NCBI GenBank assembly: GCA_047495785.1
Contig: JBLDXI010000003.1
Span: forward strand, 2,418,001-2,482,000
Source of the DNA: Lepidodermella squamata
Lineage: Eukaryota > Animalia > Gastrotricha
Reading direction: 5' to 3'
DNA length: 64,000 bases
The notes under the pieces were generated by a model. That model worked only from the letters and a program-made list of their open reading frames with translations. It searched no databases and was not told the DNA's origin. Position 1 is the stretch's first letter. Every line of letters begins with the position of its first letter. Both the position numbers and the translations under genes were made by a program. Of the stretch, positions 1-64,000 are shown in pieces.

Positions 1-136
1 TGCGCGTAAAATGCGCCTCAGTGATGTAGGAAATTTAATACCCATGCAGTAAATTATTGAAGTAAAACATTCTAGTCTCTAGTTTTTCTTTTTTGTATCT
101 TTTTTGAGAGCGATTTCTTCGAACGAAAAACGAATT

Positions 137-212
137 GCAGCGGCTGGAATCGAACCCACGTTTTTCACATGACAGCAGATAATTGATACGAATGCACCAG
201 TTAGCCAACTCG
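137..212 (-). ncRNA. tRNA-like RNA polymerase III internal promoter (tRNA pseudogene or SINE head)
   Basis: Minus strand has A-box TGGCTAACTGG (207-197) and B-box GGTTCGATTCC (156-146) at tRNA-like spacing; no convincing acceptor stem or cloverleaf. Confidence 0.4.
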
Positions 213-559
213 AAATTTTGATTAAAAACGGACTCGCCAACACAACAATTACAAACCAGGTATACGTTGAAGCCAATAATGTCTGTTACGTTGCCGGATT
301 CTGCCTATCACGTCTATCAAAGAAGCTCATCTGCAAGCTATGCATTAAATCACCTATCGGCTCGGAACAATGTTTTTTCTGTTCATTACATTGAGAAAAT
401 ATAATGACGATTGGCGTATCTACTGTTCTGGCGTCTGGCTTGTTTCGGGCTGTCAAATTTGTGGTCAAAACTCAAAAATCTGCAATTGCCAAATGCTTCT
501 GTCCTGCGCTGGGGGTTTCTATTATGGCTTTCCGTTAAATCGGCGAGGAAAATTCAAAG

Positions 560-1190
560 ATTCTGGACTTAAAATGGGCGCGCGAAGTGTGCACTACGAT
601 TCCTGTTGTCTACAGTTTGTTGAAGCGAAAATCGAAAGACGTTTACTGTCGGCTATTCAACAAGCTTCGATCAGTTTGTCTAACGTTGTCTTCTATCACC
701 TGGATGGTCGATTTCAAGAAGGCCGTCATCGAGGCTATCATCATCGTCTTCCCCAACTGCCTCTTATCGGGTTGTGTCTTTCACCTTGCGCAATGTGTTT
801 GAATTGAAACTAGTTTACTCGGACGATGAAGAGGCGCGAGTTCGCATCAAACGTCTAGTCGCGCTGGCATTGCGAGGTGCCTCGCGTTTTCGCCCTTCTC
901 GATGCCGATCTTGCGCCTGTCTCGGCAAAATATCCGAAAATGGCAGAGCTCTACCAATACTTCGAGAAGAATTGGGTCAACGTGTGACGACATGGCCAGC
1001 AAAGTGTCCGTCCAGAATTCGACTTCGAGCTCTGGAACATGGTGAAGCGCGTTGAAAATTCGCTACCTCGCCCCGACAACTATCACGAGGCTTGGCATCA
1101 GCAATTCACGGCCAGCAATGTCAGGAACCACCCGCATCTGTGGCGCCTCATCATGGGTCTTAAAAAAGGGCAGAACCTGATGTAGGAGAG
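560..1190 (+). mobile_element. Degenerate Mutator-like (MULE) DDE transposase remnant
   Basis: Frameshifted fragments read IPVVYSLLKRKSKDVYCRLF...MVDFKKAVIEAI..VFPNCLLSGCVFHLAQ...YFEKNWV...WNM...PRPDNYHEAWH, matching MULE motifs (DF, GCxFHxxQ, RTNNxxEGWH-like). Confidence 0.8.
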
Positions 1191-1349
1191 GGTAGCCGAC
1201 TTTCGCCTCTGCCTTTGCCGCGAAAGAGGCTCTGATGAAACTTACCCCTACTTATTCTATTCGCTACTTATTACCATTGTGGATTAGCTATTGTGTCGGC
1301 CGGTCAATATTTGGACCCATTGAAAATTGAAAAAATAAAAACAAAATAC

Positions 1350-2385
1350 CTTAATGTCCGAGTCCCAAACTTGTTGATAAACTTCGCAGATTTGAGTTAA
1401 ATCTAGCAATTGATCTCCCTCATTCATTTCTTTCACCGCCTGCACTGCAGCCATAATTTGACCAGGTTTCATCGCTTGGCAGGTTGTCGCGACCAAATTT
1501 CGCCGGTCTTCAACAGCTTTTTCCGCATCAGTGATGAGTTCTTTACGAAAACTTTCAATTTTAAGGCGCAATTTTTCAAGCAATACGTCGCAATGGTAAT
1601 TGATTTGGCGGGTAAGCTGATTTTCGTGCTCAGCAAGCTTCGAATTGACTGCCTCGGTCTGCTCATTAGATGACTTCATCCATGATTCCAAACGCTCCGA
1701 AAACTGTAAAAATTAAATATTGAAACATTTCAAAAATAAACAAAAAATGAAAAACTTACATTTACTGAAACCCAGCTGCATTCGAGTCGAAGGCGTTCAG
1801 CGTGAACAATGGAACAAGGCTCGCAGAATCTTTCATCACAATGAGGGCACTTTAACGCGTTCTCATTATCGAATTCGCAATGAGGACAAGTTTCACCGAC
1901 GTGCATGAATTCTTTGTAGCTGGACGAAAGCAACCCTCGAGAAGCCTCAAATATTTTTTGCATTCCAACATTGACAGGTAACTCTAAACAAATGAAAGGA
2001 ATCATCCATCATTCGAGGTTAATTTATTAAATTTATTAAATTAAATTTAATTAAATTTATTAAAACTCACGATCGAAAAATTCTGGATCAGAATCAGGCG
2101 CTAGGCATGGAGGGCAAAATTCAGGTTTGACGGCATGTTCGTCGCCACTTCCGTAAGCACATTCGTAGCAAATCGAGTGACCACATGCCGGGAAAAGTGC
2201 CATCGGCAGGGAATATTCATCGTAACATCGGTCGTAGGGTGATTTTTTACAACTAGGGCACCTTAGGATCTGATCAAATAAATTCGAAATAAAATTATTT
2301 TGCAAAAAAACCACGTGGAACAAACATCTAGCAACAGTCCATCGCTAACGTATTCTTCACGCCGCTGACGTTTAGCGGCCTGCAT
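1350..2385 (-). CDS. TRIM-like gene A0: RING + B-box-like + coiled coil (partial; 3' exon(s) absent or off the left edge)
   Basis: ATG 2385 (MQAAKRQRREEY); RING exon ~2070-2270 (CPSC...CGHSICYEC...CPPC); B-box exon ~1760-1985 (CPHCDERFCEPCSIVH); coiled-coil exon 1350-~1704; GT-AG introns. Near-duplicate of A1. Confidence 0.75.
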
Positions 2386-2499
2386 CTTACGATTGGAACA
2401 AAAAATAAAAGGAAGCTCTATGGAAAATTCCGAAACATTTGACAGTTATAAATTTTCTTGTAGATTGTTAAACGAGCCCTCATCACCGATTTATTGAAT

Positions 2500-4600
2500 A
2501 CGATATAAGTCATTCTCACTAAACTGGAAAAGACAAGGCAATCTCCTTCGGGTTGGTTGAACGATCGGCATATATCGATGCTGCTCAAAAGCTGCTTCGA
2601 TTTGAACATCTGCTTGAGGACCTGGAATCTCCTCTCATGTCACAGCTGAAATTCGGAAAATATTTTTTTTAACATCAAATTCACTTTTTTCAACATCAAA
2701 TTACTTTTTCTATCATCAAACTCTATTTTCAACAGCAAAATTCAGAAATTGTTATTTGATAAGGAAGAATATACTTTCATGATGACGTTGTGGATTTTAA
2801 GTGCCTATCACCTCTGGGGATGTTAGCGTGGCCCAGACTCGTGCCAGACCAATGAACAAAACTTCTGAGGAAGGAGGGAGCCTCAGGAAGGCGTGCTCAT
2901 GAAAGGAAGCTATTATCAACAGTCAGGGGTCTGCGCTAATCGATTATTGGATTCTTTGGCGATTCAAAGTGGTTGAAAGACATTTTGAATTATAAAGAGA
3001 CCTTGCAAACGGTGACGACATCACCTATTGTTATTGTCGCTACATGCGAAAGTCCGGCTACGAACGATGTCAGTGCCAGGCAAAGTTGCTTCTCGGCGGC
3101 GAGACATGGGTGCTGATGGCATCCGGGGCGAAGCAGCGTCACAAGACGGCGTAAAACGTTCCGGCGGCTTGACCTTGAAGGGCCCTGACTTATTTCTCTC
3201 ATTTGAATCATTGTCTTTGCAAAAATAAGAATCGTAAAATTATTCGGACAAATATTTAAAAATTCAATATTTTTTGGCCAAAAATCAAATATTTGTCCGT
3301 AACTTTGCAAAATTGCAGCTAACTCAATTTTCTATAATTTCTTGAACGGGTTCGACATCAACAAACTACATTGTTCTTCCGAATTTTCTGTTATTTTTCC
3401 GGACCGGTCATCATCAAGGGCTTTAATGAGTGTGGATCGCAAAAATTAGGATATCGAAATTTGCTGTTGAAAAAAGAGTTTGATGATAGAAAAAGTAATT
3501 TGATGTTGAAAAAAGTAAATTTGATGTTAAAAAAAATGTGACCCTGAAATTCACTCCAGCGGAAAATCAGCTCGCGTTTCAAAGCCATCATGATGGCAAC
3601 CATTGGCTTCTGTCATGGTTGGTGAGTACAAAAGTTCTCATTATTTACAGCCTGCCACGGAATGACCTGAGTGATGGCAGCTATGTACACTGCCGCAGTC
3701 GAGAATGGAAAGTTGGAAATCGAAATTCCTGGCCCCAACTTAACTTTGAAAAACAATGGTTCAGATTGCGGCGTCTTCGCCATCCCAACATGGCCGAAAT
3801 CGTGCTAAATTGTGACCCGGCCGGAGGATGCGTCTGTCTTGCGGAAGTACCTGTTAGACTGTTTTGTCAACCGAAAAATCACGCGCTTTCCTTACACGCG
3901 GGCTTGGAGTTCCCACGCGTCAGACGCGGGCGCCGGAAGGCGAATGGTGAGCTGGCGATACTCGCTGATTGTATGACCTCGACAGCGGAAGATGAGCCAG
4001 ATCAAAAGAAACCGGTTACCTGAACTTTAACCAGACATTTCAAACAATCTCGATCTTCGGATCCAAAGCGATTGAATTCAAACTGGCTAATTTTTCAAGC
4101 TAGAAAAGGATAAATGAAAATTAAATTGAGTCCAAGGTTTTTTAATTTTCTGAATACTGGAAATTTTAATAGGAATTTTAATAGGAAACTGGAAATTTTT
4201 TGGAAATTGGAAACAAAATACCGGGCTACCTGCATAATACTCATCTTGTAAGTAAGCCGGAATCTTTATGATCTTTCGCATGTAAGACGCCATTTTTTAA
4301 TTAACAAGCGCTTATATTTCAAGGTAACTGCTATTGTTGTATCTCCAATTTGAGAAAAGAACAGTAACTGTTCTCTCCACCCTTCTTGCCCAGCTGGATG
4401 ACCTAAAAACCACCTCGATTCTAAACTCAAAGTCGATCAGCGCGTTACGAATGTAGAACAAGCGTATCGTAAAATGTTGAACTTTTTGAAGCAGATCCAA
4501 GAAAAAGTCGACCACGGCGAATATAATTATCCTGGGAAGGATGAATCTTACGTAAGTTTCATCGAAGAACCGACTTTTCTTGTCACATTATGATATTTCT
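2500..4600 (-). pseudogene. Degenerate spliced coding remnant of unknown function (possibly the 3' part of A1)
   Basis: Canonical 45-nt intron gtaagg...ctaacag (~3895-3851) joins WELQARV to YFRKTD; the frame continues across the excised 2655-3543 element (..RWSEFQL*HERRFQVLKQMFKS..) with several stops. Confidence 0.4.
2655..3543. mobile_element. Non-autonomous Mutator-like element (889 bp)
   Basis: ~90-bp imperfect TIRs (2655-2743 / 3456-3543) with internal AACATCAAA subrepeats, GG...CC termini and a 9-bp TSD CTGAAATTC (2646-2654, 3544-3552); possible internal FLYWCH-like fragment (YCYC..RCQCQAK..H, ~3025-3140). Confidence 0.8.
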
Positions 4601-4829
4601 TCTAATGCATTACTTCCATGATCACTAGCGAGAATATAGAAATTATGGCCGGGTTCCGTAAGCTCATCGGCGAAGCGGGCGAAAAAAACCCATCGTTGGC
4701 TCGCCTTGTCGGCTGGGTCGCCGTGTAAAGCCGGGTGTTCCCTGTAATTACTCTAATTTTCCTGCACATTTTCTATAATTTCCTTGCCAATTGTAATTGC
4801 AGACTGCATACTTCGTCGACCATGTCCTC

Positions 4830-5379
4830 GAGGTGAGGCGAGAAGGCGGCACAAACCGCCTGCCCACGCCTGAGGAGTTAACAAATCAAATTTTAGGTAA
4901 GTAAAAACGATACAATGCCTAATCATCGTCATAATACGGCGTTCAATTGTTTCGCAGAATGTTTTCGGCTTCTAACGGGTATCGAGGAAGGCAACGTTGA
5001 TGCTTCCAATCTGCACGCCAAAATCAAAATATCAACAATTGATGCCCGATTAAAATTTCGAAAATGGTGATCTTTTCGTAACGAGCGTTACCGGGGAGCG
5101 GTACAATGTTGACAACTCCCAACGGTCTTTTATAAAATTCTACAAAATCAAGATTGATCAAGATCGAATGCAACAACCAGCAGGTCGTTTTCGACCGGAG
5201 AACGTGTTCAAGCGACAGCCAAAATTACAACCGGCCTCACCTGCGATTTCGAACTAGCGTTGCTCAATAACCTTCGAGCTGTTTTTTTCGTCACAATAAT
5301 TTGTTGCTTGTTCCACCTCTGTCAAGCTATCTTAAAACAGGTAGTGAATCTTAAGCTTTGGAACGAATACGTCGAGCCC
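4830..5379 (+). mobile_element. MULE transposase remnant interrupted by the Gypsy element (resumes at ~12701)
   Basis: LTCDFELALLNNLRAVFFVTIICCLFHLCQAILKQVVNLKLWNEYVEP matches the MULE DFE...CxFHxxQA motif; the frame continues as GSLVRN after the TSD. Left boundary uncertain. Confidence 0.75.
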
Positions 5380-5953
5380 TGTGGCGGTGACGCCACCTGG
5401 CGTCGTGACACGCGCCCGTTCGGCACGCGTTCGCTTCTCCCGCCACGGCGCCTACTTCCCTACCTAAGCGCAACTAGCACACTTTCATTCATCAACTTCT
5501 TTACTTCACAACTTGTTATTTTACTATGCTCTACCGGTACCTCGTCCTAGTCCTCTCACCCTGGCATTGGCTTCTGTAACTTATCAAATTCCATCTTTAA
5601 TCCGAATTTCTATCGTTAATTAGAACATATTTTATCTATTTTATATCGGTGCGTTGTATCGATCCGCTTACCTCAACCGTACCTGCCTACTGCGCGATCG
5701 GTAATTTGTTGTTTACTATCTAAGTTCAAGGCCTAAACTTACCTTCCTCTAACAGCTATTCTTGCCGTCACTCTAAATATTGCTCCTCCCGGCTGACCGT
5801 TTCGCCTTAACACGAACCCGGTATGCGACCTCGCCGTATAATATTTTACCTCCTTTCCTGACACATTGTTCTGTATACAGGGCCTTGATTTTACCTGAAT
5901 AAAAGACCTGATTGCCAACAACCAGTTGTGCTCCTATTGGTCTCACTGTTACA
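5380..5953 (+). repeat. 5' LTR
   Basis: TGTGGCGG...GTTACA; direct repeat of 12122-12695; contains AATAAA near 5898. Confidence 0.97.
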
Positions 5954-5954
5954 C

Positions 5955-5972
5955 TGGTGCATCGGCCGGGAA
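5955..5972 (+). other. Primer binding site (tRNA-Gly)
   Basis: TGGTGCATCGGCCGGGAA, 1 nt after the LTR, is complementary to the 3' end of metazoan tRNA-Gly(GCC) (...TTCCCGGCCGATGCACCA). Confidence 0.85.
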
Positions 5973-5980
5973 ACTCCGTC

Positions 5981-7660
5981 ATGCCCGCAAAGACCCGCTA
6001 TGGGAAAGCGCCTCCCTCGCCTGTCGTGTCGCCTCCTCCTTACTCTGCAGCGACAAGAGGCAGTGGACGTGGCCGTGGCCGCGGAGGTCGTGGTGGCGCC
6101 CGTAACAACCGGAAACAGCCTGACTTCTCGTCGCCGACGTCGCCGGCCGACCCTGCCGTGCCCTGGGGATCGCCGTCACCCGTTCGCACCGGCAAGCGGC
6201 AGCCCTCGCCCGCCCCGCGGAATCGGACGCCGCAGAGGCCGCCGCCGCCTTCCGGCGCACCTGTCTCCGACTTCGAGAGGCTACTGGCGTTCGCCGATGT
6301 TGCCACGCTGGAACGGTTTCTCGAGGACGAATTCGCCGTCATCGCCGGCATGCCGTCAGGTCCCAATCGCGCCATCCGGGAAGCGCGTCATCACCGCATT
6401 CTCGAGCTGCACGAACGGCGCGTGGATGAGGAACGCGACCGCGCTCTGCGAGACCGCCTGGTTGCCATCGCCCCGGCTGCAACCGCCTACCGCCTCGATC
6501 CGACGGCCCCAAGCCGCCCGACGGTCCCGCCACCACCGCCGCCGTCAGTCACGTTTTCGTCGGCGCCTGTGAACATCGAACCGGCCGCAATTCAGCCTCG
6601 TCCGGGTCCAACTACGGCACCGCCTCCTGCTGCTACCTCGAACCTCAAGTTGGCTCGGTTGCAGCCCACGTCCGCCAGCCTCACCTCGACGGTCCTCTCG
6701 GCTCCAACCAAGTTGAAGGACCTAGTGGAAAAACAGGGCGCCAAGGAGCCGCTCCTTACCTTCGCCGCCCGCTGCAAGGCCACTCTCGCTACGGTCGAGC
6801 TGCCCGACATTTCGGCCCTCACGAACCTGCTGCATGGCTTGTTCAACGACACGTGCAAGGCCGCGCTCAGCAGCATGCTGGCAGCAGGCATCAGAATCGA
6901 TTCGCTGGACCGGCTTTTCGACGAGTTGGCCCTCCGCGTGCCTAGCACGGCGGTCGACGAAGAGCCCAAGCAGCAAGCTGGCGAAGCCGTTGTAGTTTTC
7001 GGTGACCAGTGCCGACGTCACGTGCGGCACCACTACCCGGGTCTACCTGACGCTGCCTCGGACAAGCTGGCAGCGCGCCTTTTCCTGGCTGGCCTACGCC
7101 CTGGCGAGCTCAAGCGCCATGTTACCCTGCGCGACGAGGAAGCCCGAGCCTTGCGCGGCGAATCGGCCCCGTTAGCTGTGCTTCTTGCCCACGCTTCGAC
7201 CTTCGAACGGGCGGAGCTCCGTGTCGCCCCAGAGGACAAGGCCGCCAAGCAGAAGCCCGCGGCAATCACCATCGCCAGCGTGGCGACCTCCGAGCCCGCG
7301 CCGAAGCCTCCGCCTCCTCGGCAAGACCGACCGCCGCAACAGGCCCGCCGACAACAGTTTCAGCGGCCTCCGCCTCAACGGCCACAGCAACAGCAGCAAC
7401 CGCCGCAACAACCGCCTTTCCAGCAGCGGCAGCAACAGCCGTTCAACCCGCCGCCCTCTCGGCCGAACGATTCGCGCCGACCATTGCGCCGCGATCCATG
7501 GCCGGAGGCTATTGACCAGTTGGCGTTCTACCACCAGCTGGGTGTCTGTTGGAGGTGCGGCGCGGCCGATCACTCCTTCCGCGACCCGGGCTGCCCGCAG
7601 ATGTCGGCGCAGCTCCGAGCCGCCGCCCAGGCGCCCGTTCAGAGCAATCAGTCAAACTGA
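5981..7660 (+). CDS. gag: Gag polyprotein
   Basis: First ATG after the PBS; Pro/Arg-rich N-terminus, capsid-like QQAGEAV..F motif, Q/P-rich stretch, zinc knuckle CWRCGAADHSFRDPGC. Confidence 0.92.
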   Translation: MPAKTRYGKAPPSPVVSPPPYSAATRGSGRGRGRGGRGGARNNRKQPDFSSPTSPADPAVPWGSPSPVRTGKRQPSPAPRNRTPQRPPPPSGAPVSDFERLLAFADVATLERFLEDEFAVIAGMPSGPNRAIREARHHRILELHERRVDEERDRALRDRLVAIAPAATAYRLDPTAPSRPTVPPPPPPSVTFSSAPVNIEPAAIQPRPGPTTAPPPAATSNLKLARLQPTSASLTSTVLSAPTKLKDLVEKQGAKEPLLTFAARCKATLATVELPDISALTNLLHGLFNDTCKAALSSMLAAGIRIDSLDRLFDELALRVPSTAVDEEPKQQAGEAVVVFGDQCRRHVRHHYPGLPDAASDKLAARLFLAGLRPGELKRHVTLRDEEARALRGESAPLAVLLAHASTFERAELRVAPEDKAAKQKPAAITIASVATSEPAPKPPPPRQDRPPQQARRQQFQRPPPQRPQQQQQPPQQPPFQQRQQQPFNPPPSRPNDSRRPLRRDPWPEAIDQLAFYHQLGVCWRCGAADHSFRDPGCPQMSAQLRAAAQAPVQSNQSN

Positions 7661-7698
7661 CAGGGCAGACGGGCCAGGTGGCCGCCCGTTCTTGCCCT
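7651..7698 (+). other. Putative -1 ribosomal frameshift signal
   Basis: pol is in the -1 frame relative to gag; G-TCA-AAC immediately precedes the gag TGA and is followed by a GC-rich stem AGGGCAGACGGGC (7662-7674) / GCCCGTTCTTGCCCT (7684-7698). Confidence 0.7.
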
Positions 7699-10600
7699 CC
7701 CGACGCCGCCTTAGCCACCCTGTCCGCCGCCGTTGATGCCCTGTGCGACTTCCCCCTTGCTGGAACCCCCGTTACCGGTCTTGTTGACACAGGTGCTAAT
7801 GCCACTATTGTTTCCGCCGCGCTCTGCCGCTTCCTGGCGCTGCCCATCATCCCGTTGCCCACGCCTGTCACTATGAGAACCGCCGATGGTCAGATCGTCG
7901 ACTCGCGCACGGTCCTCGGCACCGCCCAGCTGCCCTTCTCGTCAGCGTTCGGACCTCACCAGGCCTTTGTGTTGGCCAGCCCTAGTCACGACCTCATCGT
8001 CGGCTTGGATTGGTTGCGTCGACACCAAGCTGTGGTCGATCTGCGACAACTCCGCCTCCGTGGCCTCGACTGGCACTTGCCGATCCGCCTCTCGCCGCCG
8101 GCCGGGCCTCGCTGGGCCTCGGTTTCCGTCGATGGCCGGCCATTCTACGACGCCCAGGTCTTGGTCAACGGTCGCATGACTACGGCTCGCGTCAGCACCA
8201 GCTCGCCTACCTCGATCGATTGCATGTCGATGTTGGGTGCAAATTGGGCTCCCTTCGCCCCCGGCTCGCTTCCGCGCCTGCCTTCGTCGGCTGGTCGTGT
8301 GGTCCCGCTTGGCCTCGGCTTCCTTCGCTTGCACACCTCGACCCATGCGACCGACCTGCCCGTCTTGGTCGTGAGTGGCGACGAGCACCGCCTAGTCCTC
8401 GGTGGCTCTCTGCTGTTCGCAAATCGTGCCGAGTTCAACCTCGCCGCTGGCTCGTTCTCGTTCGCCCCGCCGTCCGCGCCCGACGCGCTCCCCGCCGACG
8501 TCGAGGACCTTATCTCGCGCTCGGTGTCTGGCCTCGGTGACGACGATGCCGCCGCCATGCGTGCTTTACTGGTCGAGTTCGCGCCGGTGTTCAGCGACCG
8601 CTCGATGGGTATCCAGCTGAAACAGCCGCTCCTCATCGAGACCACGGCTACGCGTCCGATCAGCGTGCCTCGCCGCTACATGGGGCCTCACAAGAAGGCC
8701 GAGCTTCGCAAGCACTTGCGCTTCCTCCGCGAACGCGGCCTGATCGAGGTCGGCAACTCACCGAACGCTTGCTGCCCCGTCATCGTGCCTAAGCCCTCTG
8801 CGGCCGAACCGAACGGCACCCGCTTCACGGTCGACTTCCGACCCCGGAACAAGTTCCTACCCGACCGGTATCACGTCCCGCCGCTCTGGGAGGATGTGAC
8901 GGAGCGACTTCACGGGGCTAAGTTCTTCTGCCGCCTTGATCTTCGCCAGGCGTTTCACCAGCTGCCGTTAGCGGAGGAGTGCCGCGACCTGACGACGTTC
9001 TACGGCGCCGATGGCGAGAAGTGGCGCTACGCCGTGCTACCCATGGGCCTGTCGGTTAGTCCTGCCCTGTTGCAGTCCGCGATGCAGAACGAGATCCTGG
9101 CTGGTCTTCTGGACCTCTGCATCGAGTACCAGGATGACTGCCTGGTCTACGCCGACAGTGTCCCAGAGCTACTTCGCCGCCTCCGCCTGGTCTTCGAGCG
9201 CTTCCGAGACTTTCGCGTCAGCGTTTCCGCCGCCAAGTGCGAGCTCGCTCGCCCCGAAGTAAAGTTCCTTGGCCGTCGCCTTTCCGCCTCTGGCGTGTCT
9301 CCGGACCCCGATCGCACCCGCGACATCGCGCTCTTTCCTCGCCCTACCTGCCGACGGGATGTTCGCTCGTTCCTGGGCACCTGCAATTTTCTACGCGCAC
9401 ATCTGCCTGACTTCGCGACGCTAGCCGCGCCCTTGTCCGCGCTCACCTCGAACGCCGTGCCGTTTGCCTGGTCGGACGACTGCGACAAGTCGTTCCTCGC
9501 CTTGAAGGCCGCCTTCCAGCAGCCGGGCATCCTGGTCTACCCGGACTTCTCCCGAGCGTTCAAGGTGATGTGTGACGCCTCGGACGTCGGCCTCGGTTGC
9601 CTGCTTATGCAAACTGGTGATGACGGTCTCGACCGGCTGGTTGCTGCGCACAGTCGCCTGCTTTCGCCCGCCGAGCGGAAGTACCCAGCCCTCGAGAAGG
9701 AGTGTCTTGCGATCGTGTTCTCGTGTGAACGTTTCCGCGAATACCTGCTTGGCACCAGGTTCGTCCTCGAAACCGATCACAAGGCGCTCCTGTGGCTTCA
9801 AACCCTCCGTGATCCCAGCAAGCGTGTCTGGCGTTGGTTGGAGATGCTCGGTGACTACCAGTTCGACCTGGTCCACCGTCCGGGTCGCCTCAATCTCGCT
9901 GACGGTCTTTCACGGCCATCCGTTGAGCCGGACGATGTTGGCTATACTTCCGACGACAGCACCCTGCCCGACGTGACCTGCGCCGCCTCGCTGTCGGTGG
10001 CCGACTCGTTCCGCCTCGACCCCGCTGCTCTCCGCGCCGCCCAGTTGGCCGACCCCGATCTCGGCCCCGTACTGCGGCATCTGGACCTCGGCGAGCCTCT
10101 GCCTCGGCCACTCTCGGCCGGTTCGGCCCGGCTGTTACAGCTGCAGGACACGGTCTCGAAGGACGACGCCGGCGTCTTCTACACGTCGGTATCGGACCGC
10201 TTGTTCCCGCGGCTGTGCCTCATCCTGCCCGCCGTCTACGTGCCCGAAGTCATCAGAACTGCCCACGACGCGCCGATGTCTGGTCACCTGGGTCGCCGCA
10301 AGACCCTCGAGCGCATCCGCGATTACTGTTGGTTCCCAGGGTGTTACAGCGCCGTCCGGAAATTCTGCCGCGATTGTGCCACGTGCGCCGCCCGAAAAGC
10401 CACGAATCAGTCCACGACAGTGCCGCTAGTACCGCTTCGCCACGCCGACGAGCCGTTCGCTTTGGTCGCTATGGATGTGGTTGGGCCTATTCAGCCGGCC
10501 AGCAGCCAGGGTCATCGATGGGTGCTAACGTTCTACGACGCCTTCTCCAAGTTGTTGGTCGCCTACCCGCTGAGGTCAACGAAAGCGCCCTCGATCGTCG

Positions 10601-11580
10601 CGTGCCTTGAGCGGTTCATCGCGGATTTCGACCTACCCGAGACGCTCCTCACCGACCGTGGCACCAACGTGGACTCGCTCGCTGTCCGGATGTTCTGCGA
10701 AAGCCTCGGCATTCGGAAGATACGGACGAGCCGTTTCAACCCCCGTGGCAATAGCCTGGTCGAACGGAGCCACCGGGTGCTGGCTGACATCATCGCAACC
10801 GGCCTCGATCCTAGTCAACCGCGAGCCTGGCATCAGCAGCTGGTTCGGGCCCTGCGCGCCTACAAGACCGCGGTGCATGAAGCCACTGGCGTAACTCCCC
10901 ACGAGGTCGTCTTCGGCTACCCAGCCCGCACGGCGATCAAGCTCTTAGCCGGCCCGGCCACTGGTCCACTTGACCGTCCCGATGGTCCACCAGCGCAACG
11001 CGTTGTGTCCCGCCGGTCTCGCCTCGACGCCCTCTGGCAGCACGCATCCGCCAACCTGGACCGGGCACAACACCACCGCCGCCTCGTCAACGATCGGCAC
11101 GCCAACTCGCGCCGTTTCTCAGTCGGCGACCACGTCGGCGTCCGCCTCGAAGACCACGAACGCCAGGGCAAGTTCGCGCCCCGCTACCGAGGCCCGTTCG
11201 TCGTCACCGCCGTCAACGAGGCCAACAATGACTACCGGTTGGCATCGGTCGAAGATCCGAACACAACGCTCCCTTGGACGAACCGGCGCAAGCTGGTCTC
11301 GTTTCCCGCCTCAGCGGTCGCAAAGCCGCTCCCGCCCTTGGCCTCAGAGGCCCCGTCGGACGTGGCGCTCCCGACGCGTATCCAAGCGCCCTCACCGGTA
11401 ATGGCCCTCCCGGTGGGCAATAACGGGCCTCCGACCGTCGTCCGGCCTCTCGTGGCGGGGGAAGAGACAGCGAAGCTGCGCCCGCTCGCCGCCCTGAGAC
11501 CGCCCGACCGCCTTAACCTCGCCGTCCTCCTGCGCCTCGCCTACCTTGCCGTCGAGGTCGCAAAGCGACTCAAGCGCTGA
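7651..11580 (+). CDS. pol: Pol polyprotein (protease, second protease-like domain, RT, RNase H, integrase)
   Basis: LVDTGA protease; RT LDLRQAFHQ/LPMGL/YQDD; RNase H CDAS..ECLA..TDH..ADGLSR; integrase HHCC, D-D-E core, GPF motif. Open frame 7549-11580. Confidence 0.97.
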   Translation, partial: VKLTGQTGQVAARSCPPDAALATLSAAVDALCDFPLAGTPVTGLVDTGANATIVSAALCRFLALPIIPLPTPVTMRTADGQIVDSRTVLGTAQLPFSSAFGPHQAFVLASPSHDLIVGLDWLRRHQAVVDLRQLRLRGLDWHLPIRLSPPAGPRWASVSVDGRPFYDAQVLVNGRMTTARVSTSSPTSIDCMSMLGANWAPFAPGSLPRLPSSAGRVVPLGLGFLRLHTSTHATDLPVLVVSGDEHRLVLGGSLLFANRAEFNLAAGSFSFAPPSAPDALPADVEDLISRSVSGLGDDDAAAMRALLVEFAPVFSDRSMGIQLKQPLLIETTATRPISVPRRYMGPHKKAELRKHLRFLRERGLIEVGNSPNACCPVIVPKPSAAEPNGTRFTVDFRPRNKFLPDRYHVPPLWEDVTERLHGAKFFCRLDLRQAFHQLPLAEECRDLTTFYGADGEKWRYAVLPMGLSVSPALLQSAMQNEILAGLLDLCIEYQDDCLVYADSVPELLRRLRLVFERFRDFRVSVSAAKCELARPEVKFLGRRLSASGVSPDPDRTRDIALFPRPTCRRDVRSFLGTCNFLRAHLPDFATLAAPLSALTSNAVPFAWSDDCDKSFLALKAAFQQPGILVYPDFSRAFKVMCDASDVGLGCLLMQTGDDGLDRLVAAHSRLLSPAERKYPALEKECLAIVFSCERFREYLLGTRFVLETDHKALLWLQTLRDPSKRVWRWLEMLGDYQFDLVHRPGRLNLADGLSRPSVEPDDVGYTSDDSTLPDVTCAASLSVADSFRLDPAALRAAQLADPDLGPVLRHLDLGEPLPRPLSAGSARLLQLQDTVSKDDAGVFYTSVSDRLFPRLCLILPAVYVPEVIRTAHDAPMSGHLGRRKTLERIRDYCWFPGCYSAVRKFCRDCATCAARKATNQSTTVPLVPLRHADEPFALVAMDVVGPIQPASSQGHRWVLTFYDAFSKLLVAYPLRSTKAPSIVACLERFIADFDLPETLLTDRGTNVDSLAVRMFCESLGIRKIRTSRFNPRGNSLVERSHRVLADIIATGLDPSQPRAWHQQLVRALRAYKTAVHEATGVTPHEVVFGYPARTAIKLLAGPATGPLDRPDGPPAQRVVSRRSRLDALWQHASANLDRAQHHRRLVNDRHANSRRFSVGDHVGVRLEDHERQGKFAPRYRGPFVVTAVNEANNDYRLASVEDPNTTLPWTNRRKLVSFPASAVAKPLPPLASEAPSDVALPTRIQAPSPVMALPVGNNGPPTVVRPLVAGEETAKLRPLAALRPPDRLNLAVLLRLAYLAVEVAKRLKR

Positions 11581-12112
11581 GATCTGCACGAAAACTCTCG
11601 ACATCGATCGGTCCTTCGATCCGCTCCGCCTTGGCGCCGTCTGGCGTCGTTCGCCCGACGGGCGACGGGTATCGTCTTCATTCTCGTTTGTTGTCCTGCC
11701 TTACTACTGTTGTTGTACCGTCCTGACTATCCGGAAACTTAACAGCGCTGTATATAAATATTGTAATTTTTGTACCTGTCCTTTAATTTCTATATGTCGC
11801 TTACCTGTAAATCCGCTGAACCACTGTTTTATTGTAAAATTCCCGCGTGGCAAACCGATGACGCCTGTAAAATAATGATAGTACTTCTTTAATTCAATCC
11901 GATTTAATTTTCTAACAGTTTTTACACTTTCAAACGTTGTTCTTGTTTTTTTTTCCGCCTTGTTGTGATACTCTACGATTTCAAAACTTTTACCGAATGC
12001 CTCTGTTTCATAATGTAAATCTTTTGTATCAATATTTATGCATACCGGGTTCCATCTCAATTTATTGACTATGTATTATAATTTTTGTCCGTACGCTTCG
12101 CTTCATTTCAGT

Positions 12113-12121
12113 GGGGGAGAG
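12113..12121 (+). other. Polypurine tract
   Basis: GGGGGAGAG immediately 5' of the 3' LTR. Confidence 0.85.
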
Positions 12122-12695
12122 TGTGGCGGTGACGCCACCTGGCGTCGTGACACGCGCCCGTTCGGCACGCGTTCGCTTCTCCCGCCACGGCGCCTACTTC
12201 CCTACCTAAGCGCAACTAGCACACTTTCATTCATCAACTTCTTTACTTCACAACTTGTTATTTTACTATGCTCTACCGGTACCTCGTCCTAGTCCTCTCA
12301 CCCTGGCATTGGCTTCTGTAACTTATCAAATTCCATCTTTAATCCGAATTTCTATCGTTAATTAGAACATATTTTATCTATTTTATATCGGTGCGTTGTA
12401 TCGATCCGCTTACCTCAACCGTACCTGCCTACTGCGCGATCGGTAATTTGTTGTTTACTATCTAAGTTCAAGGCCTAAACTTACCTTCCTCTAACAGCTA
12501 TTCTTGCCGTCACTCTAAATATTGCTCCTCCCGGCTGACCGTTTCGCCTTAACACGAACCCGGTATGCGACCTCGCCGTATAATATTTTACCTCCTTTCC
12601 TGACACATTGTTCTGTATACAGGGCCTTTATTTTACCTGAATAAAAGACCTGATTGCCAACAACCAGTTGTGCTCCTATTGGTCTCACTGTTACA
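12122..12695 (+). repeat. 3' LTR
   Basis: Same length as the 5' LTR; only one substitution noticed by eye (G5887 vs T12629). Confidence 0.97.
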
Positions 12696-13310
12696 AGCCC
12701 GGTTCTTTGGTGCGCAATATGGATGTCGGCGGAAAGCCGGAACGAGTAGACGAGTCTTTACCCTCATCAGAGGCAGATTTCTTCGCAGCTTCGGCCTGCG
12801 CTTGCTGGACTAATTCCGCAATTATACTTTTACTACTATATTATTATACTGCGGAATTAGCAAGCGAAAGCCGATGCTGCGAAGAAATCTGCTGCTGCCT
12901 TGTAGCGCAAATACGTCAGGAAAGAAGCTATCATCCCGCCCAAAAAGCGTGGAATGTTTTTATAGAAAATTGCTTCTTTTAATTTTGACAATTTTTTATA
13001 GTGTTCAATGATGTTCTAGACGAAAGTGCGCCTGTGGAAGATTTGGAACAGGCTCTTGACAGCCCATCTATCTCTCCGCTACATCCAGTCAATTCCACCT
13101 CACCTCGATTACCTCTCTCTCCACCTCAGGACGTAACAAATGGAGCCCTAGATATCGAACACCCAACCAACCAAACAACCAAAAGCGGGCTTAACATCGA
13201 TTTGTCAGGTGTCATCACGAAAATAAACAAACGTCATACGGCTGAAAAGGTAATTCATACTTTCTTCAAAGCAAATTTGGCATAAAGGCTTCTATATAAC
13301 ATTCTATAAC

Positions 13311-14624
13311 ATGGCTTCTATAAAATTCGGCAAAGACGAAATCCAATGTTACGAAAATGGTCGGTATCCGTCAGCGACGGAGGGTATCTGGCAATCAGGA
13401 ACGGCAATCCGGTGCATCAGGAACGGCCTAATGTTGTGCGACTACCCGTTCATGAACCAGACAAACTGCATGTCAGCTGCAGCGCGTGATACACGGCTTC
13501 TTATCGCAGCACACGTTTTCGGCGGGAAGTTGAAAGGGGTGGAGAATACGGCACCGAATAACGGGAACCTTCTCGCGCGTATCCATCTCGCAATGAGGAG
13601 GATAATTCACTTCCTACAGCTCTTCGACTCGCCGTTCGACTCGTTCGACTCGATCAATCAGCAAAACATTTGACAGATGGGCCAAGGGGAAAAAGTTATG
13701 AAAAGTTGTGTCGATAAAACACTCATATCAAGATAACTAATTTCGCTCAATTTCAGTCTTCCTCGCTCTCGCCGCTTGACGAATGATAGATGCTAGAAAG
13801 CCGCGTATCACGCGCTGGAGCCGATGTCTTATTTCACGACGACGACATTGTCATCGATTTGCCTGAGAACGTTTCACATGACACTCAACTGAATCAATGG
13901 CTTCATTACAACAAATCTCATAACGATTGTCGTCATCTGTTGTACACGGAATTTACGTAGTATTTCAGCTGGATTTCGATGAAAAAAGTCTGGAGGGCGA
14001 GGCAACATGCTAACCATGAAGTCGTTTCACGGCTTCAGTTTGTCTATCCGAACAACGTCGAGCTAAACTACTGCTTCAACATCAGCCTGGAATCGATAGC
14101 TTTGAAGCAGTGAGAACAATTGGTTCTACCGAATACCAAACCTTCCCCGAGGCAGCCGTTGCTTTGATAAGGAATTGGGATATAGCCGTAGGCCAGTGCA
14201 ACGGCACTAGGCTCATTCTCAAGTCTTATCAACAAGATGATCTTGAGGTGGAAGTTGCATCAGGTCACGTTTTTTTTCTTCCGAAAACACCCATGACAAC
14301 AACAGACCACGAGTATCCCTTCACGCTCAAACGCCTTCAATTTTCTGTACTTCCGGCCATGGCTTTGACTCTCAATCGCGCCCAGGGTCAATCCTTTGAC
14401 TACGTCGACTTATTTTTTCCCAGTCCCCCTTTCGCTCATGAGCAGCTATACGTTGGACTTTCCAGGGCCACGGATTGCCGCACTCAATTTCCTTCCAAAC
14501 AGGGCAATGCGTCATTCATTTTTCACTTTATCGCTACAACTGAATTCAGCGGCGGCGCTGCTCCCAAAGATTTGGTTTGTTCGAGCAATTTTTTTTAAAT
14601 TCGCGCCAACGGGTAAAAGTCTAG
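13311..14624 (+). mobile_element. Internally deleted Helitron (Rep-helicase remnant)
   Basis: DEIQCYENGRYPSATEGIW..VVRLPVHEP, ..LLYTEF..W..R..SFEAVRTI..TFPEAA, then PIF1-type C-terminus GQCNGTRL..RLQFSV..TLNRAQGQS..HEQLYVGLSR; candidate 3' end CTAG|T at 14621-14624. Confidence 0.85.
13474..13823. mobile_element. 350-bp MITE nested in the Helitron
   Basis: ~26-bp imperfect TIRs (CAGCTGCAGCGCGTGATACACGGCTT / AAGCCGCGTATCACGCGCTGGAGCCG), 4-bp TSD ATGT; removal restores KLHVLFHDDD. Confidence 0.75.
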
Positions 14625-14834
14625 TTTGTTACGAAACGATCACGAAATTAATTGAAAAAATAAATATTTTAATTTGAAATTGTTTTACGAAAAGGTACCT
14701 AGTTTGTTACGAAATGTCCCGTTACGAATTTGCGCGTACGAACTTACTATTCACCGAATTTAAATCCGAATGTCAACCCACATTCTCCAACTTCATCATG
14801 ACATTGAAAATTGAAAAAATAGAAACAAAAATAC

Positions 14835-15635
14835 CTTGATGTCCGAGTCCCAAACTTGTTGATAAACGTCACAGATCTGAGTCAAATTCAACGATTGATC
14901 TCCCTCATTCATTTCTTTCACGGCCTGCACTGCATCCATAATTTCACCAGGTTTCATCGCTTGAGAGGTTTTGGCGACTAAATTTCTCCGGTCTTCAACA
15001 ACTTTTTTCACATCGCCGAGGAGTTCTTTACGAACACTTTCAATTTTAAGGCGCAAATTTTCAAGCAAAGCATCGCAATGATCATTGATTTGGCTTGTCA
15101 GCTGATTCGCAGAATCGTCATCGCATTGTGGGCACGTCAACGCGTTCTCCTTATTGTATTCGCGATGAGGACAAGTATCACCGACGTGCATGAATTCTTT
15201 ATAGTTGGATGAAAGCAACCCTCGAGACGCCTTGAAAATCTGTTGCATTCCAACATTGACAGGTAACTCTTCAAAATCAAATAAATCATCAATCATTCAG
15301 GGCTAATTTGTATTGAAACTCACGATCGACAAAATCTAGATCGGTCTCATCGCCAACACATGGGGGGCACAATTCAGCTTTGACGGCATGTTCGCCGCCA
15401 CTTCCGTAAGCCCATTCGTAGCAAATCGAGTGGCCACATGCCGGGAAAAGTGCCATCGGCAGGGAGAATTCGTCGTAACATCGGCCGTATGGTGATTTTT
15501 TACAACTAAGGCACCTCAGGATCTGGAAATTCGAAATTAAATTATTTTGCAAAAATAATCCCAAGTAGAACAAACATCTAAAAGCAGTCCATCGCTAACG
15601 TATTCTTCACGCCGCTGACGTTTAACGGCCTGCAT
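14835..15635 (-). pseudogene. TRIM-like gene A1 (RING-Bbox-CC), damaged duplicate of A0
   Basis: Co-linear with ~1320-2500; RING Cys to Trp (ICYEW), internal deletion fusing half the B-box to the coiled coil, followed by the TE nest. Confidence 0.8.
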
Positions 15636-16022
15636 CACACGATGGGATTAAAAAATAAGGAATCTCTATGGAAATAATCCGAGAAATCTTAGTTTTAAAT
15701 TTGCTGGTAATACGAGCCATCTTCGCCGATTTATTGAATCCGATATATCACTAATAAGACATTTTTTATAAAATACTGGCCATATTGTATCAGGTCTTTC
15801 GTTAATTAATATTAATATATCATTAATTACCGCCAAAATTAGAAAAATCAGCTTTCACTCGTACCATTCACAATAGAAATTAATAGGTTCAAATTATATA
15901 ATAGGATAGGGATTTGTTGACGAAAATCGCAGAATGATAATAATATTGGAGGAGGAAAAATTCGAATCAACAAAATTTAATTAGGTTTGGAAATTGTTTG
16001 AAAGCGAAATGATTAAGCAATT

Positions 16023-18675
16023 TTAGGACGAAGCTTCGAAAATTTCAATCAAAGCTCGAGCATCATTCCAACGACTGCATTCGACCGCAGTTTCAAGAGG
16101 AGTCTTCACATTTTCCCAGGGCTTTTTCGCCAACCCAGGACTTTTTGCACATAGGTACTCAATAATCTGCGTATTTTCGCGCTCGAAATTGAAATAATTA
16201 ATAAGAACAGATCGGCCGGGTCCATCAACTGAATCAGGGTTAAAATTGTATTTTTCAATGAGCATTTCGATAGTTTCGAGACTGCCATACATTGCAGCTT
16301 CGTGTAAAGCATTTCCGCCGTAACCGTCAACCGCATACACATCACAGCCTTGTTCGATAAGAAATTCCAGCAAATCAAATTTGCCATTATCGATCGCGTA
16401 CATGAAAGGCGTCATTTCACACTCTAGAGCGCGAGCCTCCTTAAAAGCGGGTAACAATTCGAATAATCGAGTCAAAATGAGTTTCGAAATTGATGAATCT
16501 TCGCATTGTAACGCGAGGTGGACTAGAGATTCGTTTTCGTCATTAGTAACTCGCAAGTCAGCTCCTTTTTCGATTAAATAATCGAAAATTTCGATTTTTC
16601 CGCGCTCGACTGCACGCATGATTGGTGTGTCTCTTCCATCCACAGCGTCATTTACATCGAAATTATGCTCCTCTACCAAAAATTTGACGACGGCCAGATC
16701 GCCCATCGAAGCGATGTTGAGAAGATTTCGATCATAGCTTCCTGTAGATCTCAGAATTTCAGGGAATTTAACTAAGAAATATTTCAAGACTTCAAGCCGA
16801 CCGCTCCTAGCTGCGAAAAAAGCTGCGTTCTCTTCAGGTAAAATGACGCCAAAACTTCCACGACAATGCGGGTCCACGTGAAGATCTTCGACAAGAAACC
16901 GCACCAATTCAAGGTTCCCAGAGGCAGCAGCAGATTGAATCGGCAATCGCTCATATTTTTCTCGGAAATTTGCAATGTAAATGTCGCAGCCAGGCGGCAG
17001 TCTTTCGTCTTTAATTATATCCTTGGCAGCTTCCGAATCACCATTTTTCAGAGCTTTTTCATACCGTTCAAACTCGTGGATCTTCAAATCAGGCTAAAAA
17101 TAGAAGAATTTTAAAATTAAAAAACTGACTTCGGCAACTGCTTCGATTCCACTTTTATCCTCATCGATTTCCAAGGCAAAGCTCAAAAGCTATAAAGATC
17201 ATTTTGACCAGTTGGAAAAAATGATAAAATCCCGAAAATATAACCATTGAGTTTCTCGTAAAATTCTCTCCCAGGTTCTAAAACTTGAGAACCAGCTCTG
17301 ATTTAACAAAATCGATCGAAGATAAATCAATTTCTTCATTTTCCTTCCCACCAAAATTGTTCAGGTGAACATCTGCGATCGCTCATTTCTCGTGAGTAGG
17401 CAGTCTATCTTGAACTTAAACTATGTCTATGTTCTCAACCTTAATTTTCAAATACAGGAAGTTCAAGGCCAAGATAAGAATCGAGAACTTACTTTTTGGT
17501 AAGACGGGTAACCTTCATCCGAGGGCAAACGAATATGCAGAATTTTGTCGATCAGCTTGGAAATGTGACTAAGCAAAGATTCATCCACCTTAATAGACAT
17601 TTCCTCAAGGCCGAATTCAGGATTCTCCATCAGCCTAAGCTTTATAAAACATCGAAGTAGAGAAAGTTATCAAGACAAGAATTTCTTACCTTCTTGTCGA
17701 ATCTCCGAACTTCTCTGTTGAATTTGCCGGCTATTTCCAGCGAAGCACAGTGCGTTGGAGAGTGATTATAAAAATCATTTAGACCAGATATTTTCTGCAT
17801 GGATGTGTCGAGATCGACTTCGACTCGGTTGTTCACAGTTTCCTTTCTTTCATTCAAAAGGCTATCAAGCTTCTCGATCATTATTTCGCGATTCTTCTCA
17901 ACAGCCAGTCGAAATTTCTCGAATAAATCATCGCAGTGAGAATTTATTTCATCGACCAATTTGTTTCGCAACTTCTCAATCTTGGCCTCGTAGTCTGAGA
18001 TTTTATCTTCGCGGCTTGATACAGCAGCTGAATATCTATTATCGAACTAAAAAAAAATCATAGTAAATTTTTGGAAATTCGATGATTGAGAAACTGACAT
18101 CAACAGAGATCCAACTAGATTCCAGTCTCAGCCGTTCGCAATGAGCTAATGAGCAAGGTTCGCAGAAAGATTTTCCACAATGAGGGCATTTAGACGTTTC
18201 AGCCATGAATAGCACGCCATGTGTACAAATTTCACCCACAATAAAACACTGCTTGGAAGAATCAGAGCGATTGTCGATTTCCCTCAAAATTTTAGCCAGC
18301 GTATAATTCTGGTGAAATCCTGAACTACGAAAATTAAAAAAAAAACTTGAATTTTTCAAAAAACCGACCATTTTCAACTGCAGTGCGAGAGTCACTTTCG
18401 ATACTCGTTTTGTAGCAAATCGGGCATTTCACCTCAGCGAATTTCCGCCGAGATCGGAAACAAGCCATACAAATCGAGTGGCCACATCCGTGTAACAAAA
18501 TTGGCTCGAAAAGAAATTCCCCTTTACAAACCGCGCACTTCGAAATCTGAAAAATTGTCGAATTTTATTGTCGAATTACGGAGAAATCCGCATAGCTGCA
18601 TACATTCTTCAAAGACTCATCGATAGGTTGAATCTGTTCGATTCTTGGCCGCTTAGTTTGACTTTCCGAAGTCAT
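16023..18675 (-). CDS. TRIM-ankyrin gene A2 (multi-exon)
   Basis: ATG 18675 (MTSESQTKRPR); RING ~18370-18546 (CAVC..GCGHSICMAC..CPIC); B-box ~18100-18322; CC ~17690-18028; linker exons; ankyrin exon 16023-~17093. Confidence 0.85.
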
Positions 18676-18828
18676 TCCTTAAATTCTAAAAAAGGAAAAT
18701 AGTATTTTGAATTTTTATTTATTTTCAAATAAATTCAAATAATCATGAAAAATCGTTAACAAATGGTCAAATAAAATGAGATGAAGAACAGGGAAAACAG
18801 CCTCAAATACTTAGATACGAAAATTGAG

Positions 18829-21800
18829 TTATGGATTGATAGAAACAAGACGAGAAACCGCTTCAGGTAAATTGGCCGGGTTACTGCAGTCAAACAGAAA
18901 AAGCGCCGTATCGATAACAAATTTCGACGTCGAATCTTTCGCATTAAAAACCGCCTCAAAGTAACACAATTTCATTTCTTCATCACCCCAATCACGCAAT
19001 AAATCAACCGGGCAATAACCGCCGTGATTCGGATAGATAACCAGAGGCGTGTTTTCAAGAATAAATCTCGCAATTTCAGTGAATCGAAAAACAACCGCGG
19101 TGTGTAGAGGCGAATTTCCGTGATCACCAGCCTCCTTAAAATCCGCACGAAGGTCGACTAGCAGTTTTACAAGGTCGAGATTTCGCGCTTTAACGGCAAT
19201 AATCGTGCAGGTTTCGCCGATAGAATTTCGCGAATTTACATCGATTTTCGAGCTGAACCAACGAACAGCTTCCAAATTGCCCAACCGCGCCGCAATATGA
19301 ATCGGCAAATTCCCAGCACCATCCTCTGAATCAACCAGATCGGGTACTTGTTCGAAGAGAAGATCCAAAATTTCAACCGAAGTCGACTTTGAGACATGGT
19401 GAAAAATTGATTGGCCTGTTTTTGCAGATTTTCTCAAATCAGCCCCTTTTGCAATTAGAAATTCGAGACTCTTCAGCCCGTTCCAGGAAACAGCCGCAGA
19501 TACTGGAGTTACATCGTTTTTATCTCGAAAGTACATATCAGCGCCAGGTTGGCTCCACAAAAATGCAATTAATTCCAACGAATTCGAGCCAGAAATCCAA
19601 TGAAAAACCATACCGCCTTGAGAATCTTTCGAAAGCAGAAGAGAAGGAAATTTTCCGAGTAGATAACGAACAATTTCGAGGTTGTCCTTCATCGCGGCAA
19701 AATGAAAGGCTGTACCGCCAATAATTTGGCCATTTTCACCGGGTTTCGATTGATAATGCGGGTTAACGCCGAGTTTTTCGATGAAAAAGCGGACCAAGTC
19801 GATTGAGCCGGTGATAGCAGCTTGAATCACAGCGTTTTTCCCGTGATCGTTTGGATCTGGGCGGGAGGCGATGTAGGCCAAACACTCTTCAGTCACGCCG
19901 TCGAGATTCAAAATAGCTTTGACACCGTCGAAGTCGCCGTTTCGAACCAGCGAGTGGAATTTCACGATTTCAGTCGGCTCCTGAAATATCAAAAATTAAA
20001 ATCATCAATTAATTTAAAATCAAGTAAATTTTTATTTACACAAAATTATCATTTCAACTCCAAATGTGAAAAACGTATAGAGCCTTGAGAGCAACGAGTT
20101 AAGAGCGAACAACGAAAGAACAATTAATAAAAAAAATCAAGGAAAAAAATGGCATGCGACTTGACATGCGACTTTCTTCTTCGAACTTCGAACTACAATA
20201 ATTTCGAAATTGTATAAAGTGAATTGAGGTGCCGGGCTACTAAGTGGGTCGAGAATCACTTGGCAGTGCTAAGAGATGGAGATGAAGAGATGCTTCAAAA
20301 AAAAACAACTCGATTCGAACGGCTCTCGATGCCTCGCTTGCGTTGTCCGCTCTATATGGCTTACAATACTGCTGATATCGGAAAATTAACTGATTTTTCA
20401 AATCGATACCAGGAAAAGGCTCAAAAACTGAATTTTCAAGTGAATTACGTGGACTGACCGCTTACATTCCGATAAATACGAGCATTATCGGCAAGCAAAG
20501 ATTTCAAATTAATTGAGAAGTAGAAAAGCGAAAAATTAATTTTTTTTGTGACATTCTAGTGTCTCAAGTCTATGGTCCCCAACACTTTTCCTCTTTAGAA
20601 ATTTGTTTTTTCGCCGGCAAACTTAAAAGCCCATTTTCTCAGGCAAACCGATGATTGTCGCGTGTCTCGTTTAGATCCCGGTCGATTTCATTGATATTTC
20701 GGAAGTAAATAATAAATAATTCGAAATTGACGAAATAATTATAAATTAGGGAAAATACTCTAGCTTTTAAGAAGAAAAATTACCTTGGTGCCCGGTTCAG
20801 GTTTGAATATGAAAGGGGGAGCGAGACTTGCAGCAGAATTTCTGACCAAATCGCAAATTTTCTCAACAAAACTTTCATTGAAGTAACAATCCGGGATCTC
20901 GTCCAACCATTGTAACTATGAGGGCACCGATAAATGAATGAATGAAAATTATATAAAAACATGCTGACTAACCATGTCATCGATGTTTACTGCGCATCGA
21001 TAATTGGTAACGACTTGATCGAAATCGAGAAAAAATGATGAAATTCGCGACTGTTTTGCAATTAAGTCCGTTAGTTCAGCAGCGGATGGCCCAGTAAGTC
21101 GGACGTAAGAGCGGGTCGCATGATTTACTAATAATTTCCCAGAAGCCGCGAAAAGTCGGTTATTCTCAGTTAAGTACCGGTTCTTTCGTATGAGCAACAT
21201 TGATTTCAATGGATAAGCTACAGAATCAATTGTTGAAATAATTTTTTCTGCGGTTTTTTTGCAGAACAATCGTAATTTTGCATCCAAATTGCAGATAAAA
21301 TCCTTTTTACTAATCCTCGAAAAAATCGTGTATCGAGTTTCGAACTGAATGAAAATTAAAAAAAAATTAAATTTTAAAATTAAAAAAAATAAAGAATTCA
21401 CCTTGGATGCAATGAAAGCTGTTTCCAGTTTCAGAATTTCAATATGAGCCGGCTGACACGCTTGGCAGAACTTTTTATTGCAATGCAAGCATAACTTGGT
21501 CGAATCAGTGAAAACACCATCATGTGGGCAAAATGACCCAACGTGAGCTTGTTTGCTGTCGTTAACAGCTCGCATTAGCTGACCCGAATACTCAATTACA
21601 GCGAAATTGGTTTTCAAGCCTAAAAGCAACGAAATTTTGCAATTAAAGAGAATATTTATTAAGGAGGATTTCAAACCTTCAATGCCTCCGTGACGCAGCT
21701 TGGTATCTGTGCGGCAAACAGGGCATGTCAATCGCGCACCCTGTTGAAGCGCCCCAACGCAGTTGAAACAAATGGTATGGCCGCAACCCCACAGAACCAC

Positions 21801-22003
21801 TGGTCTTTCGAACGCCTCCAGGCACACCGGGCATTCAAGAGCCTATTGAGGCAAAATAATTGAAACCAATCATTTTTTTGAAAATTTGAGCTGAAATTTA
21901 CCTCGAACATGGAGCCGCCAACATTGATGGCTTCGCCTAGTCTGCAGTGTTTTGTGGCGGTTTTCTCGACAGCCGCATTATCAAACGCGCGTTTACTCGC
22001 CAT
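18829..22003 (-). CDS. TRIM-ankyrin gene A3 (multi-exon)
   Basis: ATG 22003 (MASKRAF); RING ~21680-21843; B-box ~21402-21620; CC ~21000-21344; linker ~20785-20925; ankyrin exon to 18829 (a terminal intron could move the stop to 18756). Confidence 0.85.
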
Positions 22004-23194
22004 TTTCGTCGAAAAATCAAGGCGGAAAATTTGTTATCTAGTGGCAAAACCAAAGATTGGAATAAAATGATATGGATAGTGAAACTGAGTGAAATGAGTG
22101 GATTATTAAGAATATCCAAATATTGAGGAGGATTTTTGAGAATAGGCATAATTTTCATTAGAACAAGCGCGTAAAAGATAAGATGAAAATTTTAATCTGC
22201 AAAATTTTGCAAAATGACCTAATGAAAGCATAATTGGCGCCCAACTTCAAGGGGGATTGAGGCAAATTGCTGTAATACTCGATTTGTTTAAATTAGCTAG
22301 CAAGTCGCTAATACTTGAGACTAACTTTTCAAGTGACTCAAGAGCTGACGCGCGACATGGTCACGCAGTTTCAACAGGAATACTGCCCACTAGCTTGTGT
22401 GTTTTGGCCTGCAATAAGTTGGGGGCTCAGGGTGGGACCGTTATAGCGCCAGCACTAACCCTGTCAGTCAGGCGCGGTGGGGTGGTATAAAAACAAACGC
22501 GCACTACCGCGGGATTTGTGCTTGCTGTTTATATTTGAGATTTGAGGGGTTTTGCCGCAAATCGTTACAACTGCGAGGTGCGCGCGTTACGTAACTAGTG
22601 ACCAGGAGCAAGCGTTAGGGTGATTAATGGTGCTCGCATCGGCGCCTGGTGCGCAATATGTTTGCACACCGAAAGCGGGTACGCAAATAAACAAATTGAA
22701 CAGCCATTAATTCAACTAAAAAACTAAATGAAACTCAACAAAGGCCGGAAAATTCATCCTACTAATTTTAGCGGGACCGAATAATTTTTTTCGATCATTT
22801 TTGGGGTAATCAAGGTCAATGATCAGAAATCAGAATTCTGAGCGACTTTTTGTAAAAAGATGCTCCTCGTTTTGCATTTTAGACAGCTTGTATTTGCAAG
22901 CGAATACGATTAAAATAAAAATAAAAATAAAAATACCTTTCGCGCGACAAGGGCCGGCATAGCTTTTTGCTTAACCACAGCCCAGTTGCATGGGCCGTTG
23001 AAAAATCCATTGAAAGGCATGTAAAAATCAGGAAGAAGATTTCAAAAGGCCGTCATACAATATTGAAATTTCTAAAAATCTACATTAAAAAAATTGAAAT
23101 TTATGTTGACAAATTTATGATTTTTCCCCAGTTTAAAATCTGAGTTTAAAAATCCCAGTTGATGAAAAATTCGAATATCACTGGATCAGCAGTT

Positions 23195-26100
23195 CTAAGT
23201 TTTCCGACTTTTTGAAAGCGCATTTTTGTGAAGTTGAATCATGCCAGCATCTTTGGTTTCGACGGCTAGGTCATACGGCGTCTTTCCATTCTTATTTTTC
23301 GACTCAATATAGGACGATTTCTCCAACAAAAAATGCACAATTTCAAACCGTAGCAGCCTCGTCGCAACATGGAGAGGCGTATCGTCGTCGAAATTCGACG
23401 CCGTAAAATCGAAATCAATATCGACCAGCCATTTAAGGAATTCCAAATCATTGCACTCAACAGCATTGGTCGCAACATCGGCTCCTATTTGGTCTTCAGG
23501 ATGAACATTTTCGAGTGTCAGCAGCCGTTTCACAGCCTCTGAATTTCGTGTAAAAACAGCCGAGCGTAACGGATAAGTATAAACCCCACTCCTTTCACCC
23601 GCCAATTCAGGCGCTAGCTCAAGCACGTGATCCAACACGTCGATTTTCGTGTTTTTCGATATAAAATGTAATATTGAGAAGCCATTGTTCAACGGCTTTT
23701 TCACATCGGCGCCCTTTGATATTAAAAATTTCAAACTCGTCAAATTTCCGCAATCGATACAAGTCGCTAGAGGCGTTTCTTCATCTTCGCAAATTTCCAA
23801 ATCAGCACCAGGTAAATTCCAAATAAATTCAAGAAAATCAACATTCGAACTCCGGACTGACATATGAAAAATAGAAAAACAATCGGAATCGGTAACGTTT
23901 TGGAGTTCAGGCGCGATTTCTATTAAGTATTTCACAACTTCAAGGCGACCCTCAGTAACAGCCCAATGAAGGGCGTTAGCACTGCTATATGTGCATTTCT
24001 GCCCTCGTTGCGATGAAACTTTCGGGTCGACATCGAGTTCTTCGACTAGATAACGAACTAGCTCAACATTCCCGCTGATAGCCGCCTTAATCAGAGGTGT
24101 TCGATTGTGGTCACTCGGGTCTGGTCTTGAAGCCATAGTGATCAGCGACTCTTTCGACAAATTATCACGGCAGGCCATTGATTTGATGGAATCAATATCG
24201 CCTCCAGATAGAAATCCATAGAATTTCGTTAATTCGGTTGGATAGATTTTCTGTGAAAATATGTTTTAAATTTTCAGGGAATTATTTTCAAAATAAATTA
24301 CATTTTTCTTCTTTATTGGGCAAGCTTCGAGTTGAACAGCAGCTTCCAAATTGGCGATTGCTTTCTCGACTACATCTTGATCGGTTTTCACACGCCGCAG
24401 CTCCTCATTGTAAGCAAGATTACATCCCTCAAGACCTTGAAACTAAAGAGAGAAAATTGGATATTACATTGAAATGAAAGAATAATGGCGCTAACAATTG
24501 CAAAATTCATATCTATGAGGTAAAATTAATTAATTACTGCAGTGGCTGAGCCACAGCCACAATCGGAGGTGTGAAAAATGTGTGACATTTGTTGGGCTAT
24601 TTGTTTCACTGCAAAGACAACATTCACCGCAGTTATTATCAATCGCCTATCGTCCAAAGGAGTAATACGGCCTCGATAAAGCCGATTTGTGAATGTAAGG
24701 AAATATAGGTTGAAATATCTGTTATTTTTGATTGTAACATTTTTACAGCTTTATGCGCATGTTGATCGCCCTGATGTTCGCGACGGAAAGTAACTAGGAA
24801 GGCATTGGCCGCTATCACCAGCTATCAGCGCCAGCGGACCAGGCTCCAGCCATCTATGTTCATATTGATAGTTGCCTGAATGCTGAATGTTTGCTATCCA
24901 TGACACTTAGATATTGATGATTTTTGATAATTGTGATATTTAGGAGGTACAGGACTTGTCCTATACCTCTGTCCTGAATTTATATTTTTATTGTAAAGCT
25001 GCCCTCTCTTGGGTGATACATCTTGTAAAATAAAGCCGAGTAGTTCTTTGCTTTTGATTTACTGTAAACCATCTGTGGTCTCTGGCAAATAAAGGTAAAT
25101 GGGGTTCTGACAGTTATCAATGGGGTATTGTGTCGGTATTGGCTATTTGACGCAAGTTTCATCTTGGATGTACAATTTTACGTAGATAATGCTAGAAAGT
25201 TATCATGGTTCGTTATTGTTTCTTGAAAGGGTTAGCTCTGATGTCGAATACCGGAAAAGTGGGTTATCTATTTTCGATGGTTTATTTGGAGATAATACTG
25301 CGATGTTGATCCATAAAAATGCGAAATGACAAAGAGTGAAGAATAGAAAAGTTGTGCAACAAGTTCACAGTATAACGTCAACGTCAAATAAGGTTATATA
25401 ATTTGGTTTGGTGAGCCATATTCAAAGCCACCTAGCTATTTGCAAAGTTCAATTTGATTTTGTCACTATTGTCACTGTTAAACTTCATTATTTGCATTTA
25501 ATAATTTGCTAATTTGCCTTGTTACTTACTATGAAACGCGCCGCTGATGACACCGAGAATGTTGAAGAGACGGGAAAGCAGAGCCGCATGTCATGCACCC
25601 CTGGCTTTCGTTTGCAGGGTATGAAGCGCTGATGTGATTCCTCTTTTTATTATATTGATTATGAGCAGATTCGCCGCCCGCAGCTGTAGGTGGCACGTTT
25701 GTCTTGGATGACTCAGACGACGAAGCCTCTGGTCCAGTGCTCTTTCTCCAAGATTTGACGAAAGATCGCCAGCAGGCTTCCTTGGGGTCCTTTGCCCACT
25801 TTCGATGTCTGATCTTGCCTTTGCTTTCTCCTCTCTATACCCTTCTTCTCCCTCCCATTCTCCCTCGCTGTGTTTACGTGTCTGTCTGCCTTCGATAAAT
25901 CATCCTTCACCCCGCCCACTTGTGTCCACAGCGCACTGCCGCCGGCAAGCGCATGTAATCTTGCGACCCCGCGTCGTTGATATTTTCAATTATTTCGTCT
26001 GCCCTGTTTATATGATGTCAACGAACAATAAATATTTGAATTTAGATTCGTCGATGGTATTGGATGGGAGAGTCCTGCTACGAATTTTGAGCGTCACCGA

Positions 26101-29100
26101 AGTCATGTAATTTCTCATTAGCATTAAAATGACATGTTTATTGTTTGTATTTAGTACTGTCAAAGACTTTCAATTTTCCAACGCTATGGTGTTCGACGGC
26201 CACAGCGTTAATAATTCCGCTAAGAGCCGAAAGACGAAGGAAGACGAGAATGGCAACAAGGCAAGCAAGCTGCCGCGTAAAGACGCGGGGACGCCGGTTG
26301 ATTTCTTTGAGGTAGCTGCTTTAGTAATCAAGTTTTGACCTCATTATAATACCCAACTGTTTGGATTTTCAGGCGAATGGAACGACTTACGATATACGAA
26401 CACTAAACGGCTTCTACTTGAAACTCGATCCGGTAAAGCTGCCTTTGACGTTGGCGTCATCGACTCGGAGGTTGTTTACGACACCGAAAGCCTCGTTGAA
26501 GTTATTGTAAATATGGAGCAGGTGTCCACTCAATCTCAAATCTCTGCAGCTACGCCAGGTCGTTGATGGGGGAAGCCTTCGAAAAAATGTTTAATTGCCT
26601 GAAGGCCGATAAACTAATAAAATCCAAGGAAGACTTTTATAAATACATTCATCAACGTTTCACATTCAAAAAAGTAAGTCCGAAATAAAATGACTACTTT
26701 TCGAGCGTAGGTAGTACTTAGGACCTCAAAGATATGTAATATATCGAGCCAATACCGACTTTGCCAATCGTCTTCACGTTCTCGTTAAACCTGTCGCCCA
26801 TTGCCATGAGACCGGTCATATTTTCAAAGTTTCACGCGGCGTTGTAGCCGACAAAATTCGTGCAGTTACGGCATTTCTACTCAGCTACGTCTTTGCTACG
26901 TCTACATCGAGCTGGACTTTGCTGAGGCAGAGATTGAGCTGGCCAAAATAGCTAATTATTCAGACCTCTTTGATGAGCTACAATACGAGTTGGAGGGCTT
27001 GGGATCTTCGACAATGGGCAACCCAGATGAAGAATCTACTTGAACTGAATTTGTCTTTCTCGCAGGCAGCCACCTATCTGATTTCAAACTAATCAAATCG
27101 CTTCGAATTTTCTAGTGGAACCGACCTGGAGTCCTCCGGAAATGACCACATCTCATGTTTTACTGGAAAAATTCTAAAAATTCTACCGCTTTGCGCTTGA
27201 TTCTGGGTCTACTCGCGAGCAGTATCATGTCGCTGCCAGTGACAACCCGACTGCTCACCGCGCTTTGCTCACCCTACGCGCCGCAGCCGCGGGTGATGAA
27301 AACATGACACAGCTCCTAGATGCTATCGAAGAGCCTCTAGTTTTATCTACGACTAAAACTGTTCAGAAATCGATAACTGATTACTTCACTGTGACTGAGT
27401 AATTTCAAAATCAACCAAATTTCATTAATATGATGAGAATGAGAATGGCGATGTTTTTGAAGAAAAAAATGGGCTTTTAGGCACCCCTGGGTTTTTTATT
27501 ATTGAACTATCGCTATAGTGAACAATCGTCACAGTGAACGAATTTGATGGCACGGAGAGCGTTCACTATAACGTTCTTCTACTGTATCTTATTACTATTC
27601 TCGAAGTTATTTAAATTTTTCTAACAATTTACTGGCCATGGGATGTGACTTCGCTCTCATTTTAGAGTTCTGAACTCTTTTTAGCGTATTTTCTTTGCTT
27701 GCTTTACTTATAATACAGTATTCAATACAACACGAGTTGGCCTTGTAGCTAAAAAGAGCTAAACCCTAATTTTTAATTATGCCTTCGAGGACAGCAGTGC
27801 CGATTTTATAAGGAAAAAATTTCACTTGCCTTCCTGTCCATTTCGATTACTTTGTCGTAAATACCGACCAAGCCGGAAAAATTGATGAAAAATGGCGAGG
27901 ACCGCTTGATTTTATCGAGAGAATGGAGGAATCGATCAAATTCTACGCTCGCAATCAACGCATGATCGCTTCGAATCGATTCTTCATTTGTCGTCTTCTG
28001 AGTTTCGAAATGTAACCGGCAGCTATGCAAAAGCCGCTCTCTCGTTTTCGCCAACGTTTCGTTCACCCGCTTCGTGATTTCATCGAAGGTTGAATTTATG
28101 CCATCCTCCATCGATTTCATATCGGTATCTGATTTCGCCTGTGATTCCGAAACCAATTGATCGACATTTTTCTCTCTGATTTGAGCTTGACGGTCGCGAA
28201 ACTACGAATTTTTCCGGATTTATTTTCATTTTTTCAAAAAAATAGAAAAATCCTACGTTAGCAGAAATGAAGGCCGAATTGAGTCGAAGTAATTCAGTAT
28301 GAGCCGGTAGACAAGCCTGGCAAAACTTCTGTCCACAATGAGAGCAGAATTGAGCAGAATCGGTGAACAGCGTCTCGTGAGGGCATTTGAAGCCGAATGA
28401 AGCGACGGCTGGCTCGTGTTTTTTCTTACTTAAAATGTCTTCAGAAAACCGATTGGCGACATAGTTCACCTTGAAATCTAATAAAAAAAAAGAGAAAAAA
28501 ACTCTTTGAAAAACCAGTTGCAACACGCCTTAATAAAGGCCCTCAATTTTGACTAGATTCTACTGAAAAAATGCGAAGAAAAAAAACTCGTCTCTCCCAT
28601 TGTTCTTGGCTTTCTAAGTCACTATGGTGTCCGCTGTTTCGATATCGAAAATTGCCTTATAGCTTTCAAACACGTCGTCGGATCTCATATCGGTTCCAAC
28701 ATGGAAATTGCTCAAATTCCTCCCGCAATTTTCATATCAAGTTCGAGAGCCATGCAGCCACAGCTTCAGTGGAATTATAAAAAATCTCATAAATCCGGAT
28801 CGAATTGCAAATTATTTTCCCACAAGAAAACTCGCTATTTGCGATTATTTAGTTCTCACTAAAATCTTGTTTCGACTCAAACAACAAGCCTATTTCTTGA
28901 CTAGAAACGCCTCGTGCCAAAAATTCATAACGAAAATCGCCTTGGCCTGGTCTTATGAGACTCGGTTTGAATGTAAACCGATCAGTATTTTTCATGAACT
29001 CTAATCATTCTTTAAGCTCAAATAACTAAATATGTTAAAATTTACCTTTCAGACGAGATTTGCTGAGTGGACTGATTGATCGGCATTCAGGGCAAATGAC

Positions 29101-29364
29101 TTCGTAAGCCGAAGAAATCGAATCAGCGCAAGATCGGCAAAACGTATGGCCGCACTTCGGTAAAATAACTGGATCTTTGAATGGCTCCAAGCAAACAGGA
29201 CATGTCACAGACTATAGAATAAAAAGCGTGTATTAGTTTCGAAAAATTAGGGTTTTTTTATAACATACGGCGAAAATTGAACCGCCGACAGGGACCGATT
29301 TACCAAGGCAGCTTTTCTTCAGATCGATCTCACCGGGGTCATGCTGATCAGCCGTTCTTTTCAT
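23195..29364 (-). CDS. TRIM-ankyrin gene A4 (multi-exon, ~3.3-kb expanded intron)
   Basis: ATG 29364 (MKRTADQHD); RING ~29046-29212 (CPVCLEPF..CGHTFCRSC..CPEC); B-box ~28257-28478; CC ~27830-28200; linker ~24302-24440; ankyrin exon 23195-~24250. Confidence 0.8.
25531..27402 (+). pseudogene. Spliced gene or remnant of unknown function nested antisense in the A4 intron, ending in a PIP-box-like motif
   Basis: ATG 25531 (MKRAADDTENVEETGKQSR), several GT-AG-bounded exon-like blocks, terminal QKSITDYFTVTE* (TAA 27400-27402); frame appears disrupted; probably part of an inserted element. Confidence 0.45.
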
Positions 29365-29893
29365 GGAATAAATTAAAAGGAAATTCTAGAACAAAATATG
29401 ACATTTGTCGAGCATTGAAAAATCGCGGCGGAATTTGTCTGCTCTTACGTAATTTTCATCTATTACGTCACAGCGGCGAGATAATGTACTGTCAACACGT
29501 TTCCAGGATTACAATTTTCCACTCAATTTTTTAAGCGAGGACGCAGTGGAATTTTTTATCCGATTTGTAAATCCGAAATATCCAGGGGTCTTAGTTTTAC
29601 TAAAAATATTATGAACTTTTTTTAATTTTGATGAAAAAATCGAGAATGGCCAAACTCGGCATAATAGCAAAATTTCTCAAGGAGATACACTATCTCGCCG
29701 ATGGAATAGATGTTACAAAAATATGTTCAAAGGGCACAGTCGGTATTTGTATTCAAAATTCGCAAATTTCAACGACCAATTTTATGCATAAATTCAAAGG
29801 TTCGAAAAATCATTACATTCTGAAATATAAATTCCACTTAGTTTAGGTTTAGGGTTAGGTAGAAATATCATTGGCAAGAATTAGCCGTTTGCA

Positions 29894-32705
29894 TCAGGAA
29901 TTTTTAGCAGTTTCAAGCATCGATCGTAAGGACGAGTCAGCCTCAGCGTCTTTGAACAACAGATTCATTAAATGGTTTTTAGCAGCGAGTCCGCGTGGAG
30001 TCTTTCGGCGATCATTTTCCGTGTCAACCGAAGCATTAATTCCAAGCAAATACCTCACAACGTCATAATTACCCTCCTTAACAGCAAGATGCAAGGGCGT
30101 ATTGCCGTCTGAATCAACCAAGTTAAGATCGGCGCCCGCGTCGACTAACATCTTCAGCAAATTTAAATCGCTATTGAACGCAGCAATAGCCGCAAAAGTG
30201 CGATTTTTCTCGCCTCCAAACCCATTAACATCACAAAGCGGAATCAGTCGACGGCAAATTTCATCAGTACCAAAACTTTGCACTATGTCGAAAAGGGGCA
30301 ACTCATCTTCAGCGTCCGTTTTAGAGGCCAGCTCGGGCATTAATGACAAAATTCGGTCCAATACAACAAGATTCGTCTGGCAATCACAGAACTGTAAAAT
30401 GTTGAGAGAATCGGCTGGATCTATTCCGATATTAAAGCCTTTAGACAGCAGGAATTCTAAAACAGAAAGGTCTCCACGATGACAGATAGCGGCGAAAATT
30501 TTGTCCCGGCTGAAGCCAATTTTTCGAAAATCAGCACCCAAAATATCCCACGTAAATTCCATCGCATCTCGGCAACGGCTTTCCAGGGCCCATCGGAATA
30601 CTGAGGAACCATTCCAGTCCTTCGAGTGCAGGAATTCTGGGTCTGCTTCGAGCAAATATTTCATGGCCTCCACTTTTCCAGCTCTTGCCGCCCAATGAAA
30701 CGCATTTCCGCCGTGCCACTTGTTGAGTTTATCAATTTTGATGTCTAAATACCGAATTAAATCCACTTTCCCACTTGTTGCTGCCTTGATCAACGGCGTT
30801 CTCTGTTCATCCGCCGGATCGGGACGGGAACTCATCAGCATCATGCACTCACGAGGTATATTGTCTTGCGAGCTCAGCTTTTTTATAGATTCAAGGTCGC
30901 CATCACTCAAAGCCTTGTAGAATTTCGTAAACGCCATCGGTTGCAATTTCTTCAAATAGCGCAAAATATTAATAGGCAAAATTGGAATAAAACAGTCAAC
31001 TTTTGCGGCGAAAATTGGGGATGTGTTGAATCTAACAGCGAGGTGCAAATTGAGAATAGCTTCTTTGACCACATTTATATCCACGTTGATTGAAATGTCC
31101 TCGTCGAAAAATACCGAGCGTTCGCCCTTGAAGCATTGCAACTAGTGAGGAATGCATAATTTTTAAAATAAGAACTTAACGTAATAAATAATACTAACTA
31201 TATTTGAGAGATATTTGACCAATAAATTTGGGATAATATGAATATTTAAAAAATTTGAAATTTGAAGATTTTTTTATTTAAAAAATCTATGCAATCAATG
31301 GTTAAAAAAATTCTGATATTTTAGAACATTTCTTACCTTCTCATTTTACTCCCTTTTTCCTACGCTCAAAAAGTAAAGTAAAATTTACATTTTTTGAAGT
31401 CGATGAGAGGAATTTCGCAGAAAAATTTCAAAACTTTCGGCATAACTACGCTGTTGTCTCTGCATATACTTGAATAAACGCCAAGGCTTTTTGGTGTCAC
31501 TGAAGAATTTCTCTCACTTTAAGAAAGAAGTGAGAATCATAAGGCCGCCTAATTTTAGCTTGCCAACATGACCCCTTCGCTCAAATTCACCTCAGGTATG
31601 AAATTCATAATAGAAAATAATTAGAGCAGTCAAGGTGATTCAAGCTGGACTCCATTTTCCATGAAGGCGACTTTTGCTTAGATAACTTCACTAACCTGTT
31701 TGTCAACTTCCAAAGCGTCGTTATGAGTTCTGAGAACGCCGCCGAAGTCGAGGAAAAAAGACGAGGATTTTCTCAGTGTATTTACACAACCCATTGTGTG
31801 GTCAAAAGACGGGCTAGATATTGCTTCAAGGTATTTCGGAATCGAATCGCTAACAGCCAATTTACGGACCTCAAATTTTGCGCGGCAACGATTGATCAGC
31901 TCAACTTTACGCTGCTGCAGCTCAGCTTTGACCTTTTCAAGCGTTTCCTCGATCGCTTCGTCAATTTTTTTCTCCGCTGCTTCGCAATCCGATTCAATTA
32001 GCCCAATCCAATGTTTTACGTATTCATCAGCGTTTTTCTTCAAAACTTTTGCCTTCCGTTCTTCAAACTAAAAAAATTAAGATTTTGCGAGTCGCAGTTG
32101 GGAAAATTCAAAATTTCACTTCAGATGCAATAAAAATCGCCTCCAGCCGCAGAAATTCAGCATGAGCAGGTAGGCAGACTTCGCAGAACGTTTGATTGCA
32201 ATGAGAACATTTCGTCGGCGAGTTGGTGAAAATGTCGCCATGAGGACATGTGTGACCGAGAGAGGCCTTTTCCGAAACACTTAGTTTATCGTTGAAGCTG
32301 TCTGAAGCGCGAATTGCCACAAAATTCTTTGCAAGCCCTATGACAGCTCAATATTTCATCGAGATTCCAAATTGCCCTTCTTTAAATTATACCCTTGACG
32401 CCTTTGGGGCCTAGTGGATTAGTTGTGCCACACTCCGGGCACACTATTTTCAAGTTATGTTCAACTTCTTCAACGCACTCCAGGCAAAAGGTATGGCCGC
32501 ATTTAGGCAAAATTACTGGCTCTTCGAAAACTTCATTGCAAACCAGACAAACAACGTTCTGAGAGTGAAAAGATAGTCAAAATAAAAAATTCAATAAAAT
32601 CTAACGAACAGAGAGAATGGAGCCATCAGCAGAAACCGGCTGACCAAGGCAACTCTTCCGTAACTTCGAACTTCCATAGCCGGCGGGGGAGTCCCTCCGC
32701 TTCAT
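29894..32705 (-). CDS. TRIM-ankyrin gene A5 (multi-exon)
   Basis: ATG 32705 (MKRRDSP); RING ~32393-32558 (CLVC..CGHTFCLEC..CPEC); B-box ~32120-32338; CC ~31696-32068; linker ~31000-31142; ankyrin exon 29894-~30950. Confidence 0.85.
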
Positions 32706-33486
32706 TTCAAAATTCTTCACAAATATTCCACCTATACAAATATAAATTCAAAATTGCTCATTTGATCAATCATGTGAAAATTCCGTTAAAGTGTTTTGGG
32801 ATCCATCAGCCATAGGACACGGGGTGTTCCCGGTTCCGGTGCGTTCGCCATGGAAACTTAGATAAAAGCGAAGTAAATTTATCTACGAAGAAATTATTTA
32901 TAATTGCTAATATTGTTGAAAATTCGAGATCACCGACTTTTGACTCCCAAATGGGACCCATTCATGCAAACAGCCATTTTCGTGGCCAAAATTGAGAACG
33001 CCAATAGCCCTTTTCAAATACCTCTGAACGTCTCGAACTACTGATAGGATAGCACTTTCCTGATTTTTAGTGGAACCAAAGTTTGGAATTTTTAAAGGGC
33101 CCATGAAACAAAGAAAAGAAAGAACTTTTCGAAGCTTTCAACGATGTCATGATTGATCGACATATTTTTAAATGAATGATCTTCGAATTCAGGCTAAAAT
33201 TCTATATATAAGACGCATTCTTCACAGTAGAATTTATTGCCTTAATTTTGTGGAAATATTCGAAAAGGAACCTTTGGCTTATCTAAATTTAGGTTCAGCA
33301 AAATGCAGATTTGGTTTCGCTAAAAGATATTATGTTTCGTATTGATTTAGGTAAGATTTTCTCGGTTATGGAAATTGAAACGATCAAAAAATCCAAAAAC
33401 TTCGCAATCATTTTTAGTGAAAAATATTCGACAATTGACGACCTTGCACAACCTGTTAATACATCATCATAAAGCCAGGTTCTCAA

Positions 33487-36119
33487 TTATTGGTCGATTT
33501 TTCCTTTTTTTCTAGCTTCTTCCAGTGCCGATTTCACCTCCCAGTCATCGCTCGCTTCCACTTCCAAAAGAGCCATCAGAACACTCTTAGAAAATAGCAG
33601 GGCCCTTACGGTTTTACTTCGCGACTCCCAAGATGCCCTACTCTGGAGCAAAAATCTCACTACTTGAAAATTATCTGCCTTAACAGCAAGATGCAGCGGT
33701 GTATAGCCGCGTAAATCAGCCAAGGTAAGATCAGCCCCCGATTCAACCAACAACTTCAATAGGTCCAAATAGCCATTTGAAGCAGCAATTGCAGCCGCTG
33801 TGCGACCGTCATCTCTCGAAGCATTGATATTACAGAAAGGAAGCAATCGACGGCAATGTTCCAAAGTTCCGGGCGTCAACTCAATTAGAGGCAACTCATG
33901 AATAGCCAACTCAGGCGCTAATGCCAAAATTCGATTCAAAACCTGCAGATTCGTATTTTCATTGACGAATCGTAAAATATTGACATCATCGTCAGCCAGG
34001 CGAACATCCAAGCCCTTTAGCAGCAAAAATTCGAAAACAGCCGGGTTTGCATGCTGGCAAATGCTAGATAACAGTTCAGACCGGTCGAGGCCAATATTAC
34101 GAAAATCAGCCCCAAATTTATTCCACATGAATTCAACCGCTTCACAGCAGCCACTCTCTAACGCCCATTGAAACACCGAATTTTCAAGGCGATCTTTCGA
34201 ATACAACAATTCTGGCTCGGTTTCGAGCAAATATTTCATAACTTCGACCTTGCCTGATTTAGCCGCCCAATGCAAGACATTTCCGCCATTGAGCGACCAG
34301 CAGTCGAACGTATTCAAGTCAGCTTCGAATTTTTCGTGTAAATAGCGAACTAATTCGGCATTTCCACTTATCGCCGCCTTGTTCAGCGGAGTGCGCGCTT
34401 TATCAGTCAGATCAGGCCGAGAGGCCAGCATCGATAAACAATCTTCATTGGAGCTAAGATTTTTCACCGCTTCAAGATCGCCATCACTCAAGGATTTATA
34501 GAATGTTGTCACAGCCTTTGGTACAATTTCCTGAAATATTCAAATCGGAATAGGTAATTAAAAAAGCAGAGGAAATTTACTCACTGGGAATAAGGATTCA
34601 TTCAAGGCAACAGAAAGATGCAAATTAGCGAGAGATGCTTTGACCAGTTCAGCACGAATCGTTACATCAACATCATCGTCGTAAAATGCTGCCCGCTCGG
34701 ATTCGAAACCTTGTAACTATTTGAAAATAAATTTTTTAATTTAATAAATTTGACATGGGAATTAATGAGTAAGAAAAAGACTCTTGGAAAATATCCTCAG
34801 AAATAATTTTCCCAGGTCAAAACAGCCATATAAAAATTTCTGAAAAATCGGCAAAATTAAAAATATTAAAAAAAAATAAAAAGGCTACAATCGCTAAAAT
34901 CTAATGGCCCAATCGAGTCAGTATATATTTAAATATTCGAAATTAGACCTGATCAACAAGCGAATACCTTTTTATCGAGATCGAAGACGCTTTCATAAGT
35001 TTTCAGAACACTTTTGAAGTTGATAAAAAACGAGGAGGATTTTTGCAAGATGTCAACCGATGCCAGGACTGTATCGAAAGACGAATTCGTCAAATCGTCA
35101 TAACATTCAGGAATCGAGTGAATAACAGCCAATTTTCGGACTTCGAACTTCGAACGGCATCGCGTTATGAGGTCTTGTTTGCGCTGCAGCAGTTCTGCCT
35201 TCACTTTCTCGAGAGTTTCATCAATCGCTTCCCCGATTTTCTGTTCCGCCGCTTTGCAATCTGCGCCGATCGTGTCAGCCCACTGCTTGATATATTCATC
35301 GGCACTTTGCCTTATAGCTTCTGATTTGCGCTCTTTAAACTGCAATTATTTCAGTTTCGAAATGGTTAACAAAATTTAAAAATTATGCTCACATTAGCTG
35401 CGATGAATATTGCCTCAAGTCGCAACATTTCCGTGTGAGCAGGCAAACAGGCTTTGCAGAACTCGAGGTCACAGTGAGAGCATTTTTTCATCGAATCTGT
35501 GAAAATTTCGCCGTGGGGACACGATTGACCCAACGTAGCTTTTTCCAGATAACGCTTGTTGGCTTGAAGATATTCCGATGAGCGGATGGCCACGAAATTT
35601 TTCGGCAGCCCTAAAAAGAAAAATAGAATTTAATCCAATTTTATAGTGTCTTTTCGCGGAAAAAATTGAGAAATTAAGGATGCGCCAGCATTTTCAATTT
35701 TCAAGAAAATGCGGAATTTCACTGAAAATATCATAAATCCTAATCTTTCAAAATATAAATTCACTGTCAAAATGTTCATTCAGTTATGAAAATTTTAATT
35801 AGATATTACCTTTAATGCCTTTTGAACCAAGAGAATTGGTCGTTCGGCACTCTGGGCACACAATTCTCTGATCCGTCGCAACCGCTTTCGCGCATTTCTT
35901 GCAAAAAGTATGACCACACTTTGGCAAAATCACAGGATTATCGAACACATTCATGCAGACCGAACACTCAACGTTCTGGAAAAGTTGAGGAATAATTTTT
36001 TCAAATGGAAAATTCAAACTCACAGAAATGATTGAGCCATTCACCGAGATTCGCTGTCCTAGGTTGTTTTTCCTCAGCTTTAAATTCTCATCGCCGACAC
36101 GATTATTTGTTCGCTTCAT
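33487..36119 (-). CDS. TRIM-ankyrin gene A6 (multi-exon)
   Basis: ATG 36119 (MKRTNNR); RING ~35810-35976; B-box ~35392-35610; CC ~34968-35339; linker ~34583-34717; ankyrin exon 33487-~34530; closest to A5. Confidence 0.87.
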
Positions 36120-36347
36120 TACCAAATTTCTCAAAAAAATAACCAATCTAGTACAATAGATTTTCTTCAAAAATTAATTTTAATTGATGGATGGATGGTA
36201 AAAGCTCCAACGAAAGTCGCTAACAAAATTATTTACATAGTAAGCCTACAAATCATCTCCAACAATGAAAAAAGGGGAAATGTTACCATTTCCTTAGTTA
36301 GTTATAAATTTCAAGTTTTCCTTGAGCAAATGGTTGACAACACATGT

Positions 36348-38877
36348 TTAGATACGAGTCTCCTTGCCGTTCAACATTTTCTCGACATTTTTGAAAAGCA
36401 GTATGAGCCCAGCATCGCCAGATGCAATAGCAATATCATTCGGAGATTTACCCTCCTTGTTTCGTGATTTGATGTACGGCGATTTCTCCAACAAAATTTG
36501 AACGATTTCGTTAAACTTCTCCCTCGTCGCAACGTGGAGCGGCGTGTTACCAGCACGGTCGGGCCGAGTAAAATCTGCTCCGAGCTCAATAAACAGTTTT
36601 ACCAATTCAACGTCATTTTTAGACACCGCAATTAAAGCGCAAGTTTTTCCATCGCCAGTCACCGCATTGACCGCATTTTTAGTGAACGAGGCCAGTTTAC
36701 GGGCAACTTCCAAGAGTCCTTTCTCTGCAGCGACGTGAAGCGGCAATCGGCCAGATTCATTTTTCACTTCGGCAAGAAATGGTACCTCTTGAAGAACACG
36801 ATTCAATATTTCAAGATTCGTAGTGTCAGTAACTCGATGGAGAATTGTTTCACCACCAGGAAAGACGAGGTCAAGTCCACCACCTTTTAAAAGTAGAAAC
36901 ATGAAAGATTCCAATGTACCGATCTCAAACGCTGAAACGAGTGGCGTAGCCCCGTTTAGGCTTGTAGCGTGCAAATCAGCCGCTGGGAGGCTCCAAAAAT
37001 ATTTCAGCAGCTCCTCTGAGTGACTCATAACCGTCCAATGAAAAATCGTCTCGCCAGCCGAATCTTTTATCCTCGCTAATTCCGGGACTTTTTCAACCAA
37101 ATATTTCGCTACTTCAAAGTGGTCATAATACAGCGCCCAGTGTAAAGCCGTCGCCCCGGCATAGGTACACTTTGGACCACGTTTTGGCACCACAGTAGCG
37201 TCTGCGCCTAATTTTTCAATCAAATATTTGACCATTTCGAGGTCTCCAATTGAAGCGGCCTTGATAAGAGGCGTGACGTTGTGATCAATCGGATCGGGTC
37301 GCGATGCAGCCATCAGCAAACTTTCGCTGGGTAAATTGTCCTTGTTTTCATAGCTTTTTATAGCATCCAGATCGCCATCAATTATCGCCTGGTAGAAATG
37401 GCTAATTTCCAAGGGTTGTACTTTCTGAACGTAAAAAAATTAAATCTCGCTCAAGATCGAAAAATAAAATGATACCTGCTTTTTCGGCACAGTGCAAATT
37501 TCATATTGGCAAGATGCTGTCAGAGTTGAAATTGCTTTTCCGACCAAACTTGCATCCGACGACAGGCAGCTTAAGCAATCGTAGAAAACTTGATGCTCCC
37601 CTTCCATTCCTTGAAGCTGAAATTTGAAAAAAATATTCAATAGTCTGTGGCCCATCTAAATGCTCGAAATCGGCTGGTCAAGGTAAAAAATTGGCCGAGA
37701 GGCGAAAAGTGAATGTCACAATTACATCGCCGCACGAAAAATACGACGAGGGCTAAAATTTCTAAATTTTGGCAGAAAATTCATCGAAAAATTTTTCTGG
37801 CCATTTTTCCGGATTTTTAGCTAATTTTTTCCGCTAGAAATGAATGATATAAATTATGAATACTCACCTTTTTATCAGTTTCAATCGCTTTTTCATTCAA
37901 TTTCACGACATCGGTCAATTTCACAAAAAACGAAGACGATCGAGTCAATTTGGAGATCGCGTTTAGCTGCTCCTGAAAATCACCGCTCAACAACGCTTCG
38001 AAATCTTCCTGGATATAATTTGAAGCCTTCTTCCTCTCGGCGCCGAAAAACGAACGGCACTGCAGCAAAAGTTGTTCCTTGTGACTCGACAGAGCAGTTC
38101 TGATTTTCTCGCTCATGTCATCGATAGTTGACGATATTATTGTTTCAACACTCCTGCGATCTGCATCTATTTTTTTGACCAAGTCATCGACCAGGCTATC
38201 GACATTTTGCTCCAATATACGATCTCGCCTGATAGCAAACTGAAAATTGAGATATTAAATAGATAAAAATCTAACATTTCTATCACGCACATTTGAAGCG
38301 ATGAACGCGGTTTCCAATCTCAGTAACTCAGCGTGCGCGGGCGAGCAGGCTTTGCAGAATTTTCTATTGCAATGAGAGCATTGCTCACCGGCGTCCGTGA
38401 ATAGCCCCTGATGAGGACAGAAATAGCCCAGACGAGACTCTTCCACATTGTTCTTTTTCGTCGCAGATTCGACGTCGTCCGAGAAGCGACTGGCAACATA
38501 GTTGGTAGTGCATCCTAATAGGAACAAATCGAATGAATTTTCTATTTTAAAATTTTTGTTTCTCACCAATGACACCATCTCTTCCGAGCGGATTCAGAGT
38601 TCTGCAATCAGGGCAGCAGATTTGACCGCCAGTTGAGATCGACTCGATGCATTTCAAGCAGAAGGTATGGCCGCATTTCGGTAAAATGACAGGATTCTTG
38701 AAATTGCTTAGACAAATCGAGCATGAAACTGACTAGAATAGCAGATGGATAAATTGTTGAGTCATTCAATATCAGCGTCACCTCAAAAATGGAACCGCCA
38801 ATTGGGACAGCATCGCCCAGACAACTCCTTTTATTTGTGGCCAATTTGCCAGATGTCCCGCTGTTTCCTCGCTTCAT
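36348..38877 (-). CDS. TRIM-ankyrin gene A7 (multi-exon)
   Basis: ATG 38877 (MKRGNSG); RING ~38567-38732 (CSIC..CGHTFCLKC..CPDC); B-box ~38290-38514; CC ~37868-38179; linker ~37477-37617; ankyrin exon 36348-~37424. Confidence 0.88.
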
Positions 38878-39822
38878 GTTAGCAGCGAGCAAAAATAACG
38901 AAAATTGCTCTATAATTTAATAATAAGATAATAAAGATGGGACAAAAAAATCACAAAGCTGCACATGAGGTTTCCAAGTTTCATGACAACAAATGAGGTT
39001 TCCCAACAACAAATGCGAGCGATCATTTTAAAATAATACGCGCATTTTTTTCTATTAATTATCATAAATTTAAACGATTTCCGACTCAGCTTCCGCTTCA
39101 AGATCCATCTCAACAGCATCTCGGATGACCAATTTTCCAACCCGCATGTCGGCAAAATGAATGTTTCTTCTGATCACCCACTGAAATGTGCTCCACGCAG
39201 AAATGGCAAATAAAATAGGAAAAATTAAAGCTTAAAACCACAGCGCAACACAAATCAACCAAATTGCAGCAGGATAAAATTGCAACACATGAATTATTTC
39301 TGTAACTTGTTGGTTCACTATACCCTATACCGAAAAGACATGGGATATAGGTAGTTTTTTACGCTTAATCCGAATATGTAAACCGAAAGGAGCCATTTCC
39401 ATTTTTACTCGAGTTGTACCCAGTTGTACCGAGGTCCCTGGAATTCAAACGAATACCACGGTCGGATTATGCGCCCCGATGACATCTATTGGTATGCCTT
39501 AATTTTACTTGTTTCACTATTACGTCTGAATAAAAGACGCGCAATCGGGGCGGCTTTGTTTACTTCGAGGGCGCGTTTATTTAAAATGAGGGCCAACGTT
39601 TAAATTTTGGGGCGACAGATTATATTTTACTGATAATAAAATTAACAAATTTGTGCTATAGCCAATAATTTAAAATATTCGTTAATCTCAGGCAAAATAA
39701 ACGAGCAACAATGAGATTCGGCGGAAATGAATGAACAAATGAATCGAAGTGAAATTACATAGAAATAAGACGAAACAATTTCTTTCAGGCCAATATTTGT
39801 GTTTGGAATAAATTAAAGCCAG

Positions 39823-42206
39823 TTATTTTCCGGCGTTTTTGAACGGTTGGATCAGCCCAACATCGCCGGAAGCAGTAGCTATGTCCAACGGAGTTTTTCC
39901 TTCACTATTCTTCGATTTGATGACGGGATAATTCTTCAACAAAATTCGAACAATCTCGTAACAACTCCCCTGAGCCGCAATGTGGAGAGGCGTATTACCA
40001 GCAGGGTCGGGCACGGTGAAATCTGCTCCGAGCTCAATAAACAGCTTGACAAGTTCAATGTGATTTTCCGATACCGCAATTAAAGCGCAAGTTTTTCCAT
40101 TGCCAGTCACCGCATTGATGTTTTTGGTAAATGCGGCCAGTTTACGGGCAACTTCTACGAGTCCTCTTACAGCTGCGATGTGCAGCGGCAATCGGCCAGA
40201 TTCGTCCTTCACACCAGTTAGATGTGGCGCAGCAGTGAGAATAAGATCCAATACTTCAAGATGTGTGACGTCTCCGACTCGATGAAGAATGGTTTCACCG
40301 CCAGATAAGCGTTTTTCAAGTTCAGCCCCTCTTGAAAGTAGAAATTTGAAAGATTCCACTGTACCCTCCTCACAAGCTGACACGAGAGGTGTAGCCCCAT
40401 TTAGGCTTGTTGCGTGCAAATCAGCCGCCGGGAGACTCCAGAAATATTTCAGCAGCTCCTTGGAATGACTCATTACCGTCCAATGAAAAATCGTCTGGCC
40501 AGCCGAATCTTTTATCCTGACTAATTCTGGAACTTTTTTGACCAGATATTTCGCTACTTCAAATTTGTCGTAGCGCAGCGCCCATTGCAAAGCCGTTGCA
40601 CCAACAAATTGACATCGGGGCCCACTTTTAGCACGTACAGTAGCATCGACACCCAGTTTTTCGATTAAATATTGCACTATTTCCAGATTCCCGAATGAAG
40701 CTGCTATCATCAAGGGCGTCAAGTTGTGATCATTCGGATCGGGCCGCGATGCAGCTATCAGCAAACTTCCGTTTGGTAAATATTCGCTATTTTCGTAGCT
40801 TTTAACGGCATCCAAATCACCGTCCTTCATCGCTTGGTAGAACTTTGTAATTTCAGCCAGAGGCGCGATCTAAATTATAAATTTCGTTTGATGATGGTTT
40901 GGAAGTGTTTCCGATTTCGGATTATGAAATTCAATCAACTTTTGCTACAATTACTGAATTCAAATCGTTAAAATTACCTGCTTTTTTGTCAAATGACGAC
41001 TTCTGCACTTTAGGGCAGCTGTGAGGTACGCAACAGCCTTATCAATCCTTATTCGACTCGACTCGAGGCACAATTTGTACTTGGAAAACATCGTATGTTC
41101 GCCCTCTAGGCTTGAAAGCTGTGAAAATGAGCAGAATAGATATGTCGATTGAGCAAAAAATTGAGAGTTATAAATGTATTACCACCTTTTTGTCAATTTC
41201 GATTGCTGCCCGGTGTAAGTTGACCACATCCGTTATATCAACGAAAAATGGCGACAGCCGGTTGATTTTGCTGAGGCTACTCGCTTGCTGCTGAAAATCA
41301 CCGTTAGATAACACTTCGAAATTGTTCTTCATACAATCCTTGGCTTTTGCTATAATAGCCTCATGAAACGATCTGCATTTTCGCAACATTTGTTCCTTGA
41401 GCTCTAAAAGAGCAGCTGAGACTTCCTGAATAATTCCGTCAATTGATGATGATATTTCATCCTCTCGATTCTCGCAATCTTCGGTAATTTTTTCGACCAC
41501 GTCATCCACTAGTTCATCGAATTCCTGCTCCAAAATACGATCTCGTCTTTTAGAAAACTGAAATTGAGAATAATCCATTAGCAAATCCTAGTACGAGTAC
41601 GCATTTAAATTACATTCGAAGCAATAAACGCAGTTACAAGTCTCAATAATTCAGCGTGAGCCGGCAGACAAGCTCGGCAGAATTTTCGATCGCAATGAGA
41701 ACACAGCTCAACAGCGTCTGCGAATAGCCCTTGATGAGGGCAGAAATAGCCCAGACCAGAATCTTCTCTTTGTTCGCCATTTTTTCCGGGTTTCAAGTCC
41801 TCCAGAACACGATAAGCAACAAAGTTTGTCGGATAACCTAATTTGGAAAATAGTTTATGTTTCGATTGAAAATTTTCAGTTTTTCACCTTTGACGCCATT
41901 TTGCCCCAGCGGATTAGGAGTTCGGCATTCAGGGCAGCAAATTATACCGCCGGACGCGATCGATTCGGCGCATTTGAAGCAATAAGTATGGCCACATTTC
42001 GGTAAAATCACCGGGTTATCAAAATTGCCCAGGCACACCGGACACGTCACGGACTGCAACGAAAGTAATTCCAAAGTCAATAAGTTCTAGCTTTTAAAGC
42101 AATTAATCACCGCAAAAATAGAGCCTCCAATCGGCACAGACTCGCCTAAACTAATTCTTTTAGTTCCGCTCACTCGGCCAGGTTTCTCGCAGTTTCCTCG
42201 CTTCAT
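39823..42206 (-). CDS. TRIM-ankyrin gene A8 (multi-exon)
   Basis: ATG 42206 (MKRGNCE); RING ~41888-42053; B-box ~41614-41837; CC ~41185-41557; linker ~40978-41118; ankyrin exon 39823-~40869. Confidence 0.88.
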
Positions 42207-42350
42207 TACAGGAGCGAGCTAAGATCAAAAAGTTTCTACCATAGGTTCAAAAATTTTAATTTTCATAATTTGGAATTAAGGAGAGAAAAACGGGACATCC
42301 TCCCTTCGATTTCTAGTTTGACTCCAAATCCAACTAAATTGCTTATTGAG

Positions 42351-45300
42351 CTAAGACGTGCATAACAATTCAGGGGCTTTTTCGACCAGATATTTCGCTA
42401 CTTCAAAGTTGTCGTAGTACAGCGCCCAGTGTAGAGCCGTTGCACCGTCCTGACTGCACGTGGGCCCGCTTTTTGCACGTACAGTACCATCGACACCCAC
42501 TTTTTCGATTAAATATTGCACCATTTCCAGATTTCCGAGAGAAGCTGCTTTCATCAACGGCGTCAAATTGTGGTCATTCGGATCGGGCCGCGATGCAGCT
42601 ATCAGCAAACTTCCGTTTGGTAAATATTCGCTATTTTCGTAGTTTTTAACGGCATCCAAATCGTTGCTATCGATCGCTTGATAGAATTTTCCAATTTCAG
42701 TCGGAGTTATCTAAATTATAATCCGTGTGCATAAACAGAGCGACCAGGAAATCAGGGCAAACAAGTTTCAGAGCTCGAGTAAGGGCCTAATCTACAGTTA
42801 AGCTTACGAAAACTTGCTTTTGAATTAGGCGTTCGTTCTGTACCCTAAGGTAATCTAGACAACCTGCGAAGCTTGGATAATATTGAAATTACTGAAAAAA
42901 TATAAAAAATCCACCCAGGTTTTTCACCAAGTATTCACCGAATGCCCCAGTGGCAATAAATGATATGTCTTTGGCAGCGCGGCAGAAGGAACCCGTAGGC
43001 TTGTCTATTGTTTATCTTGGTGTGATCTTTTTGCACAAATTTTGAATCATTACCATGCAAAAAATGCAGCGATGATTCATATTTATTATATAGCTGTTGT
43101 TCGCACTAAGATATGACGACGTCAGGCAGGTAAAGTCAATGCGGTCGAAAAAAATTGTCCGATCTATAACCAAATGTTCAAGCTGTTCAAGCGGTAAATT
43201 ACCGCCAGTACTTGAACAACAGGCTACAGGCGTGAAAAAGCAGTCATTTAACGTCAACTATCATGCGAAAAGAATTGTTTGCCTTGCATCGCGCCATCTA
43301 ATATTAAGTGAATACTAATGTAATAGCAGTAAAAAGGATGCTACGTATTACCGCGCTTTGAGTGTGACTTGCTTGCTTTGACACTCAAGGCACGGTAATA
43401 CGTTAATACAGTGTAACCCCGATTTTCCATCATGCGATTTTCCGCCAATTTCGATTTTCCGTCAGGTTTTTAGCCGCCCCCGCCGACACCCATACAAAGT
43501 ATCATAACAGTGATATCCCGTCATTGATTTTCCGCCAAATTCGGATTTTCCGCCAGGTAGCTATTTCTACCCCGATTACCCGCCATTTTCAAATGGCACA
43601 TACGCGCTTGCTCCTATTGGCTGGCGTTTAGTGCGCGCAAAAATCAATCCACGTGGACGCGCGCAAAATCTCGATTATGCACTAATTCATTTTCTATAAT
43701 TCGATTAGCTTATTCGAACTTGAAGTTTTTTAAATTGTTAAGACTTTTTAAGCGAAATTAAGCGCGCACAAGTTGTAGCCGTGCCCGCATTTAGTTTAGT
43801 AGTGAAATACTGCGCGCGGCAATCGCAAAGGCTAACTTTCGACTTTCCCAGCGGATTTTATACCAAAATTAAATTCATAATCGATGTTGCCAGAGAGGTG
43901 TTCTATTTATGGCGGTATTGCGGTATTGTAGATTTATTATAACGATTATGAGAGTATAACTAGCTTAAAATAATTTCAAACGTTTGCGAAGCATAATTTT
44001 AATAATATACATTCGTTAAAACCATATTCGGTAGCCCTGACATTTTAAGGAGGTATTTTCGATTTTCCGTCAGTTTTTTCACGGAACCGCAAATGACCGC
44101 AAAAATTCCGCCAACCCCAATTTTTCACTTGTTAACGGTCAAATGTAATAAATATGCATATGTTGTACGCCTTTAGAGGATCTAAGCTTATACGGCGGAA
44201 TCCGATCGGCATCAATCGATAGCCCTTGATTACAGCAATCGATTGATATATGATGATCCATAGTGAACCTCACGGTTCGGCCATTATTTTGATGAAATAT
44301 AATGCGCATATCCTAAAGGCGTATAACACATATTAATGCTATTTCGATGTTTACCCATTGTATTATACGGATTTATGGCAATGAATTTTACTGCAGTGTG
44401 TGACGATAAAATGACAACCAACAAAGCCTGAATGCACACGTTTCTTCAACATGTGATTGTTGAAAGCGGAAAGCGTCTTGCCGGCATGTTTAGCTGAATG
44501 TTTTTTGAAAAAAATATAAAGTATTTCGAACTAAGTGTAACGTCGTTGGCGGTAAAATTGACAAAGAAATTCAACAAGCCTAGAGGTTCCGTCTGCCGCG
44601 CTGCCAATGATGTGATTGGCAAAAGAATAATTAGTGTGAATGAATCATCGAGCAAATGAGACATCGAATTTCGCTGCGGAATTAATGCTGCTGGGCTCTT
44701 TGCTTATAAACAACTTCCAGCATACGCAGTCGATTCCTGCTTGAAAATTGCAAAATCATAAAGAGGTACCAACCTGCTTTTGTTCCAGGGGGCGAACTTC
44801 ATACGTCAAGGCGGCTGTGAGGTTAGCGACGGCCTTTGCGACCATTTTCGCACTTTTCAGCAGGTGGATAGTGGAGTCGTAAAACATCGCATGCTCACCC
44901 TCGAGACTTAGAAGCTGATTAAAAAAACGGGCAAAAATACAAATTTTGAAGTAATTGAGTCAAGCAGCAACTTGGATTTAACAAAATTTCAGCCATTTCC
45001 AAATTTAAGGCGACTCGTAAATATTCGACTGGTAAATTTTAAGAATCAATGTGAATCTTTTTATAAAAAATTACTGGGCTACTTATCAATTATTAATTAA
45101 TCCGATCAACAAAGCCCAGTAACTCATGAAAATTTTGATATTCCGGAAAAAGAATCAAGTTCGGTATCACCTTTTCGTCAGTTTCAATTGCCTTTCGATT
45201 CAATTTTACCGCATCATTTAAATCGAGGACGAACGGCGATAGTCGGTTGTATTTGCCTATGCGATTTACGAGCTGCCGAAAGTCACCTCTAGATATCATT

Positions 45301-46196
45301 CGGTAATTTTTCTTTAAAATATCCTTGGCTTTGACCTTTTTAGCGTCATAGAAGGAGCGGAGTTCTAGTAAAAGTTGTTCCTCCAGTTTCGATAAAGCAG
45401 CTGAGATTTTTTGCATAATCTCTTCAATAGCCGATGATATCTCAGACTCTTCATTCTCGCAATCTGCGTCGATTTTTTCAACCACGTCATCCAGTAATTC
45501 AACAAATTTCCGCCTTAAAATACAATCTCGTCTGGTAGAAAACTGAAATTCAGAATACCCATATCAAAGCAGTTCCCCCTGTAGTTCAATAAGAATTACA
45601 TTCGAAGCAATAAATGCAGTTTCCAATTTCAATAATTCAGCGTGAGCAGGCAGACATGCTTTGCAGAATTTTCGATCGCAATGAGAACACCGCTCGATAA
45701 CGTCGGTGAATATACCCTGATGTGGACACTCATACCCAAGGGCAGATCCATCCACTTTTTCGTCTTTTCTGCCGAAGTTCAAGTCCTCCAAAACACGATA
45801 AGCAACAAAATTTGTCGGATATTCTAATTCAACAAATAAGTAATTCACATTTTGTTAAAAAATCGTAGTGTTTCACCTTTAACGCCGTTTTGCCCAAGCG
45901 GATTGGAAGTTCGGCATTCAGGGCAGCAAATCTTGCCGTCACTCGCGATTGATTCGGCGCATTTGAAGCAATAAGTATGGCCACATTTCGGTAAAATCAC
46001 CGGGTTATCAAAATTGCATAGGCACACCGGACACGTCACGGACTGCAACGGAAAAATTTCAAATTTGTATTGGTTACTGTTTCTTTTTGCAATTAATCAC
46101 CGCAAAAATAGAGCCTCCAATCGTAACGGACTCGCCCAGACTAATTCGTTTAGATCTAGTCACTTCTTCAGCTGTTTCGCAGTTTCCCCGCTTCAT
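42351..46196 (-). pseudogene. TRIM-ankyrin gene A9, ankyrin exon truncated after ~2 repeats, TE debris in last intron
   Basis: ATG 46196; RING ~45877-46042 nearly identical to A8; B-box ~45600-45823; CC ~45170-45542; linker ~44774-44915; ankyrin fragment 42351-~42710 ends abruptly (PELLCTS*). Confidence 0.8.
42720..44760. mobile_element. Composite TE or MITE debris in the A9 intron
   Basis: ~2-kb insertion relative to the ~110-nt equivalent intron of A8; TACAGTG.. start at ~43407 with repeated GATTTTCCGYCA motifs; inverted TACGCCTTTAG/CTAAAGGCGTA repeats at ~44166-44323. Confidence 0.55.
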
Positions 46197-46574
46197 ATTT
46201 AGAAGTCAGTAAAAATAAGTAGTTCCTACAGAAGTATACCGTAGGTTAAATAAGCAGGATCCAGGCAATCATGAATTAAAATCGCATTAGTTTCTTTCGA
46301 GATGAATATCCTCTTCATCAGAAATACTATTCTTCGTCAATTTGAAATTTTCTAAAATCGATATATCTTCTTCATATCTGCTTGTAGGTATTCAGCGTTC
46401 TCTTCGTAACACTCTTAGATTGAAATTTCTAAAGAAATTAAAATAAATTTATTAAATTTGCGGTATAGATTTATTCTCCATGAAATGACAATTCGTTATG
46501 AAAGACAACAACTTCATTATTTAAAATTAATTATTGAAAGCAGGTCATTTTGTAGAATGATATAAAACAACAGT

Positions 46575-48538
46575 TTAGAGCGAATCAGCCAATTGAAAAT
46601 GTCCTTCACTGAAAGCTACGTCTCGTGGTAGCTGTTTACTTTTGTTCTTGTATTTCAGCAGTTGAGGCCGAATTTCAGCAATAAACTTTGCAGTTTTATC
46701 ACAGTTGTCGAATGCAGCGAAATGCAGCGCAGTATCTCCATGAGCATCGGCTAAATCAGCCAGAGCCGGGTAAAATTCAAACAAATACATGACGAGATCC
46801 AAATTGTTACTGGATGCAGCGAGATGAAAAACAGTCGCCTTCTTCCCAGTAACTTGAGAATTTACATCAGCGCCGTTTTCAATTAAACATTTCACAGCTT
46901 CCAGGTGTCCATTTTGAGCCGCGAGATGGAGGCTATTGAAACCAGCAGAGTTTTTGTAGCTCAAACTAGCTTTCTTTTCCTTGATAAGGAAATTAATCAG
47001 GTCAACATGGCCACCCGCAGAAGCGCAATGAAGAATCGAGGAGCCATTTGAACAATGCTCCTGAGATAGTTCCGGGGCGTATTCCAAGAAAAATTTAACC
47101 ACCTCGAGATGACCGCTAACTGCAGCCCAGTGAATTGGCAACGAAGGCGAGGTCTCATCGACTTCCTTGTTTCGAGCATGAATATCTGCATCATGCTCAC
47201 GTACTAAATACTTGACCATGTCGACATTCCCATGATTAGCTGCGTACATTAACGGTGTAAAATCCAAGTGAATATCATCCTTATGATCAACAATAAAACG
47301 CCGGCAGTCATCGGAAATTGAAGGACGTTCCAACAACGCTTTGATGTAAGCAAAATCGTTGCATTTCAAGGCAGCTCTAAATTGCCGAATTTCAAATGGG
47401 TTGTCATATTGAGGACTAGGATGGTGATCCCCAACAGTTTGCTTCAATTTGATACATTCCAATAATTCAGCAGTCAGTTGCTCAAAAACTCGGGTATCAT
47501 GTTCCAGGGCCATTTCACAGCTCAAACCAATTTTATTCTCAGCATCTTGCAGCTTCGAAAATTTGAAAATGCATGATACTCAAATTTTGAGTGAAATTAC
47601 TTACATCTCTATCGACACGAAGAGCTTGCTGATACACCGGCACAACGCGACCAACAGTTGAGTAGAGAGCTGAGAAGTTTGAAAGCTGTTTGACGCTCTT
47701 GGTTACACTTTCGATGTCAAGTTTCAAAGTACTTGAGCACATCTTTGACTCGAGCCTAACCCGCTGAATGTCTTCAAAGGCCTCAAGTTCAGACAATATC
47801 TTGTCTCGACGAGCGTAGGCAGCAGTCCTGAAGTTTTCTATCATTTCGTCGATGGATGTGACAACCTCACGGCGAAGAGAATTGGTTTTCTGATGCAGCG
47901 ACTGAACAGATGAATTGTTGGAATCAAGACTTGTTTCAAAATAACGGGACTGAAACTACGGAGAAGAAGAAAAAATGAAATATGCCGGAAACCCAAGAAA
48001 ATCGCATTACGTTGCTAACGATCCAACTTGACTTCAGCTTCAGGGTTTCCAAGTGACTAACTATGCATGCGTTACAAAACTTGCCATTGCAGTGGCTACA
48101 GATAGTGGAGTTTTTCGTCAGCATGTCATGATGAGGGCAGCGTTCGCCAAGTTTCCCACTCTTCCGAGCTGAGTTCTCCTTTCCAAATATTTCAATGGCT
48201 CGTTGAATCGAAAAATTAGTTTTCAGACCCTCCAAGCCGTCAGCGCCGAGGACATTTTCGAATCTGCACTCTGGACACGTGAGGGTTTTCTTGGTTCGAC
48301 GAGCACGCAAGATCTCTTGGGCACATCCGAGGCAAAGTGAATGGCCACAGCCAGGCAGTACTTTCGGCTTGCAGTAGAAATTGAAGCACACAGGACAAGA
48401 GAAAGCCTATAATTCAAATTGAGTAAGTCGGTGAAAACGCTGGCTGAGAATGTAATTTACAGAGAGTATCTCGCCATCGATTTCAACTTTCTCATAGCGC
48501 TCCACGGTAACACGTGTCGTATCCAAAGCTGCCTGCAT
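46575..48538 (-). CDS. TRIM-ankyrin gene A10 (divergent member, fewer introns)
   Basis: ATG 48538 (MQAALDT); RING and B-box in one exon ~48011-48406 (CPVC..GCGHSLCLGC..CPEC..CSHCNGKFCNACIVSH); CC ~47605-47950; linker plus ankyrin exon 46575-~47555 with canonical TPL.YAA..G and TALHFAA repeats. Confidence 0.88.
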
Positions 48539-51500
48539 GTCGGAAAGAAAACGGAAGTATAAGAGATAAGAGTCAAACAAAGTCCTATAAAACAGAAAAG
48601 CATTCCAACACAATGCTCCGAAAAGTTTTACAGTCCCACTCAGTGCGAGACAAAAGCAGTGAAGTAGTATTCATGTAATTCGACGCGGAAACCATCAGTC
48701 AGCTGAAAAGCGAACTCGGCGAAAACAGCGAAAACAGCGCTGAGTGTCGAATAAAAAAGCCCGCCGCTTCATTGTTCAAGGTCGATAAAAACTCATATTA
48801 AATCAGTATTATCTTTGTAATTAATATCATTTTTGAAAATCTACAATAGTTTGAACACGCTTTTGAGCTGTAGGTAATTTTCTTACGCCGCTGCGCTGCG
48901 CTTGCAGCGTGGCGTAATGGGCAGGTCCCATTGTCTTGCGTTGTCCTGCGGAAAAAAAGAGTTTTATGTTTTATATAGAAAAGGTCTATTAAGAGCCAGC
49001 GGCTAGAAAAGCCAGCGGCCAGCTTGAAATATCAGATCTCCCATTCAAAAAAGTCAAGAATTCGAGTAGAGCAGCGGTCAGATGTTCGTGGCATTGAGTA
49101 AGTCACCCAGCCCTAGCTAGACGATCAAAGCATGCAGTCAGTGTGACGATGCGTTTTCAATGTGTTCACTGCATGACACCAGCGAGTATCGGCGCGTTCG
49201 ATCAGCTGTTCCCACAACTCAGTTTTACAAGCTCCCGCAAGCTCTCATCGGAATTATTCATTCAGTTTTATTGTGCTCAGTTGCGTATCTCAATTTGTCT
49301 CTAGAGGTATGATTTATCTGCGCCGTCAAGCTAAAATATCTTAGTTTTGGTACAGACCACGTTGATGCCATGCTGAATTGAATTGATAACTTCGAACTCG
49401 CACGGGCGCTGACATTTACGTAACCGCAGTGGCCATCTGTAATAATCGAATCAAAACTTTAACTCTAACTGTGAGTTAGCGAGTGCATTTGTTCTTCGTT
49501 TTAAAGAAGTTATACCAGTGAGTCAAAGCCAACACTCATTTAGCAAACGAGCAACTTGAGAGCATAGAGAACAAAACTTATGTCTCTCTGTGCTTTTTAT
49601 GGTGCCTTTCTGTGGTTGAGCTCAAATGCTCAGGTAAGGATCGTTCAACGCGGATAATGATGAATGATAAGCATATACACTTCTGGGCTTATTGACGATT
49701 CTGAACTCCGAATTTCTCTCGGCTCTATCACTCTTCTAACGAAAAATATGCAAACTCAAAATCCAAATTGGAAGCACAATTGCGTTCGATATATTAATCT
49801 CCAAGGAATTCAGCCGGTAAATTTCTGAGAAGATCTAGAAGTTCAAGATTATTCAAGAGGAATAACATTAACACAAACTAATTGGATTGTGGCTGATGGC
49901 TGATGTCAATATTATTCCATTTGCGAAGACCTCTCAGGGTAGCTTCATCTCTCAGCATTATGCTTCTGCTCTCTCTAGATGCGTAAAGGTTAGATCTCGG
50001 AATGCGTACCCTTAGAGGAATTAGCTCGCTCATATAAAAGCGTTCTTCTGATAATAGTTTTTCGAATACAAAACTAAACTATTACTGATGATAAGGTATT
50101 GAATAGAGGTTAGCTATGTCGTAGAGAAGCTTTCTTCCGATATTACTTGCTCTTTATTAGATACGAAACTCACATGTCATTGATCACTGATCACTGATCA
50201 GTTATTAAAGATAACACAGCGTGATTATCATTGATAAAAGAGTAAATAATTCTGTAAGTAAGTCGATAAAATGACTCCGGAGAATGACTCCGGAGATTCC
50301 TCAAGGAGCAGCAATCCTGTAATAATAATAAAACGTGAGTTGACATGAGTTCAGCGAAACCTTAATTGTGTGCTCGGGGCATTAGGGTATGTTTTCTATA
50401 AATCAGATGATCTGAAACCTATAATTCATGTGTTCGGAGTTCGGATGTTGAACAAAAATAAACAATGTAACCAATGTTGAACATTGTTCTCAACAATGGC
50501 AACCGTGCTTTTGACCTAGAAAAAGTGTGGGTGTTGAGAGTGTGTCATCTGCGAATCATACGCACAAGAGAAGCGAGAATTGTAGTCTGCAATCACATTT
50601 CAATGGCATTGCAGGCGTCGTGTGCCAGCAATATTATATTTACTCTCAGTTGACCGAATGAAACGATGATCAGTGAAAATCAGAAGTCTTCCACACAGGA
50701 CATTTGATCGACTACTATCGAACGGTGTGAATAAGTGTTACAGTGATAAAACACACCTCAGTGACGCGGCGTTCTGCTCTGATCATCGTATGCTGGTGCC
50801 TACTAATGTTGAATTGAAGGCGAGGGGGCATTGGAAAAGTATCGTATGTGAATCAGAAACGCAATCAGAGTCATTTTAGCTATATGCAATCTCATTTGTT
50901 AACTTCAATAGGCTTCAGTGATTTTCAGTGAAATACTCAGCTGACTAAATCATTGAAAGACTTCCCACCGATGGAGTGATTTTTTGAGCCTACCGTCTCG
51001 CCAGTGGCGCAGTTAATACTCCACTGCTTCTCTTCTCACATTGTAACTGCGAGACGGAGCGAGCAGGGCGAGCGGAGTGGGGTAGAACTCACGTGGCTTT
51101 GTAGTTCTACCTCCTTTTGAAACAGAACCCTCCCTCGAATAAGTTATTCTCGTGTGGCGCAGTTAATACTCCACTCCGCAAGGCTTCCTTAGTTGTCAAA
51201 CAGGACTGCGCGACAACCGTGTAACAATATGCTGCTCTCGCCGAAGTTTTCGCCTCTCACTCTACACAAAATCTGTCGATGAGGGTAAACCCAGCACGAG
51301 CACTAAGACGTCTCTCCTCTAAATTAGGCGAGACCTAATTTGCATAAATTTGAATATTCATAGAAATAAAATTGAATAGAATAAGTATTCAAAAAAGTTT
51401 AAAAGAATTGCAAGAGATTAACAAGGAAATCGACGGAAGTCTGCCGCATTCTTCACGGACAAACACCGTCTGCAGCATCACCTCGAAGAGTCACATAATT

Positions 51501-51594
51501 TAGATGTCAATTTTATTAGAATCACACGTTTCAAGATCTCAAGATACACGTGATCAATGATCAAATGATTAAAATTGTAAAACTGTAATGTCTT

Positions 51595-53079
51595 TCACAG
51601 CCGGGATGCAGCTTTGTCTGAAAATCTCTCGAGGAAACTCAAGTGAAATTGCTTGAAACGTTCCATCGAATCGCGAATAGCATCCACAGGTGGTAAAATG
51701 GTCGTACGAAAATGATAAGTGCCCGGCTTCTGCCCGAATCCTGAGCCGGGAACCACGCAAATGCCAGTGTGCTCGAGCAACTCAAAGCAGTAAAACTCGT
51801 CGGGCTGCTGGTTTTTCTCCTTCGCAGCTTCAATAGCTTTCGTTGGGAGATCAAGTTTGGGAAAAGCGTACATTGCACCTTGAACTGGGTTGCACCTAAT
51901 ACCAGGCATAGAGTTGAAAGTTTCGTAAACTAAATTCGCTTTCTCCTTCAAACTAGCGAGTACAGCATCACGCTCTTGCACGAATCGCTCGTAAGACGAT
52001 TCATGTGGCTGAGGCGGGTTAACAATTACATCCATAGCTGCTTGACCAACGGTTGTCGAGCAAATGATTGCTGACATACTCTTGAAAAGTTGAGCCTTAA
52101 TTTCAGGCGCAAAATTTACCACCTCGCAATAGCCGCCTCGAAGGCCGCACTCGCCAACAAAGCCTTTAGATGCGGAGAAAAAGGATACTAGCTCCAGACC
52201 CGGTGTGATTTCTCCAGATTTCTCCAACTCCCGAAGCATTTTCTTGAACGAATGAAACTTCCGACCCTCAGCGTACACATTGTACTGGTAAACTTCGTCG
52301 GCTAGAATCACGAGCTTTTCGCGATGAGCGAACTTGATGATTTCTTTTATATTTTCCGCCGATAACACCTGGCCAGTCGGATTCCCAGGATTAATGACAA
52401 CAATAGCCCGGGGAATACAGGTGCCACGAGCTTCATTTAATGCCCGTTCCAATTCGGTTACCGAAAGCGCCCAGTCGTTATCTTCATCCAGGTAATATCC
52501 GATCGGAACCCCGCCGTATTCAGCTAGAGAAGCTGTGTAGAGAGGGTATCGTGGAACCGGGATCATGATACCACCTCGCTCATTTCCTAATTTACCAGTC
52601 ATAAGCAACATAAGGCTGGCATTAATCGAATCTCCAGCTCCGTTTGATAACAAAATGCTGTCTGGATCTGACGGGTATCCATCTCTTCGCTCGATGTATT
52701 CAGCGACGTGTCGCCTGACGAGTTCCATACCAACCGAATCAGAATAAGCACCAATACTCCCACCACTACATGAGCCGAGGATAGCTCGAGCGTGGGCTTT
52801 CGCATCTTCTGGGTAGACATTCAGGTCGAACAGCGACGGATCCATGCACAAAGCTAGAACTTGCCGCATGAAGGTGTTAGGTTTTTGCCCAGTCGCGTGG
52901 CAATCACCTAAATTTGCGCGTATAACTTTCTCGAACGGTTTTTTCGAGCCATTCCTAATTTCCTTTTCGATTTCGCCGGCTCGTAGAACGACAGGGCCTC
53001 GAACGGCGTACTGCATAGCGTAAACGTTGGGATTGATATTATCCAGATTGAGAGCTCTTGCGGGCATTGTTTCCGACAT
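51595..53079 (-). CDS. GPT: Alanine aminotransferase (glutamate-pyruvate transaminase), intronless CDS
   Basis: YAVRGP, ANLGD, GAYSDS.G, INPGNPTGQVL, ADEVYQ, PLP-lysine S.SKG..GECG.RGG, GAMY.FP, VPGSGFGQ..GT.HFRTTILP motifs; ATG at 53079. Confidence 0.97.
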   Translation of the reverse strand: MSETMPARALNLDNINPNVYAMQYAVRGPVVLRAGEIEKEIRNGSKKPFEKVIRANLGDCHATGQKPNTFMRQVLALCMDPSLFDLNVYPEDAKAHARAILGSCSGGSIGAYSDSVGMELVRRHVAEYIERRDGYPSDPDSILLSNGAGDSINASLMLLMTGKLGNERGGIMIPVPRYPLYTASLAEYGGVPIGYYLDEDNDWALSVTELERALNEARGTCIPRAIVVINPGNPTGQVLSAENIKEIIKFAHREKLVILADEVYQYNVYAEGRKFHSFKKMLRELEKSGEITPGLELVSFFSASKGFVGECGLRGGYCEVVNFAPEIKAQLFKSMSAIICSTTVGQAAMDVIVNPPQPHESSYERFVQERDAVLASLKEKANLVYETFNSMPGIRCNPVQGAMYAFPKLDLPTKAIEAAKEKNQQPDEFYCFELLEHTGICVVPGSGFGQKPGTYHFRTTILPPVDAIRDSMERFKQFHLSFLERFSDKAASRL

Positions 53080-53425
53080 TTTCAAATTTAAGAAAGGAAA
53101 ATGGACCTAAATAGAAGTTTCGTAGGAATATATTATCAAATATTAGGCCTACTTTATAGCCATGCGGTTTTTTCTGTAAAGAAATGATGTTTACTTAGCA
53201 TGGTAAAGTCAACATATAGCGTTGTAGTATTGCACTTAAACTAATAAGAAAATTTTCCGAATGACAATTTGCAAATAAAAAATAGTCGCACCTTTTATAC
53301 GTAAATCAGCCGTAAATCAGCCAAGAAAAATAAAAATAAAATAATGGAAAATAAGCATTTCTCGGATACGTATTAATCCTAAATCAATAAAAAATTACCA
53401 CTGTCGGCCTTCGGCCTTTGACAGT

Positions 53426-53584
53426 TGACGGGGAACACCCCGTTTTTTAAGCGTTTTTTTAAGCGGGGACTCATATCCTCCTTGATGCGTTTTTTTAAGC
53501 GGGCACTCATACACTCATATATCCTCCTTGACGTACGGACACACGTAACGAAGACGACCCACGACAACGGGGTGTTCCCCGTCA
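53426..53584. mobile_element. Small MITE-like element
   Basis: Perfect 19-bp TIRs TGACGGGGAACACCCCGTT / AACGGGGTGTTCCCCGTCA with internal direct repeats. Confidence 0.65.
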
Positions 53585-53973
53585 TTATGAAGCTTTGTAG
53601 CAGGTAATGTTGTACATGTTGTAATAAAATGTAGACTGTGGCCTGTGGCTTAGAATAACGTGAGGCCTTTCCGATGTGACTGAGCATGAAACATTTAGAA
53701 GCTCTCTAGGAAAGCGTAATGCATACTGGTCTCACATGTTATTATCATTCATGAACACGAGATAAAGCTATGAACGTGCGATAATAATGCGAGGCATTGA
53801 TAATTCCAGGTACCAAACAAAACGACGCGGTGACCCCAGCGTGACCTTTGCGTGTCTAAAATTAGCACTCATTCATTAAATTTCCACGATTTTTCTATCA
53901 AAAAACGCGTGCTCAAGCACACACAAATATGAGAAAAAAATCGAAAAAATGTATTGGCGAAATTTATTGAAAA

Positions 53974-55397
53974 ATGTTGATAATTCGCGAGAAAAAGAGG
54001 AAATTCAACCCAACAAAGGTTGCACTCCTTTCTTTGATTTCTTGCTCTTCGCTATTAATTTTTATTTTCTCGTCTCGCCTTGATTTTTCGACAAAAAATT
54101 TAATCTACGATTTTGAGCGGAATCAGGAGCTGATTTCAGATCATCATGAAACACCGGTTTGTGACAATGATCAATGGGCGAATAATCTCGAATTATTTCT
54201 AACAACGCCAACTTCGAAAGATGTCGGAGTTTTTGAGACAACGCAATGGTTTCTGCCTTCTCTCGCCCTGTTCTGGCCGATGGCTCAGCCGTTAAATTTG
54301 CTAATCGTTACCGATCGAGAAGATAAAGCGGCCCCGGAATTTGCGAAGAATATTACGCAATACACCCATAGTCTCCGATCGGCAAATTTAACAGTTCGGA
54401 GTGGGTTCGCGCCTCGTGCCTTTCCGTGCACGGGCTGGCACAAAGCTCAGTGGCTGAAATTTTGGGCGGATAACTTTACGAACTCTTCATACGTTGGCTT
54501 TGTTGATACGGATACGGTTTTTGTGACGAGAATCACGAAACGGGATTTGTTTGTTGATGGCAAGCCGATCATTAGGCCAAGGTATGGGAAGCCATCGCGA
54601 TTATGGAAAGGCTGGCCACAGGCACCGGCTAAAACACGAAGGATGACCGGATTCAAAGGTAAAGGAATTGAATGATTCTTTTGAGGTTTCAAATTTTTAG
54701 AATAATTTAGAAATTAAAATGTATTAAATATTTATGATTTTTTAATCGTTTTAATTTGATTTTTAATTAAATAAAAATTTCAATTTTTTTAATTTAATTT
54801 TTAGAGCCGTTCAATTGCATGTCGTACTTTCCTGTTATTATAAAATTGGAACACATTCCCTTCATGCGGCAAGCTATAATCAACGCGACCGGCGAAACTT
54901 ACTTTGATAAAGCCATGTCAACCGAAATTTTGTACTCGGAATACACCGTTATGTGTACCCTGCTGTGGCATTATTTCCGCGACCAATATTACTGGATCAT
55001 CAATGAAACTTATCTCGGCTGGTCTGGGCCTGTCCCACGTGGTCAAGTTGCGAATATTGCCGAGGCTGGAATTCCGTCGCATTGGATGAATCGACAACGG
55101 CCGCATGTCGCCATTCATTGGACTCATTACAAGCGGAAACTGGAAAAAGATGAAATGAAACGAGTTTTTAGGAGGGGTTACTGCTATTCTCTGACCGGAA
55201 GCGAGAGTCCGCATCCGAAATTTTGCGAGCGATACAATCGAACTGCTGTTGTTCAAAACAACGAGTTTCATTTCGAGGTTCAAGACTACTCAAGTCGTCG
55301 AGGGGCTTTTCAAGCTCATATGGAACGAATTCTGGAAAATGAAGCCTGTCCTCATTCTTGGAACTTGGAGAGAGTGAAATTGCTATTAGAAAATTGA
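53974..55397 (+). CDS. Type II membrane GT-A-fold glycosyltransferase-like protein (2 exons: 53974-54658, 54805-55397)
   Basis: Basic N-tail plus hydrophobic anchor (VALLSLISCSSLLIFIF), FWAD..YVGFVDTD DxD motif, DLF..GKP; the intron joins FK-E-PFNCMSYFPV in frame. Confidence 0.75.
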
Positions 55398-55484
55398 ATA
55401 AAATAATCATACTTTAAATCAATGAGAGATATGAGTACGCAATCTTTCATTTATTTAATAATTTACGAACGATTTATTCAGTTT

Positions 55485-55944
55485 TTAGTTGGAATAGCTG
55501 ACCGACTTGCTGTAAGAGCCTTTGCGGCCACCGAATTTGCGGCCGTGCTTGCCACCCTTGTATCCGAACTTGCGGCCGCCGAAGCGCTTGTTCTTGCCGA
55601 AACGGTTGCCGGAGAAAGAGCCAGACTTGGAGTAGGAAACAGAGACCGACTTGGAGTAGGATCCGCGGCGCTTGTTCATCTTGCGGCCGAACTTCTTGCC
55701 GTGGCGCTTCTTCATCGGGAAGGCGCGTCCCTTGCGGAAAGCCTTCTTGTTCTCGAAGGAGCGGCTAGCTGAGGTACTGACGCTCTTGTGGTAGTTGCGG
55801 TGCATCTCCTTCGACTCGACATTCCAGACCTTGGCCTCGGAGTAGGCTGAAAGAAATCATCCTAAAGAGGGTCGTGGTTATATGGCGAAAAAACTTACCG
55901 AGGCCGAGCAGGACGACAACAGCAACAGCGAGAAAAGCACGCAT
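55485..55944 (-). CDS. Secreted cationic Gly/Lys/Ser/Phe-rich protein S1 (exons 55944-55899, 55846-55485)
   Basis: Signal peptide MRAFLAVAVVVLLGL|AYSEA split by a phase-1 intron; SYSKSVSVSYSKS block; GRKFG-type repeats; ends SKSVSYSN. Confidence 0.88.
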
Positions 55945-56827
55945 TGTTATAGTAGGTTGTAGTGGAGATTAAGACGAAGCGAATTGATGAGATAATAAGC
56001 TGATGATGATTTTGAAGGAAATTATCGTGGCTTTTATACCATGGCTCTCGGTCTCCTAATTGCATGGTCTTTATTGGAATAATTGTGAGTGCCAATTATT
56101 TTTATTTTATTTCGCAGCTAGAAATCGCTTCTGAAATGTTGGGCGACTATGAGAAATCAGAAATGAAATGGAGTCATAACTTATTATTTGAAGACGCTGT
56201 TCGCTGTTCCTATTCATTGTTATTACCATTTCACCCAAAAATAATTTCACCTGTCTCAGTACCGGATAACAACGCTGATTTTAGAAGGTTGAAGTTCAAA
56301 AATTTCTGAAATTTATATCAGAGAGATAGAATATTTTCCGCAAATTTTGAAAATTTCTATGGTGGTATTTTCGACTATTTCAAGTGTACTAATTTCGGAC
56401 ACTAATTTGCATATGCAGCGGCCTAGTGAATTTCAAGATTAAAACCCAATGGGCTGCGTAAATTCCCGTTTTTAACGCTCAAGTTGCAAACATCCTGTTC
56501 GAAAATGACTCCAACTTAATTCGCTTTGACTTCACCCAGAAGTTTGGTTTATTCTCAGGATCCATAAATGATAAATTCTGCGGATAATCTTCTTCCTGCT
56601 CTTTTCTGCGCTCCTGAATAGGAGCTCATCACCACATGGCAAAAGCAACAACTTTGATCACAAATAAATTTCATAATTTATATTTCTCACATGGAAAACC
56701 ACTACTGCAACCTTAGCGGTTTCATTGATTATATTTCTCCTCACACTTATATCGAAAATAGAATATCAATGGAAGCCATAACAAATCACAAGCAAAAAAC
56801 TAATAATAATTTGGCGATAAAACTGCT

Positions 56828-56980
56828 TAGTAGGCGTGGATATCTCTGTCCGAAGTCGCCTTATCGTAGCCGTGGTTTTAGCCACCCTTTTTGCTGCCCT
56901 TCTTTTCGCCCTTCTTGCCACCCTTCTCGAAAGCCATCTTACCGCGGTAGCCACTGCCACTGTCCATGGTAGCCACGAAC
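56828..56980 (-). pseudogene. Fragment of an S3-like Lys/Gly-rich gene with premature stop
   Basis: After the acceptor ttttacag it reads ..SGSGYRGKMAFEKGGKKGEKKGSKKGG*NHGYDK..HAY*, resembling the S3 C-terminus. Confidence 0.5.
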
Positions 56981-57216
56981 TGTAAAATAGAAACACCTGT
57001 TTCTTATAGGACTTGGTCCAAATGGTTCTGCCGTATATGAAATGAAAGGCAACCGTCATTTTTCATCTTAATGAAATCTTTACAAATTCGTCACATCGCC
57101 ATAGAGCCCAAAGGTTTCACCCGGATAAAAAAGGATAGCCTGATTAAATAATTATTTTATTTTCGATCATAATTTTTTTCGATTCATCAACGGTGGAAAG
57201 TTCTTGTGATTATAAT

Positions 57217-57712
57217 TTAGTTGGAGACGCTGACGGACTTGCTGAAGGAGTACGAGCCCTTGTTGGCCTTGCGACCGCCGAACTTGCCGTGGCCGAACTT
57301 GCCGCCCTTGCGGCCGTAGCCGAAGTTCTTGCCGTGCTTGCCGAACTTGCGGCCACCGAAACGCTTGTTCTTGCCGAAGCGGTTGCCCGAGAATGAGGCG
57401 GACTTGGAGTAAGAAACAGAGACCGACTTGGAGTAGGATCCGCGGCGCTTGTTCACCTTCTTGCCGTGGCGCTTCTTCATTGGGAAGGCACGTCCCTTGC
57501 GGAAAGCCTTCTTGTTCTCGAAGGAGCGGCTTGCTGAGGTGCTGACGCTCTTGTGGTAGTTGCGATGCATCTCCTTAGACTCGACATTCCAGACCTTGGC
57601 CTCGGAGTAAGCTGAAATAATGGAAATAATGGAAAGATGGCGAAAAGGATTCAGAAAATAAAATACCAAGTCCAAGCAGGACGACAACAGCGATAGCGAG
57701 GAAAGCACGCAT
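57217..57712 (-). CDS. Secreted cationic protein S2, close paralog of S1 (exons 57712-57667, 57611-57217)
   Basis: MRAFLAIAVVVLLGL|AYSEAKVWNVESKEMHR identical layout; ends SKSVSVSN. Confidence 0.88.
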
Positions 57713-58164
57713 TGTTAATTGAGAATGAGACGAAGATAAGTTATTGATTAGCAAATCGAAAAGCGAGAAATGGTTGATGATTTCGGACAAAAATCTCGCT
57801 GCTTTTATACCATGATGCCACTCGCTGTCTTAATTGGGGTAACTGGTGTAATTGATTCCGTGCTAATTATTTGAGATTTTATGCCGCAATGGCATTCCAC
57901 AATGATGAGCGAACTATTTTCTTTGTCGTTAATTACTTCGAAATAAAATTTTACTTGATCAAATTAAATTTTGAAAAAAACACATTTTGCTCTTTCAGCT
58001 CAAATTCAATGAATAGCCGACTAAAAAACAAGAAGACGAATGATAAACCGAACATTTTTATTCCATCGAATCCCAAAAAACATTATCCGAAATAACACTA
58101 TATTCTTCAACTATTCAAAATAAATTTCATAACTTCAAAGTCTGTTGATTTCAAGCCATCAGGC

Positions 58165-59384
58165 TCAGTAGTTGTAGGCGTCATCTCCATGCGTGTCTTC
58201 AGGGTTTATAATGCCGTGTGATTTGTCGCCCTTCTTGCCACCCTTCTTTCCAGTTTCCTTTCCACCCTTTTTGCCTTCTTTCTTGCCGGTATTCTTTTCG
58301 GTCTTCTTGCCACCCTTCTTGGCAGCCTTCTTGGGGACGCTGTCTTCCTGGTAGCTGCCGGAGACTGAGGCCTCAAAGTCGTGGGTACGGCGTTCAGCCG
58401 AGGCATTGGCACGTTTGCGGCCGTACTTGGCTCCAGCCTTGCGGGTGTGGGCAGAGTCGGAGACGGAGGTCTTCTTGCTGCTAGCCTTGTACTTGCGGGA
58501 GTTCCGCGAGTCACGGGCGACCGAAGCCGAGGCTCGGCGGTGGTGGGCCTTGTTGCGCTTCGCCTTCTTCGAGGCAGCGGCAGCCGAGGCAGAAGAATCG
58601 CGAGTGGCGTAGTCGGCAGAGTGGGCCTTGCGGTTCTTCACTCCACGCGATTTCTTGGCCGTCTTCTTGCGGCTGGCAGTAGTGGCGGCAATATCGGAAT
58701 CGGCCATGTTGAACTCGTTCGAGGATGACATGAAACTGAACGCATTCTCCTTGTTGTGGCCCTTGTCGGTGAAGGTTTTCTTCTTGAACTCGATCACCTC
58801 GCCGGCCTTATCGCGGGCCTGGTCCTTCTGGAAACCAGCCTTGCGCTTGTGATCAGCCCGGCCGTGCTTCTTGTTGCGGCTGTGTTTCTGGGCAGCGGCA
58901 GCGGCGCCAGAGTCGGCGTAGGCGTTGTTGTGCTTGGCGAAGGTAGCCGAGTCGCTTTCACGGATTTTGCGGCCGTGGCGCTTGCTGCCAGCCTTGGACA
59001 TCTTGCGGTCGTAGGCGGAGTCGCGCTTGCCTGCCGAAGCATAGCTGGCCGAGGCGCGTTCGTGACTGGCCGATCGGGTCTTGATTAGCTTGCGCTTGTC
59101 GCTAGTCCGCTTGTTGTGCGAGGCATCGGCCGAGGCGAAGTCGAAAGTCCCGAATTCTTGCTCAGCAGAGGCAGACTCGCGGGCGTAGGAGTCGTGTTGA
59201 GCGACGGAGGCAGAGAAAGAACCCTTGTTGTCACCCTTCTTGGCACCTTTACCTTTACCGTAGTTACCACCAGCTGAAACTGGATTACAAAAATATTCGT
59301 TGATCTATTTATAAACGAAAACTGGAAGAAATCACCGGTAGCTGCAAGCAGGCCGATCGCAGCAAGAAAGAAGTAAATACGCAT
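58165..59384 (-). CDS. Secreted Lys/Arg/Ala/Ser-rich protein S3 (~387 aa; exons 59384-59336, ~59279-58165)
   Basis: Signal MRIYFFLAAIGLLAAT|VSA; alternating ASAS/DSA blocks and basic clusters; KKGG-repeat tail. Confidence 0.82.
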
Positions 59385-59578
59385 TTTAAAATTGCTGATT
59401 CTAATTGGGAACAAGAACATAATTTCAATACCAATCGATTTAATGATTCATCGCATACTTATTTTCAACTTAAACAGGAAAAATTTCAAGCAAAAATAAT
59501 TATCTCGAAAAAATACTTTTAACAGTTTTGAAGACGCTAGAGACAAATTTTTCAACTTCAGTTGCTATTCGTATTTTT

Positions 59579-60463
59579 CTAACCATAAGCAGGGCCATAA
59601 TAAGGGCGGTTCGCGGTAAGCCCACCGCGCTTGTTATTGCCAGCCGGAGCGGAGGCGGCGCCCTTGTTGACGGAGCCTGAGGCGAGGTCGCCATTACGAC
59701 GACGGCCCTGACGGCTGCCGAAGTAGCCACGACGGCCGTGGAAATCGCCACCGCGGCGACGATCGCCGAATCCGTAACCACGACGACCACGGTAGTTGCC
59801 AGCAGCAGCCGAGGCAGATCGCTTGTTGACAGAGGCGGAAGCAAAGTTACCACTGCGACGACCACCGTGACGACGGCGGAAGAACTTGCCATGACCACGA
59901 CGGCCGCGGAAGTTGCCAGCAGCGGCCGAGGCGGAGCGTTTGTTGACCGAGGCAGAGGCGAAGTTTTCTCTACGGGCGTGGCCGAAGTAGCGACCACCGT
60001 GGCGACGGCCGCGACTGAACTTCTTGAAGCCCTTACGACCCTTGTCGTTGTTGTTGCCAGCCGAGGCGGAGGCGGAGTTCTCGTTGACGGAGGCTGAGGC
60101 GACTTTGCCACCGCGACGACCCTTGTGGCTGAAGAAGCGACCATGGCGACGACCACCACGATTGCCAGCTGAGGCCGAGGCGGATTTCTCGTTGACTGAA
60201 GCCGAGGCGAAGTTGTCGCCACCACGTTGTTGCCTGTTGTAACCGAATCCACGGGCGTATTTGCGACCGATCAATTTATTACCACGTTGAGCCTTGTCGA
60301 CGCCGGCAGAAGCAGAAGCTTCCTTCTCGTTAACCGAGGCTGAAGCATCATCCGCTGAAGTGGCAACTATGGACAGAAAACAGTTTTAATGATTTTATTC
60401 TGGGAAAATCCATTTACCGATGCAGAATAGAGCGACAGCGGCTGCGACAAGAGTGAGACGCAT
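59579..60463 (-). CDS. Secreted block-repeat protein S4 (exons 60463-60418, ~60366-59579)
   Basis: Signal MRLTLVAAAVALFCI|VATSA; six ASASVNxxxASAxAG repeats separated by Gly/Arg/Phe/His-rich spacers. Confidence 0.87.
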
Positions 60464-60831
60464 TTTAAATTTCAAAGAAAACAGTTGGGATAGATAATCG
60501 GAAAAAGACGAAGCTAGTTGGATTGATATTTTTCCCATTTCAAAACCACCTTTTATAGCCAGGTTTGTGAAATTGTCTTCTACCCGTTTGCGTAGACGAG
60601 AGCGATTGATCGCGTGTTCACCCTAATTAACAGATATCACGAGCGGAAATTTCAAGCCACCCGTTTGCGAGTTCATGTTGTTTTCATAATATAATCTTTT
60701 GTCTTTGAACTACAACCGAGAACCGAGACAATCATTTAATTGGGCGATCATGTTATCTAATTTCAAGGCCTGCTTTCCGTATTTCAAGTTTTTCATAGTA
60801 TATCTTGTTAACAAAAATTGACGCGTTTATT

Positions 60832-61992
60832 CGGTGTATTCCCACTTGCGCATTACCACTTGCGCATTCCCCTTTGCGCACGAGCTGATAGAATAAATAG
60901 TCGCAGTTGCGCATTCCCCTTTCCGCACGGCCAAATTAATTATAATATAATATGCCACCTTAAGGGTTATTTGACAAATCCTGTTAAAAGAGGCTAGATC
61001 AAGAGCAAGGCAATCCATCTAATAAATTACGCCTCATCAGTTACTAGTGTTGCTATGTTTTGTTGTCGTATTTTACATCCACGAGGTCTACGAGAATCGC
61101 TCCACATCGAAATTACCACTTAAAACCGTCACCTGTGGGGTAATCGACCCCGCTCTTTCCAATGGCCGAACGGTAAGCTCGAAAACCGGCGACCCTATTA
61201 GGCATAACTCATTTTTTGATCCCTGAGGAATTGTGAAACCGGGTTTTCAAATTTAGGCGACCAGTTTAGCCGTTTTCAAATTGTTTCAGATCGAGATGAG
61301 CAGGTAACAAATCCGTCAAAAGTCATTTGAAAAATGAATGAATTTCGAAATTTTGAAAATTTCGATACTAGGTATGACCAAAGTAGCCACGGTTGACTAG
61401 GACCAGACTGCTGAGCCGCGCTTATTCCGTATTTTCCCTCTCTAGCAGCTCTAGCTAGCTCTAGCTAGCCCTCTCTAACAGGTGAGTTACCCGGCTGTTG
61501 GGTGACGAAAAATTTAAGTCGAACGGATTTTGAGGCGGCCAATTAGCTGATATCACGGTGAGAAGAGCACGAAGTGTCAAAGAACTAGACACTATTAGCT
61601 ATTAACAATAGCCGATAGATTTCGATTTAAGAACAGCGCTCATTAGTCAGTAGTAATGATGGTGTCGGCGTTTATTGCCCGTTTTCTTGCTAATTTTACC
61701 TTAGCTGTAGCTCTACGTCGTTTTAGAGGTATTATCTGATACTTGAGTGCTGCCAAAGAGTGCTGCTAATGCTGTTGATCTAACGGATTAAGCAGGTGTC
61801 ACATATAGGAACAGAAAACATGTGGTGACTTTTCGTAGAGGCGTGCGCGCGATTAACAAAATTCGCTAATTCGCTCGTGTTGTTATTATTATTAATTATT
61901 ATTAACGCGTGCGCAAAGGGGAATGCGCAACTGGGAAATTTCGTGCGCAAAGGGGAATGCGCAAGTGGTAATGCGCAAGTGGGCATGATCCG
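60832..61992. mobile_element. Non-autonomous DNA transposon (1161 bp)
   Basis: CGG...CCG termini, TIRs made of CCCACTTGCGCAT / TTGCGCATTCCCCTTT subrepeats, flanked by a 6-bp direct repeat TTTATT (60826-60831, 61993-61998). Confidence 0.75.
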
Positions 61993-62425
61993 TTTATTCC
62001 GACTTAGCGGTTTTCCGTTATTTGCTATAATCATCTTCGTGGATTAATTTCTTAATTTAATTTACTTTTCTGATTTAATTTATGAACTAATCCCTGAAAA
62101 TGGTTATAGCAAGTAACCGAAACGTCGGAACAAACGCGTTCATTTTTGCTAACAAGACCTGCTTCAGTTAGAATTATTATAGTTTCTCCAAAATCATAGA
62201 TCGCGGATTCCAGCTAACTGATTATATTTTCAGTTAATCTAAGAATTCATCTTGAAGTACTGGAATTTTCTGGCGAAATTATGGAATGTCAAGGTTCTGA
62301 AAAGATTTCGAAAAGTATACCACGTAAAATATGCATTTTTCCGGATTTTAATTCAATCTCAATATCATATAATATTATAATCATTGAAAACGAGACAATA
62401 TAAGTCCTTTGAAAGCATTCTGAGT

Positions 62426-63096
62426 TTAGTTGGAGGTGCTGACCGACTTGCTGTACGAGTACGAGCCCTTGCTGGCCTTGCGACCGCCGAAGTTGTGGCC
62501 CCACTTGTTTCCAAAGTTGTGACCGTACTTGTTGCCGAAATTATGGCCGTACTTGTTTCCGAACTTGTGACCCCATTTGTTGCCGAAATTGTGGCCGTAG
62601 TTGTTGCCAAAGTTGTGGCCCCACTTGCCGACCTTCTTGCCGTGGTTCTTGCCATAACGGCGAGCACCGAATCGGTTGTTGCGCTTGCCATGACGAGCAC
62701 CCGAGGACGAGGCGGACCTCGAGTAGGAGCCGCCGAAACGTTTGTTCTTGCCGAAACGGTTGCCCGAGAAGGAGGCGGACTTGGAGTACGAAACAGAGAC
62801 TGACTTGGAGTAGGATCCGCGGCGCTTGTTCATCTTGCGGTTGTTCTTGCCGTGGCGCTTCTTCGGGGCGTAGACACCCTTCTTGGCGAAAGCCGCATTG
62901 TTCTCGTACGATCGGCTAACCGAGAGGCTGGTCTTTTTCGAGTAACGGCGGTTCAGCTCGTTTGACTCGAATTTGTAGACCGTAGCATTGGCATGAGCTG
63001 GAAAATTGTGTAATTAATTTCATTGAACCAGATCTTAATTCTAGCCTTACCAATGCCCAACAGGACGACAGCGGCGATAGCGAGGGAGAAGCGCAT
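62426..63096 (-). CDS. Secreted cationic protein S5 with (K/N)(W/Y)GH(N/K)FGN octapeptide repeats (exons 63096-63051, 62997-62426)
   Basis: Signal MRFSLAIAAVVLLGI|AHANA; shares the KMNKRRGSYSKSVSVSYSKS core and SKSVSxSN terminus with S1/S2. Confidence 0.88.
62488..62628 (-). repeat. 24-bp coding tandem repeat, ~6 copies
   Basis: Encodes KWGHNFGN-NYGHNFGN-KWGHKFGN-KYGHNFGN-KYGHNFGN-KWGHNFGG. Confidence 0.9.
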
Positions 63097-63393
63097 TTTC
63101 AAATCGAATTTGTAGATGAATAAATATCAGAAGGAAATATCAGCTGATGATTTCATGTATTTTGAGGGTCTGGTTTATATACCATGTTTGCAGTAATTAG
63201 CGCTTCATTAAACTTCGTGGCCAATAAGCTTCATTTGGTGTTCTAATTTTCGAACGATTGTTTATCTATACTGCTAATGAGAACACTGACCCGGAGGATT
63301 TACAGTATAAAATCTGCCGAATTCTCCCGATCAACATCATCAACAGCCATTCCTTCGAATTTCAAAATAAATTGTTCTAGAAAATCTATCAAT
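63097..63393. promoter_or_regulatory. Compact bidirectional promoter region between S5 and S6
   Basis: Minus-strand CATGGTATATAAA (~63186-63174) and plus-strand TATAAAA (63306-63312), each followed ~25-30 nt later by ATCATCA; TAATT motifs in between. Confidence 0.6.
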
Positions 63394-63947
63394 ATGCGCT
63401 TCTCCCTCGCTGTCGCTGCCGTTGTTCTGTTGGGCATTGGTAAGGCGATGTCTAAGCTCTCATTCAATTTAATCATTTCACAATTTTCCTAACTAGACTA
63501 GAGATCTAAGCTCGGATTTCACTATCATTTCACAATTTTTCAGCTTATGCCAATGCTACGGTTTACAAATTCGAGTCTAACGAGTTGAACCGCCGTTACT
63601 CGAAAAAGACCAGCCTCTCGGTCAGCCGATCCTACGAGAACAATGTGGCCTTCGCCAAGAAAGGTGTTTACGCCCCGAAAAAATTCGGCCGCAAGATGAA
63701 CAAGCGCCGCGGATCCTTCTCCAAGTCGGTCTCCAAGTCGGTTTCCTACTCCAAGTCTGGCTCTTTCTCGGGTGCTCGCTATGGCAAGAACAACAAGCGA
63801 TTCGGTGGCCGCCGTTATGGAAACAAGCGTCACGGTCGCGGCCGGAAGGGCGGCAAGTTCGGAAACAAGTTCGGCTACAACTTCAACCGAAAGGGCAACA
63901 ACAAGGGCTCGTACTCGTACAGCAAGTCCGTCAGCGCCTCCAACTAA
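63394..63947 (+). CDS. Secreted cationic protein S6, inverted paralog of S5 (exons 63394-63439, 63544-63947)
   Basis: MRFSLAVAAVVLLGI|AYANATVYKFESNELNRRYSKK; ends SKSVSASN. Confidence 0.88.
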
Positions 63948-64000
63948 ACTAAAAAATGAGCTTCCAAAGGACTCAAAATAATCTTTTGCAATGAAATTGG

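What the first reader, a model, noticed from the sequence alone, without database searches (positions are those of the whole stretch)
1350..48538. Tandem array of 11 RING-B-box-coiled-coil genes, nine capped by ankyrin repeats: a candidate diversified TRIM-ankyrin E3 ligase system
Seen: the many short minus-strand ORFs are exons of one repeated gene unit (short basic exon, C3HC4 RING, CxH..CxHC...FCxxC...H zinc finger, coiled coil, linker, single ~1-kb ankyrin exon), repeated head to tail. Known: TRIM proteins are RING E3 ligases whose C-terminal domain selects substrates; the standard vertebrate C-terminal classes (PRY-SPRY, NHL, PHD-BROMO, FN3, MATH, ARF, filamin, TM) do not include ankyrin repeats, and clustered lineage-specific TRIM expansions are typically immune-related. 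Inference: a birth-and-death family of substrate-recognition ligases using ankyrins as the variable sensor, possibly against pathogens or transposon proteins.
Basis: partly seen in the sequence, partly recalled or inferred. Interest (0 to 1): 0.88.

Follow-up and report, generated by a model that had tools for sequence, protein, structure and literature searches.

The report
TRIM-like ligases with ankyrin tails
A microscopic animal (probably the gastrotrich Lepidodermella squamata) has a row of eleven related genes, eight intact, for ubiquitin ligases whose front half most resembles the fly muscle ligase Thin but whose target-binding end is an ankyrin-repeat arm; I found no paper on this design, and an immune role is untested.

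Summary
Observation confirmed. The minus strand carries 11 head-to-tail RING/zinc-finger/coiled-coil units; nine have a linker plus ankyrin exon. Eight splice to intact 600-713 aa frames, U2 has a truncated ankyrin arm, U10 looks like a wreck and U11 has no tail in the window. An RNA-like run shows all five predicted introns of unit U4, and one contig joins coiled coil, linker and ankyrin. Related metagenome animals carry the same tandem genes, mostly with coiled coil and ankyrins in one exon, so the ankyrins are not separate genes. The 'B-box' is non-canonical (seven motif ligands). It matches arthropod Thin/Abba, a TRIM-NHL ligase (hhalign 99.6% over RING plus finger), and shares an intron position with it. 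Best reading: a Thin-derived front half whose NHL propeller was replaced by ankyrins, then expanded separately in each lineage; the tree alone does not settle this origin. dN/dS does not exceed 1 in any domain or site class, and the coiled coil diverges faster than the ankyrins, so a diversifying immune sensor is not shown. No paper describing TRIM-ANK was found. This scan already noted the family in at least seven other windows of this genome. Verdict: new variant of a known kind.

The parts
46575..48538 (-). U1, intact, 600 aa. Exons 48538-48461, 48406-48011 (RING + finger in one exon), 47955-47605 (coiled coil), 47552-46575 (linker + ankyrins in one exon)
   Evidence: AlphaFold model of exon 2, mean pLDDT 89
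42351..46196 (-). U2, 452 aa, ankyrin arm truncated at 119 aa. Exons 46196-46101, 46042-45877, 45823-45600, 45542-45171, 44914-44774, 42710-42351; last intron 2063 nt
   Evidence: an RNA loose end at 42712 continues in the U2 linker exon at 44776; a DNA contig spans the truncation without differences
39823..42206 (-). U3, intact, 681 aa. Exons 42206-42111, 42053-41888, 41837-41614, 41557-41186, 41118-40978, 40869-39823
   Evidence: RNA joints 42053/42111 and 41118/41186
36348..38877 (-). U4, intact, 691 aa, reference unit. Exons 38877-38782 (basic), 38732-38567 (RING), 38514-38291 (finger), 38239-37868 (coiled coil), 37616-37476 (linker), 37424-36348 (cap + 9 ankyrin repeats)
   Evidence: all five introns seen as RNA joints; one 420-nt contig joins coiled coil, linker and ankyrin
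33487..36119 (-). U5, intact, 675 aa
29894..32705 (-). U6, intact, 682 aa; linker and ankyrins lie in one stop-free frame (31141-29894) containing a predicted 51-nt in-frame intron; RING lacks the linchpin arginine
23195..29364 (-). U7, intact, 683 aa; predicted 3387-nt GC-AG intron between coiled coil and linker
   Evidence: this intron not tested with RNA
18829..22003 (-). U8, intact, 713 aa
16023..18675 (-). U9, intact, 681 aa, divergent. Exons 18675-18604, 18546-18369, 18319-18099, 18046-17690, 17639-17493, 17093-16023
14835..15635 (-). U10, probable pseudogene copy of U11: one RING cysteine lost, about 200-nt deletion through the finger, no linker or ankyrin
1350..2385 (-). U11: basic exon, RING with a long loop, finger, coiled coil; no linker or ankyrin in the remaining 1.3 kb of the window
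5380..12695 (+). Ty3/gypsy-type LTR retrotransposon between U10 and U11: 574-bp LTRs differing at one base, 5-bp target duplication, gag-like ORF 5912-7660, pol ORF 7549-11580. Described only.
13254..14598 (+). Degraded Helitron-like (Pif1/UvrD helicase) fragment next to the cut end of U10

Best explanation
These genes encode RING E3 ubiquitin ligases built on the TRIM plan. Shown: one spliced, expressed gene joins a basic first exon, a TRIM-type RING, a Thin/Abba-type zinc finger, a long helix, a linker and an ankyrin arm (cap + about 9 repeats; shorter in U1). Inferred mechanism: the long helix dimerises as in other TRIMs, the ankyrin arm binds the substrate where NHL or SPRY domains normally do, and the RING activates an E2~ubiquitin conjugate to ubiquitylate that substrate. 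The basic first exon may be a nuclear localisation signal. Inferred origin (about 0.7): a copy of the Thin/Abba TRIM-NHL gene kept its front half and swapped the NHL propeller for an ankyrin exon, in an ancestor shared with the metagenome animals. Tandem duplication then built separate arrays in each lineage, with paralogues under purifying selection and probably differing in substrate.
For: RNA joints at all five U4 introns, absent from the DNA run; CC-linker-ANK on one contig. CC to ANK in a single 414-492 aa frame in relatives, and finger to ANK in one stop-free 524-aa frame in L009. RING model matches the TRIM2 RING, Foldseek E 2e-7, rmsd 1.7, Z 10.9; linchpin arginine in 7 of 11 units. 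L052 is a Thin orthologue: six NHL repeats, E 4.7e-186 to the Drosophila Thin NHL domain. The family RING+finger profile aligns to it over 133 columns at 99.6%; the finger part scores 21-28 bits on Thin against 5-6 on sea-urchin TRIMs. The same phase-0 GT follows codon 14 after the last histidine in all 10 complete window fingers, all 15 genomic relatives and 8 arthropod Thin loci. Species-specific clades: window U2-U8 100/95, ENA animal 93/84. dN/dS 0.11-0.45; second haplotype or paralogue nearly all synonymous. The Thin RING is required for function in flies (PMC6030163).
Against: No ligase assay and no substrate. No single RNA record spans RING to ANK; the link is a chain of joints, and X1 is only guessed to be RNA. 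The RING alone scores higher on sea-urchin TRIMs (55-57 bits) than on Thin (40-43), and an AU test does not reject family+urchin (p 0.42; only 3 outgroup rows). Thin sequences were retrieved with a pattern built from the finger, so that motif match is partly circular. Coiled-coil homology to Thin is weak (E 0.035). U6, U9 and U11 lack the linchpin arginine.
Confidence: 0.72

Rival explanations
1. An intracellular immune or anti-transposon surveillance system: each paralogue's ankyrin face recognises a foreign protein and the RING destroys it or signals, as with vertebrate TRIM-SPRY clusters. Compatible with the best explanation; it adds a target class.
For: Large tandem arrays with turnover in at least two lineages; binding-face positions are the least conserved class, 23% identity against 43% on the back face; many further clusters noted in this genome (unchecked notes). 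By analogy from general knowledge: fish finTRIMs and nematode F-box/MATH expansions.
Against: dN/dS never exceeds 1; the highest is 1.0 on 15 codons of the truncated U2. A variable concave face is generic to ankyrin proteins. Coiled coil and linker diverge faster than the ankyrins. The closest described relative, Thin, acts in muscle and cell death. No infection data.
Confidence: 0.35
2. Housekeeping, developmental or germline protein-turnover ligases for the animal's own proteins, expanded by local duplication and drift under mostly purifying selection.
For: Purifying selection in all domains; expression of U2, U3 and U4 in an ordinary RNA run; basic, NLS-like first exons; Thin-type ancestry; the same genome carries many other large orphan families (unchecked notes).
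Against: Conserved housekeeping substrates do not readily explain near-complete replacement of the paralogue set between related animals or the highly variable binding face.
Confidence: 0.4
3. Non-catalytic scaffolds or decoys: the RING mainly dimerises or pairs with an active partner (as BARD1 does with BRCA1), and the proteins act as ankyrin adaptors.
For: U6, U9 and U11 lack the linchpin arginine; U2 is expressed with a truncated arm.
Against: Eight zinc ligands in 10 of 11 RINGs, the linchpin in 7, and the RING is the most conserved domain.
Confidence: 0.12
4. The ankyrin ORFs are separate genes interleaved with RING-finger-coiled coil genes.
For: Gene callers split them; no single read spans the whole transcript.
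Against: Spliced CC-linker-ANK contig; coiled-coil exons end in a splice donor, not a stop; CC and ANK share one exon in relatives.
Confidence: 0.02

Closest known systems
Thin/Abba (Drosophila tn), TRIM-NHL class VII, subfamily C of PMC3503706
   Same: RING followed by the same atypical seven-ligand zinc finger with His inside CxHC and Glu seven residues after the last His; same intron position after the finger in several arthropod loci; long helix next
   Different: C-terminus is an ankyrin arm, not six NHL repeats; first ligand pair is CxH rather than CxxC; no long low-complexity spacer; multicopy tandem arrays
Human TRIM2/TRIM3
   Same: Best solved-structure match for the RING and the helix after it
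   Different: Canonical B-box2 with two terminal His; filamin + NHL C-terminus
Vertebrate TRIM-PRY/SPRY clusters (TRIM5/21/25, fish finTRIM)
   Same: RBCC plus a recognition domain, tandem lineage-specific expansion; fish TRIMs also gain new tails (PMC3137616)
   Different: No SPRY; positive selection and antiviral activity not shown here
RING + ankyrin ligases: BARD1, Mind bomb, plant XB3/XBAT (general knowledge); Atlas ANK+RING clusters
   Same: Combine a RING with ankyrin repeats
   Different: No finger-coiled coil tripartite unit; in MIB and XB3 the RING is C-terminal to the ankyrins; BARD1 adds BRCT domains and few repeats
FEM1A/B/C (ankyrin substrate receptors of cullin-2 ligases)
   Same: Ankyrin arm used to pick ubiquitylation substrates; top Foldseek hits for a relative's arm
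   Different: Only 13-16% identity and scores tied with unrelated ankyrin proteins; best sequence match is not to the FEM1 N-terminus; FEM1 has no RING of its own

Membership tests
TRIM/RBCC | N-terminal C3HC4 RING | tested here: met
   Pfam zf-C3HC4 above cut-off; 8 ligands in 10 of 11 units; fold matches TRIM2 RING, rmsd 1.7
TRIM/RBCC | One or two B-boxes (canonical: eight ligands, two zinc ions) | tested here: inconclusive
   No Pfam zf-B_box hit; weak Trim66 (E 0.002) and ANCHR-like B-box hits below cut-off; seven motif ligands, last His missing, extra invariant His; aligns in register with the TRIM2/3 B-box region and with the Thin finger, itself called poorly conserved (PMC6030163). The finger's fold was not tested alone.
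TRIM/RBCC | Coiled coil directly after the B-box | tested here: inconclusive
   Long helices predicted at pLDDT about 90; hydrophobic period 3.5-3.8 in window units; sequence homology to the Thin coiled coil weak (E 0.035); no TRIM coiled coil among the 60 best PDB hits
TRIM/RBCC | RING, B-box and coiled coil in fixed order in one polypeptide | tested here: met
   RNA joints at each U4 junction; in-frame models; intron-free RING-finger-coil frame in P0021
TRIM/RBCC | Antiparallel dimer and E3 ligase activity | not testable with these tools
   Only monomer models; linchpin arginine in 7 of 11
TRIM-NHL (class VII; Thin/Abba) | C-terminal NHL beta-propeller | tested here: not met
   C-terminal exons are ankyrin only
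TRIM-NHL (class VII; Thin/Abba) | Thin-type RING + atypical finger | tested here: met
   hhalign 99.6%, 133 columns; shared intron position; tree 92/98, alternative not rejected
ANK-RING ligases (Mind bomb, XB3/XBAT) | RING C-terminal to the ankyrin repeats | tested here: not met
   RING is N-terminal; ankyrin exons end in stop codons
FEM1 | FEM1-specific ankyrin/TPR arm with VHL box | tested here: not met
   Generic similarity only; proteins end shortly after the last ankyrin repeat
Antiviral TRIM clusters | Positive selection on the recognition surface | tested here: inconclusive
   dN/dS on binding-face positions 0.34-1.0, few close pairs, pairwise counting only
Antiviral TRIM clusters | Induction by infection; binding to foreign proteins | not testable with these tools
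   No challenge data; contigs cannot give expression levels

The most novel reading that the evidence does not exclude
Gastrotrichs built a genome-wide, fast-turnover repertoire of single-chain receptor-ligases (natural ankyrin-RING degraders) from a TRIM-NHL gene and use it as an intracellular recognition system against viruses, intracellular microbes or transposon proteins, possibly in the nucleus, converging on vertebrate TRIM-SPRY immunity with a different binding scaffold.
Probability: 0.3. Interest if true: 0.85.

Novelty: new variant of a known kind. Interest (0 to 1): 0.58.

Why it matters
It adds a C-terminal class to the TRIM family that two published evolutionary surveys do not mention (PMC3503706, PMC3137616), with a traceable candidate parent, so domain swapping and expansion can be followed in a little-studied phylum. 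If the arms have different substrates, the family is a natural library of ankyrin-targeted ligases, the format engineers build as DARPin-RING degraders, and a concrete entry to gastrotrich immunity or protein turnover in a culturable species. The finding is real but not unique to this window, and function is untested.

Tried and rejected
Separate-gene reading: rejected. Ankyrins as the hypervariable domain: not supported. FEM1 origin of the arm: considered from a recalled resemblance, not supported. Exact look-ups of window proteins found nothing. Word-seeded homologue searches were weak (the one ankyrin hit, P0157, is a plain ankyrin protein) and see only 0.55-1.75x lengths, so their blanks say nothing. 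Back-translated locus searches failed. The Atlas gave only generic TRIM or ANK+RING clusters. The mei-P26/NHL-2-like gene beside a family member in L007 is not the parent (lowest scores). Accession searches in papers were empty, so the ENA and Logan animals are unnamed. Left out on the operators' instruction: any database search or fold of a joined (spliced) model; exons and natural ORFs were searched by reference, and joined models were used only in local scripts for frame checks, dN/dS and trees. Eight pattern hits from assemblies labelled, or likely to be, human gut (L029, L035, L036, L045, L055, L066, L072, L083) were not analysed. The LTR element was described only.
Full report
What is in the sequence. 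The minus strand from 48538 to 1350 holds eleven copies of one unit. Profile scans find 11 RING, 11 zinc-finger, 11 coiled-coil, 9 linker and 9 ankyrin segments and no others. Hand-built models use GT-AG introns (one GC-AG), mostly 48-59 nt, at conserved phases. Eight give intact frames of 600-713 aa: U1 and U3-U9. U2 is open but stops 119 aa into its ankyrin exon. U10 has lost a RING cysteine and about 200 nt through the finger, and ends beside a Helitron-like fragment. U11 has no tail in the window. A young Ty3/gypsy element (LTRs differ at 1 of 574 bases, 5-bp target duplication) lies between U10 and U11.

One gene, not two. Two public runs hold this DNA. Laid on 36820-42800, the RNA-like run X1 shows joints at all five predicted U4 introns, and one 420-nt contig runs from coiled coil through linker into the ankyrin exon; the DNA run X2 is unspliced. 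Two U3 introns are also seen, and a loose end at 42712 continues in the U2 linker exon, 2 kb away. No single record spans RING to ankyrin, and X1's RNA status is the tool's guess, though clean intron removal supports it. Independent support comes from relatives. A finger-exon profile searched against 1.84 billion representatives found 21 proteins, all short gene-caller fragments; the ten looked up are unnamed ENA or Logan entries. Their contigs carry tandem RING-finger genes followed by a single 414-492 aa frame holding coiled coil, linker and ankyrins; in L009 one stop-free frame runs from finger to ankyrins. L008 and L010 have RING and finger in one exon, like U1.

Organism. Not given. The alanine aminotransferase at 51595-53085 has no named match above about 62%; its best match (69%) comes from the same ENA sample as L006 and L007. 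Window GC is 39-45% outside the transposon. The scan lists 1993 windows on 147 pieces, and the runs date from 2015 and 2024. This fits the Lepidodermella squamata assembly (122 Mb, 157 contigs, 43% GC; PMC11660948). It is an inference; the metagenome animals are unnamed.

The domains. The AlphaFold model of U1's RING+finger exon (mean pLDDT 89) matches the TRIM2 RING and its following helix best (E 2e-7, rmsd 1.7; Z 10.9); the finger was not covered by those matches. Seven of eleven RINGs keep the linchpin arginine. The finger reads C-x-H ... C-x-H-C-x4-C-x2-C-x3-H: seven motif ligands, an extra invariant His, no final His, and no Pfam B-box at cut-off. The next exon is predicted as long helices, followed by shorter ones and the ankyrin solenoid, compatible with the TRIM hairpin but not proof of it. 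U4's arm is a cap plus nine repeats; its resemblance to FEM1 is generic. Most first exons carry basic clusters that look like nuclear localisation signals (inference).

Origin. A degenerate DNA pattern for the finger, run on JGI metagenomes, returned arthropod-like genes with the same finger. One, L052, encodes 1225 aa with six NHL repeats and matches the Drosophila Thin NHL domain at E 4.7e-186; its start also agrees with the Thin primer in PMC6030163. The family's RING+finger profile aligns to it end to end at 99.6%. A phase-0 GT follows codon 14 after the last His in all ten complete window fingers, all fifteen genomic relatives and eight Thin loci, where the cDNA-like L052 continues into the coiled coil. 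Caveats: retrieval by the finger motif is partly circular; four other Thin loci lack that intron; the RING alone scores higher on sea-urchin TRIMs (55-57 against 40-43 bits), while the finger scores higher on Thin (21-28 against 5-6); the tree groups family and Thin at 92/98 with only three outgroup rows and the AU test does not reject family+urchin (p 0.42); coiled-coil homology is weak though roughly in register (E 0.035). I put the Thin origin at about 0.7.

Evolution. Window U2-U8 form one clade (100/95) and seventeen genes of the ENA animal another (93/84); U1-like genes sit near the base. Neighbours are closest relatives (U2/U3/U4, U5/U6), as tandem duplication predicts. This is birth-and-death evolution. 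Mean identity among paralogues is RING 47%, finger 44%, ankyrin 36%, coiled coil 25%, linker 23%, and dN/dS is 0.11-0.45 where dS is measurable. A second haplotype or close paralogue in the DNA run differs at 20 ankyrin codons, 2 of them non-synonymous, and 6 coiled-coil codons, all synonymous. Canonical binding-face positions are the least conserved class (23% against 43% on the back face), but their dN/dS is 0.34-0.66 in full-length pairs and 1.0 on 15 codons of U2. That fits differing specificities and is also what any ankyrin family shows; it is not evidence of an arms race.

How it most likely works. Shown: gene structure, splicing of U4, RING fold, purifying selection, lineage-specific turnover. 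Inferred from established TRIM biochemistry: dimerisation through the long helix, substrate capture by the ankyrin arm, ubiquitin transfer by the RING with an E2 (0.72). Whether substrates are foreign (0.35) or the animal's own (0.4) cannot be told from sequence.

Comparison and novelty. It works like a TRIM ligase and probably descends from a TRIM-NHL gene. It is not a TRIM-NHL (no NHL), not a Mind bomb or XB3-type ligase (domain order) and not FEM1. Strict TRIM membership is likely but rests on an atypical B-box and a weakly matched coiled coil. Paper searches found no RBCC-ankyrin family, and two TRIM surveys never mention ankyrins; the library misses most subscription journals, and no architecture database could be queried. 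The scan has noted the same family in at least seven other windows of this genome, including adjacent ones (unchecked notes), so the array probably extends beyond the left edge. New in this report relative to those note summaries: RNA support for the coiled coil-ankyrin join and the Thin link with a shared intron.

Verdict. Real, expressed, a new variant of a known kind; interest 0.58. The immune-repertoire reading has probability about 0.3 and would deserve 0.85.

Noticed in passing
window 5380-12695: Very young Ty3/gypsy LTR retrotransposon: GC about 64% against about 41% around it, LTRs 573/574 identical, 5-bp target duplication, open gag-like and pol frames overlapping in different frames.
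   Followed up: partly
window 51595-53085 (-): Intronless alanine aminotransferase; its 69% homologue in ENA contig L001 is also a single ORF.
   Followed up: partly
window 55485-63947: Cluster of related, strongly basic, low-complexity Gly/Lys/Arg/Ser-rich proteins on both strands; already noted by the scan (s1-407780).
   Followed up: no
window 53974-55397 (+): Two ORFs, probably one gene with a predicted membrane anchor; weak DUF6492 hit (E 1.6e-4, below cut-off); may be a glycosyltransferase-like protein (inference).
   Followed up: partly
window 36901-37161 and 37970-38021: The DNA run holds a second version at about equal depth, roughly 8% different and almost all synonymous: a deeply diverged allele or an unassembled close paralogue.
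   Followed up: partly
window 41118-40978 (U3 linker): The middle of U3's linker translates unlike U2 and U4, as if two compensating frame shifts had occurred; the overall frame stays open.
   Followed up: no
window 24443-27829 and 42711-44773: Long introns of U7 (3387 nt, GC donor) and U2 (2063 nt) look like insertions; content not identified.
   Followed up: no
window 2662-2743 / 3456-3537; 12773-12892; 60838-62122: Short inverted repeats and palindromes, possibly MITE or DNA-transposon ends.
   Followed up: no
L007:3764-6844: A mei-P26/NHL-2-like TRIM-NHL gene lies about 2 kb upstream of a U1-like family member in the related animal; probably coincidence.
   Followed up: partly
L015, L020, L022, L031, L034, L065: AT-rich, rotifer-like metagenome contigs carry other genes with the same Thin-type finger, some without an obvious RING and none with an ankyrin hit: the module may have been redeployed elsewhere.
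   Followed up: partly
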